A DNA stretch of 64,000 nucleotides from IMG/VR virus record IMGVR_UViG_3300009104_000011. The stretch is one strand, 5' to 3'. The position numbers and the translations under genes are program-made. The notes under the pieces are model-generated. The model saw only the letters and a list, made by a program, of their open reading frames with translations, was not told the origin of the DNA and searched no databases. Positions 1 through 64,000 of this stretch are shown here, piece after piece. The DNA comes from an uncultured virus (IMG/VR IMGVR_UViG_3300009104_000011) (Duplodnaviria > Heunggongvirae > Uroviricota > Caudoviricetes). How positions within the stretch are numbered: the first letter of the stretch is position 1; every line of letters begins with the position of its first letter.

Positions 1-454
1 GATGGCTTAACCGGCCACACGGGTGCATATTTGAAAGCACATCGAGGTAGAACGTATTGGAGGTCTGCAAGCCTCTGCAAAAATGTCGCGAAGGCGACAC
101 CCATAGGCTGATCCAGCCATATCCATAGAGAATAGATTACAACCCGGAAAGACGGGTACTAGATGGAAGTGTTGTGGCGATAGGTGGTCCCTAGAACTAT
201 ACGATACGGAAGTCAACCGGCGGGACACAGGGTAAATTGGTCATTGACAGTGGCCTACTCTGTAGAGCGAACCGCTTCGGTTGGTAACACGGATGTTCCT
301 AGCGGAGCATCTGGTGTGGAGAACTCTTGTCCAAGAAGGCGAATATTGTTTACCAAACATAAACATTGAACTAGCCGACCATGGATACTAAGTTACAGTG
401 GTAGCGCCCGCAAAGCGCTATCAACCTTACGAGGCCCGCCAACCGCCGGTACTA
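1..454 (+). ncRNA. Structured non-coding RNA unit(s), may begin before the window
   Basis: No credible ORF; dense GC-rich hairpins with GNRA/UUCG loops (gtcgcgaaggcgac, accgcttcggttggt); long-range stem accggcgg/ccgccggt closing just before ACTA|G at 451-455. Confidence 0.55.
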
Positions 455-629
455 GAATTAGGTAGAAATGATTCCCTTTAGAGGGATGAAGTTTTATCCG
501 GAATCTTCGGATAACGCTTTTTGGTTCTGACCCCGTTTCGGGTGATGAATTAGATTGAGATAGGTCTACCAAACCTATCAGATTGAGGGGGCATTAGTTG
601 TAAAAAGACTAATGCCCTTAATTTTATTA
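455..629 (+). ncRNA. Small structured RNA unit with box D/C-like motif (CTGA...GTGATGA)
   Basis: Bounded by junction motifs; several hairpins (ttatccg/cggataa, gatagg/cctatc, gggcattagt/actaatgccc); ctga-ccc-cgtttc-ggg-tgatga at ~527-548. Confidence 0.45.
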
Positions 630-630
630 G

Positions 631-768
631 ATGGCAAAAACGAACATCAGCAGCATGGCACAGAGCATAATGGCTCTAAAGAAAGACGTGTATAAGAACA
701 AGCCCGTAGAATTTGCGGGCGGTCTTACACTAAACGTCTCCGTGCGGCAAGGAAATAAGGCAAAGTAA
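631..768 (+). CDS. Small basic hypothetical protein (45 aa, MAKTNISS...)
   Basis: ATG directly after ATTA|G junction; open frame read by hand. Confidence 0.55.
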   Translation: MAKTNISSMAQSIMALKKDVYKNKPVEFAGGLTLNVSVRQGNKAK

Positions 769-881
769 TGTGGAACAATAAGAAATGCCGGTGTAAACGA
801 ATACAATAGAATACAAAAGAATTCATTAGAATCGAATACACTAAAAGTGAAAAAGAGACCCACATATTAGGAGACAAAGAA

Positions 882-1961
882 ATGTTACAAGAAAATGATA
901 ACAAAGATGAAATTGAGGTGATGCGCGAGTTAATCGCAAAGCACCCAAAGGAAGCGAATACCTTCCTTTCACGCAAGAAGTTTTCGTTCAGGGGGAAGAA
1001 ATTCAACCTGGTCGATGTAAGCAAGGCCTTGACCTATATTGATGGGTTCAAGGATGCAATAGGAAAGCGCGGTCGAAAAGACAATCAACTAGTGAAGGCT
1101 CTACGGAGTCTAAGACTTGTTGAAGGTGGTTCGACCCCAATCTTTGTGGTTGAGGAAGGAGGACTTCCCCGCCACAGAGGAAGCAATGGTAAGAACATTA
1201 AGTTTGAACTATTCGTCCCTGACAGCAGGGTTCCTAACTGCTATGAACTAGCAAAAACTCTTGCAGCAGCACCACACTTGCTTAACGGCAAGTTCCTCGT
1301 ACGCTATTTTAGTTACGGAGGATTCGCTGCTAATCCAAGTCTAGTGATCGACTCGATGCAAATTTTAATGAGCAACGGGCTAATCGATCAAGCAGACTTT
1401 GATGCAGTTTTCAAAAACGTATATCCATTCAGACAGGCTGAGTGGGTTGAAGATGAATCATACAGAAATGATTGCATGGAAGGATTTATGGCATTTAGCG
1501 ATAAGCGTGTCCCCGGCTTCCCTAAGAAGGGAAAGAGGACCGAAAAAGACTTCGATTCTTGGTTTGCAACAAAGCCCCAACAACTCTTCGTAATGAGTTG
1601 GGAGGGCGATGTTCGTTCAAACGGGAAAACTTTCGGAGTAAACTTCTCTGTTGAGAAGTCACCGCTGAAGCCAGATGAGGACGGTAGGACTCGATATCAC
1701 GTGGGCAACAAGTCCCTCGGTGATGAGCCTATGAGATCCCAATTCATGCGTCTACCAAAGTGGAGCAATAAGCCTATCAAGCACAAGCGTGGGAGGCGGA
1801 GTAATGTCCGTCCCTTTGCTTTTGCAAAGATGGGTGCTGCACTAAGAAAGAGACTAAGTGAGGGTTCTGCTACTGAGCAGGACCTATCCAAGTCTTTGGA
1901 AGACAGGTATGGTTCCGACGTACTGGAACTGCTAAAGTCAGGCGAAACAATCACTTACTGA
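882..1961 (+). CDS. Hypothetical protein (359 aa)
   Basis: Long ORF, GGAG leader after junction motif. Confidence 0.8.
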   Translation: MLQENDNKDEIEVMRELIAKHPKEANTFLSRKKFSFRGKKFNLVDVSKALTYIDGFKDAIGKRGRKDNQLVKALRSLRLVEGGSTPIFVVEEGGLPRHRGSNGKNIKFELFVPDSRVPNCYELAKTLAAAPHLLNGKFLVRYFSYGGFAANPSLVIDSMQILMSNGLIDQADFDAVFKNVYPFRQAEWVEDESYRNDCMEGFMAFSDKRVPGFPKKGKRTEKDFDSWFATKPQQLFVMSWEGDVRSNGKTFGVNFSVEKSPLKPDEDGRTRYHVGNKSLGDEPMRSQFMRLPKWSNKPIKHKRGRRSNVRPFAFAKMGAALRKRLSEGSATEQDLSKSLEDRYGSDVLELLKSGETITY

Positions 1962-2107
1962 TTGGATCAATTGACTACATAAAGGGACGTAGGCTATAGT
2001 CTGCGTCCCCCATTAGATAAAGAAAGATTCAAAAGAGGCTCTCGGCGTATGCGATTAAACCCCGTATACACCGAGGGCCTCTATTTTTTTACTAGGTGAA
2101 ATAACTT

Positions 2108-2572
2108 ATGTCACATATGATGAAAGGAAAAACCAGTCTAACTGTTGAAAACAGTGACTGCATAGAAGAAGCGTTGAAGGAGGCTATGCCTCAAGCAACA
2201 ATTCTAAAGAACGAGATAGCACAGATTGCACGTAGACCTACGTGCGACTATGTTATCAGGCGAAGTGGACAATATGACATTGGTCTAAAAGCGAAAGAAG
2301 ATGGAACCTATGAGATCCTTGGATACAATCCAGGCTCAGGTGACCGATCGAAAATCGACAAGATCATGTCTCCAGTCTACACTGCCTACGTGAAAGGTGT
2401 AGTCAGAAAGGCTCTGAAAAAGAGCCCGCAGATGGCTGATATGAGGATGGAGGGTGAGGTAAAAGACACCCACATCGACATTAACGGAAAGAAAAAGAAG
2501 GTAAAGCACATCCGCCTAACTGGTGGATATGTTGGTGGATCCAGTGGATCGTCCAGCGGAGGCTGGGTTTGA
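2108..2572 (+). CDS. DUF1257 (Ycf35-like) family protein
   Basis: MSH..KT.L....CIEEALKE start and YDIGLK..DGTYEI motif; next to DUF2997-like gene and AAA ATPase. Confidence 0.7.
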   Translation: MSHMMKGKTSLTVENSDCIEEALKEAMPQATILKNEIAQIARRPTCDYVIRRSGQYDIGLKAKEDGTYEILGYNPGSGDRSKIDKIMSPVYTAYVKGVVRKALKKSPQMADMRMEGEVKDTHIDINGKKKKVKHIRLTGGYVGGSSGSSSGGWV

Positions 2573-2775
2573 TGGCAAAGCAAATTGATATCTATTTCGA
2601 CCCGGAGACGGGCGAGATGACGGTAAAGATTGATGGCCTACCAAACCAGCAATGTGCAGACCTCACAAAGATGCTTCAAAGCAGTCTAGGTATGGCCGAT
2701 GCAAAGGTCACCCAGACCGAAGAAGTCTTTGAGGGCGGCGGCGGAAGCCGCGGCGAATCTGTTCACAGAGGCTGA
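2569..2775 (+). CDS. DUF2997 family protein
   Basis: IDIYFDPETGEMTVKIDG....C.DLTK.LQ..LG pattern; usual partner of DUF1257. Confidence 0.7.
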   Translation: MMAKQIDIYFDPETGEMTVKIDGLPNQQCADLTKMLQSSLGMADAKVTQTEEVFEGGGGSRGESVHRG

Positions 2776-2812
2776 AAAGCCGCAAGTGGAAAGTAACCTT
2801 TCTTTCCTATTA

Positions 2813-3016
2813 GGAAGAGTAACACAAACCTTGCTTGATTTTGTAAAGGTGGTTTGATCGACCATCAAGAGAAAATTTAAGGGGTTATGTGCTTAAAGTG
2901 ATGGGTTTCACACCTCATCGCTTGCAGGCTTCTCTTGACGAATGAGAATAAGGTGCCCTTCCCACACCGGAGGGCGATGCAAAGAGAAATGCTAACTCTT
3001 TGCACGCCTTCCACCA
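2813..3016 (+). ncRNA. Structured RNA unit (~204 nt) with terminal stem and 3' ACCA
   Basis: 5' GGAAG pairs with 3' CTTCC followed by ACCA|G; internal stems tcaagagaa/ttctcttga, tgcaaagag/ctctttgca, gccctt/agggc. Confidence 0.65.
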
Positions 3017-5689
3017 GATAGACATTATGGAATAAGAAGTACTAGTGATATTTGATACCGAGGTATATAACCAATGACGTTATGTTACCATCTAGTGTCG
3101 AATAGTCCACTTTCTAATTGAATAAATTCAAAAGAAAGTGTAAACACAGTAAACACACGAGATGAGAATTAGAAATGCACGGTTACCCTTACAGGGCAAC
3201 CTAAAACACAATTCACATCTAGTAAACACGCTCGTCAATCCTATGGATTGATCGACAACTCTAACACCAGATGGTAACATCGATAAAATATACTAATTTC
3301 CCTAGGCGCCCAGCCTAAGGGAGACTATGGCAACGGTAACCAAAGTGCTGACCAATTTAGCATACTGGATACCCATGGCCAGTGTTAAATTACGATGTTC
3401 TTTTTTGGTTCTATAAGGAGAGGTCCCAAGTAATACACGAGGGGCTCTTCGCGAACCAATAAAATCTGGTTAACAAAAATTTAGAATAAAACCCTGTGTC
3501 CAACAAGACCTGGGGTTGGAATGCATTAAATCGATAAAATAATACTAATCATTTGAATGAGTTCGTGGTGTTGTCCGACTACGTGTCCGACAACTAATCA
3601 CTTCTCAATATAAGCAAAATGAATTATCTTACCCTGGTAACATCAGGGAAGGTAGAAAACATTTGAAAGAACAAATAAGTTAGTTAAAACTGGGACGGAA
3701 CTCAGAAATTACGCTAAATAACACCATATTTATGATGAATATGTTTTGACAAGGCTGTGTGACAACAGTGCTCTAGACACATTAGAAATAAATAAACAAG
3801 GTCCAGTTGGTAAGTTCTCCCTTACCTCTTTTGAGGTAAGAGGAATAACAATCTCTACACAGTGGTGTGGAAGAATACTGGATACCGGTGATGGAAAGAA
3901 ATTGAAGTGGAAAATCTAGAGATGGTGGGTTACCGCCCACAACTCTCGGACGAACCCACATTCTTTACCACGGATAAACGTGGAAAAACCTGAACTGCAG
4001 ACGGTATACCCGGAAACATATGGTTTCTGAGATTATATAAACAAAACAAGAAAACAGTATGGTCAGCCCCTGGTAAAGGGTTAGATTATTCTGATAATGT
4101 AAATAATCTAAAACATAAGATTGCGGTCCTGAGGTGAGGAATTCGTAACCTATGCGGACCCTAATTAGCCACAAATACATTTGCAAAAAGACTTGGAAGA
4201 CACATCCCAAGTGACCCAGAGCATCTGGGAAAGTTGCAACAACTAACGAAATAAAATTTTACGTAACGTGCACGTAACGTGGAGCGGAAGATAAACTAAC
4301 ATCTAATGCCAGGTAAAAGACTTTGAACTTTAACTTGGAGGCGATGTCAGGAACGTCGACCTCCTCACACTGAGTGCGCAAAGATTTGCAAAAGAACATA
4401 CTAAGTTCTTATCTAAATTATACTTTAAAGAGAAAACAAAGAATTCTCTTACCGACGCGCGTCGTAGGTAAGAGCACCAAAAAACAAGAATACTTTGTAA
4501 AAGCATGTTGCTACATTATACACAGCAACAAATAAACCGTTTACCAACCTAGTAAAACTCCTCTAACGAGTTGAGACTAAGGAAACTTACACACTAATAG
4601 TAGAATTACCACACGTGACGAACGGTGGCTAACATTACTAGAGTGGACACACACACACTAAACAAAAACCTACAACTAACAAGGCTACAATATTAAGCCA
4701 AAGTAACCTGTCCAATATTAATGGAAAAAGAGTTACTAGTGTAGTTACTATGCGAGATAAAAAGACAACACAAAGGCAAATCGAACACAAACTCATAAAA
4801 AAGAGTGGACTGCGAGGCTGCCTAGACTTTTTGAACCAGGGTTACATTGCAAACGAAAACATTTAGTTTTTCGCCAGCAGTTACAAACTAATGGAGAACC
4901 AAAAGCACTCCAGAAGTGAAGAAGAGAAAAAGCAATGACAATGACGTCGACGAGAAGTCGAACAAAAAAGAGATACACTCTCAAAGATTTGCTAAGCACG
5001 CGGCACGGCCGCGGATACCATTGCTCTTCCCACTAAAACAAAACAAGAAAGTTTGACAGCAGGACGAAGTCGTCCTCCTCCTGGATACATACTATGTTTT
5101 CCGGGGACCCCTGAAATAGACTTTAGAAAAAACAACTAAAGAAAACAATCTTGCATGCCAGAAGAAGAGTGACTTACACGTCACAAAATTTCTGACATCA
5201 TATCAAAATTAATTGATTACATCATCTAATAGATGATTTACATCATACACATTGACATTGACAACTACAAAAAATGAAGACGGCTACCAAATAGAAAATG
5301 GTAGTCATGAAGACTTTCATTAAAGAAACTACAGTTATAGAAGAATGAATACATTGCCTGGTTAATTAAAGAAGAAAAAAGTAAAAAACACAGGTAGTAT
5401 GACAGCAGATTCGAGCCAATAAGGCTAGAACCATGAGAAGACCACCCATTTGGTGGTCTAATCTATATTTACCAAAAATAAAAAAATATGGAAGTGTAAG
5501 AGACATTGCACCTCCTTACGGGTAATGTAGAACTCGTGTAAACAAATTAGTGCGATACAAGACAGTAATCACTGATTAAATCACTGGCGATAGCAGAACG
5601 AACTACCCCTTAGATCTCTCTAATCGAGAGGTTTAGTAGGGAAGACTCGCGCGCTATCTTTAACCCCACTTCCCATAATGCTGTCACCA
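3017..5689 (+). ncRNA. Very large (~2.67 kb) structured RNA, K-turn family
   Basis: No + strand ORF of 60 aa or more; 5' GATAG-A-CATTATGG pairs with 3' CCATAATG-CTGTC followed by ACCA|G; K-turn at 3058-3079; dozens of hairpins joined by A-rich linkers. Confidence 0.7.
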
Positions 5690-5702
5690 GAGAGAGAAAA
5701 TT

Positions 5703-7430
5703 ATGAAAAATAATAACGAACTTGAAAAAGAATTAAGCATGATGAGTAGAGCAAGTCTACCGTGTCTGGCGGTTTCATCGCCAGAGACTAAGGAGATTGT
5801 AAAGGACATTGTCCAATACGCAGCAACAACTGGAAGCCATGGAGAAACCAATAAAGTACCTCGTGTACTAGTTTGGAGAGTCTCTAGTGGCTTTGAGGAG
5901 TACGCTGCGCACGTGGATGATGAAGACGGAGAAGAACACGTGATAGTCGATGGAATTAGTGAAATCGACTTGACGATGGCTGACATTAGACCCGTAATTG
6001 GGTCTGACGGAAGACCAGTAACTTACGCCGCAGCAGACGAATTCCCTGGAGCAAACGTACCGTTTGCTGTAGATTATATGACCAATTACGATACAAAAGA
6101 AGAAGGCAGAAATGTCATCTTCGTTTTGAGAGATTGGCAACGCTTTATTGATGCCAATGCAGAGCATGTCGATAGGCAACTCGCATTGTTTGAAAACATA
6201 CTTTTAGGGGGAAAGAAGATTATCGTCTTACTTTGCCCTTCAAGGTGGAATGGGGATAATATCCCCGTAGAACTTAACAGCCACATTAGGCTGATTAGGT
6301 ACGATCTACCTGACAAAGAAGACCGAATGGCCTTAATTGAACTGGAGAGACTTAACTTGACCATGGCGAGTGCTATGGGCAAGGACTTCGTTCAGGCTTT
6401 CAAGAACATCACTGAACCTGACATAGAATCCTACGCAGATGCATGCGCTGGGATGACTAGACAGCAAATTCAGGATACCCTAGTAATGTGCGCTGCAACG
6501 CACTTTAATTGGGACATAGATTTCATTCTCGATGAAAAGAGAAAGGCAGTTGAGCAAGCGGGTTTCACCCTGATTCGCCCATCTGCTGGTTTTGAGGTAA
6601 TTGGTGGACTCACGCCCCTAAAGCGCTGGGTCAAACTAATTTCTCGACGGTTCACAAATGCTGCGAAAGATTACGGTTTTATCCGTTTTATTCGTGGACT
6701 TCTAATGGCCGGTGTTCCCGGCTGTGGAAAGACGGCTGTCGCTAAGGCGATGGCTAACGAGATGAACATGAACATACTGATGGTTGAAGCACAGAACCTC
6801 AAAGGCTCACTTGTTGGTGAGTCTGAGGCAAAGGTGCACAGACTATTGGAGATTGCTAAGGCAGCGGCTCCGCTTATCGTCTTCGTTGATGAGGCAGAAA
6901 AGTTGCTTGGTAAGTCAGAGGGACTCCACGATGGAGGCGCTCATGACGCTGTCCTAGGACAGTTTCTAACATTCATGCAGGAAGATGACTCAGGAGTGTT
7001 CTTCGTCTTTACGGCGAATAACATGAATAAGTTCTCGCCGGAACTCGTGGACCGATTTGAAGGTCGATTCTTTATCGACCTGCCCGAACCCGAGGAGCGT
7101 GAGGAGATCATTAAGATTCACCTGCGACTTCGTAATCAAGATGTCAATCGATTTGACATCAACGAACTAGTCAAGAGGACTGCAAAGTTCTCTGGACGAA
7201 ACATCGAGGATGGTATCGAAGAAGCAATGACCGTGTCCTTTAGCGAGGACCGGCCACTTGAAATGCAAGATCTTGTCGAAGTCTTCAAGGTACTGGTTCC
7301 GACCAGTAAAACCAAGAAGGATGAGATTGAACACATGAGATCGTTCGTAGAGAACGGAACCATGCGGAAGGCTAATAACGTGGTTGTGAGGGATAAAACC
7401 CAAAAGCAATCCCGTGTACGGAACTTTTGA
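5703..7430 (+). CDS. Ycf46/SpoVK-like AAA+ ATPase
   Basis: Walker A GVPGCGKT, Walker B IVFVDEAEK, LVGESE pore loop, FTANN sensor, degenerate N-terminal AAA domain. Confidence 0.9.
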   Translation: MKNNNELEKELSMMSRASLPCLAVSSPETKEIVKDIVQYAATTGSHGETNKVPRVLVWRVSSGFEEYAAHVDDEDGEEHVIVDGISEIDLTMADIRPVIGSDGRPVTYAAADEFPGANVPFAVDYMTNYDTKEEGRNVIFVLRDWQRFIDANAEHVDRQLALFENILLGGKKIIVLLCPSRWNGDNIPVELNSHIRLIRYDLPDKEDRMALIELERLNLTMASAMGKDFVQAFKNITEPDIESYADACAGMTRQQIQDTLVMCAATHFNWDIDFILDEKRKAVEQAGFTLIRPSAGFEVIGGLTPLKRWVKLISRRFTNAAKDYGFIRFIRGLLMAGVPGCGKTAVAKAMANEMNMNILMVEAQNLKGSLVGESEAKVHRLLEIAKAAAPLIVFVDEAEKLLGKSEGLHDGGAHDAVLGQFLTFMQEDDSGVFFVFTANNMNKFSPELVDRFEGRFFIDLPEPEEREEIIKIHLRLRNQDVNRFDINELVKRTAKFSGRNIEDGIEEAMTVSFSEDRPLEMQDLVEVFKVLVPTSKTKKDEIEHMRSFVENGTMRKANNVVVRDKTQKQSRVRNF

Positions 7431-7467
7431 AAATTGACCTATAAACGGTCATATTAGAGGAGAAATT

Positions 7468-8115
7468 ATGGCAAAAGAATTTGTAAGAGAAGGACTAAAA
7501 TTTAATGGCAAGAACGATTGGTTTTACTTAACCGATTACTTTGCTGTCCTACATTATTACAGAAGTTTGAGAGAAGAGGAAGAAGACACTGCTTTTCCTC
7601 CTCTAATCCCAAAAAATGATTTCTCAGAAATACCCCAAGACGTCGCAGAAGAAGTTGATTACATAATTGACCATTTGTTAAAGGAGATTGAAACCCTAGG
7701 CTCTAATGCCGGGGATCCAATGACTCAGATAGCACATGGTGAGGTTAATATGATGGGCTTCATGATGCACGATCCGCTATTGAAAAAGGCGATTGGTAAT
7801 GTGGCAATTGAGATATTTATGAGAGATGCAAAAATTACTGAGGATGAAGCATATGAAAAAGCAAAAGCAGAACTGCCAGAATTTATGGCAGATTTTGAAG
7901 ACTTCCTAATGGAAGTTGCTAGTTACTCAATGAGAGAAATCTCAATGAAGGCGGCTAACCACGGTATCAGGATAACTGATGTCAGAGAACTGCTGCAACC
8001 TAAAGTGGCTAGAATAGGCTGGAAGGGTATTAAATTACACTTTGAACAGCCCAGCAAGTCTAGTAAATCTACAGATAAACCTGGTAGAGATACTAGAGAT
8101 ACTATGTTTGGATAA
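7468..8115 (+). CDS. Hypothetical protein
   Basis: 215 aa ORF, GAGGAG leader after junction. Confidence 0.8.
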   Translation: MAKEFVREGLKFNGKNDWFYLTDYFAVLHYYRSLREEEEDTAFPPLIPKNDFSEIPQDVAEEVDYIIDHLLKEIETLGSNAGDPMTQIAHGEVNMMGFMMHDPLLKKAIGNVAIEIFMRDAKITEDEAYEKAKAELPEFMADFEDFLMEVASYSMREISMKAANHGIRITDVRELLQPKVARIGWKGIKLHFEQPSKSSKSTDKPGRDTRDTMFG

Positions 8116-8141
8116 TACTACTCAGTATATTAGAGAGAACA

Positions 8142-8948
8142 ATGGATAAGAAATTAAATATTGAACTAACAAAAGAGGACCTTGAAACTCTTGCTATGAT
8201 GATTCAAGACGGAAAAGTCACCTTGGAGATGTCGCTTTCAGCGAAAGCGATAGAACCAAAGGAAGACCCCGCTCTAATCAAGAGGCAAGAAGAGGAAGAG
8301 GCTCAAAAGTTAAGAGAGAAAGAAGTAGCAGCATATCTATTGCTGCCGGAGAATAAGTTTTGGATAAACTGTTCTTGGAACGAGTGCATGACGCACATGA
8401 CAGGAACCCGAAAAAGGGAAGACGACATTATACTTAGAAAGGGAAAGACTACGGTCGCCTTTGATGAGTTGAACGGCAAAAGCAAGACTAGCCATAAGGC
8501 CGGAAAGCCTTTGGGTAAGAGACAGATGAAACTGGTGAAAGCCTTTAGATCGGAATACGGAGTCTCTGAGAAAGAGATGAAGCAGACCAAGTACATCTAT
8601 GAGAAGGCTGACTTTGACAGTCAAGTCTTTACTCACTTGAAAGAAGCCGTGAATGAAGCAAAGACAAACGGACACAATTCGCTTGTCTATGATAAACTCA
8701 GCGATGCTGAGACAACTTCTGAAAAAATCGGTTCAAAATGGATTAATGCCATAGTAAATAAAATCGTGGATACTCAGGGCAAGCCCCTAGAATTCGATGA
8801 TGAACTACTATACAAAGAGGCAGACATAGTCGTACGTGACTATGTTGCCAAACAACGAGCCGGTCCAAATAAGGACTACTTTATCTCAATTGGTGAAGGA
8901 GTCATATACATCCTAAGTGATGCATATGACGAAATCATCGAAGGCTGA
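8142..8948 (+). CDS. Hypothetical protein
   Basis: 268 aa ORF after junction motif. Confidence 0.8.
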   Translation: MDKKLNIELTKEDLETLAMMIQDGKVTLEMSLSAKAIEPKEDPALIKRQEEEEAQKLREKEVAAYLLLPENKFWINCSWNECMTHMTGTRKREDDIILRKGKTTVAFDELNGKSKTSHKAGKPLGKRQMKLVKAFRSEYGVSEKEMKQTKYIYEKADFDSQVFTHLKEAVNEAKTNGHNSLVYDKLSDAETTSEKIGSKWINAIVNKIVDTQGKPLEFDDELLYKEADIVVRDYVAKQRAGPNKDYFISIGEGVIYILSDAYDEIIEG

Positions 8949-8978
8949 GTGCTTATTGCGCTCTATTAGGAGAGAAAT

Positions 8979-9893
8979 ATGAATAAAAAAGTATTTTCGA
9001 TAGCGCCTAGTTTCGACTGTAAGTTGAAATGCGAGGGATGCTATTTAACCACCGGAGTAACTCAAGATATGAGAGATCTAGTAAGATCAGATTCATACTT
9101 TACAAGGGCTATAGAAAGTGCCTCACGCGAAGGATATACCGAGTTTGCAATAACTTGGAATCCTTTTCCTGGAGCATTTCAAAAGACCAAACAATATGTA
9201 CTATATGCCAAGTCATTAGGCATGGAAACCAGTGTGACAACTGTCATGCAGTGTCTCCATGAGATGGACGAGGTCTTCATTAAGAACTTAGACATATTGA
9301 CCATATCTGTAGACGATATGCGATTCCAAAGTATGTATGAATTTCAGCAGATGAAATACGCTGCATTTCATGCACTTGAGTTAAGGTTCCACAATAACAA
9401 TGAAGAGACTGGTTTTAGTGACCACATATTCTTTAGGAGCCAATTTCCACACTTACAGATTAATTACAATCTGCTGTGGACTCCCGGTGTATTTGAGTGG
9501 CTGTACGAAGATACAGACACATTTAGAGATGCAATTGGAGAAATCCAGTATCCTGATACGATACAGCATCTCATATACAAGCCTCTTTCGATTTACGAAA
9601 GTGAAGAGTGGTTCTGGACTAATTACCAGCGAGTCTTTACTGACTTCGACTGGGTTAATATTGCAGGTAATGGACAAAAGTACATTGGCGATATCGCATT
9701 AAATAATCTCATGGGAGTGAATAACTGCCCTGGTCAAGATTATCAAATGGTTGATGTCGATCCGATGGGCTTTGCCAGACGCTGCCCAGAAAATCCAGAT
9801 GCTTACGATGTCTCTGACATTGGAAAATTATCTGGATTACTCAGAAACGGCACACCGTGCCAGAATAATGCTTGTAACTGCATCACAGGATGA
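8979..9893 (+). CDS. Radical SAM protein
   Basis: CxxxCxxC (CKLKCEGC), LTISVD motif, C-terminal Cys cluster (SPASM/twitch-like). Confidence 0.8.
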   Translation: MNKKVFSIAPSFDCKLKCEGCYLTTGVTQDMRDLVRSDSYFTRAIESASREGYTEFAITWNPFPGAFQKTKQYVLYAKSLGMETSVTTVMQCLHEMDEVFIKNLDILTISVDDMRFQSMYEFQQMKYAAFHALELRFHNNNEETGFSDHIFFRSQFPHLQINYNLLWTPGVFEWLYEDTDTFRDAIGEIQYPDTIQHLIYKPLSIYESEEWFWTNYQRVFTDFDWVNIAGNGQKYIGDIALNNLMGVNNCPGQDYQMVDVDPMGFARRCPENPDAYDVSDIGKLSGLLRNGTPCQNNACNCITG

Positions 9894-9901
9894 TGCTATT
9901 A

Positions 9902-10051
9902 GGGAGAGAGGAGTACTGTACCAAGTTTGTTGGTTTCTTGTTATATTGTCTCTTTGTTCGGCCTAACACGCCGATTTTCATCACAGAGGATCGCTTAAGT
10001 GCTAACGTATACTTGCACAGATAGCCGTCCTCCGGTACTCCCTCCCCACTA
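9902..10051 (+). ncRNA. Structured RNA unit (~150 nt)
   Basis: Terminal stem gggag..ggagtac/gtactcc.ctccc followed by ACTA|G. Confidence 0.65.
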
Positions 10052-10086
10052 GATGAGGAGAGAAGAGACAATAAAAACCAATACTA

Positions 10087-10443
10087 GGGAGAGTTAAACT
10101 GAGACGCAAGTCTATGAAATGACGGCCATCCACTTCGATTACAGTAAGTAACGATTCCGGCTCATACTTGAGCCCGAACGACGCTTGGGTCATCCGACCA
10201 CTGCGCTTTACCGCGCTGACAAGCAGCACGCCAGTAATCGCACGCCCTGGGTTCCCCAGCGCTAACACCGGAGAGCCGTCTCAGACCCATACATCGGGAC
10301 CTTGATCCTTATCATCGGTCCCTTGTCCACGCACACGGCAACAGATTAGGCTCGGCGCCTAATCGAACCTCAATACACCGTGTACTGGCGGTGGCTCGCA
10401 TTCGCGATCCACATGGGCCTGAGAAACTTAGAAACTCCCACTA
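10087..10443 (+). ncRNA. K-turn family RNA
   Basis: GGGAG/CTCCC terminal stem + ACTA; CTGA-GAC-GCAA-GTC-TAT-GA at 10099-10117; many GC-rich hairpins. Confidence 0.7.
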
Positions 10444-10903
10444 GGAAGAGAAAAACTGAGACGAAAGTCTATGACGAACCTCGGCATACATTCACGTAAT
10501 TTCCTCGGTCTATGCAGAAGTTATGGTAGCATTGATATCGTACAGCAATATCCAGGGACCCCCTTGGATATTCGTAGAAGTGCAAATCAATACTCCACAA
10601 CCATCTGTATAGCACAAGGAAGTTACTACAATGTTGCCTCGGCTCTACTCTGTGTTTTTACAATAGGTCAATAGAATCGACCACTCTAGTAACGAATAGG
10701 GCAGACTCCTTAAGGTCTGCAAAAGAGGGCTACGCCCCGACTCACTAGCGCATACGCGCAAGACAACCAAGGTTGTTTGGGGAGTCTACCCGTCTTCGAT
10801 TACTAGAGTCGGTCATTCTATGGCACCTAATGTACCACCTAGACAAACGGTGGATAACACAGCCGCGGAAACCCGCGAATCGTAGAGAACTAGTCTTCCA
10901 CTA
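10444..10903 (+). ncRNA. K-turn family RNA
   Basis: GGAAGA/TCTTCC + ACTA; CTGA-GAC-GAAA-GTC-TAT-GACG at 10456-10476; rod gaccactctagtaacgaa/ttcgattactagagtcggtc. Confidence 0.7.
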
Positions 10904-10911
10904 GATTACTA

Positions 10912-11474
10912 GGAAGAGAAAATAAAACTGAGATAACACAATGACGTTATGTCACCAAGCATCCTCGACGCAAGAAAGCCCGCGCTAGGCATACGCCCTA
11001 CGCGCTATAGGTTATTTGTGTCAACTGAGGATTATGGTGACATTATTTGATGATTACAACTGGCTACAATAATACCGCGATTGGTAAAATTTTGCGGGCT
11101 CTGAGGGCACCTTTCTAGCATGAAATTGCAAGGAAGGGATACGCGATTAGAACTTATGTAGACTGTAACACCATCAAAATCGGTTAAAGTGTCCGAACGA
11201 ACTATTGTAAATTTAATTCACAAGAAATAGATAACGACTAAGAAGACTCACACTACGTGTGATTTTCTTGTCACGAAATACATTTCGATGTTAAATTTGC
11301 AACACTTAGATTCGGACATATTCCACCGATTACGATGGTGTTACAGTAAACATAACTTTAATCACTACCATAGGAGATTACGTATTCACGAAATAACCTA
11401 TTAAAGTGAAGCAGTAGGCGTACCCACTCGGGCGGCGCCTCGCCTTGTAATTTCATGCTAAATTTCTTCCACTA
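10912..11474 (+). ncRNA. K-turn family RNA
   Basis: GGAAGA/TCTTCC + ACTA; CTGA...AATGACG at 10928-10946; long rods (ctgtaacaccatc/gatggtgttacag; tagcatgaaattgcaagg/ccttgtaatttcatgcta). Confidence 0.72.
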
Positions 11475-11818
11475 GGATGGGTTGGGAAACCGAAAACTAA
11501 ATGCGAATTTAATACCGAGATCGAAAGATCAATGACGTTCCGGTGACGTCCATCATACGGATCAGATAGATCCTCCTGATGGCTCATTGGGGAGTACTCC
11601 CCTGAGCATACATGAAGATACGAAATTCGAGCCGCCTTTGGCTAATCGAACGCAAATTGCTATTTCGTACTTCATAGACGCTCAACATTCGTCACCGGTG
11701 ACATTCTGGAACGATGCACATTCGCGCATCTACGAATCATAGATTCGATACCCTCACAACAGACTTTCTGTTGAGAGCGTCCCAGTATGTCACACCCACA
11801 TAGTTTTCCCATCCACTA
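11475..11818 (+). ncRNA. K-turn family RNA
   Basis: GGATGGG/CCCATCC + ACTA; CCGA-GATC-GAAA-GATC-AAT-GACG at 11515-11537; stem ccggtgacg/cgtcaccgg. Confidence 0.72.
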
Positions 11819-12371
11819 GAGAAGTTTTAACACTGAGGTCGAAAGACCAATGACGTTGCGTTGACAAAGATGCGCGCGTTTTCACCATAGAATATCTTCA
11901 CGCCTATAAGAGTGTGAAGCAAGTACCTTACGGTACGATAGACCTGATTACAGTCTAATAATCTATGGTAAAATCGTGCTCCTTCGTCAACGCATTGCAT
12001 GAATGAAGGTTCTAATTCATCATAATGAATAGCCTATTATCAATCTGAAAAACCTCGATTTTGAGGCCTAAACGAAGATTACATTCTGCAACGCGGCATG
12101 ATGACAGATGAGGCAAGCCATTCAGGTCTAAGGACCTTCTGACACGCCTAGGATTTCATAATTTCTATACAGAGCAATCATTCTCACTTAGAGGTGTAAG
12201 CGCATACGCGCAAAGAGAGTCACGTAAACGTTTGACTCTAGCCTTAAGAATGAAAACTCGTATAGCAAACAACGAATTCCTTCAAGACAAAACATAGAAC
12301 TTACACCTCCACGCAAGTGGATTTAAGGTGACGTTCACGTGTCATCATGCCGCAGATGTTACTTCTCAACA
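11819..12371 (+). ncRNA. K-turn family RNA
   Basis: GAGAAGT/ACTTCTC + AACA|GATG; CTGA-GGTC-GAAA-GACC-AAT-GACG at 11833-11855; stems gcgttgac/gtcaacgc, gcggcatgatgaca/tgtcatcatgccgc. Confidence 0.72.
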
Positions 12372-12372
12372 G

Positions 12373-12657
12373 ATGAGTGACAATACATCGATATTTGTAA
12401 GATACAACAAATTAAAAATGGGTTTTGAAGTCGTTCACGCATCATGGGATGCGCAAAACGATAACGAAATTTGGGAAGAAGCAGAAACATTCCAACAGGA
12501 ATGTGCTGCTTTGAAATATGCGGTACAGAAGCACCTGAGTCTTAGGACTAGTGGTGTCTCACCAGAATATGGTATAACACCGCTGTATAATCCTAAAAAC
12601 CTACTACCAAGAGAGCAAAAGACTCTCAATGATTGGTATGAGGAGAAGATACTATGA
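12373..12657 (+). CDS. Hypothetical protein (start revised to MSDNTS)
   Basis: In-frame ATG directly after AACA|G junction. Confidence 0.7.
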   Translation: MSDNTSIFVRYNKLKMGFEVVHASWDAQNDNEIWEEAETFQQECAALKYAVQKHLSLRTSGVSPEYGITPLYNPKNLLPREQKTLNDWYEEKIL

Positions 12658-12848
12658 GTACACAAGAAATTGAACTCGGCCCAAATGAACAAAGAAGAAA
12701 CCGCTTCCAAGATAATTTGTTGGAAGATAGGCACGAAGAAATCGTTGCCTTACTTAAAGAGATTAGAGACGCAATTAACGTCTTCAAAGAATTTATTCTT
12801 GAGGTTACACCTCAGGATGCTAAAGACGACATTGAAGACCTACGTTGA
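12654..12848 (+). CDS. Small acidic hypothetical protein
   Basis: ATGA overlap with upstream gene, GAGGAG SD. Confidence 0.65.
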   Translation: MSTQEIELGPNEQRRNRFQDNLLEDRHEEIVALLKEIRDAINVFKEFILEVTPQDAKDDIEDLR

Positions 12849-12865
12849 AAATAATCTCCTATTAG

Positions 12866-14413
12866 ATGAGAACAATAAATATAATTAACCATAGAAAAGA
12901 AGACACCTTAGCAGCCCGCCCTATTACTCTTGTAAGAGAAGGAAGCGGGGAAAAGGAAATTTATGGAAAAGTTATGGCTATGTTTTTGAAACAAGGTATC
13001 ATGATTGAACGCATGTATTTGCAAGTTAAAGGCAAAGACTTAGCGATTTCAATACTTGGACTAAATGGTAATGTCCTATACTTAGAACTGCACAATTTTA
13101 TTGATGACACCACAGAGTTGCCCTACAAAGGAGATTTTCTTCTTGAGGGGAAATCTGATGGTCCAGCGATTCAGCACATAACTAAAACAGTTGATGCGCT
13201 AAATACTGGAAACAATCAAACTGTGCTAACTTTAGTTAGCCCGCGTGTCCGCGGTGGAAGATATGGAAACATGACTCTAAACGGACAAGGTGTATCAAAC
13301 TACGCTACTGGAGACCTCTTTGTAAACGCAGGGATATCTAGTCTGACAATTCCAATTATTTGGAGTCCTAACAAAGGTAGTTTGATGAACATAAAGGGCT
13401 TAGTAACACATACCGGGAGCAATCAGTCAAATAGTAGCCACAGACGAACATCTGGTGCGCTAACTCAATATTTGAGAAGACTGAAAACCCCAGCAGAAAT
13501 ACCAATAATGTTTCACATAGAACAGTCTGGAAATAACTACGGAACTGGAACAGTTCCCGCAGTTAATCTGATCTGTACACATAACAAGAGTATTGTTAAA
13601 ACGAGTTTACCAAGTAACCTAGATATAGGTAACTTGGCCTTTCTATATCAACTACCAAGAGGAACTATTGGTTCTATAATTGGTAAGGGAAATAAAAAGA
13701 GGCCATTCGGTGAACTTCTTGTTTGCTATGATACTATCCGCTCTGTCGGAGGCGACAAATTAAATGTCGTTTGTAGAACAGTAAACACATCTGTTTCGGA
13801 CGGAACAAAAGAAGATACAACAGTAGAAACCAAGAACCTTGATGACCAAGGTGAGTTGATCTACGAGAATACTAATTTACAAGGTGTATCTTCAATAAGT
13901 TACTCTACTTGGTTTGACATGGTTCAGACCGCAAGAAGTGGCACGCTATCTTTCTCGACATTTACAAATGTCATGGAAGGTGATGTGACGGAGTTATTTG
14001 GCGTTACCAATAATGGAGATATAGTCTATGGTTTGAAAAACAATCAAATGACTGTAATTACAACTATTTCGACATTGGGAAGAGCAATGCAGTTTGAATC
14101 AAAACTGCTAGAGATTCTCCCAGATACCGTTAAAAGGCGAACCAAGAAGGTCGTTAAAACGTATGATGATAAGTTGGTCCAAGCATTGGAAGAAAGAGCA
14201 GAAAAGCCCAGATTACTAAAGCGGCTTAACACGCTCATCGCTAAATTAAATCAAAGTGACTATTACAAGAAATGGAAGGCAGTTTCTGACGCAGAATGCG
14301 AGAGACTAGACCAACCAAAGGAATACGAACTAGAACAAGTATTTCTAATCTACTTGAAAACCACAGAAACAGTAACAATGAAAGACATTGAAGAGTTCAA
14401 CAAACTTAAATGA
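12866..14413 (+). CDS. Hypothetical protein (515 aa)
   Basis: Long ORF starting at ATTA|GATG. Confidence 0.8.
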   Translation: MRTINIINHRKEDTLAARPITLVREGSGEKEIYGKVMAMFLKQGIMIERMYLQVKGKDLAISILGLNGNVLYLELHNFIDDTTELPYKGDFLLEGKSDGPAIQHITKTVDALNTGNNQTVLTLVSPRVRGGRYGNMTLNGQGVSNYATGDLFVNAGISSLTIPIIWSPNKGSLMNIKGLVTHTGSNQSNSSHRRTSGALTQYLRRLKTPAEIPIMFHIEQSGNNYGTGTVPAVNLICTHNKSIVKTSLPSNLDIGNLAFLYQLPRGTIGSIIGKGNKKRPFGELLVCYDTIRSVGGDKLNVVCRTVNTSVSDGTKEDTTVETKNLDDQGELIYENTNLQGVSSISYSTWFDMVQTARSGTLSFSTFTNVMEGDVTELFGVTNNGDIVYGLKNNQMTVITTISTLGRAMQFESKLLEILPDTVKRRTKKVVKTYDDKLVQALEERAEKPRLLKRLNTLIAKLNQSDYYKKWKAVSDAECERLDQPKEYELEQVFLIYLKTTETVTMKDIEEFNKLK

Positions 14414-14434
14414 GTTGAACTTCTATTAGATATA

Positions 14435-15109
14435 ATGGGAACAAGAAATTTAACCGTTGTAATATACAAGGATGAACTTAAAGTTGCTCAATATGGGCAA
14501 TGGGATGGATATCCTGATGTTACTGGTCTAGGCATTCTTGGATTTTTATTAGAGTGTGATTTAGAACATTTCAAGCAAAGATTGGATCTTTGCAGATGGA
14601 TTACACCAGAAGAATCTGAGGCTCGATTTAGAGCCATGAAAGAATGCGGTGGCGCAGAGCCATTACCAAAAGAATTTGAAGCGGAACAAAAAGGATTCAT
14701 CTCAATGCATGAATCCGAGATGTTGAAATCATTATACCCCGAGAATAATCGAGATGCAGGATTTAGAATACTGCATTTGATTGAAGGAACTGGATACGTA
14801 GATCGCGTTATTCAGCCCAGTGGGGATACAATTATGAGAACGTATAAAATTAAAGACAAAAAAGAAATTTTGCTTGAAAACTCAATAACTTTTGCAGGAG
14901 AAAAATTCTGTGAATGGGCCTGGATTATCAATTTAGATAACAATGAACTGCAAGTTTATTGTGGCCATAGTTATGCGTTTCAAGGAGAAAAGGGAATCTT
15001 TGAAGAATTTGAAAACCCCGTAAGGTTGATAACAACCTTCGACATAAGAAATTTGCCAGACGAACATGACTTCCTCGGGCAAATTAATTCAATATATCAA
15101 GAAGAATAA
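14435..15109 (+). CDS. Conserved viral hypothetical protein (MGTR...YGQWDGYP)
   Basis: MGTR/DGYP and CEWAWIINLD motifs seen in phage proteins of unknown function. Confidence 0.75.
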   Translation: MGTRNLTVVIYKDELKVAQYGQWDGYPDVTGLGILGFLLECDLEHFKQRLDLCRWITPEESEARFRAMKECGGAEPLPKEFEAEQKGFISMHESEMLKSLYPENNRDAGFRILHLIEGTGYVDRVIQPSGDTIMRTYKIKDKKEILLENSITFAGEKFCEWAWIINLDNNELQVYCGHSYAFQGEKGIFEEFENPVRLITTFDIRNLPDEHDFLGQINSIYQEE

Positions 15110-15133
15110 AACCCCGATTAGGAGAGAGATTCA

Positions 15134-15880
15134 ATGAAGATGAATACAACAAATAAAAAGATGAAAATAACTAACGAGATGATAGGTAATTTCTTAAATC
15201 AGGCAACAGCAAAGAAACTAGAAGACGGTACCGTTTCCCTCAGTATAGAGGGTGAAAACGAGATTGCTTACTTGGACTCTGTTGTTCTTGAGGCAAAAAT
15301 ACCGCACCATATTTGTAGCACACACAGCAAGCACATTAAGCACAGTGACAAGCATATTAGTGATTACTATGCTTCGTCCATTGATGGGCGCTTTGTGTTC
15401 TCATCTATTGCGGGCAAAGTCTTGAACATGGGTTACTCGGATATCGAGAACCTAACTACTCAAGAGATTGCTGAAATTTATCACCAAAATAAGTTATTCA
15501 ACTATCCAATGACCGAATACGTCACTGAACCTGCTAGAGCAAAGCACTGGGGCGCCAGACCACACTGTGAGTCAATCATAGAGTGGCGCTGGAACAACGG
15601 TGTAATGTTTGGCAGTTACCGTGACAGAGTGTTGACTTACCTTAAGTTGCATGTATTTCCTGAGATGGAGAATGAACTCACTGACTACTGTGAGAGCATA
15701 CTCAACGTTCAAAAGGTAATCAATATACTTGAGGAAGACATTGACATTCTAATGGATGCGGAGGTTTTTGTAAACCTCAACCCCATAACGAAGAAGGTCT
15801 TGAAAAGTGTAAGGCACGATCGACTAAGCCTCGATCGAAAGGCCCTACAAGAACTTGCTAAAGCAAGTAAGAAAAATTGA
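15134..15880 (+). CDS. Hypothetical protein
   Basis: 248 aa ORF after junction. Confidence 0.75.
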   Translation: MKMNTTNKKMKITNEMIGNFLNQATAKKLEDGTVSLSIEGENEIAYLDSVVLEAKIPHHICSTHSKHIKHSDKHISDYYASSIDGRFVFSSIAGKVLNMGYSDIENLTTQEIAEIYHQNKLFNYPMTEYVTEPARAKHWGARPHCESIIEWRWNNGVMFGSYRDRVLTYLKLHVFPEMENELTDYCESILNVQKVINILEEDIDILMDAEVFVNLNPITKKVLKSVRHDRLSLDRKALQELAKASKKN

Positions 15881-15899
15881 GGTACTAACCTCATATTAG

Positions 15900-16553
15900 A
15901 TGATGGAATCATCAGAAAACAATAACGAAAGCCAGAAAATGATAACCATTGATTATGGTGATCAGGCACTCTTGGAAGACTATGAAGAAATTCCAAGGGT
16001 TTCTGAGCGCCGCGCTATCAGTGGTAAAAATCGTTTTCTAACATACAACGCACCGCCAATGCACTGGTGTCCTAGGAACGCTAAAGATCCTAAGGACTAT
16101 GAAGATCTATTGAGTAACCCCAATAGAGAAGCAGAGCGAAACCTTAGGGAGCAAGCCATACATGAAATTGTGGTTAATCTCCCTAACGCTGTGCCAAATC
16201 TGACCAATGCTATAAGGAAAAGACACAATAGTTTAGGTCGTGATGCAACAGAAGAAGAGCGTAATGATCCCCATGGAATTGGGCTTCTTATGCTTCGGCA
16301 TGGTAAGACGTTGTTTAGAACCAGCAGACGACTGAGTAGAAGATTGGGTTTAATGCACCCAGATCTACCAGATGGTCGTGTTGGTTTTTATGCCCAGCAG
16401 AGATTTGGACGAGATGGAGGAGAACTACAAGATTTGTGGTACACTCTTTACGTCCTTAGAACGGAACTGGAAAACCCAGGTTTGCGAGCAATTGCACAAG
16501 CATTGCACTATGCGCACATCTGGGGACCCCATGGAAATTTAGAGGAAGATTGA
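15900..16553 (+). CDS. Hypothetical protein
   Basis: 217 aa ORF at ATTA|GATG. Confidence 0.75.
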   Translation: MMESSENNNESQKMITIDYGDQALLEDYEEIPRVSERRAISGKNRFLTYNAPPMHWCPRNAKDPKDYEDLLSNPNREAERNLREQAIHEIVVNLPNAVPNLTNAIRKRHNSLGRDATEEERNDPHGIGLLMLRHGKTLFRTSRRLSRRLGLMHPDLPDGRVGFYAQQRFGRDGGELQDLWYTLYVLRTELENPGLRAIAQALHYAHIWGPHGNLEED

Positions 16554-17029
16554 CTATGACATCGACAGACGGAACCACGAAGAAAAACTTACGTGTCCCT
16601 AGGAGTGATCCTATGGACCATGATAACCCCAACAATAGAACCCACATTCGTAGCGCCCAACTATCATATTGGGACGCCCTTGTTGGAAAGCCGTCAGAAT
16701 TTGTCACAAATCCCCCACAGAAGTTTCATTTTGAAACTCCTTACGGGATGACTATGGTAGTAAGATTGATGTTAAATTCAGAAGAATGTATATCCTGGAA
16801 TATAGAACTACAGTATACAGATACTGTTAGTATGTATTACCAACTATACTATTGGAAGAAGCCTAGCGGAGAACAGCGAGGTTTTAATGAATTACATTTA
16901 CTTAGACTTAACTCAAGGTGGTCAGATAATATGACTCACCTAAGACATAGTGACGCAATCGATACCCACAATTTCATAACCGAAATGCTACAACAAATTG
17001 GCATAAACACTTGGGAGACTATAGACTAG
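16550..17029 (+). CDS. Hypothetical protein
   Basis: 159 aa ORF coupled to upstream stop. Confidence 0.7.
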   Translation: MTMTSTDGTTKKNLRVPRSDPMDHDNPNNRTHIRSAQLSYWDALVGKPSEFVTNPPQKFHFETPYGMTMVVRLMLNSEECISWNIELQYTDTVSMYYQLYYWKKPSGEQRGFNELHLLRLNSRWSDNMTHLRHSDAIDTHNFITEMLQQIGINTWETID

Positions 17030-17043
17030 TCTCCCTTATTAGA

Positions 17044-17271
17044 ATGAGCGATAATACACGTAAATTTGAAGACATAACTGGTATGTGGAAGAGAACCAAG
17101 ACCGTTGCAGGAAGCAGCGAGGTTCACTTCTACGGTCAGATTAGGGAGCGAATTACCCTAGAGGCCGGAGATAAAATCCACATGTACGAGACCAGAAACA
17201 AAAACAGGAAGAGCAAGGACCCACAGTGGCACCTAAAAGTTCTTCGTGAGTCACCTCCCGTATCTAACTGA
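17044..17271 (+). CDS. Small hypothetical protein (start revised to MSDNTR)
   Basis: In-frame ATG just after junction motif. Confidence 0.7.
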   Translation: MSDNTRKFEDITGMWKRTKTVAGSSEVHFYGQIRERITLEAGDKIHMYETRNKNRKSKDPQWHLKVLRESPPVSN

Positions 17272-17288
17272 ACGGGATGGACTATTAG

Positions 17289-18956
17289 ATGAATAATAAT
17301 TCAAAAATGACAGAAAAGAAAATATTGAGATACACTGGAGCCGATTTGATGGACTTTGCAGACATTAGTTCTGCAATATATCAAAACGCCCGAATTAAGG
17401 CTGGTATGCTTACTAGACAAGTAGGTGACCAGACAATAACGTATCCTGATGTAATTGATTTACTGACTACACAGGAACAAGAATACCATTTAAGAAACAG
17501 TGCGGACCTTAACAGGGTTCGTAATAATTTTGTTCCAATGCACGTAGACACACTTCTACACTCGACCATAAGTCAGTATAGAAGTAACACTAATACTAAC
17601 CAAAGTAACTATGTTAACGTTGGTTATGGATTATATTTTCATAGAACACAAGTCACCATTGAAGAAGGTGACGAATATTTCTACATAAACTGTACATTCG
17701 ATCTCTATATTGATGATCGATTGACAACAGCGAGAGCAGGAGCGTTGGGACTCAATGACGATAGTTATTTGATTAATCCCCAGGTCGGTGGGAGGGCTAT
17801 TCCCTCTACATCAGAAGACGATACCCAACTTACACAGTTGGCTAGCCGATTATCGGGAAGATCAACGCCGTCGCGTAGTAGGAGAAACAATCCCTACAAC
17901 CGACATAATATACGCCAGCAACAGAACATACCTAAGTCAGAAAGCGCCAGAACTGAATTACGGCGTTTTCTAATTAGGGACCGTTTCCCTCACATAAAGG
18001 AGACGGCGATGAGAAAGAATAGAGTGCTTAATGCACTCCATTCTTGTGTAGCAATAAAGAAAACTATGAAATTGTCGAAAGAAAAGGATGATACAAGTAA
18101 AAATATAATTTTGAACCATCCTTGGTTTTATTCGACGAGACTTACTACGGCTCTTAGAAGTGCTAGATTAATGCAGTACTCTAAGGGCGTTGACTACTCA
18201 ATGCAGATAGTTGGTAATGGTGTTGCAAATAAGCGACATACGATGAGATTTGCTGGATTTATTGGTGAAGATAATCGGTACTTAGTTGCCAATATTATCT
18301 CCACAGATGAAGTACCAGATGACCTATGCTCTATATTGAAGAGAAAGGTCGCTAAGAAAAATTATCCTGATACAAAAAGTATGAGATTGTTGAGTGTGAA
18401 TGCACTATTAGCAACTTATACGAACGATGAGTTCAAAGACGATGTTATTGACATAACTAATATCCTGCCTCCAGAATCAAACCTAACTTTAGTTAGAATT
18501 GGTGAGTACGAAGCAGGTAGAACAGGCGATACTTTGAGTCAATATTGCGTTATATCAGACGGTGTGTATGAAGTAAATATACCAACACCGTCTTTTTTGC
18601 GCAGAGACAAAAAGAAAATGAAAATAGAGCCTGGTAAGTACGCAGTATGCGTACAAGAAAGTGAGACCGACCTAATCAAATATAATGATATAGTCGGAAA
18701 AGCCTTAGTTGACATAATCGTCGAACCAGTAAAAACCAGACTTTCTATAACGAAAGGACTTTCTGGTTCTGGGAAACTCAAAGTTAAATTATCAAAGCGA
18801 GCAGCCCTACAAAAGGGAAGTGCTCCAACCAAGTCTAAGGGTAAAACAAATAAGGGAATTCGTGCCACTAGTAGGGCAGGAATTATCTTTGGCAAATCAC
18901 AAAAGAAAGGTGACACGGTAGTCGTCGATGACGAAGAACGTGAAACCTTAGAATAA
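17289..18956 (+). CDS. Hypothetical protein (555 aa)
   Basis: Long ORF at ATTA|GATG. Confidence 0.8.
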   Translation: MNNNSKMTEKKILRYTGADLMDFADISSAIYQNARIKAGMLTRQVGDQTITYPDVIDLLTTQEQEYHLRNSADLNRVRNNFVPMHVDTLLHSTISQYRSNTNTNQSNYVNVGYGLYFHRTQVTIEEGDEYFYINCTFDLYIDDRLTTARAGALGLNDDSYLINPQVGGRAIPSTSEDDTQLTQLASRLSGRSTPSRSRRNNPYNRHNIRQQQNIPKSESARTELRRFLIRDRFPHIKETAMRKNRVLNALHSCVAIKKTMKLSKEKDDTSKNIILNHPWFYSTRLTTALRSARLMQYSKGVDYSMQIVGNGVANKRHTMRFAGFIGEDNRYLVANIISTDEVPDDLCSILKRKVAKKNYPDTKSMRLLSVNALLATYTNDEFKDDVIDITNILPPESNLTLVRIGEYEAGRTGDTLSQYCVISDGVYEVNIPTPSFLRRDKKKMKIEPGKYAVCVQESETDLIKYNDIVGKALVDIIVEPVKTRLSITKGLSGSGKLKVKLSKRAALQKGSAPTKSKGKTNKGIRATSRAGIIFGKSQKKGDTVVVDDEERETLE

Positions 18957-18987
18957 ATTTGGTGAAAGCCAATATTAGGGAGTAGAA

Positions 18988-19311
18988 ATGTCTGAAAAGA
19001 TTAACCAATTTACAACCATAACCCAATGTGAGTGCGTTGGGCGACCAAAGCAAGAAGGCAAAGGCGAGCGCATACAGTGCAAGAAGAAGACAGAGGTTAC
19101 CACAAAGTGGCACAACCGTGTCGAACTGCGCGAAGTACGCAAGCAATTGAATGCGCAAGGTTGGCACAATATCCGGACACTTGGAGACAAGACCGGTGAT
19201 CACCACATGGCAGAAGGTACTGCCCAGGTAGGAGGCCGTTACTGGCTTTGCCCTTCCTGTGTAAAGTACATTGCGAAGATGCGAGATCTTCAATCCTCAA
19301 TTTGGGGATGA
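18988..19311 (+). CDS. Putative Zn-binding protein
   Basis: CxC...C and CPSC motifs; GGGAG leader. Confidence 0.65.
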   Translation: MSEKINQFTTITQCECVGRPKQEGKGERIQCKKKTEVTTKWHNRVELREVRKQLNAQGWHNIRTLGDKTGDHHMAEGTAQVGGRYWLCPSCVKYIAKMRDLQSSIWG

Positions 19312-19340
19312 AATTAGACGATGAAACAAACGTCTCTTAG

Positions 19341-19856
19341 ATGAGTTACAGTTGCAAAAAATGCAAACTAGAATTTGAGACTGAGGCAGCACATAAACTG
19401 CACATCTCAGTAATTCACAAAGAAGTTCCAAAGAAAGTAAAAAAGTCTACCAAGAAGAAAAAGGAGCCACTCCTCACTATAAAGGGGGAGAAAGGATACC
19501 TTTCACCTGATGGTAGGCACGTAATCGCATATCTTCCAGATGGTAAGTCCAAGACAATAAAGGACTATGCTAAGAAGATGCGAACAGACTTTCCAGATAT
19601 CAAACTTGGAGACAAATTATCTCCGAAAGATGCAAGGGACTTATTCAAGCACAATCTTGATGTTCAAAAGAGCATCAAGGGTGCTAAATTGGAAGTAACC
19701 AAACTGATTGAAAATAAAATTGGAATCCGACGTTACATGTTGGAGAACAAAAAATTAACAATCGCTTGGGCAGAAGGGCCATGTTTCAAAGACTCCAAAA
19801 CTAAGAGTCTCCGAGGCAGGCACTACATACTTCCAGTATCAGTTCGCAAGAAGTGA
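19341..19856 (+). CDS. Basic protein with N-terminal C2H2 zinc finger
   Basis: CKKC-x12-HISVIH. Confidence 0.7.
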   Translation: MSYSCKKCKLEFETEAAHKLHISVIHKEVPKKVKKSTKKKKEPLLTIKGEKGYLSPDGRHVIAYLPDGKSKTIKDYAKKMRTDFPDIKLGDKLSPKDARDLFKHNLDVQKSIKGAKLEVTKLIENKIGIRRYMLENKKLTIAWAEGPCFKDSKTKSLRGRHYILPVSVRKK

Positions 19857-19863
19857 ACTATTA

Positions 19864-19971
19864 GGAGAGTCAGGCTTCGGCCTGAGTGAACGGCAAACTG
19901 GGTTTAAACTGCGAACAAGCATGACGGATTTATCCGTCCATCACACGCCTCAGCAATCCGGCTCTCCACTA
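19864..19971 (+). ncRNA. Small structured RNA unit (108 nt)
   Basis: GGAGAGT/GCTCTCC terminal stem + ACTA|GATG; tcagg-c(UUCG)g-cctga hairpin; gacgga/tccgtc hairpin. Confidence 0.7.
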
Positions 19972-19972
19972 G

Positions 19973-20176
19973 ATGTCTCTAAGAAAGAGAAAGAACAAAA
20001 TCCACTACGCTAAACCCAAGCGTAGTAAGAAGAACCCAAGTAAATTTTGGAAGAAATTTAGGACTGGGTTCTCTTCAAAGGCACAGGCCAAAAGGGCCTT
20101 GCATAAGATGAAACATAATCGCTTGCTGAGAAAGCAAAGTGAAGACTCCGACATAATTCTCGGAGAAGAGGAGTAA
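19973..20176 (+). CDS. Small very basic protein
   Basis: K/R-rich 67 aa ORF at ACTA|GATG. Confidence 0.65.
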   Translation: MSLRKRKNKIHYAKPKRSKKNPSKFWKKFRTGFSSKAQAKRALHKMKHNRLLRKQSEDSDIILGEEE

Positions 20177-20186
20177 TCCTCATTAG

Positions 20187-20285
20187 ATGAGTAATGAACT
20201 TGTTTTTATCGGAGTTATAATCGGACTGGCCTTCCTATGGTCACTAGACCGATATAGAAACTCTCTAAATGATGAAGAGGAATGA
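20187..20285 (+). CDS. Micro membrane protein (32 aa, MSNELVFIGVIIGLAFLW...)
   Basis: ATG at junction, one hydrophobic helix, stop inside next hairpin. Confidence 0.6.
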   Translation: MSNELVFIGVIIGLAFLWSLDRYRNSLNDEEE

Positions 20286-20302
20286 GACACTTCCTCAATT
20301 AG

Positions 20303-20389
20303 ATGAGTGATCAAAATATCCTATTAATTGTAATACTAGTGTCCACAGCGTGGGCCTACTATTCATACAAAGTTACCATTGGACGGTGA
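20303..20389 (+). CDS. Micro membrane protein (28 aa, MSDQNILLIVILV...)
   Basis: ATG at junction, one hydrophobic helix. Confidence 0.55.
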   Translation: MSDQNILLIVILVSTAWAYYSYKVTIGR

Positions 20390-20398
20390 CTTAATTAG

Positions 20399-20584
20399 AT
20401 GAGCAAAATCGAAGATGAAGTTTGTGAGAAGATACAAGCAAGAGCAAAAGTCGGACTCAAGAAGTACGGAACCACAATGGAAAGAGAAGATTTCTCTGAC
20501 CTTGACTGGATGCAGTATCTTCAAGAAGAACTGATGGATGCTGTTGTATACTTGCAACGCATGATGAATGACCAGAAGGTTTAA
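20399..20584 (+). CDS. Conserved phage protein, MazG-like helical motif
   Basis: GLKKYGTT..R.D...LQEELMDAVVYL. Confidence 0.65.
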   Translation: MSKIEDEVCEKIQARAKVGLKKYGTTMEREDFSDLDWMQYLQEELMDAVVYLQRMMNDQKV

Positions 20585-20612
20585 GTCTGACTATGTTAGA
20601 CCAACCTATTAG

Positions 20613-20741
20613 ATGACTATTACTACAACCCCAAGTTGGTGCCTATGCTGGCGCACACCTTGGGAATATGAGCATATGGCAGACGATCGTGGTAAATGCA
20701 AACATTGCGGAAAAAAGATCCAGCATTACTTTGCATCATGA
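20613..20741 (+). CDS. Micro Zn-binding protein (42 aa)
   Basis: ATG at junction; CLC and CKHCG. Confidence 0.55.
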   Translation: MTITTTPSWCLCWRTPWEYEHMADDRGKCKHCGKKIQHYFAS

Positions 20742-20750
20742 TCTCATTAG

Positions 20751-21347
20751 ATGGAAGGGATACCTAACATAAAAATTGTGAAAGTAACATCGTGGATAGC
20801 AATCCCTGCTGATATGCAGGGAGAGGATGTCATAGGAACAGAATGGGCGAACGTCCTTCATGTTACCAGCGAAGACATACTAAGCCCCACGGTAGTTACA
20901 GAAACAGCCCACTTAGACGAACCGGTCTTGGTGGAAGAAACAACAATGACTGAGAAACCGAAAAAGCGCGGACGCCCTAAGGGCAGCAAGAACCGCAAAT
21001 CCAAGACGGCAAAGAGAACCAAGAAAGCGATGAAAGACCTCAAGCAGAACAAGAGAGTCTTTACCGGCGCACTCTATGGTTGGAATGCTACAAAAGATGG
21101 TTCGCTCGTTCCTAACTGGAAAGAGCAGAACAACATCGATTGGATGAAAAAAATGATTGGCCTAGGCCATTCTGCTTCGTGGATAGCCAGAATATTGGCT
21201 AATATGAAAGTCACTGGAAAGAGAGGAGGAAAGTGGAATTCTTCTAGCGTTTTGAGAACGACTAGAAATAAATTTCACTCTACTCGTAATGAAGATGAAG
21301 CACCTAAGTGGTTCAAGAATCAGAAAACTCTCAAGTTGAAAGTATAG
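20751..21347 (+). CDS. Protein with AT-hook and recombinase-type DNA-binding domain, no catalytic domain seen
   Basis: KKRGRPKG; LYGW...IARIL....GKRGGKWNSSSV resembles the DNA-binding domain of large serine recombinases. Confidence 0.65.
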   Translation: MEGIPNIKIVKVTSWIAIPADMQGEDVIGTEWANVLHVTSEDILSPTVVTETAHLDEPVLVEETTMTEKPKKRGRPKGSKNRKSKTAKRTKKAMKDLKQNKRVFTGALYGWNATKDGSLVPNWKEQNNIDWMKKMIGLGHSASWIARILANMKVTGKRGGKWNSSSVLRTTRNKFHSTRNEDEAPKWFKNQKTLKLKV

Positions 21348-21366
21348 GCGAATACCGCCTTATTAG

Positions 21367-21705
21367 ATGAGCGAATATAGATATTTTGTTTATGCGGAAA
21401 AGAACCTTCGTGGTTTGAATTCCAATGAAATTAATGATTATATTTTGGGTGCTTGGGAAACCCGTATGCCAGACTATGCTATGGAGTATTGGTCTGGTCA
21501 CGGACAAGCATTTGGTTTTCGCAAATTAACTTGGAAGAATATCTTCAAGGGTAGAAGACATCGAAGTTACATCAAGTCATATGATGTTTCATTTGATGTT
21601 TCTACTTTAGAAGAAGGAAAAAATCTTCTTGCTAGTTTGCAACACCTAACCAAAGACGACGGCGTAACAGTACGCTTAGGAGTCTACCCCACAGAGGAAC
21701 ATTGA
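21367..21705 (+). CDS. Hypothetical protein
   Basis: ORF at ATTA|GATG. Confidence 0.7.
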   Translation: MSEYRYFVYAEKNLRGLNSNEINDYILGAWETRMPDYAMEYWSGHGQAFGFRKLTWKNIFKGRRHRSYIKSYDVSFDVSTLEEGKNLLASLQHLTKDDGVTVRLGVYPTEEH

Positions 21706-21717
21706 TTCCTCAATTAG

Positions 21718-22836
21718 ATGAGTGATAAAATATACACAACACCCACAGTTTACAAGAAAACTAGTACGGGCAAAATCCAGCAATGGACTGCCTGGGTCGA
21801 GAAAACCAAGACGGGCTTTCTATTGAAAGTCCAATCTGGTCAGACCGATGGTAAGTTGAAAGAAACGTCAGGACAAGTTATTGACGAAGGAAAGCAAAAA
21901 CGTTCAGCACAAGAGCAGGCCATATTCGTGGCTAAATCTAAGTTGAAGAAAAAGCGGGATGAAGCCTATTTCGATACAATCGAAGAGGCGCAGACCAAAA
22001 TCAAGTTGCTACCAATGCTAGCGCACCCAATTACAAAGCGCGGCCATAACATAACTTACCCTGCAATCGTTCAACGAAAATTTGACGGAGTACGGTGCCT
22101 CGCCCGAATCGAAGATAACGGCAAGGTAACTTTACTGTCAAGAAAAGGCAAAGAGTTCCCTCACCTTAAGCACATTAGACGCGAAGTTATCAACTTCAAT
22201 AAAAACCCGTCCATAGTGCTAGATGGTGAACTATACTCTGACACCTTAACATTCCAAGAATTAGTTGGACTTGTAAGAAGAGTGACACTCAAACCGGGAA
22301 ACGACACGCAGATGCTTGAAGTTTCCCTTAGAGTGTATGATTGTATTGACCTCGATAACGAGCCAGATTTCAAAGACCGATACGTAACTATCACCGATAT
22401 AACAAACGGTGCTAAGTATCTGAGTCTAGTTGAAAACGTAACCGTAACTTCTGAAAAAGAAGTTCACGCAGCGCAGGCTCGATTCGTGGCAGAAGGCTAT
22501 GAAGGTGCTATGGTTAGAAATCTAACCGGAGCATACGCCATTGGAAAAAGAAGTGCTAACCTCCAGAAAGTGAAGACTTTCTTAGACGGCGAATATGAAA
22601 TCGTCGGGTTTACGCAAGGAACAGGCGACGAGACCGGTTGCGTCATTTGGATCTGTAAGACCAAAGACGGACAGGAATTCAGAGTCAGACCTCGTGGAAC
22701 CAGAGAGGAAAGGCAAGAATATTTCAAGAACGGAAAAGACTACATCGGCAAGATGCTCACGGTAAGATACCAAGAGTTGACCGATGATGGTATTCCAAGA
22801 TTCCCAGTGGGAATCGCCATTCGTGACTACGAATGA
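21718..22836 (+). CDS. lig: ATP-dependent DNA ligase
   Basis: Motif I QRKFDGVR, LDGELY, EGYEGAMVR, LQKVK, C-terminal OB with PRFP. Confidence 0.92.
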   Translation: MSDKIYTTPTVYKKTSTGKIQQWTAWVEKTKTGFLLKVQSGQTDGKLKETSGQVIDEGKQKRSAQEQAIFVAKSKLKKKRDEAYFDTIEEAQTKIKLLPMLAHPITKRGHNITYPAIVQRKFDGVRCLARIEDNGKVTLLSRKGKEFPHLKHIRREVINFNKNPSIVLDGELYSDTLTFQELVGLVRRVTLKPGNDTQMLEVSLRVYDCIDLDNEPDFKDRYVTITDITNGAKYLSLVENVTVTSEKEVHAAQARFVAEGYEGAMVRNLTGAYAIGKRSANLQKVKTFLDGEYEIVGFTQGTGDETGCVIWICKTKDGQEFRVRPRGTREERQEYFKNGKDYIGKMLTVRYQELTDDGIPRFPVGIAIRDYE

Positions 22837-22852
22837 GGTTAATCGCCTATTA

Positions 22853-22933
22853 GGAGAGTTGTGCAATCAAGGAAAACGTACAAGTTGCACGAAAAAACTG
22901 ATATTACAAAAACATATATCAGTCTCTCTAACA
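22853..22933 (+). ncRNA. Small structured RNA unit (81 nt)
   Basis: GGAGAG/CTCTCT + AACA|GATG; internal stems gtgcaa/ttgcac, actgatat/atatcagt. Confidence 0.6.
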
Positions 22934-22934
22934 G

Positions 22935-24167
22935 ATGGACAATAAAAATGAAAATCATGGATACGCAGTTGATGGTAAATTGAAGAAATCGACTAAGGGC
23001 TACATAGTTCTTAGTTCGATAAAAGCAGGACGAATAAGTTATACACAAATAGTTAGGGTCGCTAGAGCAAACAAACTCAAGCAATCCCAGATACCTCACC
23101 TTAGATCAGCGAAGAACGCTTTTGCTAAGGCTAAGGACTCTTTGAAAGGCGTGTCACTTCCTACCCTCTTAGAATTAGAGGGCTGGGACGGACAAGTCAA
23201 ACAAAGTATTAACGTGACTCCGTTAAAGAGAGCAAATGAATACCAAGTCTCCATTGTGAGAGAAGGTAGGATGAGAGGAAAGCGCCACAAGGCAAGTGTT
23301 CCAGCATTTAGGCTGGAATTTAACCCGCCCGAAGGTGTAGACCATCGCGCATGGATCAGAGATTACATGCGTGCTTTCTGGGACGAGAAGTACAAGAAAT
23401 TGATACTGGAAGGAAAAGAAACAGTTCCCGAGTTATCAGAAATAACTAGATGCATTACAGTCGCCGGATATTGGGAAGGCGAATCTGTCGATGCTGCACT
23501 TATAGAAAATCTGAGGACAAGAATAATCCGAGCATTCCAGACCAGCGTGGTCGGAGTGGATGGAGAAATGCTTCGTCAGACGATGGAAGATGTTCTACTA
23601 AGACAACTCAACGGTGTAAAATTTCTGGCAGGAAGAGGGGCAGTTTATGTCCCACAGAAAACGAAAGATGGTAAGGATACGTCCGAAACCCTCGACCGTT
23701 TAGAGCGGCTTATTGCTGCCTTCTCTGCTGGAGTAAATGTAGTTAGTGACGAAACTAACTACTACAACGAAGAAGATGAACCCGTAAACCGTTACGGGCG
23801 AAAGACCGAATTCCGCTATCTAGGTTATCTAGATGGCGCAAGGGAATTAGAATATATCCGTCAGGATATAGGAAATACCCTTTCAGCGGAAGTGTCAGAA
23901 TACTGGGCCGAATTGGTCGAGGTTGCTGCCACTTTCAACGACGACAAGGTCGAAGACTTTGAGAAAAAGTTAAATCGATTCAAAGCCCGAAAGGCTAAGA
24001 TCGAGAAGAGGATCCAAGTTATTGGTGCTTCTGTTGGTGGAGAAATCCCCATTAGGAGGCAACTATACAGTGATTTGAATACTAAACTAAACAGCAGAAT
24101 TGCTGCAATCCCTCCAAAGAGGAATGCAGTAAGAGTTGCTCTCAAGGATCTTATCGAATTCAATTGA
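22935..24167 (+). CDS. Hypothetical protein, possibly DUF6744-like
   Basis: 410 aa; GRGAVYVP motif and C-terminal coiled coil recall proteins linked to DUF1257/DUF2997 modules (weak). Confidence 0.6.
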   Translation: MDNKNENHGYAVDGKLKKSTKGYIVLSSIKAGRISYTQIVRVARANKLKQSQIPHLRSAKNAFAKAKDSLKGVSLPTLLELEGWDGQVKQSINVTPLKRANEYQVSIVREGRMRGKRHKASVPAFRLEFNPPEGVDHRAWIRDYMRAFWDEKYKKLILEGKETVPELSEITRCITVAGYWEGESVDAALIENLRTRIIRAFQTSVVGVDGEMLRQTMEDVLLRQLNGVKFLAGRGAVYVPQKTKDGKDTSETLDRLERLIAAFSAGVNVVSDETNYYNEEDEPVNRYGRKTEFRYLGYLDGARELEYIRQDIGNTLSAEVSEYWAELVEVAATFNDDKVEDFEKKLNRFKARKAKIEKRIQVIGASVGGEIPIRRQLYSDLNTKLNSRIAAIPPKRNAVRVALKDLIEFN

Positions 24168-24185
24168 GGCTAATGCCTCATATTA

Positions 24186-24577
24186 GATACGAACTTATTC
24201 ACTACCGATTAGCCCTACCACGTGATAGGCTCTGATCCGATGTGATGTATCGCATAGGCCTCTGCATTTGGCAGCAAATTGCGCAGAACCCACCCTATGC
24301 AGCAAAACCGGATTCTTAACTAATATTCAAAAAAAAATTGAATATAGCCAGAATCAAAAACCACCCGGTAGTGTGGTATTAAAATAAAAATGAGCAGGTA
24401 AAATCACGCTAAAAAAGAGCGGAGGACCTGTTGTCTCTTGATTGTAAATATGACAGAGATGGAATACTGACTGTGCTTAGTCTAACGACGTATTCCCGCG
24501 GCCTTTCATGGCCTTCAAAATAAATTAATTTATCTTGATGGAAAAAAACATAATTCGTTGCATAAAAAGCAACATTA
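24186..24577 (+). ncRNA. Non-coding unit between two junction motifs
   Basis: No ORF; hairpins (agcccta/taggct, tatattcaa/ttgaatata, ctgttgtc/gacag); ends gttgc-ataaaaa-gcaac-ATTA|G. Confidence 0.45.
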
Positions 24578-25338
24578 GAGAGTATACAATCTGAGGTCGA
24601 AAGACCAATGACGTAAGCCGAAAATTAAGCAAACTTGTTTGCAACGATTGAGACTATGCTGCGCAAAGACGCTGCGCTTCTCAATTTGCTGCACTCGTTC
24701 ACTTAACGGCTCATCCTACGGACAAGCACTTCAGAGTCACAACTCTGAAGCATTACCCTAACATCCCTACCACCTTGCGGCTCCGCTGCGGTGCTAACGG
24801 GAGGTAACGGGCACGCAAAGAGTAGATTGCGCAGCGCGCGATCTACTCGGTGCTAATCCTACGGAACAACATCTCAAAAACGAGAACGATTAAGTTTCGC
24901 CTTTGCTGGTTAACGCTGCGCGTGTGACCTGCGGTCACAAACCAACTGCGACGAAATGCACTGCGTTACTTAATCAACGGATCGAAGATCCTCGTTCTAC
25001 GTTTTGTTGCATGTTTGAGCCTATTTATCGCCTACACAACCAGACCTACGGTCATAGACTTGGCAGCCCAAGCGCTGCAGACTCATGGTTGTGAAAGGCT
25101 TCGGCTCCTCGGAACACTGCGGCTTTTAAGTCGCAAACTGATGACCTTGCGCCAACGGACTGCGCTATTTCATACTAAAATGAAATTTGCTACGCAATCG
25201 CTAGTCCTGCGAGTCAATCAACCACGAACGCCTCTACGAGGCTTGCTCATTTCACGAGCACATTATTGATTGGCCCTCGCGGCTTGGCTCAACCGGTTCA
25301 TCGCCAAGTTCCTCGGAAACTTAATCTTACTCTCACTA
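24578..25338 (+). ncRNA. K-turn family RNA (~760 nt)
   Basis: GAGAGTA/TACTCTC + ACTA; CTGA-GGTC-GAAA-GACC-AAT-GACG at 24591-24613 (identical to 11833 copy); many hairpins (cttcagagt/actctgaag, gagtagat/atctactc). Confidence 0.72.
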
Positions 25339-25345
25339 GATTGAT

Positions 25346-25765
25346 ATGAATGCATACAATAACCAAGAAGAAGGGTTACCAGAGGATTCGTTGAAAGCGG
25401 CTGATGTAATTGATCAGCCTGAACACGAAACTGTAGTCTCTGGCCCACCAATAAAGAAAATTGTGTCCAATGAGCAATTCATTAGGGCATGGAATGGAGC
25501 AGAGTATCTATCAGAAGCAGCAGAAGCAATGGGCATACAGCCCGAATCTGCAAGAGCACGAGCAGCAAAGTTGAGAAAGACTTTTGCTAAGGCTGGAGTG
25601 AACCTTACACTAAAGGTTCACAAGAGAAAGCCAAGATCAGACCGAGCAGGTCTAGCAGATAACTCTGCTGAACTTGCCCGTCTTGCTCAGATTGCATCTG
25701 ACACATACGAAGCAGACCAGACAAATGAGTCTGAGAACATAGAGCCAGTCGAATCACAAGAGTGA
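25346..25765 (+). CDS. Putative HTH DNA-binding protein
   Basis: LSEAAEAMGIQPESARARAAKLRK HTH-like segment. Confidence 0.6.
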   Translation: MNAYNNQEEGLPEDSLKAADVIDQPEHETVVSGPPIKKIVSNEQFIRAWNGAEYLSEAAEAMGIQPESARARAAKLRKTFAKAGVNLTLKVHKRKPRSDRAGLADNSAELARLAQIASDTYEADQTNESENIEPVESQE

Positions 25766-25783
25766 TTTGTCTGTCTCTTATTA

Positions 25784-26439
25784 GAGAGTTCTTACACTGA
25801 GGCCACAAGCCTATGACGTTTAAGTAACCACGTCTAAAGAACCGCATTAGGTTCTGAGACGCTACGCTATCCGACCTACATAAACAACCGTTCTAAAGTC
25901 CATCGCGGAAATCCGCGAAAGGTATTGGCAAATGAATTACCAATACAGTTGCATTCGCAACGCCGGAGAACGACTTTTGTGGGCAATTGCCCAGTCGTCC
26001 TTGTCCGGTCGAGTGATGGAAAAGAACGATGTTCAGGTAGATAGTACTGCGCATAAAGCGCAAGCAGACGAACATTGGTCAATAAATTGACCGCCGTTCG
26101 GAAACGGCTCTGCAGAGCATTAGATTTGCAACAGCATTACGACAATGGTAGTGCCACGAGGAACAATAGGAGCAGAAAGAATTTGACAATCAAAGATTGA
26201 GCGTGATTCCACGCTTGTCTAAATCAACCGGCCTACGGCCACAGGTTGATTCTTAACGACTCAAATTAATACTGGTCCATAATGTTCCACAGGCACCCTC
26301 CTCTGTCGTAACACTTGTAACGCACGTTAGATAAAGCAGCATTAGACTGCATTATAGTGAAGCGAATCAGATGATTCCAATAGGATGGGACCAAGTTCCC
26401 ATCTTAGCAGAGAAACTTAAAAACTAGATCTCTCAACTA
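25784..26439 (+). ncRNA. K-turn family RNA (~656 nt)
   Basis: GAGAG/CTCTC + (A)ACTA; CTGA-GGC-cacaa-GCC-TAT-GACG at 25797-25818; hairpins ggtcaat/attgacc, gccgtt/aacggc. Confidence 0.68.
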
Positions 26440-26440
26440 G

Positions 26441-26584
26441 ATGGAAGTAAGCAGCATAATTATGACTGTATTTACATACACCCTTGTCGGTCTTGGTTTT
26501 GCGTGTGGATTTGAAATATTTCGCCGCATAAAAGCAAGAATGAACAAAGGAAAGAACTCACAGCGAAACCAAAGATGGCTGTGA
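26441..26584 (+). CDS. Micro membrane protein (47 aa, MEVSSIIMTVF...)
   Basis: ATG at ACTA|G; hydrophobic N-terminus, basic tail; stop within next hairpin. Confidence 0.55.
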   Translation: MEVSSIIMTVFTYTLVGLGFACGFEIFRRIKARMNKGKNSQRNQRWL

Positions 26585-26592
26585 GTCTATTA

Positions 26593-26721
26593 GATAGGAC
26601 CAAGACTATTGACCGCTAGCGTTGTGTTAGTTTTATTTCTTGGTATGATCAAGGACTAATACAACCGTGTAGGTCGGTATTGGGGGGAAACCTATCTGAC
26701 AGTCGGGAAAGACCGGCACTA
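26593..26721 (+). ncRNA. Small non-coding unit ending in CCG-GAAAGA-CGG type hairpin
   Basis: Bounded by junctions; gtcgggaaagaccggc + ACTA|G. Confidence 0.45.
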
Positions 26722-27108
26722 GGAGAGATAATTAAACCGAGGTGAAAGCCTATGACGTACTCTTGCTAAAGTACACAGACATTCACAGACGAACATAAAG
26801 TGAAACGCAGATGTGGTGCATGCGCACCTTATCGCGAGATTAGCGATTATAACCTTCTGTGCAAATCTGGGTATTTATCAAGAGGTATCCGATCGCATGC
26901 GAGTGTGACGGTATCACTTCAAAACAAAAAGAACGCATATGCGTTTGCTTCTAATTCTTATGGGAGTTTTACACACAAGCGAAGGGCAACTAATAGGCTA
27001 TGCATTTAGTAAAGCCGTAGCCCACTCGCTGGTGTAAAGCCCCATATCATATTAGTTTAACAGTGCAGTAAACTGCATTTGTTTTGAAAATTAGTTTACT
27101 CTCCACTA
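26722..27108 (+). ncRNA. K-turn family RNA (~387 nt)
   Basis: GGAGAG/CTCTCC + ACTA|GATG; CCGA-GGT-GAAA-GCC-TAT-GACG at 26737-26757; stem gcgagtg/cactcgc. Confidence 0.72.
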
Positions 27109-27109
27109 G

Positions 27110-28267
27110 ATGAGTAACAAATGGAAAACTCAAGAGACAAGATGCATTTCTAGAAATCCTAGAGATAGAAAGCAATGCAAAATTCAAGTCGTTGCAGGAA
27201 ATTATTTGTGTGAACATCACAAATTTGATCTTGCTGCGATAGCAAATGACCCCAGTTCATGTATAAAAATCATGACTGAGAGGTTTCCAAAAAGACATCA
27301 CCCTGCCTGCGACCAAAAAGGAGAGAATGATTGTGATTGCCACGATTACTCTCAAGGAGCGCACGCTGTGATGACTTTGAAGAAAGGGTTTGAGCAAAGC
27401 AAATTGCTAAGCCCTCTCTATAAGAAGCATCTAAGACTGACCATGAAGAATAAGGTAAGTAGAATTAAGAGATACTATAACTCTATCACAGAGGATAATC
27501 TCTATCTACCTCCTTATCCTAACTTTAGGCAGTATAGATTCTTCTGTTGGGACCCAAATACTCAAAGAATAGTAGTCAAAGTGTTGAAAGACACTGTTAG
27601 AAACAAGACTATTTTACTGAGTCATTTGAGAAGATTGGCACCTTTGCACGTGTATTACACGACAGGAACATGGCTGAATCCACAAGGAATCGGCCCTGAC
27701 CCTGAATCACGCAAGGGAGTAGCCAAAATGAGGAAGAAGGGTTGGTGTTCTCCGTCAAAGAAAGTAACTTTGAAGAGATACCACAATACCCTGATCAAGC
27801 GTGATTTATATTTCGATGTAGATTACGACAACAAAGATTACCATCAAGGAATACAAATGCTGATAGAACTATGGGACAGTTTAGACAAACTCAAAGCATT
27901 GGGTGAGTCAGAAGTCCAAATAGTTTTCAGTGGAGGCAAAGGCTTCCACTTGATAGCCAATGGCTATTACGACCAAGCAACAAGTTGGGGCTATGCCCCG
28001 TTAAGAGAGTATGTGAATACTCCAGATAAGAACGAGCGCATAGAAACTCACTACAAATTGTTAGTGGAACAAATAAGAAAAGCATACCCAAGTCTATTAC
28101 TAGACTGGATGGTTACTTGGGACAATCGGAGAATCATTCGATTACCAGGAACGATCCATGGTAAAACCTTGCGCGTTTGTAAAGAAATAACCCTCAACGA
28201 CGAAAGTATCATGAGGGATTCCCGCGGACGGGTGATTGGGTACAACCCAGACCCGTGCATTCCTTGA
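27110..28267 (+). CDS. Archaeo-eukaryotic primase (PriS-like) with N-terminal Cys/His-rich region
   Basis: LYFDVD (motif I), FSGGKGFH (motif II), DNRRIIRLPGTIHGKT (motif III). Confidence 0.85.
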   Translation: MSNKWKTQETRCISRNPRDRKQCKIQVVAGNYLCEHHKFDLAAIANDPSSCIKIMTERFPKRHHPACDQKGENDCDCHDYSQGAHAVMTLKKGFEQSKLLSPLYKKHLRLTMKNKVSRIKRYYNSITEDNLYLPPYPNFRQYRFFCWDPNTQRIVVKVLKDTVRNKTILLSHLRRLAPLHVYYTTGTWLNPQGIGPDPESRKGVAKMRKKGWCSPSKKVTLKRYHNTLIKRDLYFDVDYDNKDYHQGIQMLIELWDSLDKLKALGESEVQIVFSGGKGFHLIANGYYDQATSWGYAPLREYVNTPDKNERIETHYKLLVEQIRKAYPSLLLDWMVTWDNRRIIRLPGTIHGKTLRVCKEITLNDESIMRDSRGRVIGYNPDPCIP

Positions 28268-28277
28268 GGGATATTAG

Positions 28278-28877
28278 ATGACGATTGTAAAAATATACGT
28301 CGATGGCTCAGCCATAAATAACGAAAACCCGAACGTCCCTACTTTAGGAGGCGTAGGGATTGGTGTGTGGGCTGTTTCGACTCTCCCCGTTTTTGGGAAA
28401 GCAACAGAACACGAAGGAGCCCATGTTTATTGGACCGTTAAGAATCATCAAATTGATGATGAAATCGTGACGATTCCAAATGGAAACATAAGTAAACCAA
28501 TTAAATTGGATTTGGGTAAAACGACGAATAACACAACCGAACTAGCCGCTATTTACGGCGCGCTAGAGATGATAAAACTATCAAACTGGGAGAAACAGAA
28601 TGCTAGTTACATCATCTATGGCGATTCGCAATATGCTGGAAACTTAGTTTTCGGCAAATGGCGGGCAAAAGATAACAAAGAGTTGGTCGCGAAGACTAAG
28701 GCTTTACTCAAAGAAGTAAGGAACTTAGGAATTAATGTCGAATGGGAACACGTAAGAGCCCATACTAATGACAAATTCAATGACTACGCAGACTATCTCG
28801 CAAAAAGTGGCGCATATAGTGTGCCAGAAGACGAAATGCTGACCTTTAATCGGCATAGTAAACCGATCGTTGCGTGA
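28278..28877 (+). CDS. rnhA: Ribonuclease HI
   Basis: YVDGS, TNNTTEL, YGDSQY, WEHVRAH, NDYADYLAK. Confidence 0.9.
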   Translation: MTIVKIYVDGSAINNENPNVPTLGGVGIGVWAVSTLPVFGKATEHEGAHVYWTVKNHQIDDEIVTIPNGNISKPIKLDLGKTTNNTTELAAIYGALEMIKLSNWEKQNASYIIYGDSQYAGNLVFGKWRAKDNKELVAKTKALLKEVRNLGINVEWEHVRAHTNDKFNDYADYLAKSGAYSVPEDEMLTFNRHSKPIVA

Positions 28878-28888
28878 CGATCTATTAG

Positions 28889-29692
28889 ATGACAAAAGAC
28901 AATGAAAACACAACTTTCATGGGGATAGAGATCCCCACAGATCGAATATCAGACGCAATCGAACTGCGAGCAGAAGTTATTGCTTTATGCAATAAATTTC
29001 TATTTGACGCAGAAGCGTCTCAAATCGAGATTCAAAACCTAATCACTACAAATAAAACACTAAGACGTGTTGCGATGCAAGTGTTCACAGATTGGCGAGA
29101 CACCAATCAGAAAAGACTTGACATAGTGACCAAAGGAATAAATCCGGCTGTGAAAAAGAAGCAGCCACAAGTCATTGGAGTTGATGAAACAAATCAAGCC
29201 ATTGAGACTCATATAAGTCTCAAAGGAGAACACTATGATAAATCTAAGCGCCTAGATACAGGCAAATCTTGGGTTTACAAGATCTACATTGCGTGCTGCG
29301 AATTGCTCTATGAGAAAATCGCAGACGAAATATACAAACTGAGGACAGCAGGAGAAGATGCAACCGTCGAGGTTGCTCTCAACAATATCGAAATCGATAT
29401 CTATTCCTATTTATCGTATATCAAGGAAGACTTCCAAGATAGCGAAGAGGAATTGAGCGTTGATGATCTCCATGGAGCCGTTATAGCGACGTTAGTCGAA
29501 GATGATTGGCTACTCAGTGAGAATAACCTTGGTCGCCTCACGCTTTTACCGTGGGCAAAAGGTGTTCCAGGTTGGGAAGACCCAACTGGTGCTATTACAG
29601 AGCACGCAATGATAAGAGCATACAAAGAACACCCTAATGAGCCAACTGCAAGGTTGGAATACCTTAGGAATATCAACTCTAGAAAGGAGTAG
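28889..29692 (+). CDS. Hypothetical protein
   Basis: 267 aa ORF at junction. Confidence 0.75.
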   Translation: MTKDNENTTFMGIEIPTDRISDAIELRAEVIALCNKFLFDAEASQIEIQNLITTNKTLRRVAMQVFTDWRDTNQKRLDIVTKGINPAVKKKQPQVIGVDETNQAIETHISLKGEHYDKSKRLDTGKSWVYKIYIACCELLYEKIADEIYKLRTAGEDATVEVALNNIEIDIYSYLSYIKEDFQDSEEELSVDDLHGAVIATLVEDDWLLSENNLGRLTLLPWAKGVPGWEDPTGAITEHAMIRAYKEHPNEPTARLEYLRNINSRKE

Positions 29693-29769
29693 TTACGCTA
29701 CTCCCTATTAGGTAAAGCAATAACTATAAGCCTTCAATTACAGGCTTAGATTACTAGGAGATAACAAAT

Positions 29770-30198
29770 ATGTCTACGCAAACAAAACTGAGCGACTTCC
29801 TTAAAGAAGTCGGAGAAGAAGACGAATTGCACCGCACGCCCGATGTCGAAATTGAGTCCTATACGACTCTTAAGGCAGAATTTGACACAGTATATGAGAA
29901 CTATATTGTCGAAGGATTCACCTCAGACATCGCAAGCGAATTTGGTGGAACGAACACAGCAGTGAGAATGACCTCGCCGGAAGGAGAGAAGGTCACACTA
30001 TGGGTCGGCTCTTACGAGCAGGACCACTTTCTAAGGAAGGTGGCCCAGTGGAAGAAGCAGGGCCATGAACTACCTGTGAAGATTTCGTTCGCCAGGGTGA
30101 AGGTTCCATCTAAGGATGGAAAGAGAGAGTACAATAGGCTCCAAATTAAGACTATTGCAGTTGGCGACGAAGTCGCTACTGAACTCCAAACACTTTGA
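29770..30198 (+). CDS. Hypothetical protein, possible OB-fold ssDNA-binding protein
   Basis: Beta-rich pattern, GGAG leader; fold is a guess. Confidence 0.5.
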   Translation: MSTQTKLSDFLKEVGEEDELHRTPDVEIESYTTLKAEFDTVYENYIVEGFTSDIASEFGGTNTAVRMTSPEGEKVTLWVGSYEQDHFLRKVAQWKKQGHELPVKISFARVKVPSKDGKREYNRLQIKTIAVGDEVATELQTL

Positions 30199-30217
30199 GA
30201 CCCAGTCTCAATATTAG

Positions 30218-31459
30218 ATGGCTAAAGGACCTAGTCGAAAGAAAATTGGTAGGCAAATGAGTCAGACCGACTCATATTCTACCAAAATAAAGATGACCAA
30301 GTCGCAGCACGGTGCGCATCGAAAGATGCGGGCCAAATTTAATGAAATAAGAAAGCAGTTATACTCCCATAATTATTGGAGTGTACTTGCTCTTAGAGAT
30401 GCTGTACTTACTTGGACAAATTACAAAGCAGACACAGTAATTGGAACAGAATTACATCTTCAAGCACACACACGGGATGCCTATGGCGTTCCATTGGGGA
30501 CAAGTAATACTGTACGACCAATCTGGTCTATTGCTGGTAGAAAATTATCTGATACAGAGGTTTATAGAATCGCAGAGAATATCTGCGGTTACAGTCCAGG
30601 AAATGAATTATTTCCTGACCACTTAACAAGAGAAGAAGCATTGCTTTTCATAGAAGTCACTGAAATGATTCAGGAGGCTTGGGAGAGCATGAAGCATTCT
30701 TTTATGCACGCCGCTGAAAACAGAGAACAAAGAATAAATAAACACTATTCAACAAACCAAAAAGATCGCAATAAGAAGGTCGCGCGTAAAAGCGCTTATG
30801 ACCCAATTTGCTTTCAACAAGTTGGCGCGTTGGAAGGTAAAAAGGGCGAGTTAATATATAACTGGCTCTCAATATGTGACGCAAGAAAAGGCTGCTATGC
30901 TTGTTACAAAGCAGCAGAACTGCACAGATTGACTGATACTGAACGTCTAATATTTCTTACACGAAATAGAGACGAAGCAGTGACATCGTTTCAAATGATA
31001 CAAAAATTAACATCCCGCTTAAAGCAACTTCTTGAGCAGGCCGCAAAAGGTTCTAAAACAATAACCTTTGATGATGGCCATGTTTTTGACCAAGCAGCGT
31101 TTAACAAAAAGTACGCTGACTTTGAGTGGGACAAATATACAGATGTTGTGACATCGCCCGGTGCAATGTACCGGTTGGTGAGCACCTCTGTTTGTACACA
31201 CTACAATAAGAAATACGGAGAAATAGAAACTGCCAAACTAAGACGTTTAGGTTACGGACTACGGTTGGAAATAATAGAGATGCGGACTGATGTTCGTGAC
31301 TTCTACAAACCACTTTATGACGTACTGAACTATATCTTAGTTGGCTTAGATTCTAAAATTTATCCGAAACTAATATTGCCCGAAGACTGCGGTTGTGATA
31401 ACTGCGAGGGCAAAGATTTCTTGACAGATCCTAATCTGGTGTGGGATGAAACACAATGA
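30218..31459 (+). CDS. Hypothetical protein (413 aa)
   Basis: Long ORF at junction; scattered Cys motifs. Confidence 0.8.
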   Translation: MAKGPSRKKIGRQMSQTDSYSTKIKMTKSQHGAHRKMRAKFNEIRKQLYSHNYWSVLALRDAVLTWTNYKADTVIGTELHLQAHTRDAYGVPLGTSNTVRPIWSIAGRKLSDTEVYRIAENICGYSPGNELFPDHLTREEALLFIEVTEMIQEAWESMKHSFMHAAENREQRINKHYSTNQKDRNKKVARKSAYDPICFQQVGALEGKKGELIYNWLSICDARKGCYACYKAAELHRLTDTERLIFLTRNRDEAVTSFQMIQKLTSRLKQLLEQAAKGSKTITFDDGHVFDQAAFNKKYADFEWDKYTDVVTSPGAMYRLVSTSVCTHYNKKYGEIETAKLRRLGYGLRLEIIEMRTDVRDFYKPLYDVLNYILVGLDSKIYPKLILPEDCGCDNCEGKDFLTDPNLVWDETQ

Positions 31460-31465
31460 TGTTAC

Positions 31466-31496
31466 TGCCGATCACAATGATCGGCTTTATTTTTTG
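31466..31496 (+). terminator. Possible intrinsic terminator
   Basis: gccgatc-acaat-gatcggc followed by tttatttttt. Confidence 0.45.
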
Positions 31497-31508
31497 TCTA
31501 CCTATTAA

Positions 31509-32366
31509 ATGGAGAAACGAATACCAATTGGGACTAAATATCCAAGAGTGGTTGGCATAATTGAGAAGGCTTTCAAAGCCAGTAATAAAGAAATTCTAAG
31601 TTCAATCGAAATAACAAACTGGGTGAAAGACAATTACCCAAGGAGTAATCTTGGTCAGCGACGAGTTTCTTCATTTCTGAAAAGAAGGCCACAATTTGTA
31701 TACCATACTAGCGCGAGAAGGAGAAACTCCAATATTCGCGATCATTGGTATTCTCTAGGCCCATCAAATGAAACTATTTTCATTGAAATGAATTGGGTCG
31801 AAGACCAACCATATAAGATGGATAAGAGACATCACAATAAGAGAAAAAGACGCCGTCAAAGAAGACGGACAGATTTATCTAAACACAAGAAACGTGGTAG
31901 AAAAAAAGAAAAAATAAACTGCGCTTTGTGTGAGATAGAATTTACTCCACATAATGAAGGAGATAAAATATGTAGTTTGCCGGCATGTCAATCGCTTAGC
32001 GATAACGTGACAAGTGGTGAATCGTATATACCGAAAATTCACCCAGATCACTATGACAAAACTGATGACCCAGCATATCTGAGACAACCAAGTACAGATG
32101 ATGTGGCGATTACTACTGAGAAAGAGCGAGTGGCTGGTATGGAAAGGAAAGAGAAAAACCCCCAGAACTTTCTGGGTGGTTTAGAATACCATACTGGTCG
32201 TCGTTACATGAGAGATCAATGTATCGAAGATCACGACGGTAATGCTGTACGAGTGTACGCAACTGCCGAAGAAAGAACTCGCGCTTTTACAGAAGAAGCG
32301 GCAAAAACACAGGTTGTTAAATCACATTTGAATAGTGTGATTAAGAAACATACCCGCTCCGGGTGA
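31509..32366 (+). CDS. Hypothetical protein, winged-helix-like N-terminus plus Zn finger
   Basis: LSSIEITNWV...RRVSSFLKR; basic linker; CALC...CSLPAC. Confidence 0.65.
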   Translation: MEKRIPIGTKYPRVVGIIEKAFKASNKEILSSIEITNWVKDNYPRSNLGQRRVSSFLKRRPQFVYHTSARRRNSNIRDHWYSLGPSNETIFIEMNWVEDQPYKMDKRHHNKRKRRRQRRRTDLSKHKKRGRKKEKINCALCEIEFTPHNEGDKICSLPACQSLSDNVTSGESYIPKIHPDHYDKTDDPAYLRQPSTDDVAITTEKERVAGMERKEKNPQNFLGGLEYHTGRRYMRDQCIEDHDGNAVRVYATAEERTRAFTEEAAKTQVVKSHLNSVIKKHTRSG

Positions 32367-32380
32367 AAGACCGGAATTAG

Positions 32381-33331
32381 ATGCCAATATCTATTGACGA
32401 GAATATAAGAGAAAAACAAGTGTGGGTTGCACACGTAACCCCAGCAACAGTAACAATGCTAGAAGATAATCTAGAACATTGCCCAGATGTAACTAATAGT
32501 TGCAGTGGTGGACACGATTGCCCAGTGAAACGATTTTCACTGTTCAGAAACGGTCGGCCAGGGAAGCCCCATTTAGCGGGAGCGAAAGAGAACTTATTTG
32601 TACGAAGGTACAGGCTATTTTTCTCTGGAAAGACTGGTGGGTTGCTTAAAGCAATCAGGATTGGTTGTTGTAACCACGTCACACTTGAATTAGGCAGCGG
32701 AAGAAGAATTAAGAGAAAGAAGGATGTTGAAGAAGCAGTAGAAGAACTCATAGAAGTTCTCATATTGTTTGGTAACTACATGAAGAATTTTAAGCAGGTC
32801 TGGAGTCTAACGACTGATATGACCAACAAAAAGGCTTACAATGAATTCTTTTCAAAGGTCGAAGAAACTGATTGGGTTAGTCTGATTGGTTTCTTAGGCA
32901 CCCCGGATTTTAGGAAAACTATTCCTACTCCCGGTAAAAAGAAAGGAAGGAGACTACGAAGAAGCGATCGAATTGAATTTGATCAAAAACTTAAGGTAAA
33001 GCAATTGATGTGCTTGGAATATATTTACACACTGGCTAACCAGGCTTATAAAAACGAAGATCTTACTCCATACGAGTATGACGAACTTATGCAAGTCTGG
33101 AATGAAACCAGAGAGCGTGTTAACAATCAAGGTTATCCTGGTGAAACTGCGTTTCCCCCACTAAGGGCAACGCAGGAGCAAATCAACTATTTTTTGGGCG
33201 TAGAAGGCGACCCAATCAACCTTACTCAAGAATTCATAGACAAGGCTATTGAAGCCGCTAATCGCGGCTCCATGTCGCTCGGAACCATAACAATTGATGA
33301 CGAGAGGCACGACCTAAATCCGCAAAACTGA
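32381..33331 (+). CDS. Hypothetical protein
   Basis: 316 aa ORF at junction. Confidence 0.75.
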   Translation: MPISIDENIREKQVWVAHVTPATVTMLEDNLEHCPDVTNSCSGGHDCPVKRFSLFRNGRPGKPHLAGAKENLFVRRYRLFFSGKTGGLLKAIRIGCCNHVTLELGSGRRIKRKKDVEEAVEELIEVLILFGNYMKNFKQVWSLTTDMTNKKAYNEFFSKVEETDWVSLIGFLGTPDFRKTIPTPGKKKGRRLRRSDRIEFDQKLKVKQLMCLEYIYTLANQAYKNEDLTPYEYDELMQVWNETRERVNNQGYPGETAFPPLRATQEQINYFLGVEGDPINLTQEFIDKAIEAANRGSMSLGTITIDDERHDLNPQN

Positions 33332-33350
33332 GGGCTTTGACCCTCTATTA

Positions 33351-33501
33351 GAGACGGTAAATTTTTCCCTGCTATAAGCAGGTTTTTAACAAAACAATCG
33401 GTTCGTAATTAGGCAGTGTGCCTTCCCATAGTGTTGAACTTGAGATTGACAAATAGATAATCTGTTAGTAGGGGACGAACACAGTGAAATCGTTAAAACT
33501 A
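33351..33501 (+). ncRNA. Possible non-coding unit
   Basis: Bounded by junction motifs, no ORF, hairpin cctgct-ata-agcagg. Confidence 0.35.
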
Positions 33502-33502
33502 G

Positions 33503-33847
33503 ATGAGTATAACTAAATATTGTAAAGAGTGTCGTCAAATATTTGAATTGAGACACGCTGCCCAAAAATATTGTAAAAAAGAATGTTTAGAAATGGCAAG
33601 AAAGAAGTATATTCGTAATAAGGTGCAAATGCATCGTATCAATAAGAATCAATGGACTTTCTTGCATAACGAGAACACAGAGAATGAAGATGATCGGATT
33701 ATGGTGACTTATTTGAGTACACCTAACCTACTCGATAAAATTAATTCTCTAGATAAAGACTACAATATCATAGGGATACAAATTACCGAAAGCAATCCTG
33801 ATAAAATTGGGGTTGTTATCGCAGAGTCCTCCTCGGAAGAGGAGTGA
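33503..33847 (+). CDS. Zn-finger protein
   Basis: CKEC...YCKKEC. Confidence 0.7.
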   Translation: MSITKYCKECRQIFELRHAAQKYCKKECLEMARKKYIRNKVQMHRINKNQWTFLHNENTENEDDRIMVTYLSTPNLLDKINSLDKDYNIIGIQITESNPDKIGVVIAESSSEEE

Positions 33848-33855
33848 TCTATTAG

Positions 33856-33975
33856 ATGATTGAAAGAGTAATGCACTGTAGAAAGTGCGGGTTTCGCGGT
33901 ATGACAGTTCAGATGAAGTGTCCTCACTGCGGAGATCCCTATTTTGAACCACATTGTGTGGGATGCGGAGAATGA
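33856..33975 (+). CDS. Micro Zn-ribbon protein (39 aa)
   Basis: CRKCG, CPHCG, CVGCG; ATG at junction. Confidence 0.65.
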   Translation: MIERVMHCRKCGFRGMTVQMKCPHCGDPYFEPHCVGCGE

Positions 33976-33985
33976 CCGCAATTAG

Positions 33986-34351
33986 ATGAATATAGACATA
34001 CAAGAATTACCCGATGAACTGATTTGGACTGCCACGATGGCTGCGGCTATAAATAGCCCAGCAGCAGCCGCTGTTCTAGAAGGAATTGCAGAAAGACTAT
34101 TGAAAGACATTGACGATCCAGAGTTCAAAGAAAGATTTCAATCTTTACAACAACTCTTTGAGAACAATCCACCTGACGGACTTGATGAACTAGACGAAGT
34201 TGGTTCAGAAAAGATGGCAAAATGGATTGTTGGACTCTCCGGCCTAGTCGGAGCACATATGGAAATCGAAGAGGCTCTAGGTGGTGCAATCAATGATATC
34301 ATGGCGGGAGTTAGGGACAGTGTCCTTAGTTTTGCCCGCGAAAACAGATGA
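33986..34351 (+). CDS. Hypothetical helical protein
   Basis: ORF at junction. Confidence 0.7.
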   Translation: MNIDIQELPDELIWTATMAAAINSPAAAAVLEGIAERLLKDIDDPEFKERFQSLQQLFENNPPDGLDELDEVGSEKMAKWIVGLSGLVGAHMEIEEALGGAINDIMAGVRDSVLSFARENR

Positions 34352-34372
34352 GGGTAACACCTCTTCTATTAG

Positions 34373-34546
34373 ATGACCGAAGAAAAAACTGAGGTGTACA
34401 TATTTCGTCTCAGTATAACGGAGAAGAAAAAAATAAAGACTTTGGCTGAGAAGTCAAACCTGAGTGCTAGTGAATACATTCGGGCTTGTTCCTTGAAAGG
34501 AATGAAAGTCACAAAGACAACAACAACTTCCTACCAATACGAGTAG
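34373..34546 (+). CDS. Ribbon-helix-helix (MobC/CopG-like) protein, copy 1
   Basis: FRLSITEKKKIKTLAEKSNLSASEYIR. Confidence 0.7.
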   Translation: MTEEKTEVYIFRLSITEKKKIKTLAEKSNLSASEYIRACSLKGMKVTKTTTTSYQYE

Positions 34547-34555
34547 GATAATTAG

Positions 34556-34717
34556 ATGACCAAGGCAAGAACTGTGAGGCACGAATTTCGCCTCACTGTA
34601 AGGGAAAAGAAAAAACTAGAGACTTTGGCTAAGAAGTCAAACCTGAGTGTTAGTGAATACATTCGGGTTTGTTGCTTGAAAGGAACCAAAGTCACAATAA
34701 CCTATGAATACGAATAG
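34556..34717 (+). CDS. Ribbon-helix-helix (MobC/CopG-like) protein, copy 2
   Basis: FRLTVREKKKLETLAKKSNLSVSEYIR; nucleotide paralog of copy 1. Confidence 0.7.
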   Translation: MTKARTVRHEFRLTVREKKKLETLAKKSNLSVSEYIRVCCLKGTKVTITYEYE

Positions 34718-34726
34718 GTTAATTAG

Positions 34727-35020
34727 ATGGAAGAAATCGAAGATATTTGTAACAAGGTGATTTACTTTACCGACAGATGGAAAGATTACGGAAGAAGAAT
34801 GAGAGATGCAGAGCATAAACTCACTGAGGCGCTTAAAATAAATCCGCTTGAGGATTTTACTACTACAGTTGGCAAGTATACAATAAAATACGAAAATAGC
34901 CGACTAGAAGTAGACGAAAAGATTGAGCCAGCAGAACCCGTAACAATGAAAATGCTAGAAGAAGAAAACGCGCCCGAATGGGCTAAAGCGGCTTTCAAGG
35001 CTTCTAGTGGAGAGGAATGA
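34727..35020 (+). CDS. Hypothetical protein
   Basis: ORF at junction. Confidence 0.7.
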   Translation: MEEIEDICNKVIYFTDRWKDYGRRMRDAEHKLTEALKINPLEDFTTTVGKYTIKYENSRLEVDEKIEPAEPVTMKMLEEENAPEWAKAAFKASSGEE

Positions 35021-35030
35021 TCCTCTATTA

Positions 35031-35408
35031 GTGAGTAAAATAAAGAAAACCACAAAGAAAATATTCAAGATACCAATGTACTACGAATCTGGAGAAACTA
35101 AGTTGATGGTATACATCGCTGATAAACTCACAGATGTTAAGACATTCGTGGAGTGCATTGACGACCCTGATGATTACGATGGTGTAGATGCTGTCGTATT
35201 CAATTGGAACAACCACATCCGTGTAATATTTGAAAGAAAACACATCGATGCAGGAAGGATCGCACATGAAGCGATCCACATCAAGAATAGGATTTTCAAG
35301 TATAGCGGCATAGAGAACGACCCAGACAACGACGAACCAGAAGCCTATTTAGTGCAATGGATTGTCAATAAAATACACGGCGTTCTAGCCAAAGACAACG
35401 AGGAGTAA
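35031..35408 (+). CDS. Putative Zn metallopeptidase-like protein (HExxH)
   Basis: IAHEAIH...EPEAYL; GTG start at ATTA|GTG. Confidence 0.65.
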   Translation: MSKIKKTTKKIFKIPMYYESGETKLMVYIADKLTDVKTFVECIDDPDDYDGVDAVVFNWNNHIRVIFERKHIDAGRIAHEAIHIKNRIFKYSGIENDPDNDEPEAYLVQWIVNKIHGVLAKDNEE

Positions 35409-35419
35409 TCCTCTATTAG

Positions 35420-35854
35420 ATGAGTGAAATCACAGATGAACAATTGGATGAAGCATACGACAAGATACAAGAGACGACAGTCCTGATAAATACCCCAGAA
35501 GCCGAAAGGCGATTTGGGATTGAGGGAACGTTTAACCTGTATTCTGTTGGCATGAAGGATAACTACGATCTACCAGATTTGGAGATGCGTGGTGTTCCTG
35601 GAATGCTGGCTAGCGCCGCTGCTGAGACCATAAACACACTGAATGCCTACAGATTAGTTTCTGACAAGCCAGTTTTGGTTGGTCAGACGATAGAATGGAG
35701 ATTCGGTTTAATAAGAACTGAGCAGGGTGATGATTGGGATGGAAGACATGAGCACAAGGCGGAAGATATGATCCGCCTAACAAGTGCGATGACTGATATC
35801 CATCATGCCCAATGCGAATGTTGTCAATTTGACGACGCTGGAGTCACTGAGTGA
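35420..35854 (+). CDS. Hypothetical protein
   Basis: ORF at junction; YSVGM...LPDLE motif. Confidence 0.7.
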   Translation: MSEITDEQLDEAYDKIQETTVLINTPEAERRFGIEGTFNLYSVGMKDNYDLPDLEMRGVPGMLASAAAETINTLNAYRLVSDKPVLVGQTIEWRFGLIRTEQGDDWDGRHEHKAEDMIRLTSAMTDIHHAQCECCQFDDAGVTE

Positions 35855-35864
35855 TTCCTATTAG

Positions 35865-36215
35865 ATGAAGAAAAGAAAAAGAAATCATAAAGACCCCTTT
35901 ACGACGAATGTAACGATTAACCACCCTGACGTGGTTAGATGGCCATTGAAATGTCGTGGGGTGATTGATACAGGTGCAACCAGAACATCAATTGATTATG
36001 GTCTGGCTCACACTCTGAATCTTGAACCTGCTGGACAGGTTACAGTAAAAAATGCAAATGGAAAGCAGAAAAGGAAACTTGTCTGGGCACAAATAGAAGT
36101 CTTTGACGAGGTAATCGTCCTAAAGGTTTCAGTGACTGACAGATCTAAACTATCCTGTCCTATACTAATAGGTAGGGATATACTGCAATACAATGCATAT
36201 AGCGAGGAAGAATAA
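35865..36215 (+). CDS. Retropepsin-like aspartic protease
   Basis: IDTGATRTSID and ILIGRD. Confidence 0.85.
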   Translation: MKKRKRNHKDPFTTNVTINHPDVVRWPLKCRGVIDTGATRTSIDYGLAHTLNLEPAGQVTVKNANGKQKRKLVWAQIEVFDEVIVLKVSVTDRSKLSCPILIGRDILQYNAYSEEE

Positions 36216-36226
36216 TCCTCTATTAG

Positions 36227-36769
36227 ATGGAACCAATATTAACTACACTACCAGAAGAATTCTACAAGGTAGTCGATAAATGGTACAAAAAAAGAGGAAG
36301 AAGAACCTACAATTTTGCAAAGAATTTAGAAGACTTAAACGGCAAGCGCGAACGAGAGCGATTGCTACACATACTGCTGAACGCGGGTCTAAAACGACTC
36401 ATTGCTCAGGCTGGAAAGGAACAAGGTATAAGTTCTGAACTAGTTGGTAGTAATGATATAGTTCGCGGCCCACGAGGGACGATAATCAAGCAAAAACGAA
36501 TAGGAATAGAAATAACAACAAATTTCGATATACGAAAACAGTTTGGTGCGAGAATAATCTACATTACGCGAGAGACACTATTCAAACGAATAATAGATCG
36601 CGAAAAGAACTATAATCGGTTACTATACAGTAACAGTCCACTGAAACCTACAAAGAAACCTACAGCCACAATGACTGCTAGAAAATGCTCTGGTAAATTA
36701 CACCGGCATTGTAGTATCTGTGGTATGTGTTTCACGAATGCGGCAACGCATGACCGTGGACATGTCTAA
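36227..36769 (+). CDS. Hypothetical protein with C-terminal Zn motif
   Basis: HCSICGMCF...HD. Confidence 0.7.
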   Translation: MEPILTTLPEEFYKVVDKWYKKRGRRTYNFAKNLEDLNGKRERERLLHILLNAGLKRLIAQAGKEQGISSELVGSNDIVRGPRGTIIKQKRIGIEITTNFDIRKQFGARIIYITRETLFKRIIDREKNYNRLLYSNSPLKPTKKPTATMTARKCSGKLHRHCSICGMCFTNAATHDRGHV

Positions 36770-36779
36770 CCTCTATTAG

Positions 36780-36944
36780 ATGAAATGCGAATACTGTAAG
36801 AAAGAAATAGAAGAATCTTACACAATCAAGACTTACACTCATACGAGTGAAGGTCCGAAAGATAAGAGCGAGAAATATTATTGTAATATAGAATGTTGTA
36901 ATTCTGCAATACTGGCTCGCAAATACGAAAAACAAAAGTGGTGA
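36780..36944 (+). CDS. Small Zn-finger (TRASH-like) protein
   Basis: CEYCKKEI...YCNIEC; ATG at junction. Confidence 0.65.
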   Translation: MKCEYCKKEIEESYTIKTYTHTSEGPKDKSEKYYCNIECCNSAILARKYEKQKW

Positions 36945-36953
36945 CACTATTAG

Positions 36954-37268
36954 ATGACGAAGAGACAACAGATTCTCAAAAAGGAAGCAGAAAGACAAAG
37001 GGTACGATACAAAGGTCGGCCAGAGTCAATCGCTTCGACACTTAAAGGAATCATGGCTTATCTCCACAAAGAGAAAGTTACAAACAAAGATTGTTTGACT
37101 GCTTTGAATAAAGTTGGCGTGTGGCGAAAAACTACACAGCGATTTGATAAGCCCAATGAAGATTTTACCGTTGCGGAACTTAAGGCTGCGCTCCGAGAGC
37201 GCGATCTACCGCTAACAGGTAATAAAACTGTGCTAGTCGAAAGACTGGTAAAGTCAATGGATTGCTAA
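36954..37268 (+). CDS. SAP-domain protein
   Basis: FTVAELKAALRERDLPLTGNKTVLVERL. Confidence 0.8.
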   Translation: MTKRQQILKKEAERQRVRYKGRPESIASTLKGIMAYLHKEKVTNKDCLTALNKVGVWRKTTQRFDKPNEDFTVAELKAALRERDLPLTGNKTVLVERLVKSMDC

Positions 37269-37280
37269 CAATCCTATTAG

Positions 37281-37529
37281 ATGCCACATAAGGGATTCAA
37301 AAAGAATAGCAATTCAAAAGACAAGTTTCGTCTTTTGGCAGAAGAAGCGCTCCTAGAATATGGCGCTGCTAGTTCAGGTGTTATCTTCGACTATGTCAAG
37401 AACCAACACAAAACTAACCAAAGATGGATGCCGTTAAAATCATCGGTATACGCTTGGTTGGCTAGCAGCCCTAGATTCTGCAGAGGAACGGATGGAAATT
37501 GGCGACTAACTAGGTCGTCTGAGGCTTAG
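37281..37529 (+). CDS. Putative winged-helix protein
   Basis: SSVYAWLASSPRF...GNWRL. Confidence 0.55.
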   Translation: MPHKGFKKNSNSKDKFRLLAEEALLEYGAASSGVIFDYVKNQHKTNQRWMPLKSSVYAWLASSPRFCRGTDGNWRLTRSSEA

Positions 37530-37541
37530 GCCTCTAATTAG

Positions 37542-37784
37542 ATGAGTTCAAGAGAATTTTATGAAGACTTTGTTCAATTATCACCTAATGGTAACTACTT
37601 AGTTAGAAGCGAAACAAACGACTTAACAGTCTATTTTGTTTGGCGACCTACAGAAAATAGGGACTACTGGCTATGTAATTGTTGGGACTATAAACGCCGA
37701 CAAAGACACACTAGGGGTAATTGCAAACATATACTGTTAGTGCAGGAATTTTTAGAGTTCTTGGAAAACAGAAAGGAGGAGTAG
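37542..37784 (+). CDS. SWIM zinc-finger protein
   Basis: CNCWD...CKHI. Confidence 0.8.
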   Translation: MSSREFYEDFVQLSPNGNYLVRSETNDLTVYFVWRPTENRDYWLCNCWDYKRRQRHTRGNCKHILLVQEFLEFLENRKEE

Positions 37785-37911
37785 TCCTCTATTAGATGAG
37801 TGACTTACACGACGAAATTGTACCGTGGCGTTTGCACCTTGCAAGCGAACGGAAAACACTTCATTCCCAACGGAAATCTAAAATGCCCCACCTTGGGGAA
37901 TTTATTGGGGA

Positions 37912-38142
37912 GTGACATATCAGATGGAAGAAATTTATGAGAAATTGAAATATGCAGGACCTACACAGGCGGAGGCAAGGAAGATTTTGGCTACAGCCGC
38001 AATCAATGCTATCCGTGATAACGAAGACATAAAATATGTCCGTTTTTACTATGAGGACTGGGCAGATATCAAGCAGAAAAATTTTACCAAAATGCAAGAG
38101 CAGATAATTGAGCGCTTGCAAAGATGGGGAAAAGTGAAATAA
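37912..38142 (+). CDS. Hypothetical protein
   Basis: 76 aa ORF coupled to a 39 aa junction-started ORF (37796-37915). Confidence 0.55.
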   Translation: MTYQMEEIYEKLKYAGPTQAEARKILATAAINAIRDNEDIKYVRFYYEDWADIKQKNFTKMQEQIIERLQRWGKVK

Positions 38143-38160
38143 TCCCCTTCTATTAGATGA

Positions 38161-38237
38161 GGGTCCATAGTTTAGTCAGGTAGAACGTCCGGCTCTTAAC
38201 CGGAAGGTCGCAGGTTCAAACCCTGCTGGACTCGCCA
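38161..38237 (+). tRNA. tRNA-Lys(CTT), CCA encoded
   Basis: Acceptor GGGTCCA/TGGACTC, anticodon arm TCCGG-CTCTTAA-CCGGA, T arm GCAGG-TTCAAAC-CCTGC, 3' GCCA. Confidence 0.95.
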
Positions 38238-38244
38238 TCATTAG

Positions 38245-38439
38245 ATGAGTGAAGAAATTATCCGCTGCAATGAATGCGGTAAAAAAGACTTAGACGAAGT
38301 TATAGAATGTTCCGAATGTGGGATGTTCTGCATTTCGTGCTATGACAAAAATGCGAATAAATGGGTGATACTAAATCATCCTAATCACTGTCGGGACCTA
38401 TGTCCCGAACACGCGCATTTGGTAAAAGCCTCCGAGTGA
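38245..38439 (+). CDS. Small Cys-rich Zn-finger protein
   Basis: CNECG, CSECG, CISC, CPEH. Confidence 0.7.
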   Translation: MSEEIIRCNECGKKDLDEVIECSECGMFCISCYDKNANKWVILNHPNHCRDLCPEHAHLVKASE

Positions 38440-38448
38440 GGCTATTAG

Positions 38449-38733
38449 ATGAGCAATAAATGCCCACACTATGATGAGTATGATTACGATACCTTACATG
38501 ATCCTGAATTTTTGCACCACCCTGCCCATGATTGGGTTGTGGAGATGCTAGATGATGCTCCGAAGGCGTACATCAGGGGAGATACAGGTGAGAAGTATCT
38601 CAGTCTAAGCATGAGGTTAAGATGTACCAAATGTGGTGCAACTTATGACACGAGCACTTTTGTAAACAAGGAAACAGGAATGACACAGTTCTCCCTTTTC
38701 TGCAAAAGACAACTAATCAAAGCCTTTGAGTGA
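38449..38733 (+). CDS. Hypothetical protein
   Basis: ORF between repeats; CTKCG. Confidence 0.7.
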   Translation: MSNKCPHYDEYDYDTLHDPEFLHHPAHDWVVEMLDDAPKAYIRGDTGEKYLSLSMRLRCTKCGATYDTSTFVNKETGMTQFSLFCKRQLIKAFE

Positions 38734-38742
38734 GGCTATTAG

Positions 38743-38886
38743 ATGAGTAACGAAAGTGAAATTGAGGCGGCTTACAAAGCCGGAGCCCACAGAATTATCA
38801 ACTTAAATTTGATGAGCCCCAACATAAAAGACAAATTGGTTGAAGTACTTTGGCTAGAATACCGCTTTAACAAAGCCTCCGAGTGA
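38743..38886 (+). CDS. Micro protein (47 aa, MSNESEIE...KASE)
   Basis: Fills the interval between two repeats exactly. Confidence 0.6.
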   Translation: MSNESEIEAAYKAGAHRIINLNLMSPNIKDKLVEVLWLEYRFNKASE

Positions 38887-38895
38887 GGCTATTAG

Positions 38896-39003
38896 ATGGC
38901 GATAAAGAAAGACTACAAGTATTTCATGAAAAAACATTTCAGCGTGAGGGCCATCGGTCTGATTGCTTTAGTGATTTTTACACATGAACTACTACATTTG
39001 TAA
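38896..39003 (+). CDS. Micro membrane protein (35 aa)
   Basis: ATG at junction; hydrophobic segment. Confidence 0.5.
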   Translation: MAIKKDYKYFMKKHFSVRAIGLIALVIFTHELLHL

Positions 39004-39026
39004 AGCCTTCTGAGCGAGGCTATTAG

Positions 39027-39515
39027 ATGAGTAACGAAAGTGAAAATAAAAGAATTGATTTAACTCAGTTTGAAGGTAAGGGGATAGTTCCGTTAATGGT
39101 TCTACCCAATACCTACACGATAGCACAGGATAACAATAGAATCTATGAAGACTACAATTATCCCGATGACGATGAAAATCGCTACGGGTGGATTGTGGGA
39201 AACATTGATTCTCATTATGAGTCCGATGACCCCGAATACGGGGTTGTGCAAAGTGAAAGGCAGGAAGTAATGGCGAAACTTTTCGCCATGGCTCCTGACC
39301 TAATTGCTGAGTTAAACAGAATGTACAAAAGAGAAGATGAACTTATGGAGATACTGTCTGTCCTTGAAGATAGACACGATATTGACATGGGTCAATTTGA
39401 TTCCGAAGAAACACACCGGAGGTCGTTAAGACAGGACTTCGGACAAGGAACTGGAGAATTAGAATCCACCCTTGGTGACGGACAACCTGAATGGACTTCC
39501 GGACCAAATATGTGA
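39027..39515 (+). CDS. Phage hypothetical protein
   Basis: AKLFAMAPDLIAEL resembles the common phage NARLIAAAPDLL motif. Confidence 0.7.
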   Translation: MSNESENKRIDLTQFEGKGIVPLMVLPNTYTIAQDNNRIYEDYNYPDDDENRYGWIVGNIDSHYESDDPEYGVVQSERQEVMAKLFAMAPDLIAELNRMYKREDELMEILSVLEDRHDIDMGQFDSEETHRRSLRQDFGQGTGELESTLGDGQPEWTSGPNM

Positions 39516-39538
39516 ACGCCTCCTAGTGAGGCAATTAG

Positions 39539-40054
39539 ATGAGTAACGAAAGTGAAAACACAGGACTGCTTTCTACAGAGGAAGCAGTAGAGAAATACGA
39601 TGGTGAGGAAACGACATCGACCGAGAACGAAATGAGGCAAGACCTCGGAGAGTTTCGTACTGACCACCTAAAGGCGGTTATAAACGGAAGAATCGTTGAG
39701 GTTGATGGAATCCTGACCGACAAGGCATACCAAGAGTTCTTGGTGCTTTGGAACGAAAACCATGACAACAACTATGGGGAAACGTGGAACACAAAATATG
39801 CTTGTGCGGACCACATGAGAACACACGCTGCTAGATACGGCTTTAGTGATGTTGACGACGACGAAGGACACTTCGGATGGGGTCACACCACTGAAAAATC
39901 GAGTAAGCCGTTGGCAGATTTGCCTGTGCTTTTCCCTAGACTGGTTGTCCTAGTTTCTGCGTCTGACTTGTTGCACCGATGTGCAACTGATAAGCAACGC
40001 ATGGAACAATTCTACGAAAGCCGTGGGCAAACAGCCCCATGGAACGCCTCCTAG
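39539..40054 (+). CDS. Hypothetical protein
   Basis: ORF between repeats. Confidence 0.7.
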   Translation: MSNESENTGLLSTEEAVEKYDGEETTSTENEMRQDLGEFRTDHLKAVINGRIVEVDGILTDKAYQEFLVLWNENHDNNYGETWNTKYACADHMRTHAARYGFSDVDDDEGHFGWGHTTEKSSKPLADLPVLFPRLVVLVSASDLLHRCATDKQRMEQFYESRGQTAPWNAS

Positions 40055-40067
40055 TGAGGCATATTAG

Positions 40068-40199
40068 ATGAATGGAGAACAAATCGACAAATGGTCAGAA
40101 AAGCACGTTGGAAGCCTAGCATTAACGAGAACCCTAGTAGGGTTTCTTAATGTGGCCTTGAGTACCTTAGTGGTATTCAAATTATTCGACGTGATATAA
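40068..40199 (+). CDS. Micro membrane protein (43 aa)
   Basis: ATG at junction; C-terminal hydrophobic helix. Confidence 0.6.
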   Translation: MNGEQIDKWSEKHVGSLALTRTLVGFLNVALSTLVVFKLFDVI

Positions 40200-40210
40200 C
40201 GACCTATTAG

Positions 40211-40522
40211 ATGGTAAAAATATGTGTGCTTTGCGGCACAGAAATTGAAGGTCATGGCAACAACCCTGCTCCCTTAAATCAGGGACATGGTAGATGTTGT
40301 GATGGCTGTAATACCGATTTAGTGATTCCCATGCGAATATATGGGAGTCGCTTTGATGTGCAGTTAATGCAAACGCAGCAACTAGAAGTGCTTTGGACAG
40401 ATATGATGCGCAAGCGTCGGAAAGCCCAAAGTAAGACGAAGTATGTTCCGGGTATGTCCTTGGAGGACGTCCTGGAATTGCAAAGGCGGATAGAAGAGAA
40501 CAACTATTCACCGCAGAACTGA
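40211..40522 (+). CDS. Zn-finger phage protein
   Basis: CVLCG..IEGHGNNPAP...RCCDGCN. Confidence 0.7.
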   Translation: MVKICVLCGTEIEGHGNNPAPLNQGHGRCCDGCNTDLVIPMRIYGSRFDVQLMQTQQLEVLWTDMMRKRRKAQSKTKYVPGMSLEDVLELQRRIEENNYSPQN

Positions 40523-40550
40523 CGGTATATTAGAAACGGTGGCATCGAAG

Positions 40551-40586
40551 ATGAGGAGGGTTAGAAAGCCCTCCTCATTTTTTTTT
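40551..40586 (+). terminator. Terminator closing the + strand array
   Basis: atgaggaggg/ccctcctcat hairpin plus T-run at the convergence with priS. Confidence 0.75.
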
Positions 40587-41670
40587 ACCACTTTTTCTTA
40601 CACTCTGTCGTCAAGGCCACTAGTGCTTCATAGCGCTTCATTTTGTGTTGTCCTGCTGGAATTATCTTCTTTATTGGGAAGTCAATCTCAACGTCCTCGG
40701 CTAGTTCAACAGTTACTTCGTCTTCACCAGCGACTTCCATTATCTCATCTAGTATCAGTTCTGTACTATCAAGGTGATATCTTGTTAATCGGACACAAGG
40801 CAAACCACTCTTTGGATGCAAAGAACCCGGTATTCTAAACAATCTATTAGAGTCTACCGTAGGTTTTCTATCAAAGACGTCCTTGATTGTTATCCTGTGT
40901 TCCTTCATCATACCAGAAATGAGTACCTTCTTATCGAAATCCTTTAGGCTTCCTGTTTTCAACCTGGCAATTACGTCTGGGTCTGAGAATAGGGAGCCTA
41001 ATTTTTTTACATATTTTTTGGCAAAGTACTTCTCGATGTTCTCTTTAGACGGATTCGCAACCAGTTTACTGATGAAATGCATCATTTGGGAACTCCAACC
41101 ATACTTAGTTAGGTTCTCTGTAGGTAATAGACTACTCCTATCTAACTTATTGCCCATTATGTAATCGACAACCTGTCTTCTACTCGACACATCTAGGTCT
41201 CTAAACGCTTTTGATTCAAATGTCAAATGAAATCCCTTCTTGCCAGAGAAATCTATCTGCATCGATTCTAGAGGAAACCCGAGATCTACGAGAAATCTAT
41301 CGACTACAGCCTTGGTTTTCTCTCTCATAGCACCAATGAATTCTATTCTGTTCTCGTAATCGGCGTCATCTTCATCTAGATCGATAACAAAATCGAAACC
41401 AATTAAGTCTCGCTTCTTCTTGTCTATCTCGTTTGGGTCTAAATAGGTGGCTGTTCCGGCGAATAGCCCTGCTGGCGGTCTATTTTGTGTCAGTCTTTCA
41501 CGCAATTCTCCCTCGTTCTTGAACACTAGATTCCTTTTCCAGCCTTTTAGTTCGGGACTGAACACATTCAACCCCCACTCGCGTCGAGGTACGTTATCTA
41601 AATGTAAATCTGTATTCTGATAATGTTCTCGATACAGTGCAAATACACCCTCTTTTCCACGGTAAATCAC
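40585..41670 (-). CDS. priS: DNA primase small subunit
   Basis: RREWG, FDFVIDLD, FSGKKGFH, RLFRIPGSLHPKSG. Confidence 0.9.
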   Translation of the reverse strand: MIYRGKEGVFALYREHYQNTDLHLDNVPRREWGLNVFSPELKGWKRNLVFKNEGELRERLTQNRPPAGLFAGTATYLDPNEIDKKKRDLIGFDFVIDLDEDDADYENRIEFIGAMREKTKAVVDRFLVDLGFPLESMQIDFSGKKGFHLTFESKAFRDLDVSSRRQVVDYIMGNKLDRSSLLPTENLTKYGWSSQMMHFISKLVANPSKENIEKYFAKKYVKKLGSLFSDPDVIARLKTGSLKDFDKKVLISGMMKEHRITIKDVFDRKPTVDSNRLFRIPGSLHPKSGLPCVRLTRYHLDSTELILDEIMEVAGEDEVTVELAEDVEIDFPIKKIIPAGQHKMKRYEALVALTTECKKKW

Positions 41671-42071
41671 TAGAAACCACCTTCACTCTTGCCACCCATA
41701 GTCTTTAATGGTGTAATAATCGAACTGGCCATGTCAGAAGTTAATGTTTCGTCCCACGTTGAGATATCGGGAACGTCTTGCATTGGCACTTCTAACGTAT
41801 GTGCTAGAAAGTCTAACGCCATTCTCTCGTCTTCTCCAAATACTGTATTCATTAAGTCTCTAGCATATTTAATTTGAAAAGGCGTTGCTTGACCAGGGTC
41901 TACGTCAAAGTGGGTAGACTTTGGTCCAGAAGATGTTGTGATAATTGGTGTAATCGGCACTTTACTCTTCTCAACACTCATCTCAAAATCTTCAAACTTA
42001 ATCTTTACCTTCGTTATTCCACTCATGCCGTCAATCTCTTTCAAGATTTTAACTATCTCCGCTCTCTTCAT
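41670..42071 (-). CDS. Hypothetical protein (start revised to MKRAEI)
   Basis: ATG abuts MCM stop; ATPFQIKY motif. Confidence 0.7.
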   Translation of the reverse strand: MKRAEIVKILKEIDGMSGITKVKIKFEDFEMSVEKSKVPITPIITTSSGPKSTHFDVDPGQATPFQIKYARDLMNTVFGEDERMALDFLAHTLEVPMQDVPDISTWDETLTSDMASSIITPLKTMGGKSEGGF

Positions 42072-42072
42072 A

Positions 42073-44496
42073 TTACCACACCTGCCATGCTGGGTTCTTA
42101 GTTCCATCGTATGTGTAAGTTCCGTTGCGAGAACGGTGTATGTTTGTCGTCCTCTTGTCTCTAGCAAATTGCTTCATAACAATCTCTATTACATCCATAC
42201 TCGGAATATCTGACCAAGCCTTCTTCATCTCTGTGTAAATCTCCTCAAATGACCTATCGTCGAGCATGAAGTCGTCATTTATTAGGTTGCAAAACCTTTC
42301 TGCCACCATAAATCTCAATTCTCTATCACCTTTACTTAGGCCTCCCTCTATAACCCCAGGATCTTGTTCCTGTAGAGTGGAGGCCATTATTTTTTCAGCA
42401 AATTTTACGTGCTTTAGAGTGGCCGTCTTCACCCCATCAAACTTTGCAGCAGCAAGAGTTAGTCTAGAAACCGCTGCGATTTGCCTATGCGACCTCAATT
42501 CTTCATCAGTATCTGCTTGGGTTCGCTTCTTAACGTGCTGCTTAATGATATACTCTGCTGCTTTCTTGGATAGTTTTGCTTCGCGGTTCTTACAAACCTC
42601 CAATAGTTTCTTCACAAACTCCAAATCGATGGCAATATCTGCTATTTCTGCTACGTCATCTTCTTGTGCGGTTAATCCCTTCAAGACAGCATGACCTATT
42701 GCTGTGTCAATTTCTTTATTTGCTGAGTCTAGTATCACAAAGATGCAATCAAATCTAGACCAGAGAGCCAAGTCCATATCTATCTGTTCAAATAATGGCC
42801 TCATCCTGTCGAACTTCTTACGCTTAGACCCCTTACCATCCGGATTTGCACCTGCTACAATCGCACAGTGAACGGGGATTGTCGCTTTAACTACCTTGTT
42901 TACATTGACCTCTCCGGATTCTAAAGCCCTATTCAATTCACCATAGTCTCCTTTGTAAAGATTGAACTCGTCAATAGCACAAATTGCACCTTTTGGAGTG
43001 AGTGGTATCGCTCCGGGTTCTACAACCCAACGCTTCTTGTTGGAATATAGGTCTTCTTTTTGTATGCACGCGGCAGTTAAACCGGGTCCGGTCGAAATAC
43101 TAGCATCGGTTATTCTACTACCGGGTGATAGTTTTATGACAGCCTCCATAATCTTGGTCTTAGCAGTTCCAGGATCGCCTATTAGCATGACGTGAAAGTT
43201 GGGTCTAATCCCAAATTGTTTATTTTCGACAGCACCAACTGTGGCAAGAACGAGGGCTTTCTTTATCTCGTCATGACCATGGATATGCCCAGCATAAGAC
43301 TTTGTCACCAAATCCATCTTCTCTTCCAAGTCTACAGACTCCTCAAAGAGAGCAATTTGTTCCAAATCATTCTGCGTCAATGTCATTGTAGTCAAAGAGT
43401 GTGACTTTTCTTCTACGTGCGAGGCTAGAATGTAATGGTCACAAATTAAACCATTTTTGGTCGTTGGCTCCAAACGCATAGTGCCTACAACCGATATTGA
43501 CGAGCCTGCCTCTATTGACTCACAAAGTTCGCCTCTTAACTCAACCATTATCGAACGAGATTCTGCCGAAACCTCCTCTTCTTGGACAGAAATCCTTTGG
43601 ATTGCTTCATTTTTCGTCTCCTCGCTCTCTAAACGAACATACTTCTTACCTTCGCATATTTTACACGCTCCGGGTTTAGTTAATTCTCCTCGCTCTACAT
43701 CTTGCTCTACTAAATTGATGTGTCCGCACTCAACACCAAAAGCATTCGGGTGTACACATCTGAATGCAATATGGGTCATTACTGTCTTCACATCACCCTT
43801 CTCGATGACTTGACCATCGATCTTAACGACTCGACCTACGTCTCCTGCCTTCGATAGTGCCTCAAAATCTCTATTACAATACTCTGGTGGATTCATAAAC
43901 CGCCATTCGGGTTTGATTTTGTGGTACTTGGACCGTTGTTCCAATCTCGGGTCTGCTATATTCAAAAATTCCATCTCAAATCTTTGTAGCCAGAAAGTTA
44001 TACTCTTTGGTGAGGTGATTAGGTGTGTGTCTAATTTATTGTAATAGTCACGGAATTCCTTGTATGTCTTGAATTCAATACCTGCTGACATCAGTATTGG
44101 TGGTGTTTCGATACTCATGCCGTTAGGTTTCTTCTGTGGTAGGATTACCCCACTACCTATTGCTTCTATATCTATGAAACAAACTGGTACATTTGGCTTA
44201 TCACTGAGTTCAATCTGGTTTCGCATCGAAGACATGGCGTTTATTCTTTGTTGTGTTACTGGAAAACCTAGATTTTCTAGTCTACCCGCAGCCGCCTTAG
44301 CATTGTCGTCTATAATGTTGGCTCTGATTTTGGAATCAGTAGATTTATCTGAACTATACACATAACCAGATTGCCACATCAAGTATGCAACAACTGACCG
44401 CCTTCTTTCCTTATCTTCTTCATCAATCGCATGAAGTATTTGGTCTATCTCCAGTATGTCGTCTGCTTCCTCTATATCGTATTCCATCTCAATCAC
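42073..44496 (-). CDS. mcm: MCM replicative helicase
   Basis: Zn finger, OB fold, Walker A GDPGTAKT, GLTAA, Walker B IDEF, SRFD arginine finger. Confidence 0.95.
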   Translation of the reverse strand: MIEMEYDIEEADDILEIDQILHAIDEEDKERRRSVVAYLMWQSGYVYSSDKSTDSKIRANIIDDNAKAAAGRLENLGFPVTQQRINAMSSMRNQIELSDKPNVPVCFIDIEAIGSGVILPQKKPNGMSIETPPILMSAGIEFKTYKEFRDYYNKLDTHLITSPKSITFWLQRFEMEFLNIADPRLEQRSKYHKIKPEWRFMNPPEYCNRDFEALSKAGDVGRVVKIDGQVIEKGDVKTVMTHIAFRCVHPNAFGVECGHINLVEQDVERGELTKPGACKICEGKKYVRLESEETKNEAIQRISVQEEEVSAESRSIMVELRGELCESIEAGSSISVVGTMRLEPTTKNGLICDHYILASHVEEKSHSLTTMTLTQNDLEQIALFEESVDLEEKMDLVTKSYAGHIHGHDEIKKALVLATVGAVENKQFGIRPNFHVMLIGDPGTAKTKIMEAVIKLSPGSRITDASISTGPGLTAACIQKEDLYSNKKRWVVEPGAIPLTPKGAICAIDEFNLYKGDYGELNRALESGEVNVNKVVKATIPVHCAIVAGANPDGKGSKRKKFDRMRPLFEQIDMDLALWSRFDCIFVILDSANKEIDTAIGHAVLKGLTAQEDDVAEIADIAIDLEFVKKLLEVCKNREAKLSKKAAEYIIKQHVKKRTQADTDEELRSHRQIAAVSRLTLAAAKFDGVKTATLKHVKFAEKIMASTLQEQDPGVIEGGLSKGDRELRFMVAERFCNLINDDFMLDDRSFEEIYTEMKKAWSDIPSMDVIEIVMKQFARDKRTTNIHRSRNGTYTYDGTKNPAWQVW

Positions 44497-45049
44497 CTCT
44501 CACAAAATTCAACTGACTTCCAACCAATTCGTATCCCCTCTCAGCCATTGCCTTCCTAAGAAGGGGTCGTATTTTAGCCAAAGAGCCTTTCTTCCTGAGG
44601 GCGGGGTAATCCAATTGATTAATCACAGGTAATAAATCATTTCGCTTCTTTCTGAAATCAACTCTAGAGAGTATGTCTTGAACCAAAACGTCATCTATTT
44701 CGCTAAAATCTGACGGAGCGCCTAATCGAATATCGTAGAAAGCCACTCTCTTACGTCCTGCTTTGCCTAATTCTGGTAGTTTCTTCTTACCTACTTCTAT
44801 AGTAAGTTTAGATATTATGCACCTAGAGAATGTAGTAGTATCTAATAGTCTAGTTGTATAGCCTCTATCATATGCTTCTTTGTTTGTTATGTGACCATAT
44901 TTTGCGATATGGGCCTCCACACTTTTGGCTACTTCACTGTAGCCTCGATTGTAAGCACGCTTGCCATTCAAGTATCTCTTTAGTTCCTCTTTATCTTCCT
45001 CAGACATAGAGTCAACTAACTTCTTTCCTCGTTTTAGCAGGTCTGTCAT
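44489..45049 (-). CDS. Hypothetical basic protein (start revised to MTDLLK)
   Basis: GAGGT SD before this ATG; first gene of the replication operon. Confidence 0.7.
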   Translation of the reverse strand: MTDLLKRGKKLVDSMSEEDKEELKRYLNGKRAYNRGYSEVAKSVEAHIAKYGHITNKEAYDRGYTTRLLDTTTFSRCIISKLTIEVGKKKLPELGKAGRKRVAFYDIRLGAPSDFSEIDDVLVQDILSRVDFRKKRNDLLPVINQLDYPALRKKGSLAKIRPLLRKAMAERGYELVGSQLNFVRGD

Positions 45050-45103
45050 TGTTATTACCTCGGCGGGGAAGTAGTCCAGGCTGGACGGTATATAGTAGTT
45101 ACT

Positions 45104-45145
45104 AGAAAGTCTCAACTTTCCATTCAGACGTATATACTTAAATAT
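45104..45145. promoter_or_regulatory. Divergent promoter region: GAAAGT-N4-ACTTTC palindrome and TATA-like elements
   Basis: agaaagt-ctca-actttcc then tatatacttaaatat about 24 nt before the tfb ATG. Confidence 0.5.
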
Positions 45146-45168
45146 CATGGGATGAAGTGCAACGGTCG

Positions 45169-46104
45169 ATGGGAGTAGACACTAGTGTAGTGAAATGTCC
45201 TGAATGTTCTTCTAGAAATTTGGAATATGATGAAAAGAGAGGGGAGCGACATTGTGACGATTGTGGTGTCGTAGTAGAACAAGGTATTGTAGACTTAAGT
45301 CCCGAGTGGAGGGAGTTTAGCAATGAAATGAGTAATGTCGGAGGCATCAATCCTCGGTCTCGGGGCGGAGCACCGATGACTAATTTACTACACGATAAGG
45401 GCCTTTCTAGTACAATAGATTGGCAAAACAAAGATTACTCGGGTACAGCAATTGCTACGAAAAATAGGGCGCAACTATATCGTATGCGTAAGTGGCAAGC
45501 GCGTTCTAGAATCAAGGGTTCCAAGGAACGTAACCTACAACAGGCTTTATCATTGATACAAACCCTATGTTCTAAGTTACAGTTACCAAAAAGTGTACAA
45601 GAACGATCCGCGGATATCTACAGGAAAGCACTGAACGAAGATTTAGTTAGAGGTCGGAGTATAGATTCTATGGTCTGTGCTTCGATATTCATCGCCAATC
45701 AATTAATGGAGACTGCGAGAACTGTCGATGATATTGCTAAGGAAGCAAGAATCGGTCCAAAAGAGATTGGTCGGACCTATCGAGACGTTAAGCGCAAACT
45801 AAGGATACGAACCCCTCTTCCGAATCCGAAGATTTATGTTGATAGGTTTTGCAACGAATTAGGATTGAATCCAGATGTGAAACAGAGAGCAATTGATATC
45901 ATCAACAGGGCCGAGATTATGGAGATGACACATGGTAAGTCACCATGTGGTGTAGCAGCAGCGTCTATTTACATCGCTGGTCAAACTGGTGGACAAGTGA
46001 GAACGCAAAGGGAAATAGCAGAAATAACCAACGTTACAGAAGTTACAATCAGGAATCGTTACAAACAATTAGCGAAATCCCTAAACATAAAGTTAGATGT
46101 CTAA
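45169..46104 (+). CDS. tfb: Transcription initiation factor IIB (TFB)
   Basis: Zn ribbon CPEC/CDDCG, PEWREF B-reader, HDKGL, GRSIDS, GKSP, RTQREIA...VTIRNRYK. Confidence 0.95.
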   Translation: MGVDTSVVKCPECSSRNLEYDEKRGERHCDDCGVVVEQGIVDLSPEWREFSNEMSNVGGINPRSRGGAPMTNLLHDKGLSSTIDWQNKDYSGTAIATKNRAQLYRMRKWQARSRIKGSKERNLQQALSLIQTLCSKLQLPKSVQERSADIYRKALNEDLVRGRSIDSMVCASIFIANQLMETARTVDDIAKEARIGPKEIGRTYRDVKRKLRIRTPLPNPKIYVDRFCNELGLNPDVKQRAIDIINRAEIMEMTHGKSPCGVAAASIYIAGQTGGQVRTQREIAEITNVTEVTIRNRYKQLAKSLNIKLDV

Positions 46105-46108
46105 GAGT

Positions 46109-46421
46109 AAATGGAAAGTTGATACTTTTCGACTACTGAAAATAGCGCCAAAACGATGTACTGCGTCGTTACAAAAATGGAAACATCCCACATTCCATTA
46201 TAACTTTCCATTTTCAAATGATTCTGGAAAGTCGATACTTTCCTATTCATAAGAGCGCAGTGTGTCCTTTTTGGTATAGATTTTGGGTATTTTGACATTT
46301 ATGGATTCTAAAACTTTCCATTTTCAATAACCATGATTTGTAGTATGTGATTAAATACTAGAAGGAAGAATAACCGAAAAAACTAATATAGAAGAAGAGA
46401 AGAAGAAGAAAACTTTCCATT
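46109..46421. repeat. Cluster of direct and inverted ATGGAAAGT(T) repeats in an AT-rich gap; putative origin or operator array
   Basis: tggaaagttgatactttt, tggaaagtcgatactttcc, aactttccattttcaa twice, aaactttccatt. Confidence 0.6.
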
Positions 46422-46460
46422 AACTACTCTTATTACCAATAACTCCCTCGGAGAGATTAC

Positions 46461-46742
46461 ATGACTCATGTTGTAACAAGTGCTTGTGTCAAGTGCAAAT
46501 ACCAAGACTGCGTAGCAGTTTGTCCTGTCGATTGTTTTAGAGAAGCGGGAGAATACTTAGTAATAGACCCCGATGATTGTATAGATTGTAATGCCTGTGT
46601 ACCAGAATGCCCAGTGGAAGCGATATATCCAGAGGAAGAAGTCCCCGAAAGCGAAATAGAATGGATTGAGAAGAACGAGAGAGAAGCGCCAGATTTGCCA
46701 CTAGCAGAAGGTGACTCCCCAGTTCTTGCTGACATCAGTTGA
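46461..46742 (+). CDS. Ferredoxin (FdxA/7Fe-8Fe type)
   Basis: [18 protein letters not shown] and [16 protein letters not shown]. Confidence 0.92.
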
Positions 46743-47469
46743 ACGTTTCGTCGTAGAGTAATTCTGGATCTTCTACATCGGCAAGGTAGTACATACCTCG
46801 CATTTTATCCAATTTGTGCAACCTAATAGGTGAATCATCGAGTGCTACACTAGCCTTCAACAACTCCTTCACGTTCTTGGGCATAGTGTAATCTTGCGGT
46901 ATTATTGCTTTTTTCTTGAAACTAAAGTTCATTAGTACAGGGGTCCCCTGTAAATACGACTCTATTCTGGAGACAATATCTACAACAACATCCTCGTCAG
47001 TCATATCTTCAAAAGACACCACCTCAGTAGGTTTTTCTGGAACCGGAGCGGTAAAGCCACCCCCGACGATAGTAATTTCCTCCGCTATAATTGGAACATC
47101 TTCCTCTTCCTCAACTGGTCTCTCTTGGGGTTCTATATTCAAATCATCAAGCGACATGAAGGTAGAAACATTCCTCTCATCATAATCCGATGATAACACC
47201 TTTCTACTATCCAAAAGGAAGTTATTGTTCATAGTATGTACTTCTGCTTTGAGATCACCTATAGTTGTGTGAATATCTGATATAGCCGAAATCATCTCCA
47301 TTCTGAGATTTGCCATATTACTCTGTAGTTCTAATTTATTGTCGCGTATGAGAACTGGGATTGTCTCCAGTAATTGCATCACTCTACTTGGTTGTGGCGT
47401 GGTGTTTCCCACCGTAGACCACGAGAAAGGGGCTTCTTCCATGTTACTATGAGACAATTCGATAGGCAT
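46735..47469 (-). CDS. Hypothetical protein
   Basis: 244 aa ORF, coiled coil plus acidic linker. Confidence 0.7.
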
Positions 47470-47502
47470 AAAGGTTAATGTTGTCGTCTCACTCGCAACA
47501 TC

Positions 47503-47730
47503 GTGATACCGCTGCTATTGGGACTTGAGGAATCGATAGCCACTAAGAAGGCTCGACAATTACTTTCCGATGGAGGAATTAGATACAAATACAAAGATAT
47601 CCTAAGCACAGACTCCAGTATAGGTGGGATGATGGTAGCAATTACAGGTTCGACTGTTGTGCCTCAATTGTTCGTCGGGGGTGATAGTTATGTCGGTGAA
47701 GAACAAGTCCGCAGATATCTTAGGAATTAA
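47503..47730 (+). CDS. Glutaredoxin-fold protein lacking CxxC
   Basis: TGSTVVPQLFVGG cis-Pro motif; no cysteine. Confidence 0.6.
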   Translation: MIPLLLGLEESIATKKARQLLSDGGIRYKYKDILSTDSSIGGMMVAITGSTVVPQLFVGGDSYVGEEQVRRYLRN

Positions 47731-48589
47731 TTTTGAGTGTCAAGATGACCCACCTCGGAGTGATTGCCCGAATATAGTGGGAGGGCAAGAAGGTTATACT
47801 AAAATAGAATCCACTGGGGAATACCAATGCATCGCGTGCTTACGTAAGTTAGGTAATGAGAGTAGTTCCGACGATGAAGTAGCCGATGACGATGTAATAG
47901 ATGAGGAGAATATGGAGGTAGTAGAATATGCTTATACCGCGGAAGGTGACAAGATACAAGACCAGACTGCGGAAGAAGGACTTGTCATAAAACGAAAAGA
48001 TAAGATTACTGAGATGCTACCTAAAATAGCGACATCTGATTTAGAATATGCGACGTTTATGAGCACTAGAGAAGCCGAGATAATAGATTTGCTTAGGAAA
48101 ATGGAAACGGCAGGAGAGCCTAATTTCGATATTAGATCACTCGCACCGAAGATATTGGCAGTCACTTCGCACTTGATTAAACGGTATCCTACTACAAAGG
48201 CAATGAAAGCGGTAGGGGTCACACCGGTTAGTATTGAAGCAGGGAAGGCGGTACTGGATTCACTACGGTCTCCCGATATTGGCGATCCTGTTTCGATCGC
48301 TATTAATAATATTGGTAATTCTTTACAAATCCCCGAAGCAATGATTATGTCTGCCATAGAGGAATATGAGAAGGATAAGCCACCGAATACAGAGCCAAAG
48401 ACACAAGCAAGAGCGGCAGCATGGCTGTATCTTTATGCTAAGAAATCAAAATTAAAAATAAAGAAGACAGAAATATATGATATGCCCGGAGTGTCCCGTT
48501 CTGCATTCAATAAAGCACTAAAATCATACCAAGATTACTTCCGCAATATTAAAGTCACATTGAAAGAGTCGGATAATGAGGAGAAGTAA
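47690..48589 (+). CDS. Divergent TFB-like protein (Zn ribbon plus two cyclin-like repeats)
   Basis: N-terminal C..C...CIAC; RAAAWLYLYAK...KTEIY..PGVSRSAFNKALK resembles the TFB repeat end. Confidence 0.5.
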   Translation: MSVKNKSADILGINFECQDDPPRSDCPNIVGGQEGYTKIESTGEYQCIACLRKLGNESSSDDEVADDDVIDEENMEVVEYAYTAEGDKIQDQTAEEGLVIKRKDKITEMLPKIATSDLEYATFMSTREAEIIDLLRKMETAGEPNFDIRSLAPKILAVTSHLIKRYPTTKAMKAVGVTPVSIEAGKAVLDSLRSPDIGDPVSIAINNIGNSLQIPEAMIMSAIEEYEKDKPPNTEPKTQARAAAWLYLYAKKSKLKIKKTEIYDMPGVSRSAFNKALKSYQDYFRNIKVTLKESDNEEK

Positions 48590-49240
48590 ATGTCCGATAA
48601 ATTGAGTTGGCAAGAGTTTCGTTCTATCCATACTGGAATTAAGAAGGAAATCAAGTCCATAATGTGGAATTCCTACAAAGAACAAGATGCAGAAAGATAC
48701 CTAGAGGCTGTTAAAACGGCAGGGATAGAAACACCCGAAGAAGTCAAAGCGTATTTGAAGATAACAGATACCGATGGTGACGGCGATGTTGATATCGAAG
48801 ATGTAGAACGATCAGATGATACGTTAATGTACGTAGAGTATTCAAAGACAATGCAACAATTACATAGATTTCCACACGCATACACAATCGTTCAGAAGAG
48901 AGAAATGGAAGAGCGGCTTCGTGAAATAGCAGAAAAGACCAGACCAAGTAATTACAAATGCTCCCCTACAGACGGTTGGCAGATATGGTTCGGGCCTACT
49001 CAACAATGCTTACTAATTAACACAAGTAAGAATCTTGCTTTCACCTGTTCACGTGGTTGGTGGAAGCGAAGATATCTCACTGCACAGTATGTAGATAGAC
49101 AATTGGTGAATGCTGAGGATCAAATTGCTAGGCTGCGTGCGCAGTACGAGATTAGGAAGAAATTGGTGAAAAGACCACCACTACCTGATATAGAGATAAT
49201 GCTACCAACTACCGCTTCGGAATATCAGATGCGTGAGTGA
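48590..49240 (+). CDS. Hypothetical protein with DxDxDG Ca-binding-like loop
   Basis: DTDGDGDVDIED. Confidence 0.7.
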   Translation: MSDKLSWQEFRSIHTGIKKEIKSIMWNSYKEQDAERYLEAVKTAGIETPEEVKAYLKITDTDGDGDVDIEDVERSDDTLMYVEYSKTMQQLHRFPHAYTIVQKREMEERLREIAEKTRPSNYKCSPTDGWQIWFGPTQQCLLINTSKNLAFTCSRGWWKRRYLTAQYVDRQLVNAEDQIARLRAQYEIRKKLVKRPPLPDIEIMLPTTASEYQMRE

Positions 49241-49700
49241 TACTGTGGCAGATGTTATTTCGGAAGTTGCCGCACTTAAAGCGCAAGTCGCTGCACTAAT
49301 GGGAACAAATAGTGAGTTGTCGCAAGAAGTATCTTCTATTTGGGTAGTTTATGATCCATCCAAAATATCTGTATGGTGTAGTAAGACAGACTGTCCACTA
49401 TTAGGAAGAGAAGTAACATACGATGTTTTGAAAGAAGAAGAGCAAGAAGATGGAGAGTTAGAATCAATCATCACGACCGGTGTTTCAGAAGAAGAATCTG
49501 AAAGCGGAGATTATGATGCAAGAATAAAGAGAGTAAGTTCTCCGAAGATAAAACATCACGATCTTGGCGTGATTGCAGCATTCACTTCCAAAAAGAAAGC
49601 GACTGACTACATAGAGGAGTACTTTCGGCTGAATAGAGGGAATTTCACAGGTGAGAATGCCCCAGAAATTGGATTATCTGAAATAACCATAACTACCTGA
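49233..49700 (+). CDS. Hypothetical protein
   Basis: 155 aa ORF coupled to upstream gene. Confidence 0.7.
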   Translation: MSDTVADVISEVAALKAQVAALMGTNSELSQEVSSIWVVYDPSKISVWCSKTDCPLLGREVTYDVLKEEEQEDGELESIITTGVSEEESESGDYDARIKRVSSPKIKHHDLGVIAAFTSKKKATDYIEEYFRLNRGNFTGENAPEIGLSEITITT

Positions 49701-49801
49701 AAATGGAATCTTAGATGTTTCCATGGTATACTTTAAGGACCTAACCCCACTCTCCAAAGTTACCCGCGCCGTGATATTGTGGCTCGGTGGAACTGATACT
49801 G

Positions 49802-51721
49802 ATGACTCTTGATAGAACAATACTTAGTGACATAACTGTGCATATGAAATACGCACGCTTTGATGCAGAGAAACAACGCCGAGAGACTTGGGGAGAAATT
49901 GTTGAGCGCAATAAGCAAATGCACATAGATAGGTATAACTTACTATACAATAATAACGAGGAGTTTAGGAATACCCTAGACCTAACATACGATTTGGTAA
50001 AGCAAAAGAAAATACTGCCTAGCATGAGGAGTATGCAGTTTGGTGGTAAAGCAATAAAGGTCGCAAACAACCGAGTTTACAATTGTGCGTTCATGCCGAT
50101 CGATTCTTTCAATTCATTCTCCGAGGCAATGTTCTTGCTATTAGGAGGAACAGGTGTAGGCTACTCAGTTCAGAATACCAATGTGGAGAAACTTCCAGCA
50201 AAACTAGAAATGACCGATACAGAACCGATCAGATACCAGATTGCTGATAGTATTGAGGGCTGGGCTGACGCAGTTAGAGAAGCAGTGATGAGCGTAATGT
50301 ATGGTTACCCAATTGACTTTGACTACACAGCAATTCGACCAAAAGGCAGTATAATCAAAACATCGGGTGGTAAAGCACCCGGCTATGAACCGTTGAAGAT
50401 TTGCATTGATAGAATCCTTGATTTAGTAGACAGAGAAGTCGATGTTGGTTACAAAATGAAACCAATCGTGGCACACGATATCATGTGCCATCTTGCTGAT
50501 GCGGTATTGTCCGGAGGGATTCGGAGAGCAGCCATGATCAGTCTATTCGATAAGCACGATGATGAGATGATTAATGCGAAGAGTGGTTTGTTTTGGGAAA
50601 AGAATCCACAGAGAATGAGAGCAAATAATTCTGTGGTATTGGACAGAGCAGCAGTAACCAAAGAAGATTTTGAAAGAATTTGGGCGGTCGCTAGAGATCA
50701 TAATTCTGGCGAACCCGGATTTTATTTCACCAACGACGTAACATGGGGAACGAATCCTTGTTGTGAAATTGCTCTTAGACCTTTCCAATTCTGTAATCTA
50801 TCAGAGGTAAATGTGAGTGACATTACTGATGAAGTAGATTTAGTCGAAAGGGTTTCTGCCGCAACGTTCCTAGGAACGCTACAAGCAGGTTATACAGACT
50901 TCCACTACCTTAGACCAATATGGAAAGAGACCACAGAAAAAGATTCACTAGTTGGTGTCAGTATGACAGGTATTGCTTCGGGCAAAATTCTAGACTATAA
51001 TCTAAGTAAACTAGCAGAAATAGTAAAGAGTGTTAATACTGTAACAGCCGACCTAATTGGAATTAACAAAGCAGCAAGAACAACCTGTGTTAAACCAGCA
51101 GGAACAACAAGCCTCACACTTGGAACCTCATCGGGCATCCACGCTTGGCATAATGACTATTACATCCGGCGCATACGTGTGAAGAAGAATGAACCGATTT
51201 ACACATACCTTAACAACAATCACCCAACATTAGTTGAGGACGATGTAATGGATAAAGAAAACGGGGCGGTTATCTCTATACCACAACGGGCACCACCTGG
51301 TTCTATATTGAGGACAGAGCCTGCAGTAGATCTACTGCGTAGAGTAAGAAGGTTTAGTAATGAATGGATTAAGAACGGTCACAATAACGGTCACAATACA
51401 CATAATGTTTCCGCTACAGTATCAGTTAAGGATAGTGAGTGGAACTCTGTTAAGGAATGGATGTGGAGAAACAGGGATGTGTATAATGGAATAACAATAC
51501 TACCTTATAGTGGTGGCAGTTATCAACAAGCACCATTTGAAGACTGTGATGAAATAACGTACAATAAAATGCTATCCAATCTTACAGAAGTCGATTTAAC
51601 GCAAGTTTTTGAAACAGAAGACATGACACACTTAGAAGGAGAAGCCGCTTGTGCTGGTGGAATGTGTGAAATAGATTTCGTCTATGATGAAGACTTAGAC
51701 TTTGAAAATTGGGAAGACTGA
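49802..51721 (+). CDS. nrdJ: Class II (B12-dependent) ribonucleotide reductase
   Basis: YNCAF, GGIRRAAMI, TNPCCEI, FCNLSE, TCVKPAGT, C-terminal ACAGGMCE; no small subunit nearby. Confidence 0.9.
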   Translation: MTLDRTILSDITVHMKYARFDAEKQRRETWGEIVERNKQMHIDRYNLLYNNNEEFRNTLDLTYDLVKQKKILPSMRSMQFGGKAIKVANNRVYNCAFMPIDSFNSFSEAMFLLLGGTGVGYSVQNTNVEKLPAKLEMTDTEPIRYQIADSIEGWADAVREAVMSVMYGYPIDFDYTAIRPKGSIIKTSGGKAPGYEPLKICIDRILDLVDREVDVGYKMKPIVAHDIMCHLADAVLSGGIRRAAMISLFDKHDDEMINAKSGLFWEKNPQRMRANNSVVLDRAAVTKEDFERIWAVARDHNSGEPGFYFTNDVTWGTNPCCEIALRPFQFCNLSEVNVSDITDEVDLVERVSAATFLGTLQAGYTDFHYLRPIWKETTEKDSLVGVSMTGIASGKILDYNLSKLAEIVKSVNTVTADLIGINKAARTTCVKPAGTTSLTLGTSSGIHAWHNDYYIRRIRVKKNEPIYTYLNNNHPTLVEDDVMDKENGAVISIPQRAPPGSILRTEPAVDLLRRVRRFSNEWIKNGHNNGHNTHNVSATVSVKDSEWNSVKEWMWRNRDVYNGITILPYSGGSYQQAPFEDCDEITYNKMLSNLTEVDLTQVFETEDMTHLEGEAACAGGMCEIDFVYDEDLDFENWED

Positions 51722-51875
51722 TAAACAAACCCCTAACTGACTTGGTTAATGGGATGCAAATACTGCGATCAGTACCCGAACGCAAGGACCAAAGATGTTA
51801 ATGGTCAGAGAGCAGTCAGTCCAAAAAGATCAAAACTCAGAGATTTAGTTTTGTCGCAGTGCACTTGTGGTGACT

Positions 51876-52496
51876 TCAAAACTCCAGATCCTCCGAAGAA
51901 AGTCCACTGAAATCGAATTCCTCATCGTCTTCATATTCGTAGACTTTTTCAAACTCACCAGCACGTTGTACAGAATTAGTCATCCGCTTCATACCAATTT
52001 TATGAAGATCAACAGAGAGGTAATTACGAATTGCGCGACTCATATAGGGGTCTAATCCCATAAGATACAACCTCATAACCTCCAAAGACATTCTAACAAT
52101 GGCTGTAGTGTTCCATGGTCTTGACTTCGGATTACCACTAAATGCCTCCTCTGGGTCAAATGGGAGGTTGTATCTCCCTGTTCTGAAAAAGATTTCACGG
52201 ACCGAGAGAGGTAGGTATCTGAAAGACCCCAACTTGTGCATCGCTTGAATATCAGCGATGGTATCCAGCATCTCATGATCGATACCAATGCCCACTCTTT
52301 CTCCTTCAAGATGCGCGGTCCTCTCCCGAATCCATAATTTCTTGGGCGAATTAACAATCTTGCTTCCCATCAAAACATCTTTTAGTTGCATTTCTCTTTC
52401 TAATCTTCTTTTGCTTTCTGCAGGCCATGTATCTGGGTCAAAAGGATCAATGACGTTCTTAGCACCTTTCGGCCTACCACTCCCTTTTCCACCCAT
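51876..52496 (-). CDS. Hypothetical protein with N-terminal AT-hook
   Basis: MGGKGSGRPKG. Confidence 0.65.
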   Translation of the reverse strand: MGGKGSGRPKGAKNVIDPFDPDTWPAESKRRLEREMQLKDVLMGSKIVNSPKKLWIRERTAHLEGERVGIGIDHEMLDTIADIQAMHKLGSFRYLPLSVREIFFRTGRYNLPFDPEEAFSGNPKSRPWNTTAIVRMSLEVMRLYLMGLDPYMSRAIRNYLSVDLHKIGMKRMTNSVQRAGEFEKVYEYEDDEEFDFSGLSSEDLEF

Positions 52497-52613
52497 AATT
52501 ACACCAACGACTTGCACTTACACAAATAACTTCCCGTAAATAGGGTATTTTGATTGAACAGTAAAATATAAACAGCCGCATTCCTTATTACTGTTCGCAA
52601 CTGATTAACGGTT

Positions 52614-52991
52614 ATGCAACAGAAGGCAAACGAGGTTGTCTTGCTAGTGAACGGTGAGGTTGTTGCCTACACCGATGTAAAGATAATCGAAACAGAAGAC
52701 GGTCTTTACGTGAGGGACAGTTTCAAACGCGGTACAAGCGAAGAAGGTGAAGACATAATTCAGAAGCGACTCACCTATTACGGTAGGAAAGACTTGCTTA
52801 AGATAGTGTGGAGCGAAGATTCGCTTGTCGAAGCGGTCGAGGAAGTAGTTCTCTCTGAACTAATACAGGACAAGTTTGAGCATCTTATGGACATTTACGA
52901 TGAAGAAGAGGACGAAGAAATCATTGGGACACCGAAAAAGGACCGAAGAGACGATCCAAAATTCAATCCGTACAATAAGAAGGAGGACTAA
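52614..52991 (+). CDS. Hypothetical acidic protein
   Basis: ORF. Confidence 0.7.
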   Translation: MQQKANEVVLLVNGEVVAYTDVKIIETEDGLYVRDSFKRGTSEEGEDIIQKRLTYYGRKDLLKIVWSEDSLVEAVEEVVLSELIQDKFEHLMDIYDEEEDEEIIGTPKKDRRDDPKFNPYNKKED

Positions 52992-52993
52992 TT

Positions 52994-53509
52994 ATGGGAG
53001 ACCCAGTAGAAGACGCTTATGAAAAGTCTAAAAAAGAAACGGCAAATTACGTTGAGGTTGATACCGATATAGTAGATGCCAGACTAATTTCCGAACTAAA
53101 AGTCCTAAAAGACGAAGTAAATACAGTTTATTCAAAACTAATAGCAAACCCGTACATGGCACCTGATTTGGTAGAAGATGCTAGAAGTACACTGGTAAGA
53201 ACTGCCGCAGTTCTTATGGAATATGGTATTCCATTACAACACGAAGGTAAGAGGAAAACCCCCGACGATATCATACGCGAGTCAATTGCGCAGTTAGCAG
53301 GCATACTTGGAGCAAAGGGTGCCGGAGCGGCACTAAGAGCAAAAAGAAGTTTCCAAGATGCTTGGGAAGATCTTACTGCAAGTGAGGATTTCCAGATTTA
53401 TGAGGATGTAGATGAGGATGGTAACCCGAATGGAGAGTACTATTTCATAGACCCCGAAACAGGTGAAGAATACAGTTGTGACAGACTTGGCAACGAGTTG
53501 GAGGATTAA
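52994..53509 (+). CDS. Hypothetical protein
   Basis: GGAGG SD; ORF. Confidence 0.75.
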   Translation: MGDPVEDAYEKSKKETANYVEVDTDIVDARLISELKVLKDEVNTVYSKLIANPYMAPDLVEDARSTLVRTAAVLMEYGIPLQHEGKRKTPDDIIRESIAQLAGILGAKGAGAALRAKRSFQDAWEDLTASEDFQIYEDVDEDGNPNGEYYFIDPETGEEYSCDRLGNELED

Positions 53510-53511
53510 AC

Positions 53512-55107
53512 ATGGTAATAGAAGAAGACGGATACGGTTGGACCGACGAAGAAGAAGATTATGGAGAAGTGGCTGCACCAGCAGAACCAAAGTGGAGGAC
53601 ACTTTCACCAAACGAAAGAAAGGAACTAATGGCTAATGTTTTCTCTGATCCTAATTGGTATGAAGGTATGCCAGTTTTTGAGGGCGGAGATTCCAATCCT
53701 ATGTTTGAGGTAATTGCGGAAAAAGCAGAAGCACCACTTAGAGAGGTGAGAAGATACTATGCTGCGTGGTTAAAGCGACAAGGATTTAGCCCAACTAATG
53801 TGATGAAACCAAAAGACGAAACAATGGGACTGGGCGAAAGTTCTGTTGCAGCAACAACACCATCGTATGTATCATCACCATTGACTTCAAACCCACCAGA
53901 GATTTCATCTGGTCCTATGATGCCTGCACCACCTGAGAGTGCTAACTCGGAAGCAGCGTCAATGTGGGCAATGATGAATTTCTTAACTGCTCAGCAACAA
54001 ATGGCTATGCAGAACCAACAGTTCCAAATGCAAATAGCAATGGAACAAAGAAGATTAGACCAGCAGCGTGAGTCAGAACTACGAAGAGAATCAGTTGCAC
54101 GAGATCAACAATTTATGAATCAACAAATGGCTTTCATGCGAGACATGACTAAGAAGTCGGGTGACGATGGGTTCTTTGACTCAGAAATGAAGGGCATCTT
54201 CAAGGAGCGCATGGTTGACAGTATGTTTGGAGAGAAGGACGAAGGTTGGAGAGAGTCAATTAAGGATGTTCTAGGTAGTGACACAATGAAAGCCGCAGTT
54301 GGTGGACTGGGTGGAGCATTGGCCGGTGCAACAAGAAAGAATGTACCAGCAGGTTATGACCAACCAGATTACAATCCCTATGCACAGGCAGCGATGGTAG
54401 AACAACCGCCACAGGAAATACCGCAGCAAGTAATACAGCAAGTACCACCGGGGGTTCCAGTGACAACACCGCAACCACAACCTCCTACTAACTTAGATGG
54501 TGTGTTTTTTGAAGACGCCAATCAAAGTACAGAGGTAATAACGCCACCAGAGCCCGTACAACAAACTCAACCGCAACCACAAGAAATTACACAATTAACC
54601 GAGGACGAGTACAAGAAGATACTCTTTGGAGCATTTGTGGAAGCAATGGGACCAGTCGCTAACGACCAACAGGTCCTTGCCGCACTACAAGAGCAAATTG
54701 ATGTGGCGGTTTCTACAACATTAATTGAGATACCCGAAGCACTAGCACAAGTTCAACTACAGCGAATGAATGAGAAACTATTACTCATAAGAAATCTCAG
54801 AGATATCGGTATGGGTATGATGGACCTACGAGAGAGAACAACACTGGGAGAAGCACCGTCAGACATGATTGTTGCAGCCGGAGTGTCAGAATTGAGGAGC
54901 AATCCAGAGTTTTACAAAATATTCGCAGACAATACTTACGATGAGTTAATGGCCAAGATTGAGCCCTTCAAGACTACTGGCGCAGTAGAACAAGACTACC
55001 TATATCTACAGAAGCCGGAGGTTCAAGAAGTGTGTAGGTATTTGTTACAAGCAGTCAAAAATGATGCCCTACAGAATGGTATACCAGAAATGCCAACTCT
55101 AGCATAG
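53512..55107 (+). CDS. Hypothetical Q/P/M-rich coiled-coil protein
   Basis: 531 aa ORF, GGAGG SD. Confidence 0.8.
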   Translation: MVIEEDGYGWTDEEEDYGEVAAPAEPKWRTLSPNERKELMANVFSDPNWYEGMPVFEGGDSNPMFEVIAEKAEAPLREVRRYYAAWLKRQGFSPTNVMKPKDETMGLGESSVAATTPSYVSSPLTSNPPEISSGPMMPAPPESANSEAASMWAMMNFLTAQQQMAMQNQQFQMQIAMEQRRLDQQRESELRRESVARDQQFMNQQMAFMRDMTKKSGDDGFFDSEMKGIFKERMVDSMFGEKDEGWRESIKDVLGSDTMKAAVGGLGGALAGATRKNVPAGYDQPDYNPYAQAAMVEQPPQEIPQQVIQQVPPGVPVTTPQPQPPTNLDGVFFEDANQSTEVITPPEPVQQTQPQPQEITQLTEDEYKKILFGAFVEAMGPVANDQQVLAALQEQIDVAVSTTLIEIPEALAQVQLQRMNEKLLLIRNLRDIGMGMMDLRERTTLGEAPSDMIVAAGVSELRSNPEFYKIFADNTYDELMAKIEPFKTTGAVEQDYLYLQKPEVQEVCRYLLQAVKNDALQNGIPEMPTLA

Positions 55108-55118
55108 GGGTGATTTAG

Positions 55119-55850
55119 TTGATGTTTGAAGACGACGGACCTGTGACTAGATATAAGAATGATAGAATAGTTATTCCTATATGGGGATTCTTACTAATAT
55201 TCTTCGGCCCAGCCGTAGTTACTGTTACCTATCTATATCACTATTCGACAATGGAATACACAGCATCTGCGATAATAGCATTGGCTGTAATGAATGGTTC
55301 GATAAACACAGTAATTGCGTGGCTAACTATTCGTCTTGACGGACATTCTAATGACGCACTAGAACACCTTGATACGATTATGGTCGCAATGGAAGAACTA
55401 GACGAAACAATGATCGAAGCAAACGAGATGGTTGAGAGTTTCACAACGGATTTGGACAGTGCTAAAGCACTATTCGATAAGGTTGGCGTGGACTTAGGAG
55501 CATTAGATTTGGAGCCAGTTGCTGAGGTTGTCGAGAAGTTGAAAGACAACAAGGATGAACTAAACGAGATCCTAAATCACATGAAAGAGGTCGATGTAAA
55601 GCACTATATTGACCAAGCAAAGAGGATTGATTGGCAGTCATTGTTAGATTCTGTTGAGGAAATAATGGGCTTTATTCAATCTAAATCTGGCCCGATTCAA
55701 GTACCAAAACCATCTGTCTCCAATGTTGTTTTACCGAATGTCGGTGGTTCGGTGTTTGATGAAGAAGAGGATGGCGATTTCTTTTCTGACAGCCTACAAC
55801 TATCTCCACCAACAAGGGGACTGAGCCTTACGCCACCAAAGCGGCCCTAA
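55119..55850 (+). CDS. Membrane protein with coiled coil
   Basis: Two N-terminal hydrophobic helices; GGTGA SD. Confidence 0.75.
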   Translation: MMFEDDGPVTRYKNDRIVIPIWGFLLIFFGPAVVTVTYLYHYSTMEYTASAIIALAVMNGSINTVIAWLTIRLDGHSNDALEHLDTIMVAMEELDETMIEANEMVESFTTDLDSAKALFDKVGVDLGALDLEPVAEVVEKLKDNKDELNEILNHMKEVDVKHYIDQAKRIDWQSLLDSVEEIMGFIQSKSGPIQVPKPSVSNVVLPNVGGSVFDEEEDGDFFSDSLQLSPPTRGLSLTPPKRP

Positions 55851-56284
55851 CTAAGTTCTTCTAGTTCCTTGAAACGAATTTTGGTGAAAGGTGCCTCGCC
55901 TTGAGCGCACTGAATCTTTTCTGCTGACACTTTCACAATTTGATTATCGTCCAAAAAGGCCACTCCGGAACAACCATCCTTGACTAATTTGATCAAGTTA
56001 TCAAGATCTGGCTTTTTCACGCGCCAAATACGCGGGCGAGGGGTTCGCTTTCGCTCTTGGCTCTTTGGTAACTTTATACCAAACTGAATTTGCAGCATAA
56101 TTGGACCACTCAGGATATCAATATCTTGTTCCTTCATTGCTTGAGAAACGAAAAACCTAACAGACTGCTTTCCGTCTTTGCTTTTTTTGGGATCGTATGC
56201 ACGAGGAAACCCACCATGAGAACTAAATCTTGGTCTCCCTTGAGCAACCGGCTCGCCGGGTATGACGACAGTAATCTCCTTCAT
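55847..56284 (-). CDS. rusA: RusA family Holliday junction resolvase
   Basis: PGEPVAQGRPR, KKPDLDNLIK, FLDDNQIV; the + strand reads ...gtaatctccttcat at 56284, so the gene is on the minus strand despite the track label. Confidence 0.9.
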   Translation of the reverse strand: MKEITVVIPGEPVAQGRPRFSSHGGFPRAYDPKKSKDGKQSVRFFVSQAMKEQDIDILSGPIMLQIQFGIKLPKSQERKRTPRPRIWRVKKPDLDNLIKLVKDGCSGVAFLDDNQIVKVSAEKIQCAQGEAPFTKIRFKELEELS

Positions 56285-56357
56285 CGAATTGAAACCACAA
56301 TTACTGAGTAATGAAGATTGTGAAAGGCGTTAAAGTCAAGCACCCTGTCCGAAGACC

Positions 56358-57056
56358 ATGGAAGAGGGCCAAGTCCTTCACATAAAGTACAAAGACCACG
56401 TTCCTATTCAGAAGCGATTTGAGAGCATCGTTCGCATAATCGTAGACATGATTGAGGATGGGATGCGCGATCAAGTAGTTAGGCAAAAAGCAATATCTAT
56501 TGTAAATGCTGCCGGAGTTCGTGGTCACGACGAAGTTGGTGAAATACGCGCTATCACAAAGTGGGTACAGACACACATGGTTTATCGCAAAGAACCTGTA
56601 GGTGTAGAATATTTTCACACAGCCCGAAGGCTACTACGTGATATTGATAATGGCTCTTCCGCAGGGGATTGTGACGACTTTGTTATTCTCGGTGGATCGC
56701 TACTTGGTTCACTAGGTTATCCAGTAGGCGCACTAATCGTAGACTCGTCAGGTGATGGAACTTTCAATCACGTTATGTTAGTGACAAAAACTTTCACTGC
56801 AACAAGAGAGTTTGGAGATAATTGGATACCTGTCGAGTTAATCTATCCAGAATTTGAATTAGGACAAAGTGTACCGGTTTCAAAGGTCTATCCGCTAATG
56901 GCCGATGCAAAATCAATACGCTCACCTGTAACACATAAGACAATAAGTGGTTTAGGTAACGTACAAGTTACTAATTCCTTGAAGCCCGGTGTTAGAAGTA
57001 ATCGTTTTAGAGAAATGTTATCGAAACACCCTTTGGCAAAATTATTTAGAAGGTGA
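56358..57056 (+). CDS. Transglutaminase-like cysteine protease, candidate virion maturation protease
   Basis: GDCDDF catalytic Cys, FNHV His, WIPVE acid. Confidence 0.75.
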   Translation: MEEGQVLHIKYKDHVPIQKRFESIVRIIVDMIEDGMRDQVVRQKAISIVNAAGVRGHDEVGEIRAITKWVQTHMVYRKEPVGVEYFHTARRLLRDIDNGSSAGDCDDFVILGGSLLGSLGYPVGALIVDSSGDGTFNHVMLVTKTFTATREFGDNWIPVELIYPEFELGQSVPVSKVYPLMADAKSIRSPVTHKTISGLGNVQVTNSLKPGVRSNRFREMLSKHPLAKLFRR

Positions 57057-57060
57057 TTAG

Positions 57061-57219
57061 ATGCAGATTCCTAAGAATGACTCAGCCTATCGACTATTAC
57101 AGGCACCAACTTATTCTCGCGTGGGTTCCGTCTCTGTTTTAGATAGTGGATTTTGGGGAACTCTCATAAGTATAGCCGCCGTCGGACTCTTGACGGTGAC
57201 ACTCTTTAACCGACTTTGA
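57061..57219 (+). CDS. Small membrane protein (52 aa)
   Basis: GGTGA SD; C-terminal hydrophobic helix. Confidence 0.6.
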   Translation: MQIPKNDSAYRLLQAPTYSRVGSVSVLDSGFWGTLISIAAVGLLTVTLFNRL

Positions 57220-57228
57220 ATGAGATGA

Positions 57229-57672
57229 TTGACAATGCCAGCAATGAATATATCGCTACAACGCAGAATTGGAAGGCTACCTAAAAGCCCAGATTACTTG
57301 GACAATGTACCGCCTTCAATTTTTGAATACAACCACCGTGGATTCGGAATGAGAACGCCTACACCAACTTACAAAGGATTCTTCGGAATCGGTAAGCACA
57401 AGCAGGGTCATGCGGGTAACGAAAATGGGGATGGTATGTTGAGTGCAATTTATGGAAACGACGGAACTCGTTCTCTTCCAGCACCGGGAATCTACGGCAT
57501 TGGTAGCGCTCCCGGCGAAGAAACAGTTATGCCTGCAGCGACAGAGTACAAGCCGACTCATTGGAATACCCCTGGCCTCTTTGGAATTCAGGACACAATA
57601 ACTCAGAACTGGAAGCCGCTTGCGGCAGTATTGGTAATAGGATACGTCGCTAAGCAGAAGAAGTGGATCTGA
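57229..57672 (+). CDS. Putative virion membrane protein
   Basis: C-terminal TM plus basic tail; FFGIG/IYGIG motifs. Confidence 0.65.
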   Translation: MTMPAMNISLQRRIGRLPKSPDYLDNVPPSIFEYNHRGFGMRTPTPTYKGFFGIGKHKQGHAGNENGDGMLSAIYGNDGTRSLPAPGIYGIGSAPGEETVMPAATEYKPTHWNTPGLFGIQDTITQNWKPLAAVLVIGYVAKQKKWI

Positions 57673-57684
57673 GTAGTTGATGGT

Positions 57685-58575
57685 ATGCCAAGAAAGCGAT
57701 CTTTTCTAGGAGACAATAGGTACCTTGTAGGTGGCCTAGCCCTCGGAGGCTTGTATCTTCTCACAAAAGGCGGTAGCGCTCTAGGTCCTGCTGCCGAGGC
57801 AATCAGCAGAAGGGCTAATCCAGATGATGAATCAGCAGCCGCGGGTGTGACTCCCGGACTATTTTATTACATCAGCGAAGCAACAGAGTGGAATGATTAC
57901 CAAATCATGAAGCCAGCAATTTCGCCTGACACACCAGAAATCATAATTCCTTACACCCAAAATGATGCAGTAATTCATCTAATGGCTCGCGGTATGCCGG
58001 AAAACGTATCTCAGTCAGAAGCACGAAAGATAATTGCAAGAGGATATCCTAGTATAGTACATAGACTAGAGGGAATATACAATAGAAGTAATATGACTGT
58101 AGGAGATAGAAAGGAAGTATATGCTCACTTAACACCTCTATACAATGTAATGGGAACACCAAATGGACAGAGAGTCCCTGCTCCCGGAGCAACTGTTGCA
58201 ACAACCACACCTACAGCAGAGTCTGTTCAAGGTATGGCAGTTAGAAGAAACGTTGCTGGAAACTACAGTCCCGGATCAAATCTAATGGGACACCAGACAA
58301 CAAATCGTGCCGGAAATAGAAGACTGCGTGCAATTAGCGGAATGAAGTCATGGACTAAAGATCACACACGTCAGGTCTACGACCAAAGAAGAAATATTTC
58401 TGCAACAAGAGAAATGACACTCAGAAATATGAAAGCGGGTATGGATATTGATCTTTACAAACCCGTAGAAACACTTGAGATTTTCAGTGAAGCACCACAG
58501 CGCAACACGCATGAAGTAGACAATGTCGGTAACGCACTCGTTAAAACGAGGGACTCCATGCGAAGGATGCTGTGA
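57685..58575 (+). CDS. Putative virion protein, N-terminal TM
   Basis: YLVGGLALGGLYLL. Confidence 0.7.
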   Translation: MPRKRSFLGDNRYLVGGLALGGLYLLTKGGSALGPAAEAISRRANPDDESAAAGVTPGLFYYISEATEWNDYQIMKPAISPDTPEIIIPYTQNDAVIHLMARGMPENVSQSEARKIIARGYPSIVHRLEGIYNRSNMTVGDRKEVYAHLTPLYNVMGTPNGQRVPAPGATVATTTPTAESVQGMAVRRNVAGNYSPGSNLMGHQTTNRAGNRRLRAISGMKSWTKDHTRQVYDQRRNISATREMTLRNMKAGMDIDLYKPVETLEIFSEAPQRNTHEVDNVGNALVKTRDSMRRML

Positions 58576-58579
58576 TTGA

Positions 58580-61500
58580 ATGACTTTGCAAAGAAGACGC
58601 CGCCGCAATGCGGATATCTTTGACACTGGGCCTTTTGGTGCATACAATAACTTTGGATTCATTGATGATGGCGGTGACAGCGGCGGTGGCGGCGGCAGCG
58701 ACGGTGGCGGTAGTTCAAACTCAGAACAAATCAGATACCATAGCACCTACTGGTATTATGTTTTACCAGTTTACTCCACTGGAAGTCGACCATCCATTCT
58801 TCATTATGCGTGGACCGTATATGATGATGTCAATGATGTAGGGACTACAGACCCGCTTGCTAGTGGAACAGGAGTCACCGATGAGATGGCAGATGCGGCA
58901 GCAAAGTCAGCAATTGATACATTAAAAATCGAAGCAGAAGCAGCCGCAGCCGCTGCGGAAGGCTATATTATTTACTTAACATGGGCGGACGTCTATTACC
59001 ATCACATGATTATGGGACAACTTACAACAGAGCAAGCAAAAGATATCCTAGCAAATCAATTTAATATTAGCGGTGAGGGGCTTGCGCGATACCCTGGACA
59101 GTGGGGCTCAGGTATGGCGTATTACGACGAATCAACTTTCTTAGAGCAGTTTGAGGTCCATGATAGGCAAGAAGAAGGAGAAATAGAAGAGTATGCTCCA
59201 CAGATACCAGTTATTGATTACGAAGCAGGATCGTACCTATTACCAAATGTAGGTAATGCTACGATGGCGGATCAGCCCATACCAACAAACACCGCATACA
59301 AGTATTGGGACGGCAATCTAAAGTCACACAATTGGGCAGACCACGGTATGTCTACGCCCGAAATGGGCGATGTAAAAGACGGTGGAAGGTATCCTAAACC
59401 AATAGTGGATTCGTACGGTGGATATGCTGTTTCATTGAGTCATTATATTGCATCTTATGACCCCAATGGGGCGTTTTTAGGATTCAGGGTGCTGACCGCG
59501 TCAGAACTTGAGGGAGGAATACCGGCAGGAATCCCCATTGCGACAGTTATGCAAATGTTCACCAAGTGCGCCAAGTCTAGAAATGGGCACGATTTCAAAA
59601 ACAATGGTAGAAACTTCATGTTGGATACCGAAAAGGAACCAGTATGGAGAAAGGCATTAGATATGCCTATGCAGCCAAAAAGTTTCTTCCTTTGCGAAAC
59701 AGCATTTGCAAGAGGACGACCGATACCAAAACCAACAGGCGGTCGTGACAATCAGGTGATCATTGAAGGTACACACGGGTTCAATAATGATGATTTGACC
59801 ATAGCCTATGATACAGGGTATAATGACGTAAAATCTGTATTCGGTAATCTTGGTAGAGAAGACACTCTTAACAGAGAAGTATACGAAAAGGCAGGCGATG
59901 AAGCCACAGCAGAAGCAGGATTTAGTGGATTGGGCTTCAAGATGACCTGGTCACCTCCGTCCAAGGCTTCTGGATGGCGCAGTAAAGTATACTATGCTGC
60001 AAAGGTTGAGTGGCTCGGAGAAAATGGACAGTTTGGTGCTTATTCGACGCACCCAGAAAGTATACCCGACTGTGACTCAGAACAAGGGAAAACCATGGTT
60101 ATCTACAGATTTCCAAGACAATTAGACCCTGTAGTAGATAAAAATCTACTAGACTTTTACGCAGCAAATGGAATGCCAAACTATGATATAACTCATACTG
60201 GAAAGTGTTATCCATTCCCCGAAGTTCATACAATGTCCTCTGGAGATGTTTCCTCATACACAGATGCTCGTGACACCAAATATGGGTTAATTGGAAGACT
60301 AATGCCAACTAATTCAGATGCAATAGATGCAGAAAAATATGAAGCAGAATACAATGGAGAAGTATATGCTGGCCGTAGAGTAATTAGTTTCTTACCAATG
60401 ATATCACCGAGTCTACCACCATCAAATAGACACCGACCGTACATCTTGAATGGAGAAGATCTTTGGCCACTTTATTCGGCTTCTATGCATTACAAGAAAA
60501 CTGATTGGTTTTGTTTTGACACGGGTTTAATTACTGGGGCTGCAATATCTATTACAGACCCATATAAGAAAGCGTATCTCGGTAGTGGCAGAGTAACCAA
60601 CGCTTACTTCCCAAAGGCTAATTTAGACGTTGGAAGTACTGCTTTCGCAGTCGGCCAATGTATGCTTGCTTACGACATGGAAAGCCCGTCTGTTGATGCT
60701 AGGTTAGGAGAAAACTTTCCTACTGTCAATTTGCCTCACTCGTCTGAGAGAATAATAATTACTACAGAACCTGGGAAAATGGATAGTGCTGGAATGCCTT
60801 TCAGATCCAAAGAACTAGACCCGATCGGAAGAGTAGACGATGGTTCTATGGCTGGAAGTTCCAAGTCAGATTATCTATCACCTATTCAAGTAATCACTAC
60901 ACAGGATTTAGTCAATATGGAGGCTACGCCACCAATGCCTGAGCCGGTAGGAATGGCTGCAATTAGAGATGCATGGAAAAATACAATGGGAACAGAACTT
61001 ACAGCAGCGTCATTTGCGGCACTTCCAAATATAGGCGCATTCGACAATCCAACAAAATACGGTGTTAGAGACCCCAACAATCCATTAAATTACATCATAA
61101 ATACAAACTATGGTACGTTTAGTTTTCCCTTCACAATAGCCATATTCCAAGTACCTTTGCACCATAGAGGACCAGTTCTAAAATATAGCGACGAAGTTGA
61201 TACGAATGGTAATCTTAAACCACTTGAGTCAAGTTCGGAAAAACCAGGATATATCGGAACAAAGGATGTAAGGCTGGTCTATCAAAGTCCTTTCGGAGAA
61301 GTAAACAGTTCCATAATCAATCTCGATAGAAAAATACAGAGACAACTAGACACAGTAGAATTAGATGAACATGGTAATCCGATAGAGGGCGAAGTTAGCG
61401 ACTTGTTTGAAGAACAAACTCAAGAAGGTGGCATCGATGAAGGACAGTATACAGAAGACGAGCAAGAAATATTCACCGAAAGGCAGTTCAAGAACTGGAT

Positions 61501-62149
61501 GTATGATAAACTCATGGAAGACTATGGCGATGTTAAATGGACAAGCACACCATTTAAGCAACACTTCCATCTTTGGAATAAAGACTACGTTACAGGTAAG
61601 ATGCTGTTAGAAAAATTCGGAACTGACCCCGATTTCAAACTACCCGGAGTAGATTACTCAGTATACGAAGCAAGAGCCTCGGAGTTAGGAATTCAAATGG
61701 TTTCACAAGTTACAGACGACGAGGCTCAAGATGACCAAGCGGCAAACATGTTAGGTCTTGGAGCGTTCACAAATTCACAAGGATTTACCGTAACAGACGT
61801 TACTGCAAAGTGGGGAACAATGGAAGCCGCTAATGCAAGATACACCGGAGATGTCGGGATGTCCATGGTGCCTTATGAGGCAAATGTCAAAAACGAGCAA
61901 CTCGGATATATGGCAATGAGCAACCTCAGCGGGCTTGGATATCCGGGTGAAGGCGTCATAGATGACGCTAAAGGATTCGCAGCAGATGTCACAATGGAAG
62001 CCGCAAAATGGTCTGGACTTGGAGTGGGACTTGGGCTTGGTGGAGCAGTTATGATTCTGGCTGGTGGTGTAGCAGTTGGTATAGCAGCAAAAGAAAGTGG
62101 AAAAGCCGTGTGGACAATACTTAACAAGAAGAGTCCAAACTCGATTTAA
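58580..62149 (+). CDS. Large putative virion protein with C-terminal TM (1189 aa)
   Basis: Long ORF; Gly linker; C-terminal hydrophobic Gly-rich helix. Confidence 0.8.
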   Translation: MTLQRRRRRNADIFDTGPFGAYNNFGFIDDGGDSGGGGGSDGGGSSNSEQIRYHSTYWYYVLPVYSTGSRPSILHYAWTVYDDVNDVGTTDPLASGTGVTDEMADAAAKSAIDTLKIEAEAAAAAAEGYIIYLTWADVYYHHMIMGQLTTEQAKDILANQFNISGEGLARYPGQWGSGMAYYDESTFLEQFEVHDRQEEGEIEEYAPQIPVIDYEAGSYLLPNVGNATMADQPIPTNTAYKYWDGNLKSHNWADHGMSTPEMGDVKDGGRYPKPIVDSYGGYAVSLSHYIASYDPNGAFLGFRVLTASELEGGIPAGIPIATVMQMFTKCAKSRNGHDFKNNGRNFMLDTEKEPVWRKALDMPMQPKSFFLCETAFARGRPIPKPTGGRDNQVIIEGTHGFNNDDLTIAYDTGYNDVKSVFGNLGREDTLNREVYEKAGDEATAEAGFSGLGFKMTWSPPSKASGWRSKVYYAAKVEWLGENGQFGAYSTHPESIPDCDSEQGKTMVIYRFPRQLDPVVDKNLLDFYAANGMPNYDITHTGKCYPFPEVHTMSSGDVSSYTDARDTKYGLIGRLMPTNSDAIDAEKYEAEYNGEVYAGRRVISFLPMISPSLPPSNRHRPYILNGEDLWPLYSASMHYKKTDWFCFDTGLITGAAISITDPYKKAYLGSGRVTNAYFPKANLDVGSTAFAVGQCMLAYDMESPSVDARLGENFPTVNLPHSSERIIITTEPGKMDSAGMPFRSKELDPIGRVDDGSMAGSSKSDYLSPIQVITTQDLVNMEATPPMPEPVGMAAIRDAWKNTMGTELTAASFAALPNIGAFDNPTKYGVRDPNNPLNYIINTNYGTFSFPFTIAIFQVPLHHRGPVLKYSDEVDTNGNLKPLESSSEKPGYIGTKDVRLVYQSPFGEVNSSIINLDRKIQRQLDTVELDEHGNPIEGEVSDLFEEQTQEGGIDEGQYTEDEQEIFTERQFKNWMYDKLMEDYGDVKWTSTPFKQHFHLWNKDYVTGKMLLEKFGTDPDFKLPGVDYSVYEARASELGIQMVSQVTDDEAQDDQAANMLGLGAFTNSQGFTVTDVTAKWGTMEAANARYTGDVGMSMVPYEANVKNEQLGYMAMSNLSGLGYPGEGVIDDAKGFAADVTMEAAKWSGLGVGLGLGGAVMILAGGVAVGIAAKESGKAVWTILNKKSPNSI

Positions 62150-62188
62150 GCAACACCCTCTTAACAACCCACCTAGTGCGCATAACTG

Positions 62189-63460
62189 ATGGCAGTCAGT
62201 CCTGACTTTGCAAATCGTTTGGTTTTTGAGTTCAAAGAGAAATCAGCCGAAATTATTGATAGGTATAATCTGAGTCATCTTAGAGGAACAGAAAAGATGG
62301 ATCCAGCCACAAAATTGGCTGCAGAGTTCATTAATCTTGCAAATCAAAGCACAACCAATCCAAGTGTGACAGAATCAATGCTCGCATCTGAGCAGAGAAT
62401 GTATCTTAAGACACTTGAGCAAAAAGTCTTAGGAATTACCAAGAACCAAGCCAAGAGTCTAGATGGACTGCACGCACAGGCATTTGGGACTACTGTAGTT
62501 AGTGACGCAAATTGGGACAGGACTGTTTCATCCGTTGCAAAAGAAGTAGACCGAATTGCTGTCAAGAATAGCAGTTTGATTAACGCATTGACTAAGGAAG
62601 AGCAAAAGTACATGGATAACATGTTTGCAACTGTTGTAGAAACCGTCCGAGTAAAGCACGAAAGAGATCCTTCTGCGCAGAGTTCTATGGATGCAGAAAA
62701 GGCAGCATCTCAAGATCTTAGGACTGTGGAAAAGCAGTTAGAAAAGATGGCAACTGACTCGATTAAGAGAAGACAACACGAGATATACAGTGATTTTGAT
62801 GAGCAGTTGAATAGGTATTTGCAATCGTTTAACGAGATGCGAAAAGCAATGAAGCCCGTGGAAGTTAAGAAAGCCAACAATCAAGTTGGTTTGATAAAGA
62901 AAATGATGCGAGAACTAAAGACAAATAAGCGACTAATGAGAGATCGAAATCTGCTACAGTCGCATATTGCAGCAATTCAAAATCAATTCAAAGTGCTAAA
63001 CGAGATGGAAGGAGACATGTCAGAGACTGTATCCGCAGTTGCTGGTATATTCGGTTCAACTGCCAGGCCAAGTAACAGAAGACACTTTTCTTTTGATGGA
63101 TTTGGTGCAATGATAACCGCTGCGGAGATTGAAAGCAATCACCCAGAAACAAAGAATCCAGCGCACATTCGTTCTATGCAGTATTTCATGAATCAAGGTC
63201 TCACTTTTGACCAAGCACATGAAGCCTCAAAAGCCTATGGTTATGAGATGAATGATGGTGTGAGAAGCATGGACCTTGATTATAGAGTTAATTATTTGGG
63301 TCAAGCCACAGACTATACAGAAGACTCTCATACACTTAGAGAGTCTTCTTTTGGTAGAAAACTGTTAAACGTGGGTGCGGGGACAGTAGGTGGAGGGATA
63401 CTGTTGCTCGGAGGGGGTTTACTCGTTTTAATAGGTATATCAAGGGTGGGAAGTAAATGA
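62189..63460 (+). CDS. Coiled-coil protein with C-terminal TM
   Basis: 423 aa ORF. Confidence 0.8.
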   Translation: MAVSPDFANRLVFEFKEKSAEIIDRYNLSHLRGTEKMDPATKLAAEFINLANQSTTNPSVTESMLASEQRMYLKTLEQKVLGITKNQAKSLDGLHAQAFGTTVVSDANWDRTVSSVAKEVDRIAVKNSSLINALTKEEQKYMDNMFATVVETVRVKHERDPSAQSSMDAEKAASQDLRTVEKQLEKMATDSIKRRQHEIYSDFDEQLNRYLQSFNEMRKAMKPVEVKKANNQVGLIKKMMRELKTNKRLMRDRNLLQSHIAAIQNQFKVLNEMEGDMSETVSAVAGIFGSTARPSNRRHFSFDGFGAMITAAEIESNHPETKNPAHIRSMQYFMNQGLTFDQAHEASKAYGYEMNDGVRSMDLDYRVNYLGQATDYTEDSHTLRESSFGRKLLNVGAGTVGGGILLLGGGLLVLIGISRVGSK

Positions 63461-64000
63461 ATTTCATCAGAACTAATGGAGAAGTCGTTCAAGTGAATGA
63501 CAAGGACGTCAATACCCTTGAGAAGAACAAAGATTACACGCTCTACGGAGCAAGACACAACCCAAGTGGTGAACAAATGGTATCAGTAGTTTACAATAAC
63601 GACGCAGCGGCAGAGTATGCCGACAATGATGTGGGAGATTCGATAGCAGATCATCCCGAAGACCGAAGCATAAGAGGCAATCCAGGTAAGAAATTAACTT
63701 GGAGAAATCTGAGACTGCAATCAGCAATAGATGGTGAAGCAACTGTAAAGGGACGAGTAGGTACGGCAGTTGGTGCGCCTGAGAAACTACTACGATTTGC
63801 AGGGAGTGCAATCCTGTCTGGGGTAATAGCAAGCGATCAATCACTAAGAGACGACCCAATGTTGGTTATTTCTACAGCAAAAGATTGGTACGCATACATC
63901 CAAAAAATGAATACCGTAGACATTGGTGCAGAATTTGCTGCCGGTGTTTCACACGCACAACGTGCCTCTAACGCAATGTTCGCTCACGAGTGGGAGAACG
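63457..64000 (+). CDS. Partial hypothetical protein (MNFIRTNG..., runs off the window)
   Basis: ATGA overlap; frame open to the window end. Confidence 0.7.
   Translation, partial: MNFIRTNGEVVQVNDKDVNTLEKNKDYTLYGARHNPSGEQMVSVVYNNDAAAEYADNDVGDSIADHPEDRSIRGNPGKKLTWRNLRLQSAIDGEATVKGRVGTAVGAPEKLLRFAGSAILSGVIASDQSLRDDPMLVISTAKDWYAYIQKMNTVDIGAEFAAGVSHAQRASNAMFAHEWEN

Follow-up and report, generated by a model that had tools for sequence, protein, structure and literature searches.

In mitochondria, the punctuation by tRNAs and t-elements allows a long transcript to be cut at structured elements, which leaves the mRNAs almost leaderless. The attC site of the integrons is an imperfect inverted repeat of 57–141 bp that contains R and L boxes as well as a GTTRRRY core, while the model substrates of RNase P and the external guide sequences consist of a helix that starts at G+1, with the 3' strand being followed by NCCA. 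The K-turn is defined by a helix, a 3-nt bulge, and tandem G-A/A-G pairs. It is generally assumed that archaeal viruses rely on the promoters of the host for the expression of each gene or operon. The promoter-early stem-loop (PeSL) cassettes of the T4-type phages are described as combining a sigma-70-type promoter with a working terminator (PMC2839356, PMC4122927), and K-turn stem-loops are reported in the leaders of archaeal l7ae mRNAs (PMC5539422).

The window analyzed here (the whole stretch of DNA, 64,000 nt) comes from an uncultured marine archaeal virus, which encodes TFB, MCM, and primases, as well as a second cyclin-fold protein beside the TFB, and its host is probably a member of the Poseidoniales. 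A literature search recovered no published description of the helix-plus-AYYAG mark that separates the units of its left part. The likeness to the PeSLs, as described in the papers cited, lies in a short composite element with varying stems between almost all the small accessory genes of a hyperplastic arm, and in the indels or replacements between close relatives that join within the element, as they do at the mark here. The marks differ from these cassettes in having neither a promoter signal nor a T-run after the hairpins, in belonging to a virus of an archaeon, and in also closing non-coding RNAs. The ACCA or AYYA tail behind a helix, with G at +1, recalls the acceptor end of a tRNA, but there is no cloverleaf between the genes, and the junctions at which a cut would be made are hairpins of 4–8 bp or a terminal stem. 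As in the integrons, promoterless single-gene units form a one-directional array, each ending in a folding element of which the structure is kept while the sequence varies, and with exchange taking place at a short, fixed core. Unlike the integrons, the mark system of the window has no integrase, attC architecture, or GTTRRRY core, and in addition to having far shorter helices, it includes RNA genes among its units.

Strand, counts, and neighbors of the AYYAG mark

The commonest 8-mer of the left part is ATTAGATG, which occurs 37 times on the + strand and twice on the − strand of positions 1–40533 (with the same + count in 1–40600), and two times on + and once on − in positions 40534–64000. 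All 311 A[ACT][CT]AG sites in positions 1–40600 were classed automatically, with the + strand of the right half and the whole − strand as the respective controls, and 80 were called as unit starts. An ATG that opens an ORF of at least 30 aa adjoins 44 of the 80, against one in the right half and two on the − strand, which agrees with the near disappearance of the signal from the right half noted in the initial, sequence-only reading. A further 13 marks precede the nine K-turn RNA modules (controls 0 and 0), and one precedes the tRNA. The marks with an SD-like leader (14; controls 6 and 6) and those of other “stem-closed” units (8; controls 8 and 12) contain false calls, because both classes appear in the controls too.

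The single-strand array with AYYAG boundaries proposed in that reading is real, given that the strand bias, the marks that abut an ATG, and the enrichment of helices all hold. Its estimate of over 60 boundaries fits the AYYAG mark fairly well, since 80 unit starts were called, but the claim of a stem at almost every boundary was too strong. All four of the examples it quoted have the hairpin and an ATTAG (at 7453, 15895, 20182, and 38444), and the signal is common to mRNAs, non-coding RNAs, and a tRNA, as it had stated, with the marks bounding the folded RNAs and both sides of the tRNA-Lys. The array and its main landmarks are as follows.

142..40533, + strand: same-strand array, with each unit formed by a G, a body, a helix, and AYYA (strand-specific motif counts, classing of the marks, hairpin enrichment)
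2800..5700, + strand: stretch without ORFs that holds AYYAG marks and a single K-turn module (3041–3090); the limits of the units are uncertain
7436..7457, + strand: short-leader mRNA junction, with tgacc-tataaac-ggtca-t-ATTAG followed by aggagaaatt-ATG
15878..15902, + strand: junction tgaggt-acta-acctca-t-ATTAG-ATG (MFE −7.3)
33851..40210, + strand: densest run of small genes, in which nearly all the ATGs adjoin ATTAG and several hairpins are gcctc-cgagt-gaggc paralogues
38152..38244, + strand: tRNA-Lys(CTT) at 38161–38237, with ATTAG 4 nt before the 5' end and 2 nt after the encoded CCA
40553..40586, + strand: strong hairpin followed by T9, which closes the array and faces the end of the primase gene of the − strand

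This tRNA is the only one in the 64 kb (ARAGORN, Rfam), and the mark is also found 4 nt before the 5' end of the tRNA in the relatives L001, L123, and L125. The tRNA of the L001 clade has, in addition, a hairpin and TAG of its own behind it.

The genes of the array start directly after the mark, without a Shine-Dalgarno sequence, while those of the right half have GGAGG or GGTGA ahead of their starts. The TAGATG habit was not found at the gene starts of the host loci. The stem was said usually to contain the upstream stop codon, and of the 37 TAGATG sites with an ORF end within 45 nt, 23 do have this codon inside the hairpin, in the loop (13), the 3' arm (7), or the 5' arm (3).

Helices, tails, and stem-closed RNAs

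The helices just upstream of the marks are enriched approximately eight-fold. A perfect Watson-Crick stem of at least 5 bp, ending 1–4 nt before the TAG, is found at 23 of 52 TAGATG sites, against a background of 5.8% over all positions (binomial p 2e-15); the comparison with shuffled upstream sequence, which the sequence-only reading had proposed, gave a mean of 1.2 of the 52. The elements at the junctions consist of stems of 4–8 bp plus AYYAG, with a strict local hairpin (at least 4 bp, 0–2 nt before the mark) at 39 of the 80 called marks and a long-range helix ahead of seven others. The absence of a strict local hairpin at about half of the marks counts against the reading that is preferred below.

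Among the 52 unique stems with one mismatch, G-T occurs in 24 and A-C in eight (p 0.007 when the two are expected to be equal, 0.03 when the background ratio is expected). The helices accept G-U pairs on the sense strand, which supports the punctuation of a transcript. The orthologous stems provide two double changes, two single changes that keep the pair, and three broken pairs, too few for a test of covariation. Upstream of the ligase gene in the relatives of at least 75% identity, all 34 distinct sequences read NYYAG-ATG, with unrelated stems, while four distant ligases are without the mark. The grammar is conserved, while the stems change freely.

The letters of the tail also follow a rule. 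In the clade of the window, ATTAG comes after all 66 of the local mRNA hairpins, and ACTAG after 18 of the 22 long-range helices, 14 of which also have an ATG after them; the other clade has ACTAG after 23 of 23 local hairpins and ACCAG after 24 of 29 long-range helices. The TAG is always kept in the tails of the mRNAs, while CAG may occur in those of the RNA units. The AYYA tail goes with the unit upstream of it.

Folded RNAs in tandem make up the ORF-free stretches, and in these RNAs the 5' end begins exactly at the G and pairs with a 3' end that stops exactly before the next AYYAG.

10444..10899, + strand: stem-closed K-turn RNA, GGAAGA...TCTTCC, then ACTAG
10912..11470, + strand: stem-closed K-turn RNA
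11475..11814, + strand: stem-closed K-turn RNA, GGATGGG...CCCATCC, then ACTAG
11819..12367, + strand: stem-closed K-turn RNA, GAGAAGT...ACTTCTC, then AACAG and ATG (z −11.0, with the helix in the MFE structure)
19864..19967, + strand: stem-closed unit of 104 nt without a K-turn, GGAGAG...CTCTCC, then ACTAG-ATG
24578..25334, + strand: stem-closed K-turn RNA, GAGAGTA...TACTCTC, then ACTAG
25784..26440, + strand: K-turn RNA with an uncertain 3' limit and no perfect terminal helix of 6 bp
26722..27104, + strand: stem-closed K-turn RNA ahead of a primase-like gene (fold z −7.0)

A perfect terminal helix of at least 6 bp, running from the G to the next AYYAG, is found in 50 of 70 unique K-turn units, but in only 23 of 1390 shuffled controls (1.65%). 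In the window, the exact register gives eight helices and the other registers 0–3. None of the 159 mRNA-type units has a helix that starts at the G. The terminal stem is present in the MFE structure of both the units that were folded, and the terminal stems in general enclose 100–1000 nt of strongly folded sequence. The K-turn letters, C[UC]GA-stem-loop-stem-NAU-GA-CG, are found in nine modules of the window, all on the + strand and at a fixed distance from the mark, with 95.9% pairing of the stem and 15 double-change cells against 3.6 in the shuffles. Judged by their letters and pairing, these modules are K-turn motifs. The K-turn RNAs, of 130–1000 nt, occupy approximately 8 kb of the window and are present in many copies in the relatives.

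The non-coding units resemble the l7ae leaders, as reported, in carrying a hairpin flanked by CUGA and AUGA, with a covarying stem, but here the K-turn opens a long stem-closed RNA, with many copies per virus genome. Their predicted terminal helix, which starts at G+1 paired with C and is followed by A-C-C-A, also recalls a substrate of RNase P. The window has degenerate forms of this tail, ACUA or AACA, with ACCA being typical of the long-range helices of the other clade. The hairpin-ended mRNA units, with no helix at +1, differ from such a substrate.

Exchange of units and alternative readings

Entire units are absent, additional, or in another place when the window is compared with its close relative L093, and their junctions lie right after AYYAG, for example:

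14434..15116, + strand: one-gene unit, absent from L093, which retains the scar ATTAGAT-ATTAGGAGAG
22854..22932, + strand: extra unit of 79 nt between ATTAG and AACAG, absent from L093
35413..35893, + strand: one-gene unit, found in L093 behind the counterpart of 31511

Similarity-block ends lie within 10 nt of an AYTAG in 12 of 20 cases in L093 (about 1.6–1.7 expected) and at the mark in 11 of 26 cases in L116 (about 1.7 expected). The gain and loss of units in relatives, which the sequence-only reading had suggested looking for, do fall at the A/G of the motif. A 506-nt stretch (26596–27101), which overlaps the K-turn unit 26722..27104, is also absent from L093, and L093 has a different sequence in the place of 19864..19967. 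The gene content is patchy among the relatives, and the contig ends of several runs fall on the mark, in DNA-like runs as well as in runs of RNA.

These junctions, together with the tandem scar and the contigs that break at the mark, are what would be expected if the mark were first of all a site of recombination in the DNA that belongs to a system of gene cassettes, either integron-like or served by a ssDNA nuclease that reads hairpins, with the adjacency of the ATG being due to compaction. This is nevertheless unlikely, given that Pfam, PHROGs, and NCBIfam revealed neither an integrase nor an HUH or any other recombinase in the window, and that crossing-over between short repeats yields the same junctions without an enzyme. 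The integron integrase/recombinase family was represented by none of the 84 window proteins scanned against Pfam, no acquisition enzyme was found in the window, and a weak “Recombinase” domain match was obtained in the relative L097 only. Strong folding over 100–1000 nt is a property of RNA, and a recombination site gives no reason for the tail to differ by class of RNA.

It is just as doubtful that the mark is a non-canonical transcription start, at which the polymerase would be redirected, by the viral TFB for example, to the G behind the hairpin. The limitation of the mark to one gene class or arm, the second cyclin-fold protein beside the TFB, and the purine as first letter are compatible with such a start, and the PeSLs are described as composite elements of this kind (PMC2839356, PMC4122927). 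Among 52 sites, however, the only conserved letters are C-T-A-T-TAG-ATG-A, with none beyond −5 and an information content of no more than 0.13 bit at −40..−20. Neither the best TATA match nor the A/T richness at −40..−16 before the marks exceeds the background, the letter that precedes the start would be an A, and no BRE or canonical archaeal promoter was found at the marks about 26 nt before the start; the TFB genes of the host do have TTAAATA boxes. A sigma-70 scan recovered 36 sites, against 40.3 in the shuffles. The hairpins at the marks have no T-run after them, and there are just six T-runs of at least 6 in 40.6 kb. The tail type depends on the upstream, rather than the downstream, unit, and the tiling of the stem-closed units without a spare base would demand a stop and a restart at a single phosphodiester bond.

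Very little recommends the view that the mark restarts or couples translation on a polycistronic mRNA that stays uncut, with the stop in the hairpin, an in-frame UAG, and an adjacent AUG, despite the position of the upstream stop 8–14 nt ahead of the TAG at most junctions and the constant TAG of the mRNA tails, because the same grammar bounds the tRNA and the non-coding units, only 14 of 37 junctions have a TAG that shares the frame of the upstream ORF, about what chance would give, and the mark of the SD-led units sits 9–12 nt upstream of the ATG.

Proposed punctuation of a long transcript

The helix and AYYAG most likely mark both the cuts of a long transcript into separate RNAs and the points at which units are swapped. 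The sequence-only reading had offered the cutting of a transcript and the acquisition of cassettes as alternatives, and both have gained support, the exchange being seen directly in the relatives, while the cut, its exact place, the leaderless translation, and the nuclease are what we infer. Punctuation is the better explanation for the existence of the mark, because the marks have no promoter signal and genes without a Shine-Dalgarno sequence lie directly behind them, because the same mark bounds the tRNA and the folded RNAs, and because the helices accept G-U pairs on the sense strand and the tail follows the upstream unit.

The array, in which candidate terminators are few and which ends at the hairpin with T9, would be transcribed as a few long transcripts, in which the 3' end of each unit would consist of a helix, a gap of 0–1 nt, and the four-letter AYYA tail, with the next unit opening at the G. 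This helix would be a small local hairpin in the coding units, usually holding the stop codon, and the unit's own terminal stem in the non-coding ones. We think it probable that the RNA is cut at A/G, which would release near-leaderless mRNAs, with the AUG at a distance of 1 nt from the 5' end or following a short SD leader, and with a protective hairpin at the 3' end, and would also free the stem-closed folded RNAs and the precursor of the tRNA. Recombination would be a by-product, with the mark also acting as a crossover point, and its repetition at every junction would account for the cassette-like shuffling.

No candidate nuclease was found among the proteins of the window. The host nucleases that process tRNA ends would be the first candidates, since the G(+1)-C pair, the A-C-C-A, and the next G reproduce the geometry of the tRNA acceptor, and the substrate rules of these enzymes guide the choice; our guess would be RNase P for the stem-closed units and, for the hairpins, an enzyme that makes its cut after the CCA. 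A more specific version, in which the ends of the units mimic the tRNA acceptor, the tRNA-end nucleases of the host split a transcript tens of kb long into leaderless mRNAs and a family of stem-closed RNAs bearing K-turns, different dialects of the tail in the mRNA and RNA units set their fate, and the units are exchangeable cassettes, is possible, but must be considered tentative. RNase P alone cannot explain the mRNA-type units, given that none has a helix at the G, and a host enzyme would meet unusual substrates in these mRNAs, since the host loci lack the TAGATG habit. The extra hairpin and TAG behind the tRNA of the L001 clade would be superfluous if the tRNA-end enzymes were the whole story, which weakens this version.

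The probable host group is among the most abundant archaea in the sea. If the punctuation is true, it would amount to a new mode of viral genome expression in archaea, with the RNA punctuated at each gene. It would also account for the translation, in the middle of a long array, of genes that lack a ribosome-binding site, and would connect the expression of genes with the fast exchange of accessory genes in the viruses of this group. The stem-closed K-turn RNAs, in turn, represent an undescribed class of viral RNA.

The boundary mark and its tail

The mark that separates the units of the array (+ strand, 142..40533) consists of a helix and an AYYA tail, with the next unit starting at the following G. 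It is real and very frequent, with 80 unit starts called among all 311 A[ACT][CT]AG sites taken in by an automatic classing, and the four example junctions of the sequence-only reading all read as stated. In the same classing, 44 unit starts adjoin an ATG (controls: 1 for the right half, 2 for the whole minus strand), 13 sites stand ahead of nine K-turn modules, the hairpins near the 5' end of the large non-coding units (none in the controls), and one precedes the tRNA; two looser classes, of 14 and 8 sites, were found in the controls too. The most frequent 8-mer of the left part of the window, ATTAGATG, has 37 copies on the + strand and two on the - strand of 1-40533, and 2 and 1, respectively, in the right part, where the signal had been described as nearly gone, as it is.

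The alignment of 52 TAGATG sites conserves only C-T-A-T-TAG-ATG-A, with no information upstream of -5. A perfect stem of at least 5 bp, with its end 1-4 nt ahead of the TAG, is present at 23 of these 52 sites, against an all-position background of 5.8% (p 2e-15) and 1.2/52 in shuffled upstream sequence, and the hairpin enrichment over shuffled controls for which a check had been proposed is thus confirmed. In most cases, the outer stem end lies 0-1 nt ahead of the A of AYYAG, and the upstream stop codon falls within the hairpin, as had been noticed, at 23 of the 37 junctions with the end of an ORF no more than 45 nt away. The claim of a stem at nearly every boundary holds only if the count takes in long-range stems and imperfect hairpins, and fails for strict local hairpins, which are found at 39/80 called unit starts. 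Among 52 unique single-mismatch stems, 24 have G-T and 8 have A-C mismatches, which argues that pairing is under selection on the sense strand, as would be the case for RNA; the covariation test of the orthologous hairpins had very few variable pairs.

A metagenome scan with the ligase provided 80 loci. Upstream of ligases at least 75% identical to that of the window, NYYAG-ATG stands in 34/34 distinct sequences, behind unrelated hairpins, with the tails ATTAG (15), ACTAG (8), CCTAG (7), ACCAG (2), CATAG (1), and CTTAG (1); the mark is absent upstream of four of four distant ligases (L003, L132, L134, and L135). In L001, a 143-kb viral contig with a ligase 76% identical to that of the window, the junction grammar is the same and the letters are different (ggcc-N4-ggcc, one base, TAG, 0-2 bases, ATG). 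The dialect of the mark is clade-specific, with one per clade. Within the clade of the window, a local hairpin followed by the mark and an ATG carries ATTAG in 66/66 unique cases, whereas a long-range stem is followed by ACTAG in 18/22 and by ATTAG in 0/22, with an ATG next in 14/22. In the clades of the relatives' loci L097 and L104, ACTAG follows local hairpins (23/23) and ACCAG follows long-range stems (24/29). The tail letters thus track the upstream unit, and not the downstream one, which argues against a signal serving the downstream gene as a promoter or translation start. On this comparison of letters, the tail is assigned to the upstream unit, and a unit is read as G + body + helix + AYYA.

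K-turn modules and stem-closed RNA units

Three stretches of the array are free of ORFs and contain repeated modules:

about 2800-5700: ORF-free stretch with repeated modules
about 9900-12370: ORF-free stretch with repeated modules
about 24170-27105: ORF-free stretch with repeated modules

The layout of the module is AYYAG, approximately 13 purine-rich bases, and C[UC]GA-hairpin-(N)AUGACG, the letters of which fit the K-turn consensus. All nine modules of the window are on the + strand, and the pattern occurs 138 times on the ligase strand of the relatives and five times on the opposite one, with chance matches counted in. The stem of the module hairpin covaries on a hand-given structure, with 95.9% of the cells paired and 15 double changes versus 3.6 in shuffles, 0/500 of which reach the observed value; RNAalifold returned no structure from the MAFFT alignment of the modules. 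At gathering scores, Rfam recovered only the tRNA in the window and no family for the modules, and E<=1 added two chance-level rows. The module model (R1) gave one weak match in two host genomes, in coding-looking sequence. The hammerhead, hairpin ribozyme, box C/D, and H/ACA were rejected as the identity of the module, given that the letters misfit the consensus and Rfam is silent.

Many units are closed by a perfect terminal helix of 6-9 bp, in which the 5' end, counted from the exact G of AYYAG, pairs with the sequence that stops directly before a downstream AYYAG. These helices are found in 50/70 unique units, in comparison with 23/1390 trials with shuffled 5' segments, and in the window there are eight in the exact register versus 0-3 in shifted registers. 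The stem-closed units tile head-to-tail with zero spare bases, and the MFE structure of the two units folded shows the terminal stem with a 3' tail of 4 nt (z-scores -7.0 and -11.0). In the mRNA-type units, the terminal stem is absent (0/159; control 13/1590).

The stretch 2800-5700 has approximately 3 kb without + strand ORFs, and is A-rich, with many small hairpins and AYYAG marks, and a single K-turn module at 3041-3090. At 11154-11355, a near-perfect hairpin of approximately 200 nt lies inside one RNA unit, and recovers from Rfam only a chance-level microRNA-precursor row (37.7 bits vs. a gathering score of 211). In the relatives, up to ten consecutive stem-closed K-turn units (L097 200-4100; L104 270-8320) flank primase-like and RNase H genes, and the primase-like, RNase H, and ligase genes recur across the mark-bearing clades.

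Unit exchange and transcription of the array

The gain and loss of units exactly at the motif, proposed as a check on relatives, was recovered in the comparison of the window with its close relative L093 (82-94% identity within aligned blocks), where the explicit junctions are exact:

14434-15116: gene missing from L093, with ATTAGAT-ATTAGGAGAG left behind
19864: window and L093 diverge directly after ATTAG
22854-22932: 79-nt unit extra in the window, bounded by ATTAG...AACAG
26596-27101: 506-nt stretch extra in the window, bounded by ATTAG...ACTAG
35413-35893: unit at another place in L093

No more than 10 nt separate block ends from an AYTAG in 12/20 cases for L093, 11/26 for L116, 9/20 for L096, 4/15 for L100, and 7/18 for L129, against an expected 1.1-1.8, in relatives that are mutually non-independent and with block ends that favor gene ends in any case. 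The gene content of the array is patchy between relatives. The small genes at 38743, 39027, and 39539 all begin with the 19 bases ATGAGTAACGAAAGTGAAA, have nearly identical hairpins upstream (gcct[ct][ct]-gagt/gagc-gaggc), and look like a unit family of recent duplication.

A search of sequencing runs recovered two marine RNA runs, with 11% and 5% of the words sampled from the window, together with three DNA-like runs. When contigs of four runs were compared with 20601-40600, 6/64 contig ends among the 32 pieces listed of 98 were on or beside a mark, at 22934 (runs X1, X2, X8), 25784 (X1), 37795 (X2), and 20750 (X3). Strain junctions are a likelier explanation of these ends than RNA ends, because DNA-like runs show such ends as well. 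Contigs of X1, X2, and X3 also leave the window at one base, 25453, within the ORF 25346-25765, which looks like a strain-level mosaic junction away from any mark.

TATA matches and A/T richness at -40..-16 of the marks are both at the background level. Genes of the right half have GGAGG or GGTGA ahead of their starts, whereas array genes begin directly behind the mark. TTAAATA boxes precede 45157 and 46461, so that ordinary archaeal promoters seem to be used in that region. Runs of at least six T number only six in 40.6 kb, and three hairpins are terminator-like:

about 2050-2090: hairpin-plus-T-run terminator
31467-31495: hairpin-plus-T-run terminator
40553-40586: hairpin + T9 terminator, at the end of the array

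Given the scarcity of T-runs and the position of these terminators, the array seems to consist of a small number of long transcription units.

Probable host and a proposed processing mechanism

Protein family searches identified the following two genes, among others:

42073-44496, minus strand: MCM helicase
45157-46104: full TFIIB/TFB

The window also encodes two archaeo-eukaryotic primase-like proteins, an ATP-dependent ligase, RNase H, ribonucleotide reductase, and RusA. Its TFB is 50-52% identical to the TFBs at the 80 genome loci retained for Poseidoniales (Marine Group II), and this one gene suggests an uncultured marine archaeal virus with Poseidoniales as its probable host. Phage records gave no DNA match, and the viral collection gave no usable relatives through the MCM, a 555-aa, or a 413-aa protein. 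In addition to the TFB, the window encodes a 310-aa protein (47657-48589) with a weak cyclin-fold match (ORC6 second domain). The array genes include a retropepsin-like aspartyl protease domain (116 aa, 35865-36215), a SAP-domain protein (104 aa, 36954-37268), and adjacent NikA-like ribbon-helix-helix genes at 34373-34546 (57 aa, E 5e-11) and 34556-34717 (53 aa, E 1.5e-11), which look like a tandem duplicate.

At the TFB genes of the host, TTAAATA boxes and GGTGA-type ribosome-binding sites are clear; in the 80 Poseidoniales loci, TAGATG is not enriched, and TAG is an uncommon triplet before starts. The available portions of the main texts of two papers on Poseidoniales viruses (PMC5434244, PMC11706807) do not treat hairpins, promoters, intergenic regions, or stem-loops, and no description of the mark was found in the accessible parts of the literature on leaderless or polycistronic RNA and its processing in archaeal viruses, or on viral K-turns and L7Ae.

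The sequence-only reading had left a choice between the punctuation of a transcript and the scar of cassette acquisition. Searches of the window proteins for a nuclease or recombinase (Pfam, PHROGs, NCBIfam, PDB sequence, and Atlas) returned only RNase H, the two NikA-like proteins, and DUF6744. The repeated mark at the junctions would permit exchange there by ordinary recombination, as proposed, in the portions of two papers available, for the PeSLs of T4-type phages (PMC2839356, PMC4122927).

The most economical reading of these patterns is that the mark is a site at which the RNA would be cut between the A and the G. The stem-closed units resemble the tRNA acceptor end, with a G+1-C pair followed by A, C, C, A, and then G, and RNase P is a candidate that would cut them at A|G. 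In two Poseidoniales genomes, CCA is encoded in 19/34 of the tRNA genes listed, many of which end in ACCA, and nearly all begin with G; the second tRNA of a supposed "tandem tRNA" at one host locus is absent. For the mRNA units that end in a hairpin, the cut would have to be made by an enzyme acting behind a CCA-like tail, an activity described for RNase Z of Thermotoga. The tRNA of the L001 clade, with its own extra hairpin and TAG, counts against such a tRNA-end enzyme, and so does the comparison of the run contigs, in which no RNA end was seen. RNase III was rejected as the cutter, as it would require much longer stems.

Cleavage at A|G would account for the absent promoters, for 3' hairpins with the stop codon inside, for the presence of a tRNA and of folded RNAs within the array, for the exact tiling of the units, and for tails that differ by unit class. 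Following such a cut, the array genes, which have no SD, would be translated as near-leaderless mRNAs.

Follow-up and report, generated by a model that had tools for sequence, protein, structure and literature searches.

A-Y-Y-A^G as a candidate RNA-end mark, possibly an endonuclease cut site, in a lineage of marine archaeal viruses

Introduction

The 3' end of histone pre-mRNA is formed at a stem-loop followed by ACCCA, behind which CPSF73 cuts; mimivirus has its own 'hairpin rule', and archaeal aCPSF1 prefers CA. Processing can also be signalled by tRNA-like structures, as in the t-elements of plant mitochondria, the mascRNA of MALAT1 and viral TLS. Very short words may instead mark initiation: the late initiators of poxviruses (TAAATG), baculoviruses (ATAAG) and phiKZ (TATG) are fused to the start codon, and these viruses encode their own RNA polymerase, while phage-type polymerases initiate on a G followed by purines.

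In the tRNA punctuation of animal mitochondria, cuts by RNase P and RNase Z yield leaderless mRNAs, and FASTK proteins are associated with the non-canonical junctions (10.64898/2026.07.30.741833; PMC12242768). The 64,000-nucleotide stretch of marine archaeal virus-like DNA analysed here (the window) resembles that system in its same-strand polycistronic layout, its abutting units and its mRNAs, whose first letter is that of the start codon or the one preceding it. It differs in that its punctuation is a five-letter word plus a helix, with a single tRNA in the 64 kb, placed inside a unit of its own, and in that it belongs to an archaeal DNA virus and to an enzyme that is putative. A conserved 12-nt 3'-end processing motif has also been described for the non-coding RNAs of Giardia (PMC3510501). 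There too, a short word stands at the ends of many unrelated non-coding RNAs, but the Giardia motif, as reported, belongs to a eukaryote, marks 3' ends only, is a different word and occurs in units that do not abut.

Results

The word A-Y-Y-A-G lies between nearly all genes and non-coding RNAs of one block, is confined to one strand and is nearly absent from the rest of the window (40.6-64 kb).

158..40210, + strand: marked block of genes and non-coding units headed by A-Y-Y-A^G (mark counts)

Leaderless-type sites number 45 in this block, and there are about a dozen leadered ones. Upstream of the mark is a pyrimidine-rich run, and downstream are G-purines or G-AUG. Across the window and its relatives, 205 of 311 distinct ORFs have A-N-Y-A-G immediately 5' of ATG; at these starts AUG comes right after G+1, which is not part of an acceptor-like stem. 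The primase-like gene is preceded by the mark in 31/31 relatives, irrespective of the upstream element. None of 55 ORFs extends beyond the next mark, and 36 of them end 4-40 nt (median 11.5 nt) upstream of the proposed cut site. At 45 sites no upstream TATA or BRE conservation was found, no position between -45 and -7 carrying more than 0.18 bit of information, and a host-type promoter before each gene is therefore lacking. Internal copies of A-Y-Y-A-G within units are not structurally masked (paired fraction 0.62 vs 0.64) and are not obviously avoided, so the true signal must exceed five letters. Pairs of marks spaced 8-19 nt apart occur at several places. Judged by three other ~100-kb virus records with a related TFB, the mark is specific to this lineage: as a gene-start signal it is not in two of them (G002 and G003), and the third (G004) has a single match. 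Three sites illustrate its settings:

8129..8133, + strand: mark before a leadered gene, ATTA^GAGAG...ATG (sequence; an RNA contig of run X8 starts exactly at 8133)
12368..12372, + strand: mark at the junction of a non-coding unit and a gene (RNA contig starts at 12372)
38427..38448, + strand: gene-to-gene junction with a 6-bp local hairpin, ATTA^G and ATG (sequence)

The rule for non-coding RNAs is that the first letter of each pairs with the letter immediately 5' of the 4-nt tail contributed by the next mark. The units and intervening pieces are as follows:

2813..3016, + strand: non-coding unit, stem of 5 bp (GGAAG/CTTCC), tail ACCA (uninterrupted stem; folding)
3017..5689, + strand: giant non-coding unit of 2673 nt, stem of 5 bp (GATAG/CTGTC, one G-U included), tail ACCA, kink-turn at 3058-3079 (uninterrupted stem)
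9902..10051, + strand: non-coding unit in register, G+1 paired with 10047 in a helix with two bulges, tail ACTA (folding)
10052..10086, + strand: unstructured 35-nt spacer with a mark on either side (sequence)
10087..10443, + strand: non-coding unit, stem of 5 bp, tail ACTA, kink-turn at 10099-10124 (stem; folding)
10444..10903, + strand: non-coding unit, stem of 6 bp, tail ACTA, kink-turn at 10456-10476 (stem; folding)
10904..10911, + strand: 8-nt piece, its flanking marks just 8 nt apart (sequence)
10912..11474, + strand: non-coding unit, stem of 8 bp, tail ACTA, weak kink-turn or K-loop at 10928-10946 (stem; folding)
11475..11818, + strand: non-coding unit, stem of 7 bp (GGATGGG/CCCATCC), tail ACTA, kink-turn at 11515-11537 (stem; folding)
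11819..12371, + strand: non-coding unit, stem of 7 bp (GAGAAGT/ACTTCTC), tail AACA, kink-turn at 11833-11855 (stem; RNA contig starts at 11819)
19864..19971, + strand: short non-coding unit of 108 nt, stem of 8 bp, tail ACTA (stem; folding)
24186..24577, + strand: non-coding stretch flanked by two marks, its 5' G and its 3' end each in its own local hairpin and not mutually paired (folding)
24578..25338, + strand: non-coding unit, stem of 7 bp, tail ACTA, kink-turn at 24591-24613 (stem; folding)
25784..26439, + strand: non-coding unit, G+1 paired with 26434, 5-nt tail AACTA, kink-turn at 25797-25818 (folding)
26593..26721, + strand: non-coding stretch, ends in separate local hairpins, the 3' one directly abutting the tail ACTA (folding)
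26722..27108, + strand: non-coding unit, stem of 6 bp (GGAGAG/CTCTCC), tail ACTA, kink-turn at 26737-26757, primase-like gene directly 3' (stem; folding)

In total the window has 11 non-coding units in register and one (25784-26439) offset by a single nucleotide. A preliminary description of this DNA had put the number in register at 13. The five stems it had quoted (2813-3016, 3017-5689, 11475-11818, 11819-12371 and 26722-27108) were all recovered in place, uninterrupted and in the same register.

The register was controlled on 47 distinct units with a kink-turn, drawn from the window and from 31 related loci (L002-L032), with a stem of at least 5 bp and a limit of 1200 nt. Pairing from G+1 to the base preceding the tail is found in 38 of the 47, against 0-10 for non-nested shifted registers and none for one pair further outward, which bears out the boundary proposed earlier at A-Y-Y-A^G. 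Unconstrained thermodynamic folding of 11 units, the giant unit 3017-5689 being set aside, gave pairing probabilities of at least 0.80 for the first five bases and at most 0.02 for the last four in 11/11. Stems are 4 to 9 bp long across units, G+1 is invariant, pair 1 is always G-C and the 5' strand is purine-only. GAGAG/CTCTC is shared by most stems, so that a match of 5 bp is attained by 51% of non-cognate 5'/3' combinations as well; covariation of the terminal stem is real, but solely of the A-U to G-C type.

The tails of distinct units are ACTA (21/29), ACCA (6/29) or AACA (2/29), and those 3' of ORFs are mostly ATTA. As tail type tracks the upstream and not the downstream element (Fisher 2e-5), the tail is assigned to the upstream RNA. 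At 115 and 70 of 315 gene-junction sites the last base of a local hairpin lies 0-1 nt upstream of the tail, compared with 28/315 random positions.

The expectation that RNA ends fall at the boundary found support in assembled RNA contigs, which are blind to 5'-triphosphate versus monophosphate and come from libraries that may contain DNA: among the 32 listed of 170 pieces, three have left ends exactly on G+1 (8133, 11819 and 12372; expected 0.24, P 0.002). One contig spans one unit in full (about 18978-19314), and another matches the window up to 12371 and then continues with unlike sequence.

Discussion

The reading to which we lean, tentatively and with slightly less than even confidence, is that A-Y-Y-A^G serves this virus lineage as an RNA-end mark, probably as the site where an endonuclease cuts polycistronic RNA, and that the terminal helix of the non-coding units protects both their ends. 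Long transcripts would be cut once per mark by a lineage-specific, probably virus-encoded endoribonuclease, although the window showed no candidate for such a nuclease, and every mRNA, tRNA and non-coding RNA of the 40-kb same-strand block would then have G as its first letter and the 4-nt tail of the next mark as its last. Cutting would yield leaderless (G-AUG) or short-leader mRNAs together with free non-coding RNAs. A blunt 5' G with a 4-nt 3' overhang would be the longest terminal helix that the mark permits; the tail is unable to pair because its complement would sit upstream of the cut. Such a helix may shield both ends of stable RNAs from exonucleases, whereas mRNAs would rely on a local hairpin at their 3' end, 0-1 nt short of the tail, the 5' end being left open for the ribosome.

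We infer cleavage in preference to initiation, and a private transcription start is the main rival, a serious one if somewhat doubtful. On that view a virus-specific transcription machine would recognise YYCU-AYUA-G on the DNA as a minimal initiator or promoter and start RNA at the G, with each unit its own transcript and upstream helices (local hairpins or a unit's terminal stem) stopping the polymerase or stabilising 3' ends. An invariant G+1 followed by purines, in a purine-only 5' strand, is no less in keeping with initiation by an RNA polymerase than with a nuclease. The word is lineage-specific and fused to the start codon, and RNA contigs begin at G+1; in this it resembles the late promoters of poxviruses, baculoviruses and phiKZ, very short lineage-specific words at which RNA begins. 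Outside the marked block the window also has genes for a TFB and for another protein, whose cyclin-like match (PF21913) is weak and sub-threshold. In contrast to those viruses, however, no RNA polymerase turned up in the 64 kb, and a viral TFB implies the host polymerase, which needs TATA at about -26 and BRE at about -33, both absent. The long-range terminal stems are RNA features, and the sequence from -45 to -7 is unconserved. Unlike the late promoters, the word also supplies the RNA before it with its 3' tail and has covarying RNA helices on its flanks. That tail type follows the upstream element, and that marks are paired 8-19 nt apart at several places, also tells against initiation.

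A reading by host tRNA enzymes, as earlier proposed from the geometry, appears unlikely. The units would be tRNA-acceptor mimics set free by host RNase P, with a cut 5' of the paired G, by tRNase Z, or by both, and CCA-adding enzyme might tag them. The geometry does match an acceptor end exactly, with pair 1 always G-C; unit tails (A-C-Y-A in 27/29, ACCA in 6/29) are nearer NCCA than is the ORF tail ATTA, and in tandem arrays a single cut 5' of each G would free all units. The mark nevertheless also serves mRNA starts with no stem at G+1, as at the 205 ORFs above and at 8133, an mRNA site at whose G+1 RNA contigs begin; stems vary from 4 to 9 bp; and a lineage-specific word is not expected of host housekeeping enzymes. 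The one actual tRNA is itself offset by 5 nt:

38156..38243, + strand: tRNA-Lys(CUU) unit, consisting of G+1, a 5-nt leader, the tRNA at 38161-38237 with encoded CCA, TC and the tail ATTA

Its unit follows the same end rule as the others, G+1 to +4 pairing with the 4 nt preceding the tail, but this sole tRNA of the 64 kb starts 5 nt inside, so the mark is not an RNase P site there. Like known tRNA-like processing signals, the viral units have a paired first nucleotide and a short single-stranded 3' tail starting with A (ACCA in 6/29). They differ in that their tail is mostly ACUA, that the mark is shared by stemless mRNAs, and that no tRNA-like body was found in any unit by ARAGORN or Rfam, nor any T-arm, cloverleaf or L-shape signal. 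It is more likely that the acceptor likeness is mainly a by-product than that it is a signal for RNase P, tRNase Z or CCA-adding enzyme. The window proteins scanned included no reverse transcriptase.

As a variant of endonuclease cleavage, a beta-CASP nuclease of the archaeal aCPSF1/FttA type might cut after Y-A, 4-5 nt 3' of a helix and uncoupled from termination; we regard this as very unlikely. The order of elements is the expected one (a helix, 4-5 unpaired letters of which the last two are C-A or U-A, and the cut), as at histone 3' ends and under the mimivirus hairpin rule, but the downstream product would here be kept and start the next RNA, and a hairpin of at least 5 bp is missing at about half of the gene junctions. 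Nor would host FttA explain lineage-specific words, and no such gene was seen in the window.

Extremely improbable, finally, is that units are excised and circularised, the helix being closed by an A-Y-Y-A tetraloop, or that the mark is a DNA-level site of cassette recombination: a nick on the 3' side of a C(AYYA)G tetraloop would yield exactly the observed geometry, but nothing in the sequence requires a circular form, and although the cassette at a given junction differs among relatives and one RNA contig departs from the window right after 12371, homologous exchange at the conserved 10-12 letters explains this mosaic equally well, and the block has no recombinase with a clear family match, the sole partial match being to a PHROG 'integrase' (20751-21347).

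In nine of the window's units there is also a covarying kink-turn hairpin, placed 12-40 nt from the 5' end; these RNAs are 344-2673 nt long. Kink-turn hairpins such as the K-loops of box C'/D' and the 5' stem-loop of U4 are bound by L7Ae/15.5K, and their consensus is known. The viral hairpins differ in lying near the 5' end of long RNAs that match no Rfam family, and guide, box C/D architecture and ACA box are absent from these units. Their letters are nonetheless those of L7Ae/15.5K-bound kink-turns: C-Y-G-A, the hairpin and then N-A-U-G-A-C-G, with tandem G-A letters, a 3-nt bulge and a covarying C-stem.

The ends of the non-coding units

The preliminary description held that the terminal stem of a non-coding unit begins at G+1, the G just after the boundary in the mark A-Y-Y-A^G, and ends just before the next tail, the four nucleotides that precede the G of the following mark and end the upstream RNA. 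The five units quoted there have these ends, and five additional units close with unbroken stems of 5-8 bp in the same register. Two others have particularities of their own:

9902-10051, non-coding unit, stem in register, helix bulged
25784-26439, non-coding unit, tail of 5 nt

In two further non-coding stretches the 5' and 3' ends sit in separate hairpins. When 11 units were folded without constraint, the first five bases were predicted to be paired at 0.80 or more and the last four at 0.02 or less in 11/11.

The pattern extends to the relatives, which comprise 31 related loci (one taken from IMG/VR, L002, the others from metagenomes, L003-L032; identity in the primase-like protein is 62-87%). 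Among 47 distinct units from the window and these relatives, picked by the kink-turn word described below, in 38 a stem of 5 bp or more lies in precisely this register, beginning at G+1 and closing at the base ahead of a 4-nt tail; shifted, non-nested registers gave such stems in 0-10 of the 47, and the helix could never be extended outward by one pair. Pair 1 is G-C in all 29 distinct end pairs having such a stem, and pairs 2-5 change only by switches between A-U and G-C, plus a single U-A, the 5' strand remaining purine and the 3' strand pyrimidine. The compensatory change that had been claimed for the unit ends is therefore real, but it is narrow, because most units have GAGAG/CTCTC in common, so that even among non-cognate combinations of ends 51% attain 5 bp. 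The idea that structure masks internal copies of A-Y-Y-A-G is not supported, as these are paired at 0.62 vs 0.64 and 6489 of 10000 random sets were as high.

Comparison with tRNA

It had been suggested that the unit ends mimic a tRNA acceptor arm and that host tRNA enzymes release the units. One part of this likeness stands, in that the first nucleotide is paired and a free 4-nt tail follows the helix, but the features that would tie the ends to tRNA fail. The tails are not generally N-C-C-A: among 29 distinct units they are ACTA in 21, ACCA in six and AACA in two, and after ORFs they are mostly ATTA. The terminal stems measure 4-9 bp, as opposed to the 7 bp stacked on a T-arm that define an acceptor. 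ARAGORN and Rfam find only a tRNA-Lys(CUU), and the unit regions give no tRNA match at E values up to 5. With CCA, T-arm and tRNA-site features all failing, we do not file the units as a tRNA-like structure.

The single tRNA lies in a unit of its own:

38161-38237, tRNA-Lys(CUU), found by ARAGORN and Rfam
38156-38243, tRNA unit: G+1 and the remaining four leader letters, then the tRNA (its CCA encoded), two letters and the tail ATTA

G+1 to +4 of this unit are paired with the four letters preceding the tail, and the tRNA starts 5 nt past G+1 and ends 6 nt ahead of the next putative cut. The tRNA is thus offset inside its own unit. The end rule holds even though the sites for RNase P and tRNase Z lie elsewhere and, judged from this arrangement of the sequence, the mark is not an RNase P site. 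No tRNA was found in the 16 related loci examined.

Unit bodies and a putative kink-turn

Nine window units contain C-Y-G-A, a hairpin and N-A-U-G-A-C-G, always on the + strand and at 12-40 nt from the 5' G. By the kink-turn consensus (a C-stem, a 3-nt bulge and tandem G-A/A-G letters on both strands), we take this element to be an L7Ae-type kink-turn:

3058-3079, + strand, kink-turn-like hairpin
10099-10124, + strand, kink-turn-like hairpin
10456-10476, + strand, kink-turn-like hairpin
10928-10946, + strand, kink-turn-like hairpin
11515-11537, + strand, kink-turn-like hairpin
11833-11855, + strand, kink-turn-like hairpin
24591-24613, + strand, kink-turn-like hairpin
25797-25818, + strand, kink-turn-like hairpin
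26737-26757, + strand, kink-turn-like hairpin

The letters occur in 43 distinct copies overall, again on the + strand only, and in the 24 of these examined the C-stem is kept by covariation: three of its pairs show 10, 5 and 8 double changes, and none is broken. A search of IMG/VR for exact copies of the word returned 0 matches. One guess is that the units recruit or titrate L7Ae. A hammerhead reading of the C-U-G-A-hairpin was rejected by eye, the 3-nt bulge fitting a kink-turn, and Rfam gave no ribozyme; a bulge-helix-bulge at the junctions was likewise rejected, by eye only.

The unit bodies span 108-2673 nt and to the eye contain many GNRA- and UNCG-looped hairpins. No Rfam family matched them: there was no match at the gathering score, to ribozymes or to other families, and those obtained at E values up to 5 were at chance level. 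Within unit 10912-11474, a hairpin of ~200 nt (11154-11355) has a far sub-threshold Rfam match to a microRNA precursor whichever strand is taken (38 and 36 bits vs a gathering score of 211).

The giant unit 3017-5689 contains four copies of the exact reverse complement of the gene-start word A-Y-T-A-G-A-T-G (at 3089, 3216, 4300 and 5223) vs 0.14 expected, and the + strand of the 31 related loci has 0 vs 4.8 expected. The giant unit might thus carry free antisense guides to the mark, but all four copies are predicted to lie at least partly in helices (mean pairing 0.57-0.84).

The mark at gene starts

In the window the mark is found in the form A-Y-Y-A-G-ATG at 45 sites, and in a leadered form, in which a purine-rich, Shine-Dalgarno-like leader stands between A-Y-Y-A-G and the ATG, at about a dozen. 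An unbiased count over 311 distinct ORFs on the + strand, each 60 codons or longer and drawn from the relatives and from window 1-40.6 kb, found the mark in the five letters before the first ATG of 205, as ATTAG (111), ACTAG (81), ACCAG (seven), ATCAG (four) or AACAG (two). The logo reads C(-6) T(-5) A T T A G A T G A. The mark is confined to one strand, and the window from 40.6 to 64 kb has nearly none. It is kept before the primase-like gene in 31/31 relatives, where the upstream neighbor varies between a non-coding unit, a hairpin accompanied by a small ORF, and a hairpin alone.

Genes also end in relation to the mark. None of 55 ORFs of at least 60 codons crosses the next mark, and in 36 of the 55 the stop lies 4-40 nt ahead of it. 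At the junctions between genes, local hairpins of 5 bp or longer end one base ahead of the tail in 115/315 cases and zero bases ahead of it in 70/315, compared with 28/315 random positions that have a comparable hairpin.

The letters of the tail vary with what precedes them. Among 66 rule-defined sites in window 1-40600, tails after non-coding unit ends are ATTA once and other forms nine times, vs 46 and 10 elsewhere (Fisher 2e-5): A-C-Y-A or AACA stands behind non-coding units and ATTA behind ORFs, and where the type of unit changes at a junction the tail follows the upstream element. Read from these junctions, the tail is part of the upstream RNA. The L002-type relatives have an ACTA tail throughout, however, and shared cassette ancestry could therefore also account for the pattern.

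Some marks lie only 8-19 nt apart, in the window at 10900-10912, 17025-17042 and 26423-26440 and in L002 at 2488-2510, 10529-10552 and 12295-12318; these resemble scars left by an exchange of cassettes at the mark. In L002-L032 the primase-like gene is preceded by at least four different elements, with mosaic breakpoints at the mark.

RNA contigs

The RNA evidence is weak, consisting only of contigs from four metatranscriptome runs of two studies, aligned to 2601-22600. Among the 32 pieces listed of 170, three start exactly at a G+1, at 8133 in run X8 and at 11819 and 12372 in run X10, vs 0.24 expected among the pieces listed (P 0.002). A fourth piece from X10 has an 11-letter loose end that puts its start at ~18978, also a G+1, and it ends at 19314, two letters before the next tail end, giving it the length of a unit. 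At least 43 of 149 five-letter sites are spanned by the pieces listed, and the pieces concerned may represent precursors, read-through or DNA. Contigs are thus seen both beginning at marks and spanning them, and the chemistry of an end cannot be read from a contig; contig depth per bin gives no basis for ranking units against genes.

Circular units find no support among the seven joints listed, as the sole backward one (19097 to 18988, from run X6, in unit 18978-19316) does not join unit ends. The nine intervening letters of this joint resemble the 5' start of the unit, and it may be a library chimera. Another X6 piece matches the window up to 12371 and, judged by its record coordinates, continues with 88 letters unlike it; the change at 12371/12372 is a mosaic breakpoint at the mark and not an RNA end.

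How the mark may be read

The simplest mechanism would be an endonuclease that cuts a long transcript a single time at every mark, so that the mark sets where one RNA finishes and where the following one begins. Such a cut at A-Y-Y-A^G would leave the tail unpairable within its unit, its complement lying upstream of the cut, so that the longest possible terminal helix would run from G+1 to the base before the tail, as is observed. A helix of this kind would shield both ends of stable RNAs, and the acceptor-like look would then be explained without tRNA enzymes; mRNAs would have a free 5' end and a hairpin at the 3' end only.

A less probable explanation is a private transcription start, with the word serving as start site and the RNA beginning at G. 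The invariant G and the purine-rich starts fit this as well, and late promoters of the initiator type in large DNA viruses likewise have a short word that lies at the 5' end of the RNA and is joined to the start codon. We nevertheless tentatively favor the endonuclease, because the units are not preceded by TATA or BRE elements (a TATA near -26 and a BRE near -33 are absent, and positions -45 to -7 never exceed 0.18 bit across the 45 sites) and because the encoded TFB implies the host polymerase. No RNA polymerase was found within the 64-kb window, and a six-frame search for D-x-D-G-D had as its sole match an acidic repeat in a 216-aa ORF. It is very improbable that the mark is read by a private virus-encoded RNP with a kink-turn unit as RNA subunit, an RNase-P-like guide or ribozyme on host L7Ae that would cut at A^G, the word co-evolving with that RNA in each lineage, and so free leaderless mRNAs and end-sealed RNAs.

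As in mitochondrial tRNA punctuation, abutting units and leaderless mRNAs are both present, but here the word and helix replace the tRNAs, of which the window has one. The histone mRNA end (a helix and ACCCA) likewise places a short tail after a helix at the end of an RNA. Full-text literature searches, supplements aside, found nothing in print on the window's punctuation, and term look-ups in PMC5434244 and PMC11706807 brought up neither non-coding regions nor promoters, motifs or hairpins. What the window adds is a set of helices that would seal the RNA ends, together with the tail rule, the tRNA unit and the units with kink-turns.

Should the mark be where RNA is cut, this DNA virus of uncultivated marine archaea would express ~40 kb in mitochondrial style, through a punctuated polycistronic RNA with a five-letter word in the place of tRNAs, and a new sequence-specific RNase would be implied. 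If it is a start site, it would represent an archaeal-virus transcription system independent of TATA/BRE promoters. Either way, exact ends are now at hand for about a dozen large, structured RNAs bearing kink-turns, which makes their direct synthesis and testing possible, and the mark is a potential compact RNA-end tag.

Gene content and relatives

The 64-kb window (G+C 42%) encodes MCM, two archaeo-eukaryotic primase-like proteins, an ATP-dependent ligase, RNase H, RusA, ribonucleotide reductase and a TFIIB/TFB homolog; the majority of its remaining proteins have no match. The closest named TFB homologs are ~50% identical and carry Thermoplasmatota names, and the DNA of the window is matched in marine and seawater metagenome runs. 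By gene set alone the window resembles the magroviruses as a passage of PMC5434244 lists them. In the phage collection the primase-like protein had no match and MCM distant ones only, and no close relative of the window was found there; nor was a related locus found in the genome contigs searched. PDB sequence searches with three large unassigned proteins gave no usable match, and Atlas look-ups gave a viral DUF and otherwise no usable match.

Two other virus records with a related TFB, G002 and G003 (~100 kb), contain 13 copies of the mark, none of which opens an ORF of more than 24 codons, and a third, G004 (~100 kb), contains a single copy. As far as ORF positions tell, the mark does not serve as a gene start in G002 and G003. 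Since it is no gene-start signal in these TFB-bearing records, its reader is probably lineage-specific.

The TFB homolog of the window is full (45157-46104), and a second protein has a weak cyclin-like match (47657-48589); both lie outside the marked block, adjoining MCM and a primase on the opposite strand. A 39-aa zinc-ribbon ORF (33856-33972) has a sub-threshold match to Nop10p (E 0.009; 16.5 bits vs a cut-off of 27.2), mentioned solely because Nop10 is an H/ACA RNP protein. Two neighboring small ORFs (34373-34714), each headed by the mark, have NikA-like ribbon-helix-helix matches (E 5e-11 and 1.5e-11). Finally, a series of paralogous small genes that start M-S-N-E-S-E-N/I (38427-40067) has a near-identical 6-bp hairpin and ATTA^G before each member.

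Follow-up and report, generated by a model that had tools for sequence, protein, structure and literature searches.

Positions 3017 to 5689 of the window, the 64,000-nucleotide stretch of DNA analyzed here, are moderately likely to encode one long non-coding RNA that is delimited by processing punctuation, carries a K-turn for L7Ae, is closed by a helix between its termini, and is built of a conserved core with expansions. The encoding element appears to be an uncultivated marine archaeal virus-like element, one of the abundant marine elements that are probably linked to the Poseidoniales. By sequence comparison, the conserved core is about 0.5 kb, made up of the K-turn domain at the 5' side, a single island and the 3' domain, with hypervariable expansions. 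It is no larger because the middle of the unit cannot be aligned with that of the closest relative and homologs can be only 523 nt long. The original prediction of a giant non-coding RNA thus stands insofar as there is one long non-coding unit, but the conserved giant fold of 2.67 kb that it envisaged does not.

The unit begins with a G (G1) directly after the upstream CACCA/G mark, where the slash denotes the putative cut, and its last base is the final A of a 3' ACCA. As had been predicted, it contains no long ORF, and none that is credible under four genetic codes. With table 11, the longest frames in 2776-5702 are 81 aa on the minus strand (3965-4210) and 57 aa on the plus strand. Recoding opened no credible gene: reading TAG as Q gave at most 94 aa, code 4 gave at most 100 aa with three TGA codons read through, and reading TAA as Q gave a single 235-aa frame on the minus strand that requires five read-throughs. 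A 29-aa candidate at 3327-3416, in a Shine-Dalgarno (SD)-like context, was rejected because its ATG is absent from three of six aligned sequences; one sequence also has an in-frame stop. ORFs of at least 100 aa in the corresponding gaps of relatives look random and overlap on both strands. The check for a decayed gene by tblastx revealed no protein-level conservation in 3017-5689. The genome is otherwise gene-dense, and a gene-free stretch of 2-3 kb has been retained in the five closest relatives with a full upstream stretch.

Table 1. Features in and around the non-coding unit (window coordinates)
Feature	Coordinates	Strand	Basis or content
RNA-A, separate conserved structured RNA just upstream	2813-3016	+	begins with G after CCTATTA/G, ends ...CCACCA
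Whole unit, long non-coding RNA, 2673 nt	3017-5689	+	CACCA/G marks on both sides, fixed-register terminal helix, no ORF, no frame-specific tblastx signal
Terminal helix, 5' strand (GAUAG-A-CAUUAUGG)	3017-3030	+	paired with 5673-5685
K-turn hairpin CCGA-GGT-ATATA-ACC-AAT-GA-CG (AAU bulge, AUAUA loop)	3058-3079	+	pattern match, family test
P1-enclosed 5' domain	3082-3280	+	P1 is 3082-3098/3264-3280; inner helices; four (U)AAACAC motifs
Conserved island	3292-3378	+	alignment, 71% mean column identity
Hypervariable body (expansion segments), A-rich hairpin array	3380-5560	+	low identity to relatives
Conserved 3' domain	5571-5689	+	ATCACTG repeats, GGGAAG...CUUCCC hairpin, terminal-helix 3' strand 5673-5685, ACCA 5686-5689
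Purine-rich leader and AAA+ ATPase gene	leader 5690-5702, gene 5703-7430	+	Pfam PF00004, E 1.7e-28

The pairing of 13 bp between ends 2.67 kb apart, on which the prediction of a discrete plus-strand unit closed by an end stem was founded, was recovered and proved to covary across lineages. G3017-G3030 pairs with C5673-C5685 through 13 pairs, with one bulged A and one G-U. The stem recurs in the same register at 16 of 18 related marine metagenome loci (AAA-upstream units), where it is made of three unrelated helix sequences with G-U pairs on the plus strand; in locus L033, for example, GAUAGAUGU is paired to ACAUCUAUC, so that both sides have changed. Homologous units range from 523 to 2673 nt, start with a G directly after a YYA/G mark, and end in an overhang of 3-4 nt; in the unit at 3017-5689 the 3' helix strand stops 4 nt short of the next YYA/G-type mark. 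When boundaries were placed by CAC[CT]AG and the K-turn only, at least 5 bp formed at the fixed register in 13 of 28 units, versus 5.2% of 10304 non-cognate pairs. Single helices are individually weak, with p values from 0.0 to 0.93 against shuffles; the 8-bp perfect core of the 3017-5689 helix, taken alone, is marginal (p 0.077 versus 300 shuffles), and a duplex-energy test of cognate versus non-cognate arms (-21.4 versus -19.6 kcal/mol) was not discriminating.

The flush 5' end, the G-C pair that begins the helix and the 3' ACCA resemble a tRNA acceptor end. The overhang is ACCA in 10 of 16 units, AUCA in one, and GUA, GUUA or AUA in the remaining five. The analogy is weakened by the third lineage, which lacks ACCA and ends in GUA or AUA, and the helices differ from an acceptor stem in being 6-13 bp rather than 7. 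ARAGORN called no tRNA at 3017-5689, and no bulge-helix-bulge motif is visible in the terminal helix.

The predicted K-turn lies 41 nt from the 5' end of the unit and is borne out by the statistics of its family. A stem of at least 3 bp is present in 68 of 209 plus-strand candidates that match a loose pattern, where the null gives a mean of 8.7 and a maximum of 17, and in 2 of 28 on the minus strand. The 37 stem/loop variants, all on the plus strand, have loops that are mostly GNRA or UUCG, and the canonical (C) stem next to the bulge is kept by compensatory change. CYGA ... WAU-GA-CG is invariant across all K-turn units found and would provide, as judged by sequence, the tandem sheared G-A/A-G positions and the 3-nt bulge. 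The near match between the start of the unit and a second unit at 10912 was also confirmed (95% identity over 19 nt, 3072-3090 versus 10939-10957), and the homology it had suggested is supported, with kinship to the further K-turn units found at 10-12 kb of the window. The pattern was found in none of 401 genomes of the candidate host order and only at chance level in IMG/VR (4 of 36 matches can pair), so the RNA seems peculiar to this element family. Two L7Ae-family proteins are encoded in one genome from that order, and the RNA is probably bound by L7Ae through its K-turn.

Archaeal K-turns bound by L7Ae are found in box C/D and H/ACA sRNAs, in RNase P RNA and in the L7Ae mRNA leader. The units share with known K-turns the tandem G-A/A-G positions, the 3-nt bulge, a covarying Watson-Crick C stem and a G-C at 4b-4n, and with box C/D K-turns the CUGA and (R)UGA-type strands. 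They are unlike known K-turns in having C-Y rather than U-U at 3b-3n, a C stem capped by its own tetraloop, and a motif that heads an RNA of 0.5-2.7 kb. Furthermore, they lack the guide architecture of C/D sRNAs and the ACA box of H/ACA sRNAs: no Rfam C/D family was matched at gathering score (best E 0.32, minus strand), no RUGAUGA lies upstream of CUGA in the unit, the K-turn is 5' of P1 instead of inside it, and in seven orthologs the sequence after the P1 3' strand contains no conserved ACA. As for a hammerhead ribozyme, whose three stems surround a CUGANGA ... GAAA core, a capped stem directly follows CUGA here, with GAAA as its loop, and there is no Rfam ribozyme match.

Conservation is concentrated in a few modules. 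RNA-A, which precedes the unit, is 87-93% identical to its counterpart at the related locus L032, and RNAalifold predicted 42 pairs from a 7-locus alignment, 28 of them with compensatory changes. Within the unit, the long-range helix P1 (atgttaccatct/agatggtaacat; 17 nt, 94% complementary) covaries and encloses a 5' domain of about 200 nt, in which (U)AAACAC motifs lie single-stranded at 3141, 3150, 3204 and 3223. In 22 of 59 K-turn units, among them the majority of the AAA-upstream orthologs examined, P1 outscored each of 40 shuffles. From a MAFFT alignment of the 5' domain, RNAalifold retrieved just two helices, the C stem and P1, and the domain folds even better on the minus strand (z -6.48) than on the plus strand (z -4.49). 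In L037, L038, L039, L040 and L086 the island is not beside the 5' domain but 200-430 nt ahead of the AAA gene. The 3' domain, of about 120 nt, is 96% identical to that of L032 and has motifs conserved in seven loci, with one invariant hairpin as the sole RNAalifold result. In the closest relative, whose AAA protein is 88% identical, the sequences corresponding to 2776-3258 and 5571-5702 are 79-96% identical.

Between these modules, 3290-5560 (about 2.2 kb) shows only about 35-45% identity with the closest relative, and the body is about 22-66% identical to that of L032 per 100 columns. Even among close relatives this part has been freely exchanged or lengthened. Small islands common to relatives occur at 3394-3491, 3547-3624 and 3923-4053, and there are weak internal duplications. 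The run of hairpins noted in the original prediction is present: in addition to P1, it includes cttacctc/gaggtaag at 3821-3840 and ctcttac.../...gtaagag at 4446-4474, and stems of at least 6 bp number 32 in 3290-5570, versus 15.9 +/- 3.3 in shuffles. Hairpin excess is high in the coding flanks too. No enriched 5-mer is common to seven variable bodies, so a role as a sponge is without support; the complements of the core motifs, GUGUUU and GCGUCU, are not enriched either. An antisense relation to the host was rejected as well, with only six chance-level matches (E 6e-4 to 9e-3) in 301 genomes of the candidate host order.

The region does fold better than shuffles, as expected, yet this does not set it apart, because the plus-strand mean of the sliding z-score (-2.63) is hardly better than that of the coding flank (-2.17). 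Kinship with rRNA, introns, GOLLD or ROOL found no backing, in that Rfam 15 at the gathering threshold matched only tRNA-Lys in the window, and the seven weak matches in 2500-5900 at E up to 10 include no rRNA, group I/II intron, GOLLD or ROOL. A blastn search of phage records gave no match.

The data on transcription are all assembled contigs, from RNA libraries that can contain DNA and from runs picked for holding this stretch; contigs of three studies cover 3509-5621, as 3509-4539 and 4612-5621, and one contig bridges 3985-4280. The cover of 4612-5621 is a variant that differs by about 4% (22 substitutions and 21 gaps over 995 nt). One PolyA-library contig has a loose end of 13 A residues after 4256, which may represent a tail or result from oligo-dT priming at the A-rich AAUAAAA. 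The contigs of four RNA-library runs include none over 9341-12142 or several genes, and contigs cannot show absence.

The marks that bound the unit belong to a pattern seen across the genome. A hairpin followed after 2-7 nt by YAG/ lies ahead of 28 of 41 gene starts, versus 305 of 918 control YAG sites, and also 4 nt ahead of tRNA-Lys. Processing that is tRNA-like or punctuated by tRNAs is exemplified by the mitochondrial punctuation model and by MALAT1 mascRNA. Like these, the units adjoin one another, and adjoin genes, at one putative cut site, and a true tRNA lies between the same marks; the mRNA starts here differ in having the helix upstream of the cut rather than downstream.

The related contigs are about 140 kb. 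A eukaryotic host was set aside because the TFB is nearest to the archaeal TFB core (177 bits, versus about 102 bits for the human core). Single-protein scans of viral contigs with AAA and MCM found no relative, an MCM profile search yielded relatives with no more than 27% identity, and comparison of the large unknown proteins with a protein atlas, the PDB and phage sequences (tblastn) yielded only a lead to viral clusters.

In the preferred model of these observations, the plus strand would be transcribed as long precursors and cut at the A/G marks, which also stand ahead of the tRNA and of most genes; the nuclease might, at a guess, be RNase P or an RNase Z-like enzyme. The released RNA would be kept closed by its terminal helix and host L7Ae would bind the K-turn, giving a stable RNP that may act through the conserved core, probably by binding a protein at its recurrent single-stranded (U)AAACAC motifs. 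Tolerated or diversifying expansion segments would then make up the body. A bolder version, offered only tentatively, holds that the precursors are punctuated by minimal acceptor-stem-like signals (a helix plus NYYA/G) and release a new class of giant non-coding RNAs of 0.5-2.7 kb with tRNA-like ends (G1-C, 3' ACCA) and an L7Ae K-turn cap, which would be matured by the host tRNA-processing machinery and whose hypervariable expansions would be driven to diversify by selection, serving as decoys or scaffolds in the conflict between virus and host.

Among the other explanations, the 2.67 kb might, instead of being an RNA in its own right, belong to the AAA+ ATPase mRNA and form a structured and very long 5' leader, whose long-range helix would bring the K-turn and L7Ae to the ribosome-binding site and control translation. 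The AAA+ ATPase gene directly follows the unit in all relatives (61 related loci), the 3' strand of the terminal helix ends 17 nt ahead of the AAA ATG, just before the conserved SD-like leader, and control of translation by L7Ae and K-turns is known in archaea from the accessible parts of two reports (PMC5539422, PMC6298567). This reading is nevertheless unlikely, since 2.6 kb separate the K-turn from the start codon, K-turn units elsewhere in the window do not adjoin the AAA gene, and A/G marks at 10444, 11475 and 11819 divide units that precede further non-coding units rather than genes. It is less likely still that the hairpins and complementary ends function at the DNA level, as a replication origin, a recombination hot spot or an exchangeable cassette with inverted repeats. 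Conserved inverted arms do surround a segment that is wholly different between genomes with about 90% identical flanks, module order varies between relatives, and there is a recombinase-like gene at 20751-21347. However, the arms use G-U type pairs, which would be mismatches on the other strand, and the one-strand K-turn consensus with its GNRA and UUCG loops is an RNA signature; in addition, the cumulative GC skew does not turn at 3-6 kb, the unit has no iterons or repeated boxes, and RNA-library contigs cover the body.

That same cover also bears on the idea that the body, lying between two small functional RNAs, has no function of its own and is junk or decaying DNA made up of spacer or dead genes. 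Such an origin would fit the extreme divergence of the body, its lack of a shared enriched k-mer and its chance-level matches to host-order genomes, and it is very unlikely given the missing tblastx trace of coding, the persistence of the gene-free stretch among the closest relatives, and the properties that the body shares with its unrelated counterpart in L032, both with an A content of 0.385 and a roughly two-fold excess of hairpins. Least probable of all is a single conserved architecture spanning the whole 2.67 kb, a scaffold or ribozyme of the kind represented by rRNA, GOLLD or ROOL. The end-to-end stem is real, hairpins are richer than in shuffles, and z lies below -2 in 25 of 38 windows; the unalignable middle, the short homologs, the lack of an Rfam family match and z-scores that match coding sequence all argue against it.

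Large structured non-coding RNAs are rare. To our knowledge none has been described from an archaeal virus, and literature searches, within the accessible text of the sources, found none; the RNA proposed here appears to be of a kind not described before. It resembles GOLLD and ROOL as a large gene-free structured RNA on a prokaryotic virus-like element, and differs from them in its archaeal host side, its K-turn and paired termini, the lack of an Rfam match, and a small core with hypervariable expansions in place of a large conserved fold. Processing stems of rRNA are long-range helices that pair both flanks of a kilobase-sized RNA. The unit is similar to these and to rRNA expansion segments in its long-range end helix and in a conserved core with variable insertions at more than one site, but has neither a match to an rRNA model nor a visible bulge-helix-bulge in the helix. 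Tan1, according to the accessible part of its description (PMC5069720), is an abundant 229-nt non-coding RNA on metagenome contigs of Candidatus Thalassoarchaea. The marine group II context, Tan1's metatranscriptome abundance and a complex predicted structure make it similar, and its size, compared by description only, is near that of the 5' domain or RNA-A.

The units form a family with clear comparative support. Its members have a K-turn and covarying helices, their paired termini carry a 3' end like that of a tRNA, and their small conserved core tolerates kilobase-scale expansions. The genome-wide mark of a hairpin plus AUUA/G before genes, tRNA and non-coding RNAs points to RNA punctuation or to an unusual archaeal start signal. 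Both ideas are testable with existing marine metatranscriptomes and simple in vitro assays.

Between a stop codon at 2775 and the start of the AAA gene at 5703, the longest open reading frame is only 81 aa, which agrees with the original prediction of an ORF-less region, and no credible gene appears in 2775-5703 when TAG, TGA or TAA is reassigned. Sixty-one metagenome loci with their flanks were retrieved by AAA protein profile. In tblastx comparisons against these loci, matches occur in the conserved ends, in all frames and at the nucleotide level only, with none in 4053-5520; nothing points to a decayed gene. With Rfam at the gathering score, a tRNA-Lys is the sole match in the whole window and the best match over 2500-5900 has an E value of 0.089; because of this, the models proposed for comparison (rRNA, intron, GOLLD and ROOL) are judged not to match. 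The unit at 3017-5689 is a member of no known RNA family.

The predicted stem joining the two ends is weak when taken alone. The 8-bp perfect core of the terminal helix gives p 0.077 against shuffles, and duplex energies of cognate and non-cognate arms show no separation. The claim is rescued by register and phylogeny. The G after ...YYA/G (the slash marks a boundary) is the first nucleotide of the unit in 16 of 18 loci, where the opening 6-13 nt pair with a segment ending 3-4 nt short of the next A/G, just ahead of the AAA leader. The helix comes in three types that are unrelated in sequence, namely GAUAGAYAUUAUGG with CCAUAAUGCUGUC, GGUGAGUU with AACUCACC, and GAACAGUUUUAU with AUAAGGCUGUUC (G-U pairs included), and both sides are changed in L033, one of the related marine loci. 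The 3' overhang is ACCA in 10 of the 16, AUCA in one, and GUA, GUUA or AUA in five, while unit length ranges from 523 to 2673 nt. The predicted limits, 3017 and 5689, are exactly the first G of the unit and the last A of ACCA. Boundaries were also set purely by CAC[CT]AG with a K-turn after it; a fixed-register helix of at least 5 bp then occurs in 13 of 28 units versus 5.2% of 10304 non-cognate combinations, despite the "next motif" sometimes being a false internal site. The flush 5' G, paired C and 3' ACCA of the unit resemble a tRNA acceptor end.

The K-turn reported near the 5' end is present at 3058-3079, the other helices quoted with it exist, and the proposed kinship with the 10912 unit is borne out by a resemblance of the start of the stretch to that unit at 10939. 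K-turn hairpins and near-variants (see table) all sit in ORF-poor stretches, and most relatives have a K-turn at the head of their AAA-upstream unit. In an unbiased test with the flanks fixed and the interior free, a stem of at least 3 bp was possible in 68 of 209 + strand candidates, whereas interior shuffles averaged 8.7 and never exceeded 17; on the - strand, 2 of 28 can form a stem. There are 37 different stem/loop combinations, with loops mostly GNRA or UUCG. None of 401 genomes of the candidate host order contains the GAAA-loop version, and just 4 of its 36 pattern matches in IMG/VR are able to pair, which is the chance level. These sequence patterns provide strong evidence that the K-turn is a strand-specific element of RNA, private to this element family.

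Features located in the window and in RNA-library contigs
Feature	Coordinates	Strand	Remarks
K-turn hairpin	3058, 10456, 11515, 11833, 24591, 25797, 26737	+	CYGA-[3-6 bp stem, short loop]-WAU-GA-CG
K-turn near-variants	10099, 10928
AAA+ ATPase	5703-7430		Pfam match
tRNA-Lys(CUU)	38161-38237		CCA encoded; 4 nt after one start mark, 7 nt before next
RNA-library contigs, X7	3509-3692, 3748-3987, 3985-4280
RNA-library contig, X10	3747-4256
RNA-library contigs, X14	4203-4342, 4372-4539
RNA-library variant contig, X11	4612-5621		22 substitutions, 21 gaps

On the 3' side of the K-turn, the long-range helix P1 (3082-3098 with 3264-3280) closes a 5' domain whose inner helices vary in sequence between orthologs with pairing kept. 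The domain carries four single-stranded (U)AAACAC motifs, replaced by AGACGC/AUACGC in distant lineages. P1 outperforms every one of 40 shuffles in 22 of the 59 K-turn units, including most of the AAA-upstream orthologs tested, and several other K-turn units are without such a helix. A second conserved structured RNA, RNA-A (2813-3016), has compensatory changes in 28 of 42 predicted pairs among 7 sequences; it lies directly upstream of the unit, has no K-turn, and contains an invariant AACACAAA in its 5' region. Further ORF-poor stretches were also seen. In the block at 9966-12374, some five units headed by K-turns follow one another in tandem, with starts near 10088, 10444, 10912, 11475 and 11819; each is bounded by CCACTA/G-type marks, and several have terminal helices of 5-7 bp. 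Others, at 24168-25014 and 25766-27109, include a unit at 26722-27109 with a 6-bp terminal helix and a 3' limit at the start mark of a primase-like gene.

Folding against shuffles, suggested as a check, was passed by the region (2776-5702, + strand: mean z -2.63, 25 of 38 folding windows below -2) but does not discriminate it from the AAA-coding flank (19 of 38 below -2), nor the + from the - strand (-4.49 and -6.48 for the 5' domain). Support for the RNA therefore comes from covariation, from strand-specific motifs and from register. The + strand of coding sequence 5703-8700 is itself far below dinucleotide shuffles (mean z -2.17), reflecting either pervasive mRNA structure in the element or a test bias from local composition patchiness.

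The giant RNA of the original prediction stands as a discrete long ncRNA with paired ends and a K-turn at its head, but its conserved core is only about 0.5 kb and the rest is hypervariable. In a global alignment with L032, the closest relative (AAA 88% identical), identity is 79-93% over 2776-3258 and 96% over 5571-5670; between these ends it is about 22-66% per 100 columns, unalignable save for two islands. The L032 middle differs in sequence and is of equal length class and base composition (A 0.385), with a similar two-fold hairpin excess. Upstream of AAA, a gap of 0.76-3.1 kb free of genes is also retained in more distant relatives; the ORFs of about 100 aa that occur there look random and were rejected as genes. 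The island at 3292-3378 adjoins the 5' domain in the window but in five relatives is found upstream of AAA, at a distance of 200-430 nt, and that at 3547-3624 likewise shifts order, so variable DNA sits at two or more different sites of the conserved core, much as in rRNA-type expansion segments. Weak internal duplications spaced about 600 nt suggest that the body may have grown by duplication.

Part of the stretch is contained in 20 public runs, 7 of them labelled RNA, and window 1-14000 was compared with four RNA-library runs, which come from three studies. The resulting matches are assembled contigs, from which strand, ends and level are not readable, in runs chosen by this very stretch and with DNA carry-over possible. 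The differences in the X11 variant show no multiples hinting at a reading frame. A contig of a PolyA-selected RNA library stops at 4256 after AATAAAA (4250-4256) and continues with 13 non-genomic A, which could reflect either a tail or mispriming by oligo-dT. The ncRNA Tan1 is described in a Red Sea mdRNA-Seq paper (PMC5069720), and non-coding RNA is not mentioned in the consulted portions of the magrovirus and Poseidoniales virus literature.

The mark that bounds the unit also precedes genes. Most + strand genes at 7-40 kb start with hairpin-(U)AUUAG/AUG or ...UUAG/GAGAGAAAnn-AUG, and in 28 of 41 gene starts the mark has a hairpin of at least 5 bp ending 2-7 nt ahead of it, versus 305 of 918 control YAG sites. 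Across 7458-39539 (e.g. 35411-35422, 37787-37798, 12857-12868), a variable hairpin and (C)TATTAG or CCACTAG are followed by ATG at once or by a purine-rich, SD-like leader of 10-14 nt, and the hairpin often contains the stop codon of the preceding gene. Four to six repeats at 38413-40061 (hairpin GCCTC...GAGGC, TATTAG, then ATGAGTAACGAAAGTG) look like paralogous small-gene starts (38449, 39027, 39539). Since a variable hairpin occupies the expected place of an archaeal TATA box, we infer that long precursors are processed at the marks, rather than one promoter serving each gene; alternatively, the marks could be a novel start signal. If RNA processing is correct, the acceptor-like ends lead to the guess that RNase P or an RNase Z-like enzyme might do the cutting, an idea weakened by the lineage without CCA.

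The window is gene-dense (GC about 0.42), with nearly all genes on the + strand. Other Pfam matches are ATP-dependent DNA ligase, RNase H, RusA, class II-like RNR, MCM, two primase small-subunit-like proteins, and a TFB/TFIIB homologue plus a weaker second one; most window proteins have no match in Pfam or PHROGs. The TFB core is nearest to a solved archaeal TFB core (177 bits; the human core scores about 102 bits). The archaeal-type TFB and a weaker TFB/ORC6-like protein lie at 45157-46104 and 47657-48589, beside a minus-strand block (40585-44496) with MCM and a primase. A 147-nt direct repeat at 34368-34697 (84% identical) corresponds to two NikA-like ribbon-helix-helix genes lying side by side (34373-34546, 34556-34717). 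A 531-aa protein resembling unnamed viral clusters (score 0.94) is no more than a lead that the element may be a virus. Relatives of MCM and AAA come from marine metagenome data only, with contigs reaching about 135-143 kb, and IMG/VR holds no close relative of the lineage (best MCM identity 27%). A Poseidoniales host is weakly suggested by one AAA relative (45%), whose small contig was binned with a Candidatus Thalassarchaeum MAG; L7Ae is encoded in this MAG.

We consider it fairly probable that the anatomy is that of a discrete, end-paired long ncRNA with a K-turn head, a conserved core of about 0.5 kb and hypervariable expansions. Its mode of action is proposed with much less confidence: cuts at the punctuation would release the RNA from a precursor, the released RNA would form a stable RNP bound by L7Ae, and this RNP may act through its conserved core.

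Follow-up and report, generated by a model that had tools for sequence, protein, structure and literature searches.

Kink-turn hairpins at the start of putative gene-sized non-coding RNAs arrayed on an archaeal virus-like element

In a 64-kb window, the whole stretch of DNA analysed here, nine kink-turn (k-turn) sites on balance probably each identify a separate non-coding RNA unit the size of a gene (0.34-2.65 kb), and these units would form stable L7Ae RNPs of an archaeal virus-like element. The window is a large, marine, virus-like mobile element of archaeal type, with a gene set that includes MCM, TFB and two AEP primases. The nearest named relatives of the TFB belong to Thermoplasmatota or Thermoplasmata (~50% identity), and together these genes bear out the archaeal setting that an earlier sequence-only reading had assumed for the k-turn. 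Because the host is archaeal, L7Ae, described as universal across archaea (PMC5539422), should be available; none of the window's ORFs was identified as an L7Ae-family protein, and therefore any binder must be the host's. The general gene-start signal of the element, A(C/T)TAG, is common to units, genes and tRNA. Almost all units in the array, listed below, begin with a box C/D-like k-turn hairpin.

2808..3042, + strand: non-coding unit without k-turn, upstream of U1; signal TATTAG 2808-2813; conserved with L002
3043..5690, + strand: U1, ~2.65 kb; signal TACTAG 3043-3048; k-turn hairpin 3058-3079 (CCGA-GGU-AUAUA-ACC-AAU-GACG; covariance model E 2e-4)
9897..10046, + strand: stem-closed non-coding unit without k-turn, read from the sequence; signal TATTAG 9897-9902; GGGAGAGAGGAGUAC...GUACUCCCUCCCC
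10082..10439, + strand: U2; signal TACTAG 10082-10087; variant k-turn 10099-10124 (CUGA-GAC-GCAA-GUC-UAU-GA-AAU...); ends pair GGGAG/CUCCC
10439..10899, + strand: U3; signal CACTAG 10439-10444; k-turn 10456-10476 (GAC-GAAA-GUC; found by covariance model); two long rods; terminal helix GGAAGA/UCUUCC
10907..11470, + strand: U4; signal TACTAG 10907-10912; k-loop-like module 10928-10946 (CUGA-GAUAACAC-AAU-GACG, no real C stem; covariance model E 2e-4); ~200-nt hairpin at 11154-11355; terminal helix of 8 bp
11470..11814, + strand: U5; signal CACTAG 11470-11475; k-turn 11515-11537 (GAUC-GAAA-GAUC; found by covariance model); terminal helix GGAUGGG/CCCAUCC
11814..12346, + strand: U6; signal CACTAG 11814-11819; k-turn 11833-11855 (GGUC-GAAA-GACC; best covariance-model match, 54 bits)
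24181..24572, + strand: non-coding unit with doubtful internal k-turn-like site 24467-24490 (covariance model in relatives only, E 0.77)
24573..25334, + strand: U7; signal CATTAG 24573-24578; k-turn 24591-24613 (GGUC-GAAA-GACC; found by covariance model); terminal helix GAGAGU/ACUCUC, then ACTAG and ORF 25346
25779..26434, + strand: U8; signal TATTAG 25779-25784; k-turn 25797-25818 (GGC-CACAA-GCC; covariance model E 0.047); end ...CUCUC-A-ACUAG, then a 47-aa ORF, 26441-26584
26717..27104, + strand: U9; signal CACTAG 26717-26722; k-turn 26737-26757 (GGU-GAAA-GCC with a U.G pair; covariance model E 0.011); terminal helix GGAGAG/CUCUCC, then ACTAG-ATG of primase-like ORF 27110

All nine sites of the sequence-only reading (3058, 10099, 10456, 10928, 11515, 11833, 24591, 25797 and 26737) are present on the + strand, in stretches of the window without an ORF of at least 80 aa (about 2776-5702, 9894-12327, 24168-25345 and 25766-27109). 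The module has the box D'/C' order CYGA, capped helix of 3-5 bp, NAU bulge and GA-CG. Measured against the k-turn definition in PMC5061560, its assignment as a k-turn holds: it is a sequence-perfect simple k-turn with the 3-nt bulge NAU, G.A/A.G, C.Y, a G-C pair and a covarying capped C helix. The stems GGT/ACC, GAC/GTC, GATC/GATC, GGTC/GACC and GGC/GCC are all seen as listed in that reading, with GGT/GCC including a U.G pair as a further stem at 26737, and the loops are mostly GNRA (6/9). The module had been placed 12-41 nt inside the unit; indeed, the distance from A[CT]TAG to CYGA is 11-15 nt in eight units and 39 nt at 11515. A real stem is missing at site 10928 (GATAACAC), which is k-loop-like. 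Site 10099 is a variant that the covariance model described below did not recover at E<=1; its orthologues read ...UAUGAAAU(A/U)ACGG, which puts A,A at 3b,4b and makes the second GACG of the window a coincidence. The doubtful site at 24467-24490 is flanked by a 6-bp helix (GGAAUA/UAUUCC); against it, the window has C at L3 and an irregular C helix.

As a control for chance we used the stricter pattern C[CT]GA-N7-17-N-ATGACG, which gave 10 matches on the + strand of the window, namely the nine sites and another inside an ORF at 47860, and none on the - strand. A flush stem of at least 3 bp accompanied 7/10 of the + strand matches. Among 300 dinucleotide shuffles, both strands together, the pattern matched 2.1 times on average (max 8), and pattern plus stem 0.087 times (max 1), vs the 7 observed.

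The module also occurs at syntenic positions in 17 marine metagenome loci, relatives in which the flanking 515-aa protein is 29-78% identical, a range that one alignment puts at 31-78%. The covariance model that had been proposed as a check (R1) was run on the window and relatives (239,332 bases, both strands) and returned 66 matches at E<=1, 66/66 on the + strand. Over 44 distinct rows, pairing in the C helix reaches 99.3%, with changes on both sides at all 4 pairs; these both-side changes amount to 44 cells vs 12.7 +/- 3.0 in shuffles, a value reached in 0/500. The pair 4b-4n is C-G in 42/43 rows, G.A/A.G is invariant among module rows, and 3b = C is invariant in the module. Stem lengths vary and stable caps swap among orthologues, for example GAAA and UUCG in U7, where UGCCC-UUCG-GGGCA (or UGUCC) in L006, L007 and L018 replaces the hairpin of the window; because the loops swap between stable caps, the module helix looks like a cap and not a docking loop. 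The U4 type is a k-loop in 5/5 orthologues, and a k-loop is not expected to keep its kink without protein. Six types of unit persist as separate orthologues even in relatives that share only 31-37% identity in the neighbouring protein. U1 has orthologues in L002, L008, L009 and L015; its body is long, A-rich and full of hairpins, and its region aligns with L002 only over 2824-3288 (89%), 5537-5702 (94%) and two short blocks. The proposal of a paralogous family is borne out for the module and up to ~30 nt around it, and no further.

Each unit starts at A(C/U)UA|G, followed by a purine-rich leader and then the k-turn hairpin, 10-40 nt into the unit. In 6/9 window units a flush helix of 5-8 bp joins the first bases to the last at the expected boundary, with U1, U6 and U8 departing from the strict flush-end rule, and relatives carry compensatory variants of the terminal helix (GAAAGAAA/UUUCUUUC, GAAUG/CAUUC and GAAAGUAA/UUACUUUC). 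A unit whose leader pairs flush with its last bases is a closed multi-helix domain with long imperfect rods as arms. Body folding gave z = -6.4 for U5, -11.5 for U3 and -7.1 for U6, with coding controls at -3.7, -3.2 and -0.36; across the first 30 kb, coding regions are likewise somewhat over-folded. RNAalifold found compensatory change in 23/65 pairs of U5 (7 sequences), terminal helix included, and in 10/109 pairs of U3 (4 sequences), whose arms beyond the alignment are still rod-like in the fold. Signals, terminal helices, body folding and covariation thus agree with the earlier view of the units as separate, structured, conserved non-coding genes. Body folding is uninformative on strand, because the minus strand folds equally (z = -8.2 and -10.2) and the consensus energies are nearly equal (-103.2 on -, -104.0 on +); GNRA/UNCG loops show a mild + bias (14/98 tetraloops vs 5/105 on -).

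The module's AUG is not a coding start: the ORFs that begin there run to a median of 11 codons, and their length shows no conservation. The hydrophobic stretch in the 47-aa ORF after U8, read by eye, suggests a membrane segment. RNA-library contigs from 4 runs in 2 studies include U6 in full and U1 in part, and one contig spans 11819-12346, the predicted U6. Such contigs cover coding parts too, word depth over U2-U5 is not above that of neighbouring genes, and the contigs may be DNA-derived; transcription of the units is weakly indicated.

Binding of L7Ae to the k-turn is plausible. Under rule 3 of Huang and Lilley, k-turns with 3b = C fold in Mg2+ without protein; folding in Mg2+ alone is not seen in the box C/D and U4 k-turns, which depend on protein (both in section 13 of PMC5061560). 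The invariant 3b = C hence predicts that protein is not required for the module fold, as would suit a self-folding elbow like those of riboswitches and rRNA, in protein-free large ornate RNAs that are possibly GOLLD/ROOL-like multimers. The very stable, covarying bodies also fit such a role, as do the large virus-borne structured RNAs of unknown function in bacteria (PMC12286853). However, the cap swap and variable stem length make it seem that the hairpin does not dock, the U4 type is a k-loop, and L7Ae, which binds all 3b,3n variants tested in PMC5061560, would bind anyway in an archaeal cell, and we regard this explanation as unlikely. The title of a work cited in PMC5061560 describes k-loops as L7Ae sites not bound by bacterial L7Ae homologues.

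Rather improbable, in our view, is that the units are cis-acting leaders or processing cassettes with the k-turn as an L7Ae-operated switch on downstream translation or processing. An AAA+ ATPase ORF (5703) lies directly 3' of U1, and small ORFs at 12373-12657 and 12654-12848 (94 aa and 64 aa) lie 3' of U6; ORFs 5703 and 12373 follow without an A[CT]TAG of their own, the small ORFs lacking a full signal. Because both run straight into these ORFs, U1 and U6 may be leaders rather than free RNAs. In archaea, 5'-leader k-turns mediate L7Ae translational repression, and the module resembles them as a k-turn stem-loop tens of nt from the transcript 5' end (PMC5539422 and PMC6298567). Those k-turns, however, lie over the ribosome binding site and are designed not to fold in the absence of L7Ae, natural operators being predicted unable to fold alone (PMC6298567). 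Here 3b = C is opposite to such a design and predicts folding without protein, no conserved ORF follows the module, 7/9 units precede another unit or an ORF with its own signal, and the k-turn lies 0.3-2.6 kb upstream of start codons with no ribosome site occluded.

A DNA-level role, with the inverted repeats as ssDNA or cruciform hairpins (origin, priming or packaging signals) and an incidental RNA fold, would agree with the strand symmetry of folding and consensus energy and with the encoded MCM and two AEP primases. It is very doubtful, as the module is strand-specific, G.A/A.G, the 3-nt bulge and GNRA/UUCG caps make sense only in RNA, the start signal is that of genes and tRNA, and terminal helices are flush with it; we infer that the units act as RNA. 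Giant box C/D-like guides, which would use a D'/C'-type module to bring in Nop5-fibrillarin for methylation of host or viral RNA, seem hardly credible. With C box RUGAUGA and D box CUGA as consensus, the D box is matched exactly wherever the module reads CUGA (some units have CCGA), and the C box at 6/7 positions, including the 4b-4n G-C pair. Yet each unit has a single module and lacks a terminal C/D pair, its 3' end is taken up in pairing with the 11-15 nt that precede CUGA, units are 5 to 40 times sRNA size, and the only C/D matches in Rfam score weakly (E 2.3-4.7) and fall elsewhere. The suggestion of guides or decoys found no support, and a complementarity search gave no antisense match of at least ~15 nt for the units within the window.

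A close likeness is to the archaeal box C'/D' k-turn/k-loop of box C/D sRNAs, with D-type CUGA, a short capped helix or loop, C-type (A/U)AUGA, tandem G.A/A.G, a 3-nt bulge ending in U, pyrimidine.pyrimidine at 3b.3n, G-C at 4b-4n and one unit type as a k-loop. Unlike there, 3b.3n is C.U or C.C and not U.U, and the units carry one module per 340-2650-nt RNA, no terminal C/D motif or free guide, and come in arrays carried by a mobile element. Plant and yeast polycistronic snoRNA clusters likewise have tandem non-coding units, short spacers and a terminal helix adjoining the k-turn, and the bound 15.5K/Snu13 RNP sets and protects snoRNA ends. The units here are far larger and not guides, their processing is a proposal, and their spacer is a fixed 4-nt AYUA also found ahead of mRNAs and tRNA. 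EBER1, a viral non-coding RNA, binds ribosomal protein L22 and is similarly a structured viral RNA that offers a host ribosomal or RNP protein a handle, which is putative for our units; its virus is eukaryotic, protein and motif differ, and EBER-type RNAs are abundant whereas the units are known from sequence. GOLLD, ROOL and OLE are partly phage-carried. The units share with them large size, high structure, conservation and unknown function (PMC12286853); unlike the units, they are bacterial single genes whose definition does not include a shared 5' k-turn, and they gave no sequence or covariance-model match to the units.

Searches of Rfam, phage records, IMG/VR and GTDB genomes gave no match to the units, and a strong Rfam match, named beforehand as refuting, was not found. 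The U4 rod gives a weak Rfam match to a miRNA precursor.

For the L7Ae RNPs that we favour, the host's universal L7Ae would sit on the k-turn adjoining the closed 5'/3' end, and this RNP, together with the terminal helix, would set the fold and shield both ends, as in snoRNA/sRNA biogenesis. The units, transcribed singly or cut from array transcripts at the 4-nt AYUA linkers, would then build up as stable trans-acting RNPs. Because six unit types persist as distinct orthologues in distant relatives, our best guess is that the bodies serve as RNP scaffolds specific to each type, and not as generic sponges for L7Ae. We rate the units as a new RNA family on a known motif, and the array of gene-sized folded RNAs as of a kind not described before.

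Nine copies of a kink-turn (k-turn) hairpin, here called the module, were described in the sequence-only reading near the 5' ends of large non-coding units and taken there for handles of the protein L7Ae. All nine are present on the + strand, within stretches that hold no ORF of 80 aa or more. The units that bear them are:

3043-5690, + strand: U1, module at 3058
10082-10439, + strand: U2, module at 10099
10439-10899, + strand: U3, module at 10456
10907-11470, + strand: U4, module at 10928
11470-11814, + strand: U5, module at 11515
11814-12346, + strand: U6, module at 11833
24573-25334, + strand: U7, module at 24591
25779-26434, + strand: U8, module at 25797
26717-27104, + strand: U9, module at 26737

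A stricter pattern, C[CT]GA-N7-17-N-ATGACG, finds ten matches on the + strand of the window (the nine sites and one inside an ORF at 47860) and none on the - strand, and seven of the ten have a flush stem of at least 3 bp. In 300 dinucleotide shuffles with both strands pooled, the mean was 2.1 matches (maximum 8), falling to 0.087 (maximum 1) when the stem was included. The site at 10928 departs from the pattern in having no real stem, and that at 10099 is a variant with AAU after GA in all four of four orthologues. A candidate tenth module at 20249 (CCGA...AAUGAUGA, directly 3' of CACTAG) was rejected, its GA being lost in the relative L006 and its stem poor; a site at 24467, inside a non-coding unit at 24181-24572, is doubtful as a module.

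The following protein-coding features bear on the nature of the element:

27110-28267: archaeo-eukaryotic primase (AEP; Pfam)
40585-41670, - strand: AEP (Pfam)
42073-44496, - strand: MCM helicase (Pfam)
45157-46104: full TFIIB/TFB (Pfam)
47657-48589: second, weak TFB/ORC6-like cyclin-fold protein

Further Pfam matches in the window are to an ATP-dependent ligase, RNase H, ribonucleotide reductase and a SAP-domain protein; most of its ORFs have no match, and no close relative was found among phage records. Below the Pfam threshold, a 39-aa zinc-ribbon ORF (33856-33972) resembles Nop10p (E 0.0089; 16.5 bits, cut-off 27.2), and this is probably due to nothing more than the ribbon fold. The nearest named relatives of the TFB (about 50% identity) come from MAGs labelled Thermoplasmatota, Thermoplasmata or Euryarchaeota, and DNA of the element occurs in marine and seawater metagenome runs. 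On the basis of the Pfam content, the TFB relatives and the marine runs, we treat it here as a large mobile element of archaea, hosted by marine Thermoplasmatota. PDB sequence searches with two large ORFs gave nothing pointing to a virus or plasmid. Between U7 and U8 lies a 139-aa ORF (25346-25765), conserved there in the relatives (130-137 aa), whose Atlas neighbours are hypothetical tailed-virus proteins with HTH-like folds, a lead rather than a pointer to virus or plasmid.

Relatives were reached through a 515-aa ORF downstream of the second RNA cluster; it has 17 homologues, whose alignment (A1) retrieved 17 metagenome loci. These relatives are carried on contigs of up to 139-180 kb. The gene order around the RNA clusters is conserved among them, and the module recurs at syntenic places with different stems, so that the family seen in a single stretch of DNA extends to a conserved family across relatives. 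No relatives were found in IMG/VR by protein, alignment or DNA pattern, nor in the GTDB species genomes or phage records.

The sequence-only reading had called for a covariance model, and the one we built supports the module. Seeded with 15 gap-free copies and run at E <= 1 over 239,332 bases on both strands, it returned 66 matches, all on the + strand and eight of them in the window; the variant at 10099 was missed. Among the 66 there are three variant sites and two likely false matches, L004:1848 and L005:2970 (E 0.015), which fall within the 94-aa ORF that follows U6 and lack CUGA/GA. The four pairs of the C helix are paired in 99.3% of cases (pair counts over 44 distinct rows), and compensatory, both-side changes occur in all four, in 44 cells against 12.7 +/- 3.0 after shuffling (none of 500 shuffles reached 44). 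The covariation score is 0.32 for the structure and at most 0.09 for slid controls. The pair counts come from an alignment made with the model and are therefore biased towards the structure; the unaligned stems nonetheless agree, with GAC/GUC, GAUC/GAUC, GGUC/GACC, AGCC/GGCU, GGCC/GGCC, GGCA/UGCC, UGCCC/GGGCA and UGUC/GACA at syntenic places in the relatives. The caps vary across relatives as well (GAAA, GCAA, GAGA, UUCG, GUUAA, UAAC and AAAUA).

The k-turn assignment thus finds support at the level of sequence and covariation. Every sequence feature of a simple standard k-turn, as defined in PMC5061560, is present in the module. A 3-nt bulge, (A/U/G)AU, is followed by GA and lies opposite the GA of CYGA, in columns that are invariant in the seed alignment; the G.A and A.G columns are unvarying in 42 of 43 distinct rows. 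The C helix is Watson-Crick and covarying, the U4 type being an exception with a k-loop-like stem of 0-2 bp. The NC helix goes on past the G.A pairs, with C.U or C.C at position 3b.3n and G-C at 4b-4n in 42 of 43 rows; pairing past 4b-4n is inconsistent (alignment A2). Position 3b is invariably C, and under rule 3 of Huang and Lilley (2016; PMC5061560) k-turns with C at 3b fold in Mg2+ alone. By contrast, box C/D and U4 k-turns need protein for folding (PMC5061560), as L7Ae operators are predicted to do (PMC6298567). Since L7Ae folded all 16 of the 16 variants examined in PMC5061560, binding of L7Ae to the module in the archaeal cell remains likely, as a prediction in which the fold would not require the protein. 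PMC5539422 describes L7Ae as universal in archaea, and with a Thermoplasmatota host it should therefore be present in the cell. While the invariant C at 3b thus weighs against the L7Ae reading, the caps weigh in its favour: they swap between GAAA and UUCG among orthologues, which suggests a hairpin that inertly caps a site for protein and does not serve as a docking loop. A putative L7Ae handle is the most likely use of the module, even though folding would not depend on it.

Upstream of each module, at the 5' end of the unit, stands the signal A(C/T)TAG, which is also found directly before the ATG of many genes. The string [ACT]A[CT]TAGATG occurs at 51 sites in the window, 45 of them on the + strand, and the signal lies 0-16 nt upstream in 30 of 51 + strand ORFs of at least 100 aa. 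Of 46 such sites, 28 have a perfect hairpin of at least 5 bp that ends 0-2 nt before the signal; at random positions the share is 13%. Other upstream positions carry no information, and a conserved TATA-like element is absent. The signal could be an unusual initiator that gives leaderless mRNAs, or a site of RNA cleavage. In distant relatives it reads TACTAG. A small hairpin, (T/C)A(T/C)TAG and then ATG, directly or after a short GGAG-type leader, form a punctuation pattern seen genome-wide, for example at:

12860-12868: punctuation example
21361-21369: punctuation example
28272-28280: punctuation example
38151-38160: punctuation example

The signal likewise stands before the tRNA-Lys gene at 38161, which has TATTAGATGA on its 5' side and CATTAGATG on its 3' side.

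In six of the nine units (U2, U3, U4, U5, U7 and U9) a flush terminal helix of 5-8 bp lies at the expected boundary, pairing the bases from the G of TAG onward with those just before the next signal. These helices are kept in the relatives by compensatory sequences, and RNAalifold recovers the same terminal helix. The flush helices define the units as 5'-G...C-3' domains, each shut by its terminal helix, with AYUA as the linker between them. U1 and U6 continue into ORFs that have no signal of their own, and the end pairing of U8 is offset by one base. At least three further non-coding units start at the signal and have no k-turn module:

2808-3042: non-coding unit
9897-10046: non-coding unit closed by a terminal helix of about 13 bp
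24181-24572: non-coding unit

Two start signals about 35 nt apart occur at 10047-10087 (and at L008:7229-7263 in a relative), and the short purine-rich segment between them at 10047-10087 reads as a mini-ORF (ATGAGGAGAGAAGAGACAATAAAAACCAATACTAG). Between U8 and U9, a 47-aa ORF (26441-26584) has its own ACTAGATG start; judged by eye, its hydrophobic stretch suggests one membrane segment.

Whole units fold with z = -6.4, -11.5 and -7.1 relative to shuffles, against -3.7, -3.2 and -0.36 for coding controls, the first two controls lying in 1-30000 and the third in a late coding region (59000-59400). The first 30 kb is somewhat over-folded throughout, mostly at -3 to -5 in a coarse scan with 12 shuffles per window, a possible sign that structure is widespread in one region of the genome. 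RNAalifold finds compensatory change in 23 of 65 pairs of U5 (seven sequences) and in 10 of 109 pairs of U3 (four sequences). Some arms of U3 are identical among relatives, while others are unalignable yet form rods of similar length. In U1, alignment to the closest relative, L002 (78% identity), is confined to about 465 nt at the start, 166 nt at the end and two short blocks; the ends are 89-94% identical, and the interior of roughly 2 kb (3289-5536) hardly aligns although the neighbouring proteins are about 78-82% identical. Its length (1.9-2.65 kb) and its non-coding state are nevertheless kept in all relatives, and no repeat families of note were found inside it. A 15-nt hairpin, AGCGCAUACGCGCAA, with stem GCGC and loop AUAC, is common to U3 (10747-10761) and U6 (12199-12213); in U3 orthologues the loop is AUAC, AUCC or AUUC.

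The folding itself is mirror-symmetric, with minus-strand z of -8.2 and -10.2 and equal consensus energy, and GNRA/UNCG caps mildly favour the + strand (14 of 98 tetraloops, against 5 of 105 on the - strand). What speaks for + strand RNA is the strand specificity of the module, together with the start signals and the orientation of the genes. Contigs from RNA libraries (four runs in two studies, representing no more than three samples) include the whole of U6, parts of U1 and also coding genes; one of 522 nt spans 11819-12346 and corresponds to the predicted U6. Over U2-U5 these contigs show gaps and low word depth, which count neither for nor against transcription there. DNA may be present in RNA libraries, and ends, strand and levels are beyond what contigs reveal; for this reason we regard transcription of the units as likely and grade it no higher.

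No described RNA family fits the units. At gathering thresholds, Rfam matched only the tRNA-Lys in the whole window, and relaxing the cut-off to E <= 5 across 2500-27200 added six matches, all weak and unrelated; no covariance model of GOLLD, ROOL, OLE, RNase P, SRP or any other Rfam family matched the units. The closest likeness is to box C/D RNAs, whose consensus has CUGA as D box and RUGAUGA as C box. The module has the box order of the internal D'/C' motif of archaeal sRNAs (D box CUGA/CCGA, then a C-like AUGACGU that agrees with the consensus at six of seven positions), and the U4 type resembles the k-loop form of that motif. However, an archaeal box C/D sRNA of about 50-70 nt carries terminal C and D boxes at its paired ends plus internal C'/D' boxes, whereas the units, at 340-2650 nt, lack this arrangement: each has one module, 10-40 nt from the 5' end and in D-then-C order, and the model finds no second copy in any unit. 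The free guide of 10-12 nt that precedes D/D' in a C/D sRNA has no counterpart either, as the leader 5' of CUGA pairs with the 3' end of its own unit in six of nine units. Curated C/D models gave only two weak matches (5166-5227 on the - strand and 7129-7200; E 2.3 and 4.7, far below gathering), neither at a module. The single module and the paired leader disfavour the proposal that the units act as guides. The persistence of six unit types, each with its own orthologues, also makes L7Ae decoys a less likely role than type-specific RNPs.

In an L7Ae operator the k-turn occludes the ribosome site and does not fold without L7Ae, whereas the units have no conserved ORF and are predicted to fold autonomously; ORFs from the AUG of the module lack conservation, and their median length is 11 codons. 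A coding role by another reading was likewise rejected, all three stop codons being plentiful. The hammerhead core is CUGANGA...GAAA with three helices, and the module differs from it as CUGA-helix-NAUGA with a 3-nt bulge; self-cleaving ribozymes at the unit junctions were rejected, with no Rfam ribozyme at E <= 5. Antisense regulation of window genes found no support in a blastn-short search of 12 units against the window, which gave nothing antisense at about 15 nt or more, the only matches being module to module, the 15-nt hairpin of U3 and U6, and a rod whose two arms match each other.

We tentatively propose, as a possibility that we consider rather unlikely, an RNA 'punctuation' system in which every mRNA, tRNA and ncRNA would be delimited as helix-AYUA|G. 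At least nine stem-closed RNA cassettes would be freed from arrays and capped near the 5' end by a k-turn RNP of L7Ae, perhaps with Nop5. The resulting large RNPs, which might be circular or multimeric, would be a family specific to the virus and would act on the host. To our knowledge, archaeal viruses and plasmids have so far yielded no large structured ncRNA family. Full-text literature searches found no such family and no prior description of this one, and term look-ups in magrovirus papers gave no mention of non-coding RNA, promoters or motifs. If the punctuation reading is true, this would be the first large ncRNA regulon known in an archaeal mobile element. Non-coding units take up about 7.7 kb of the first 27 kb, a striking outlay for a tightly packed mobile genome, and six orthologous unit types are kept though identity in a neighbouring protein of the relatives is down to about one third. 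If the module is an L7Ae handle, the mobile element would be borrowing a core RNP-assembly protein of its host, and the units would offer a natural set of long RNAs for work on the part of a k-turn RNP in organising and protecting large folds. The junction signal, in turn, may reveal how transcripts start or are cut in uncultivated marine Thermoplasmatota.
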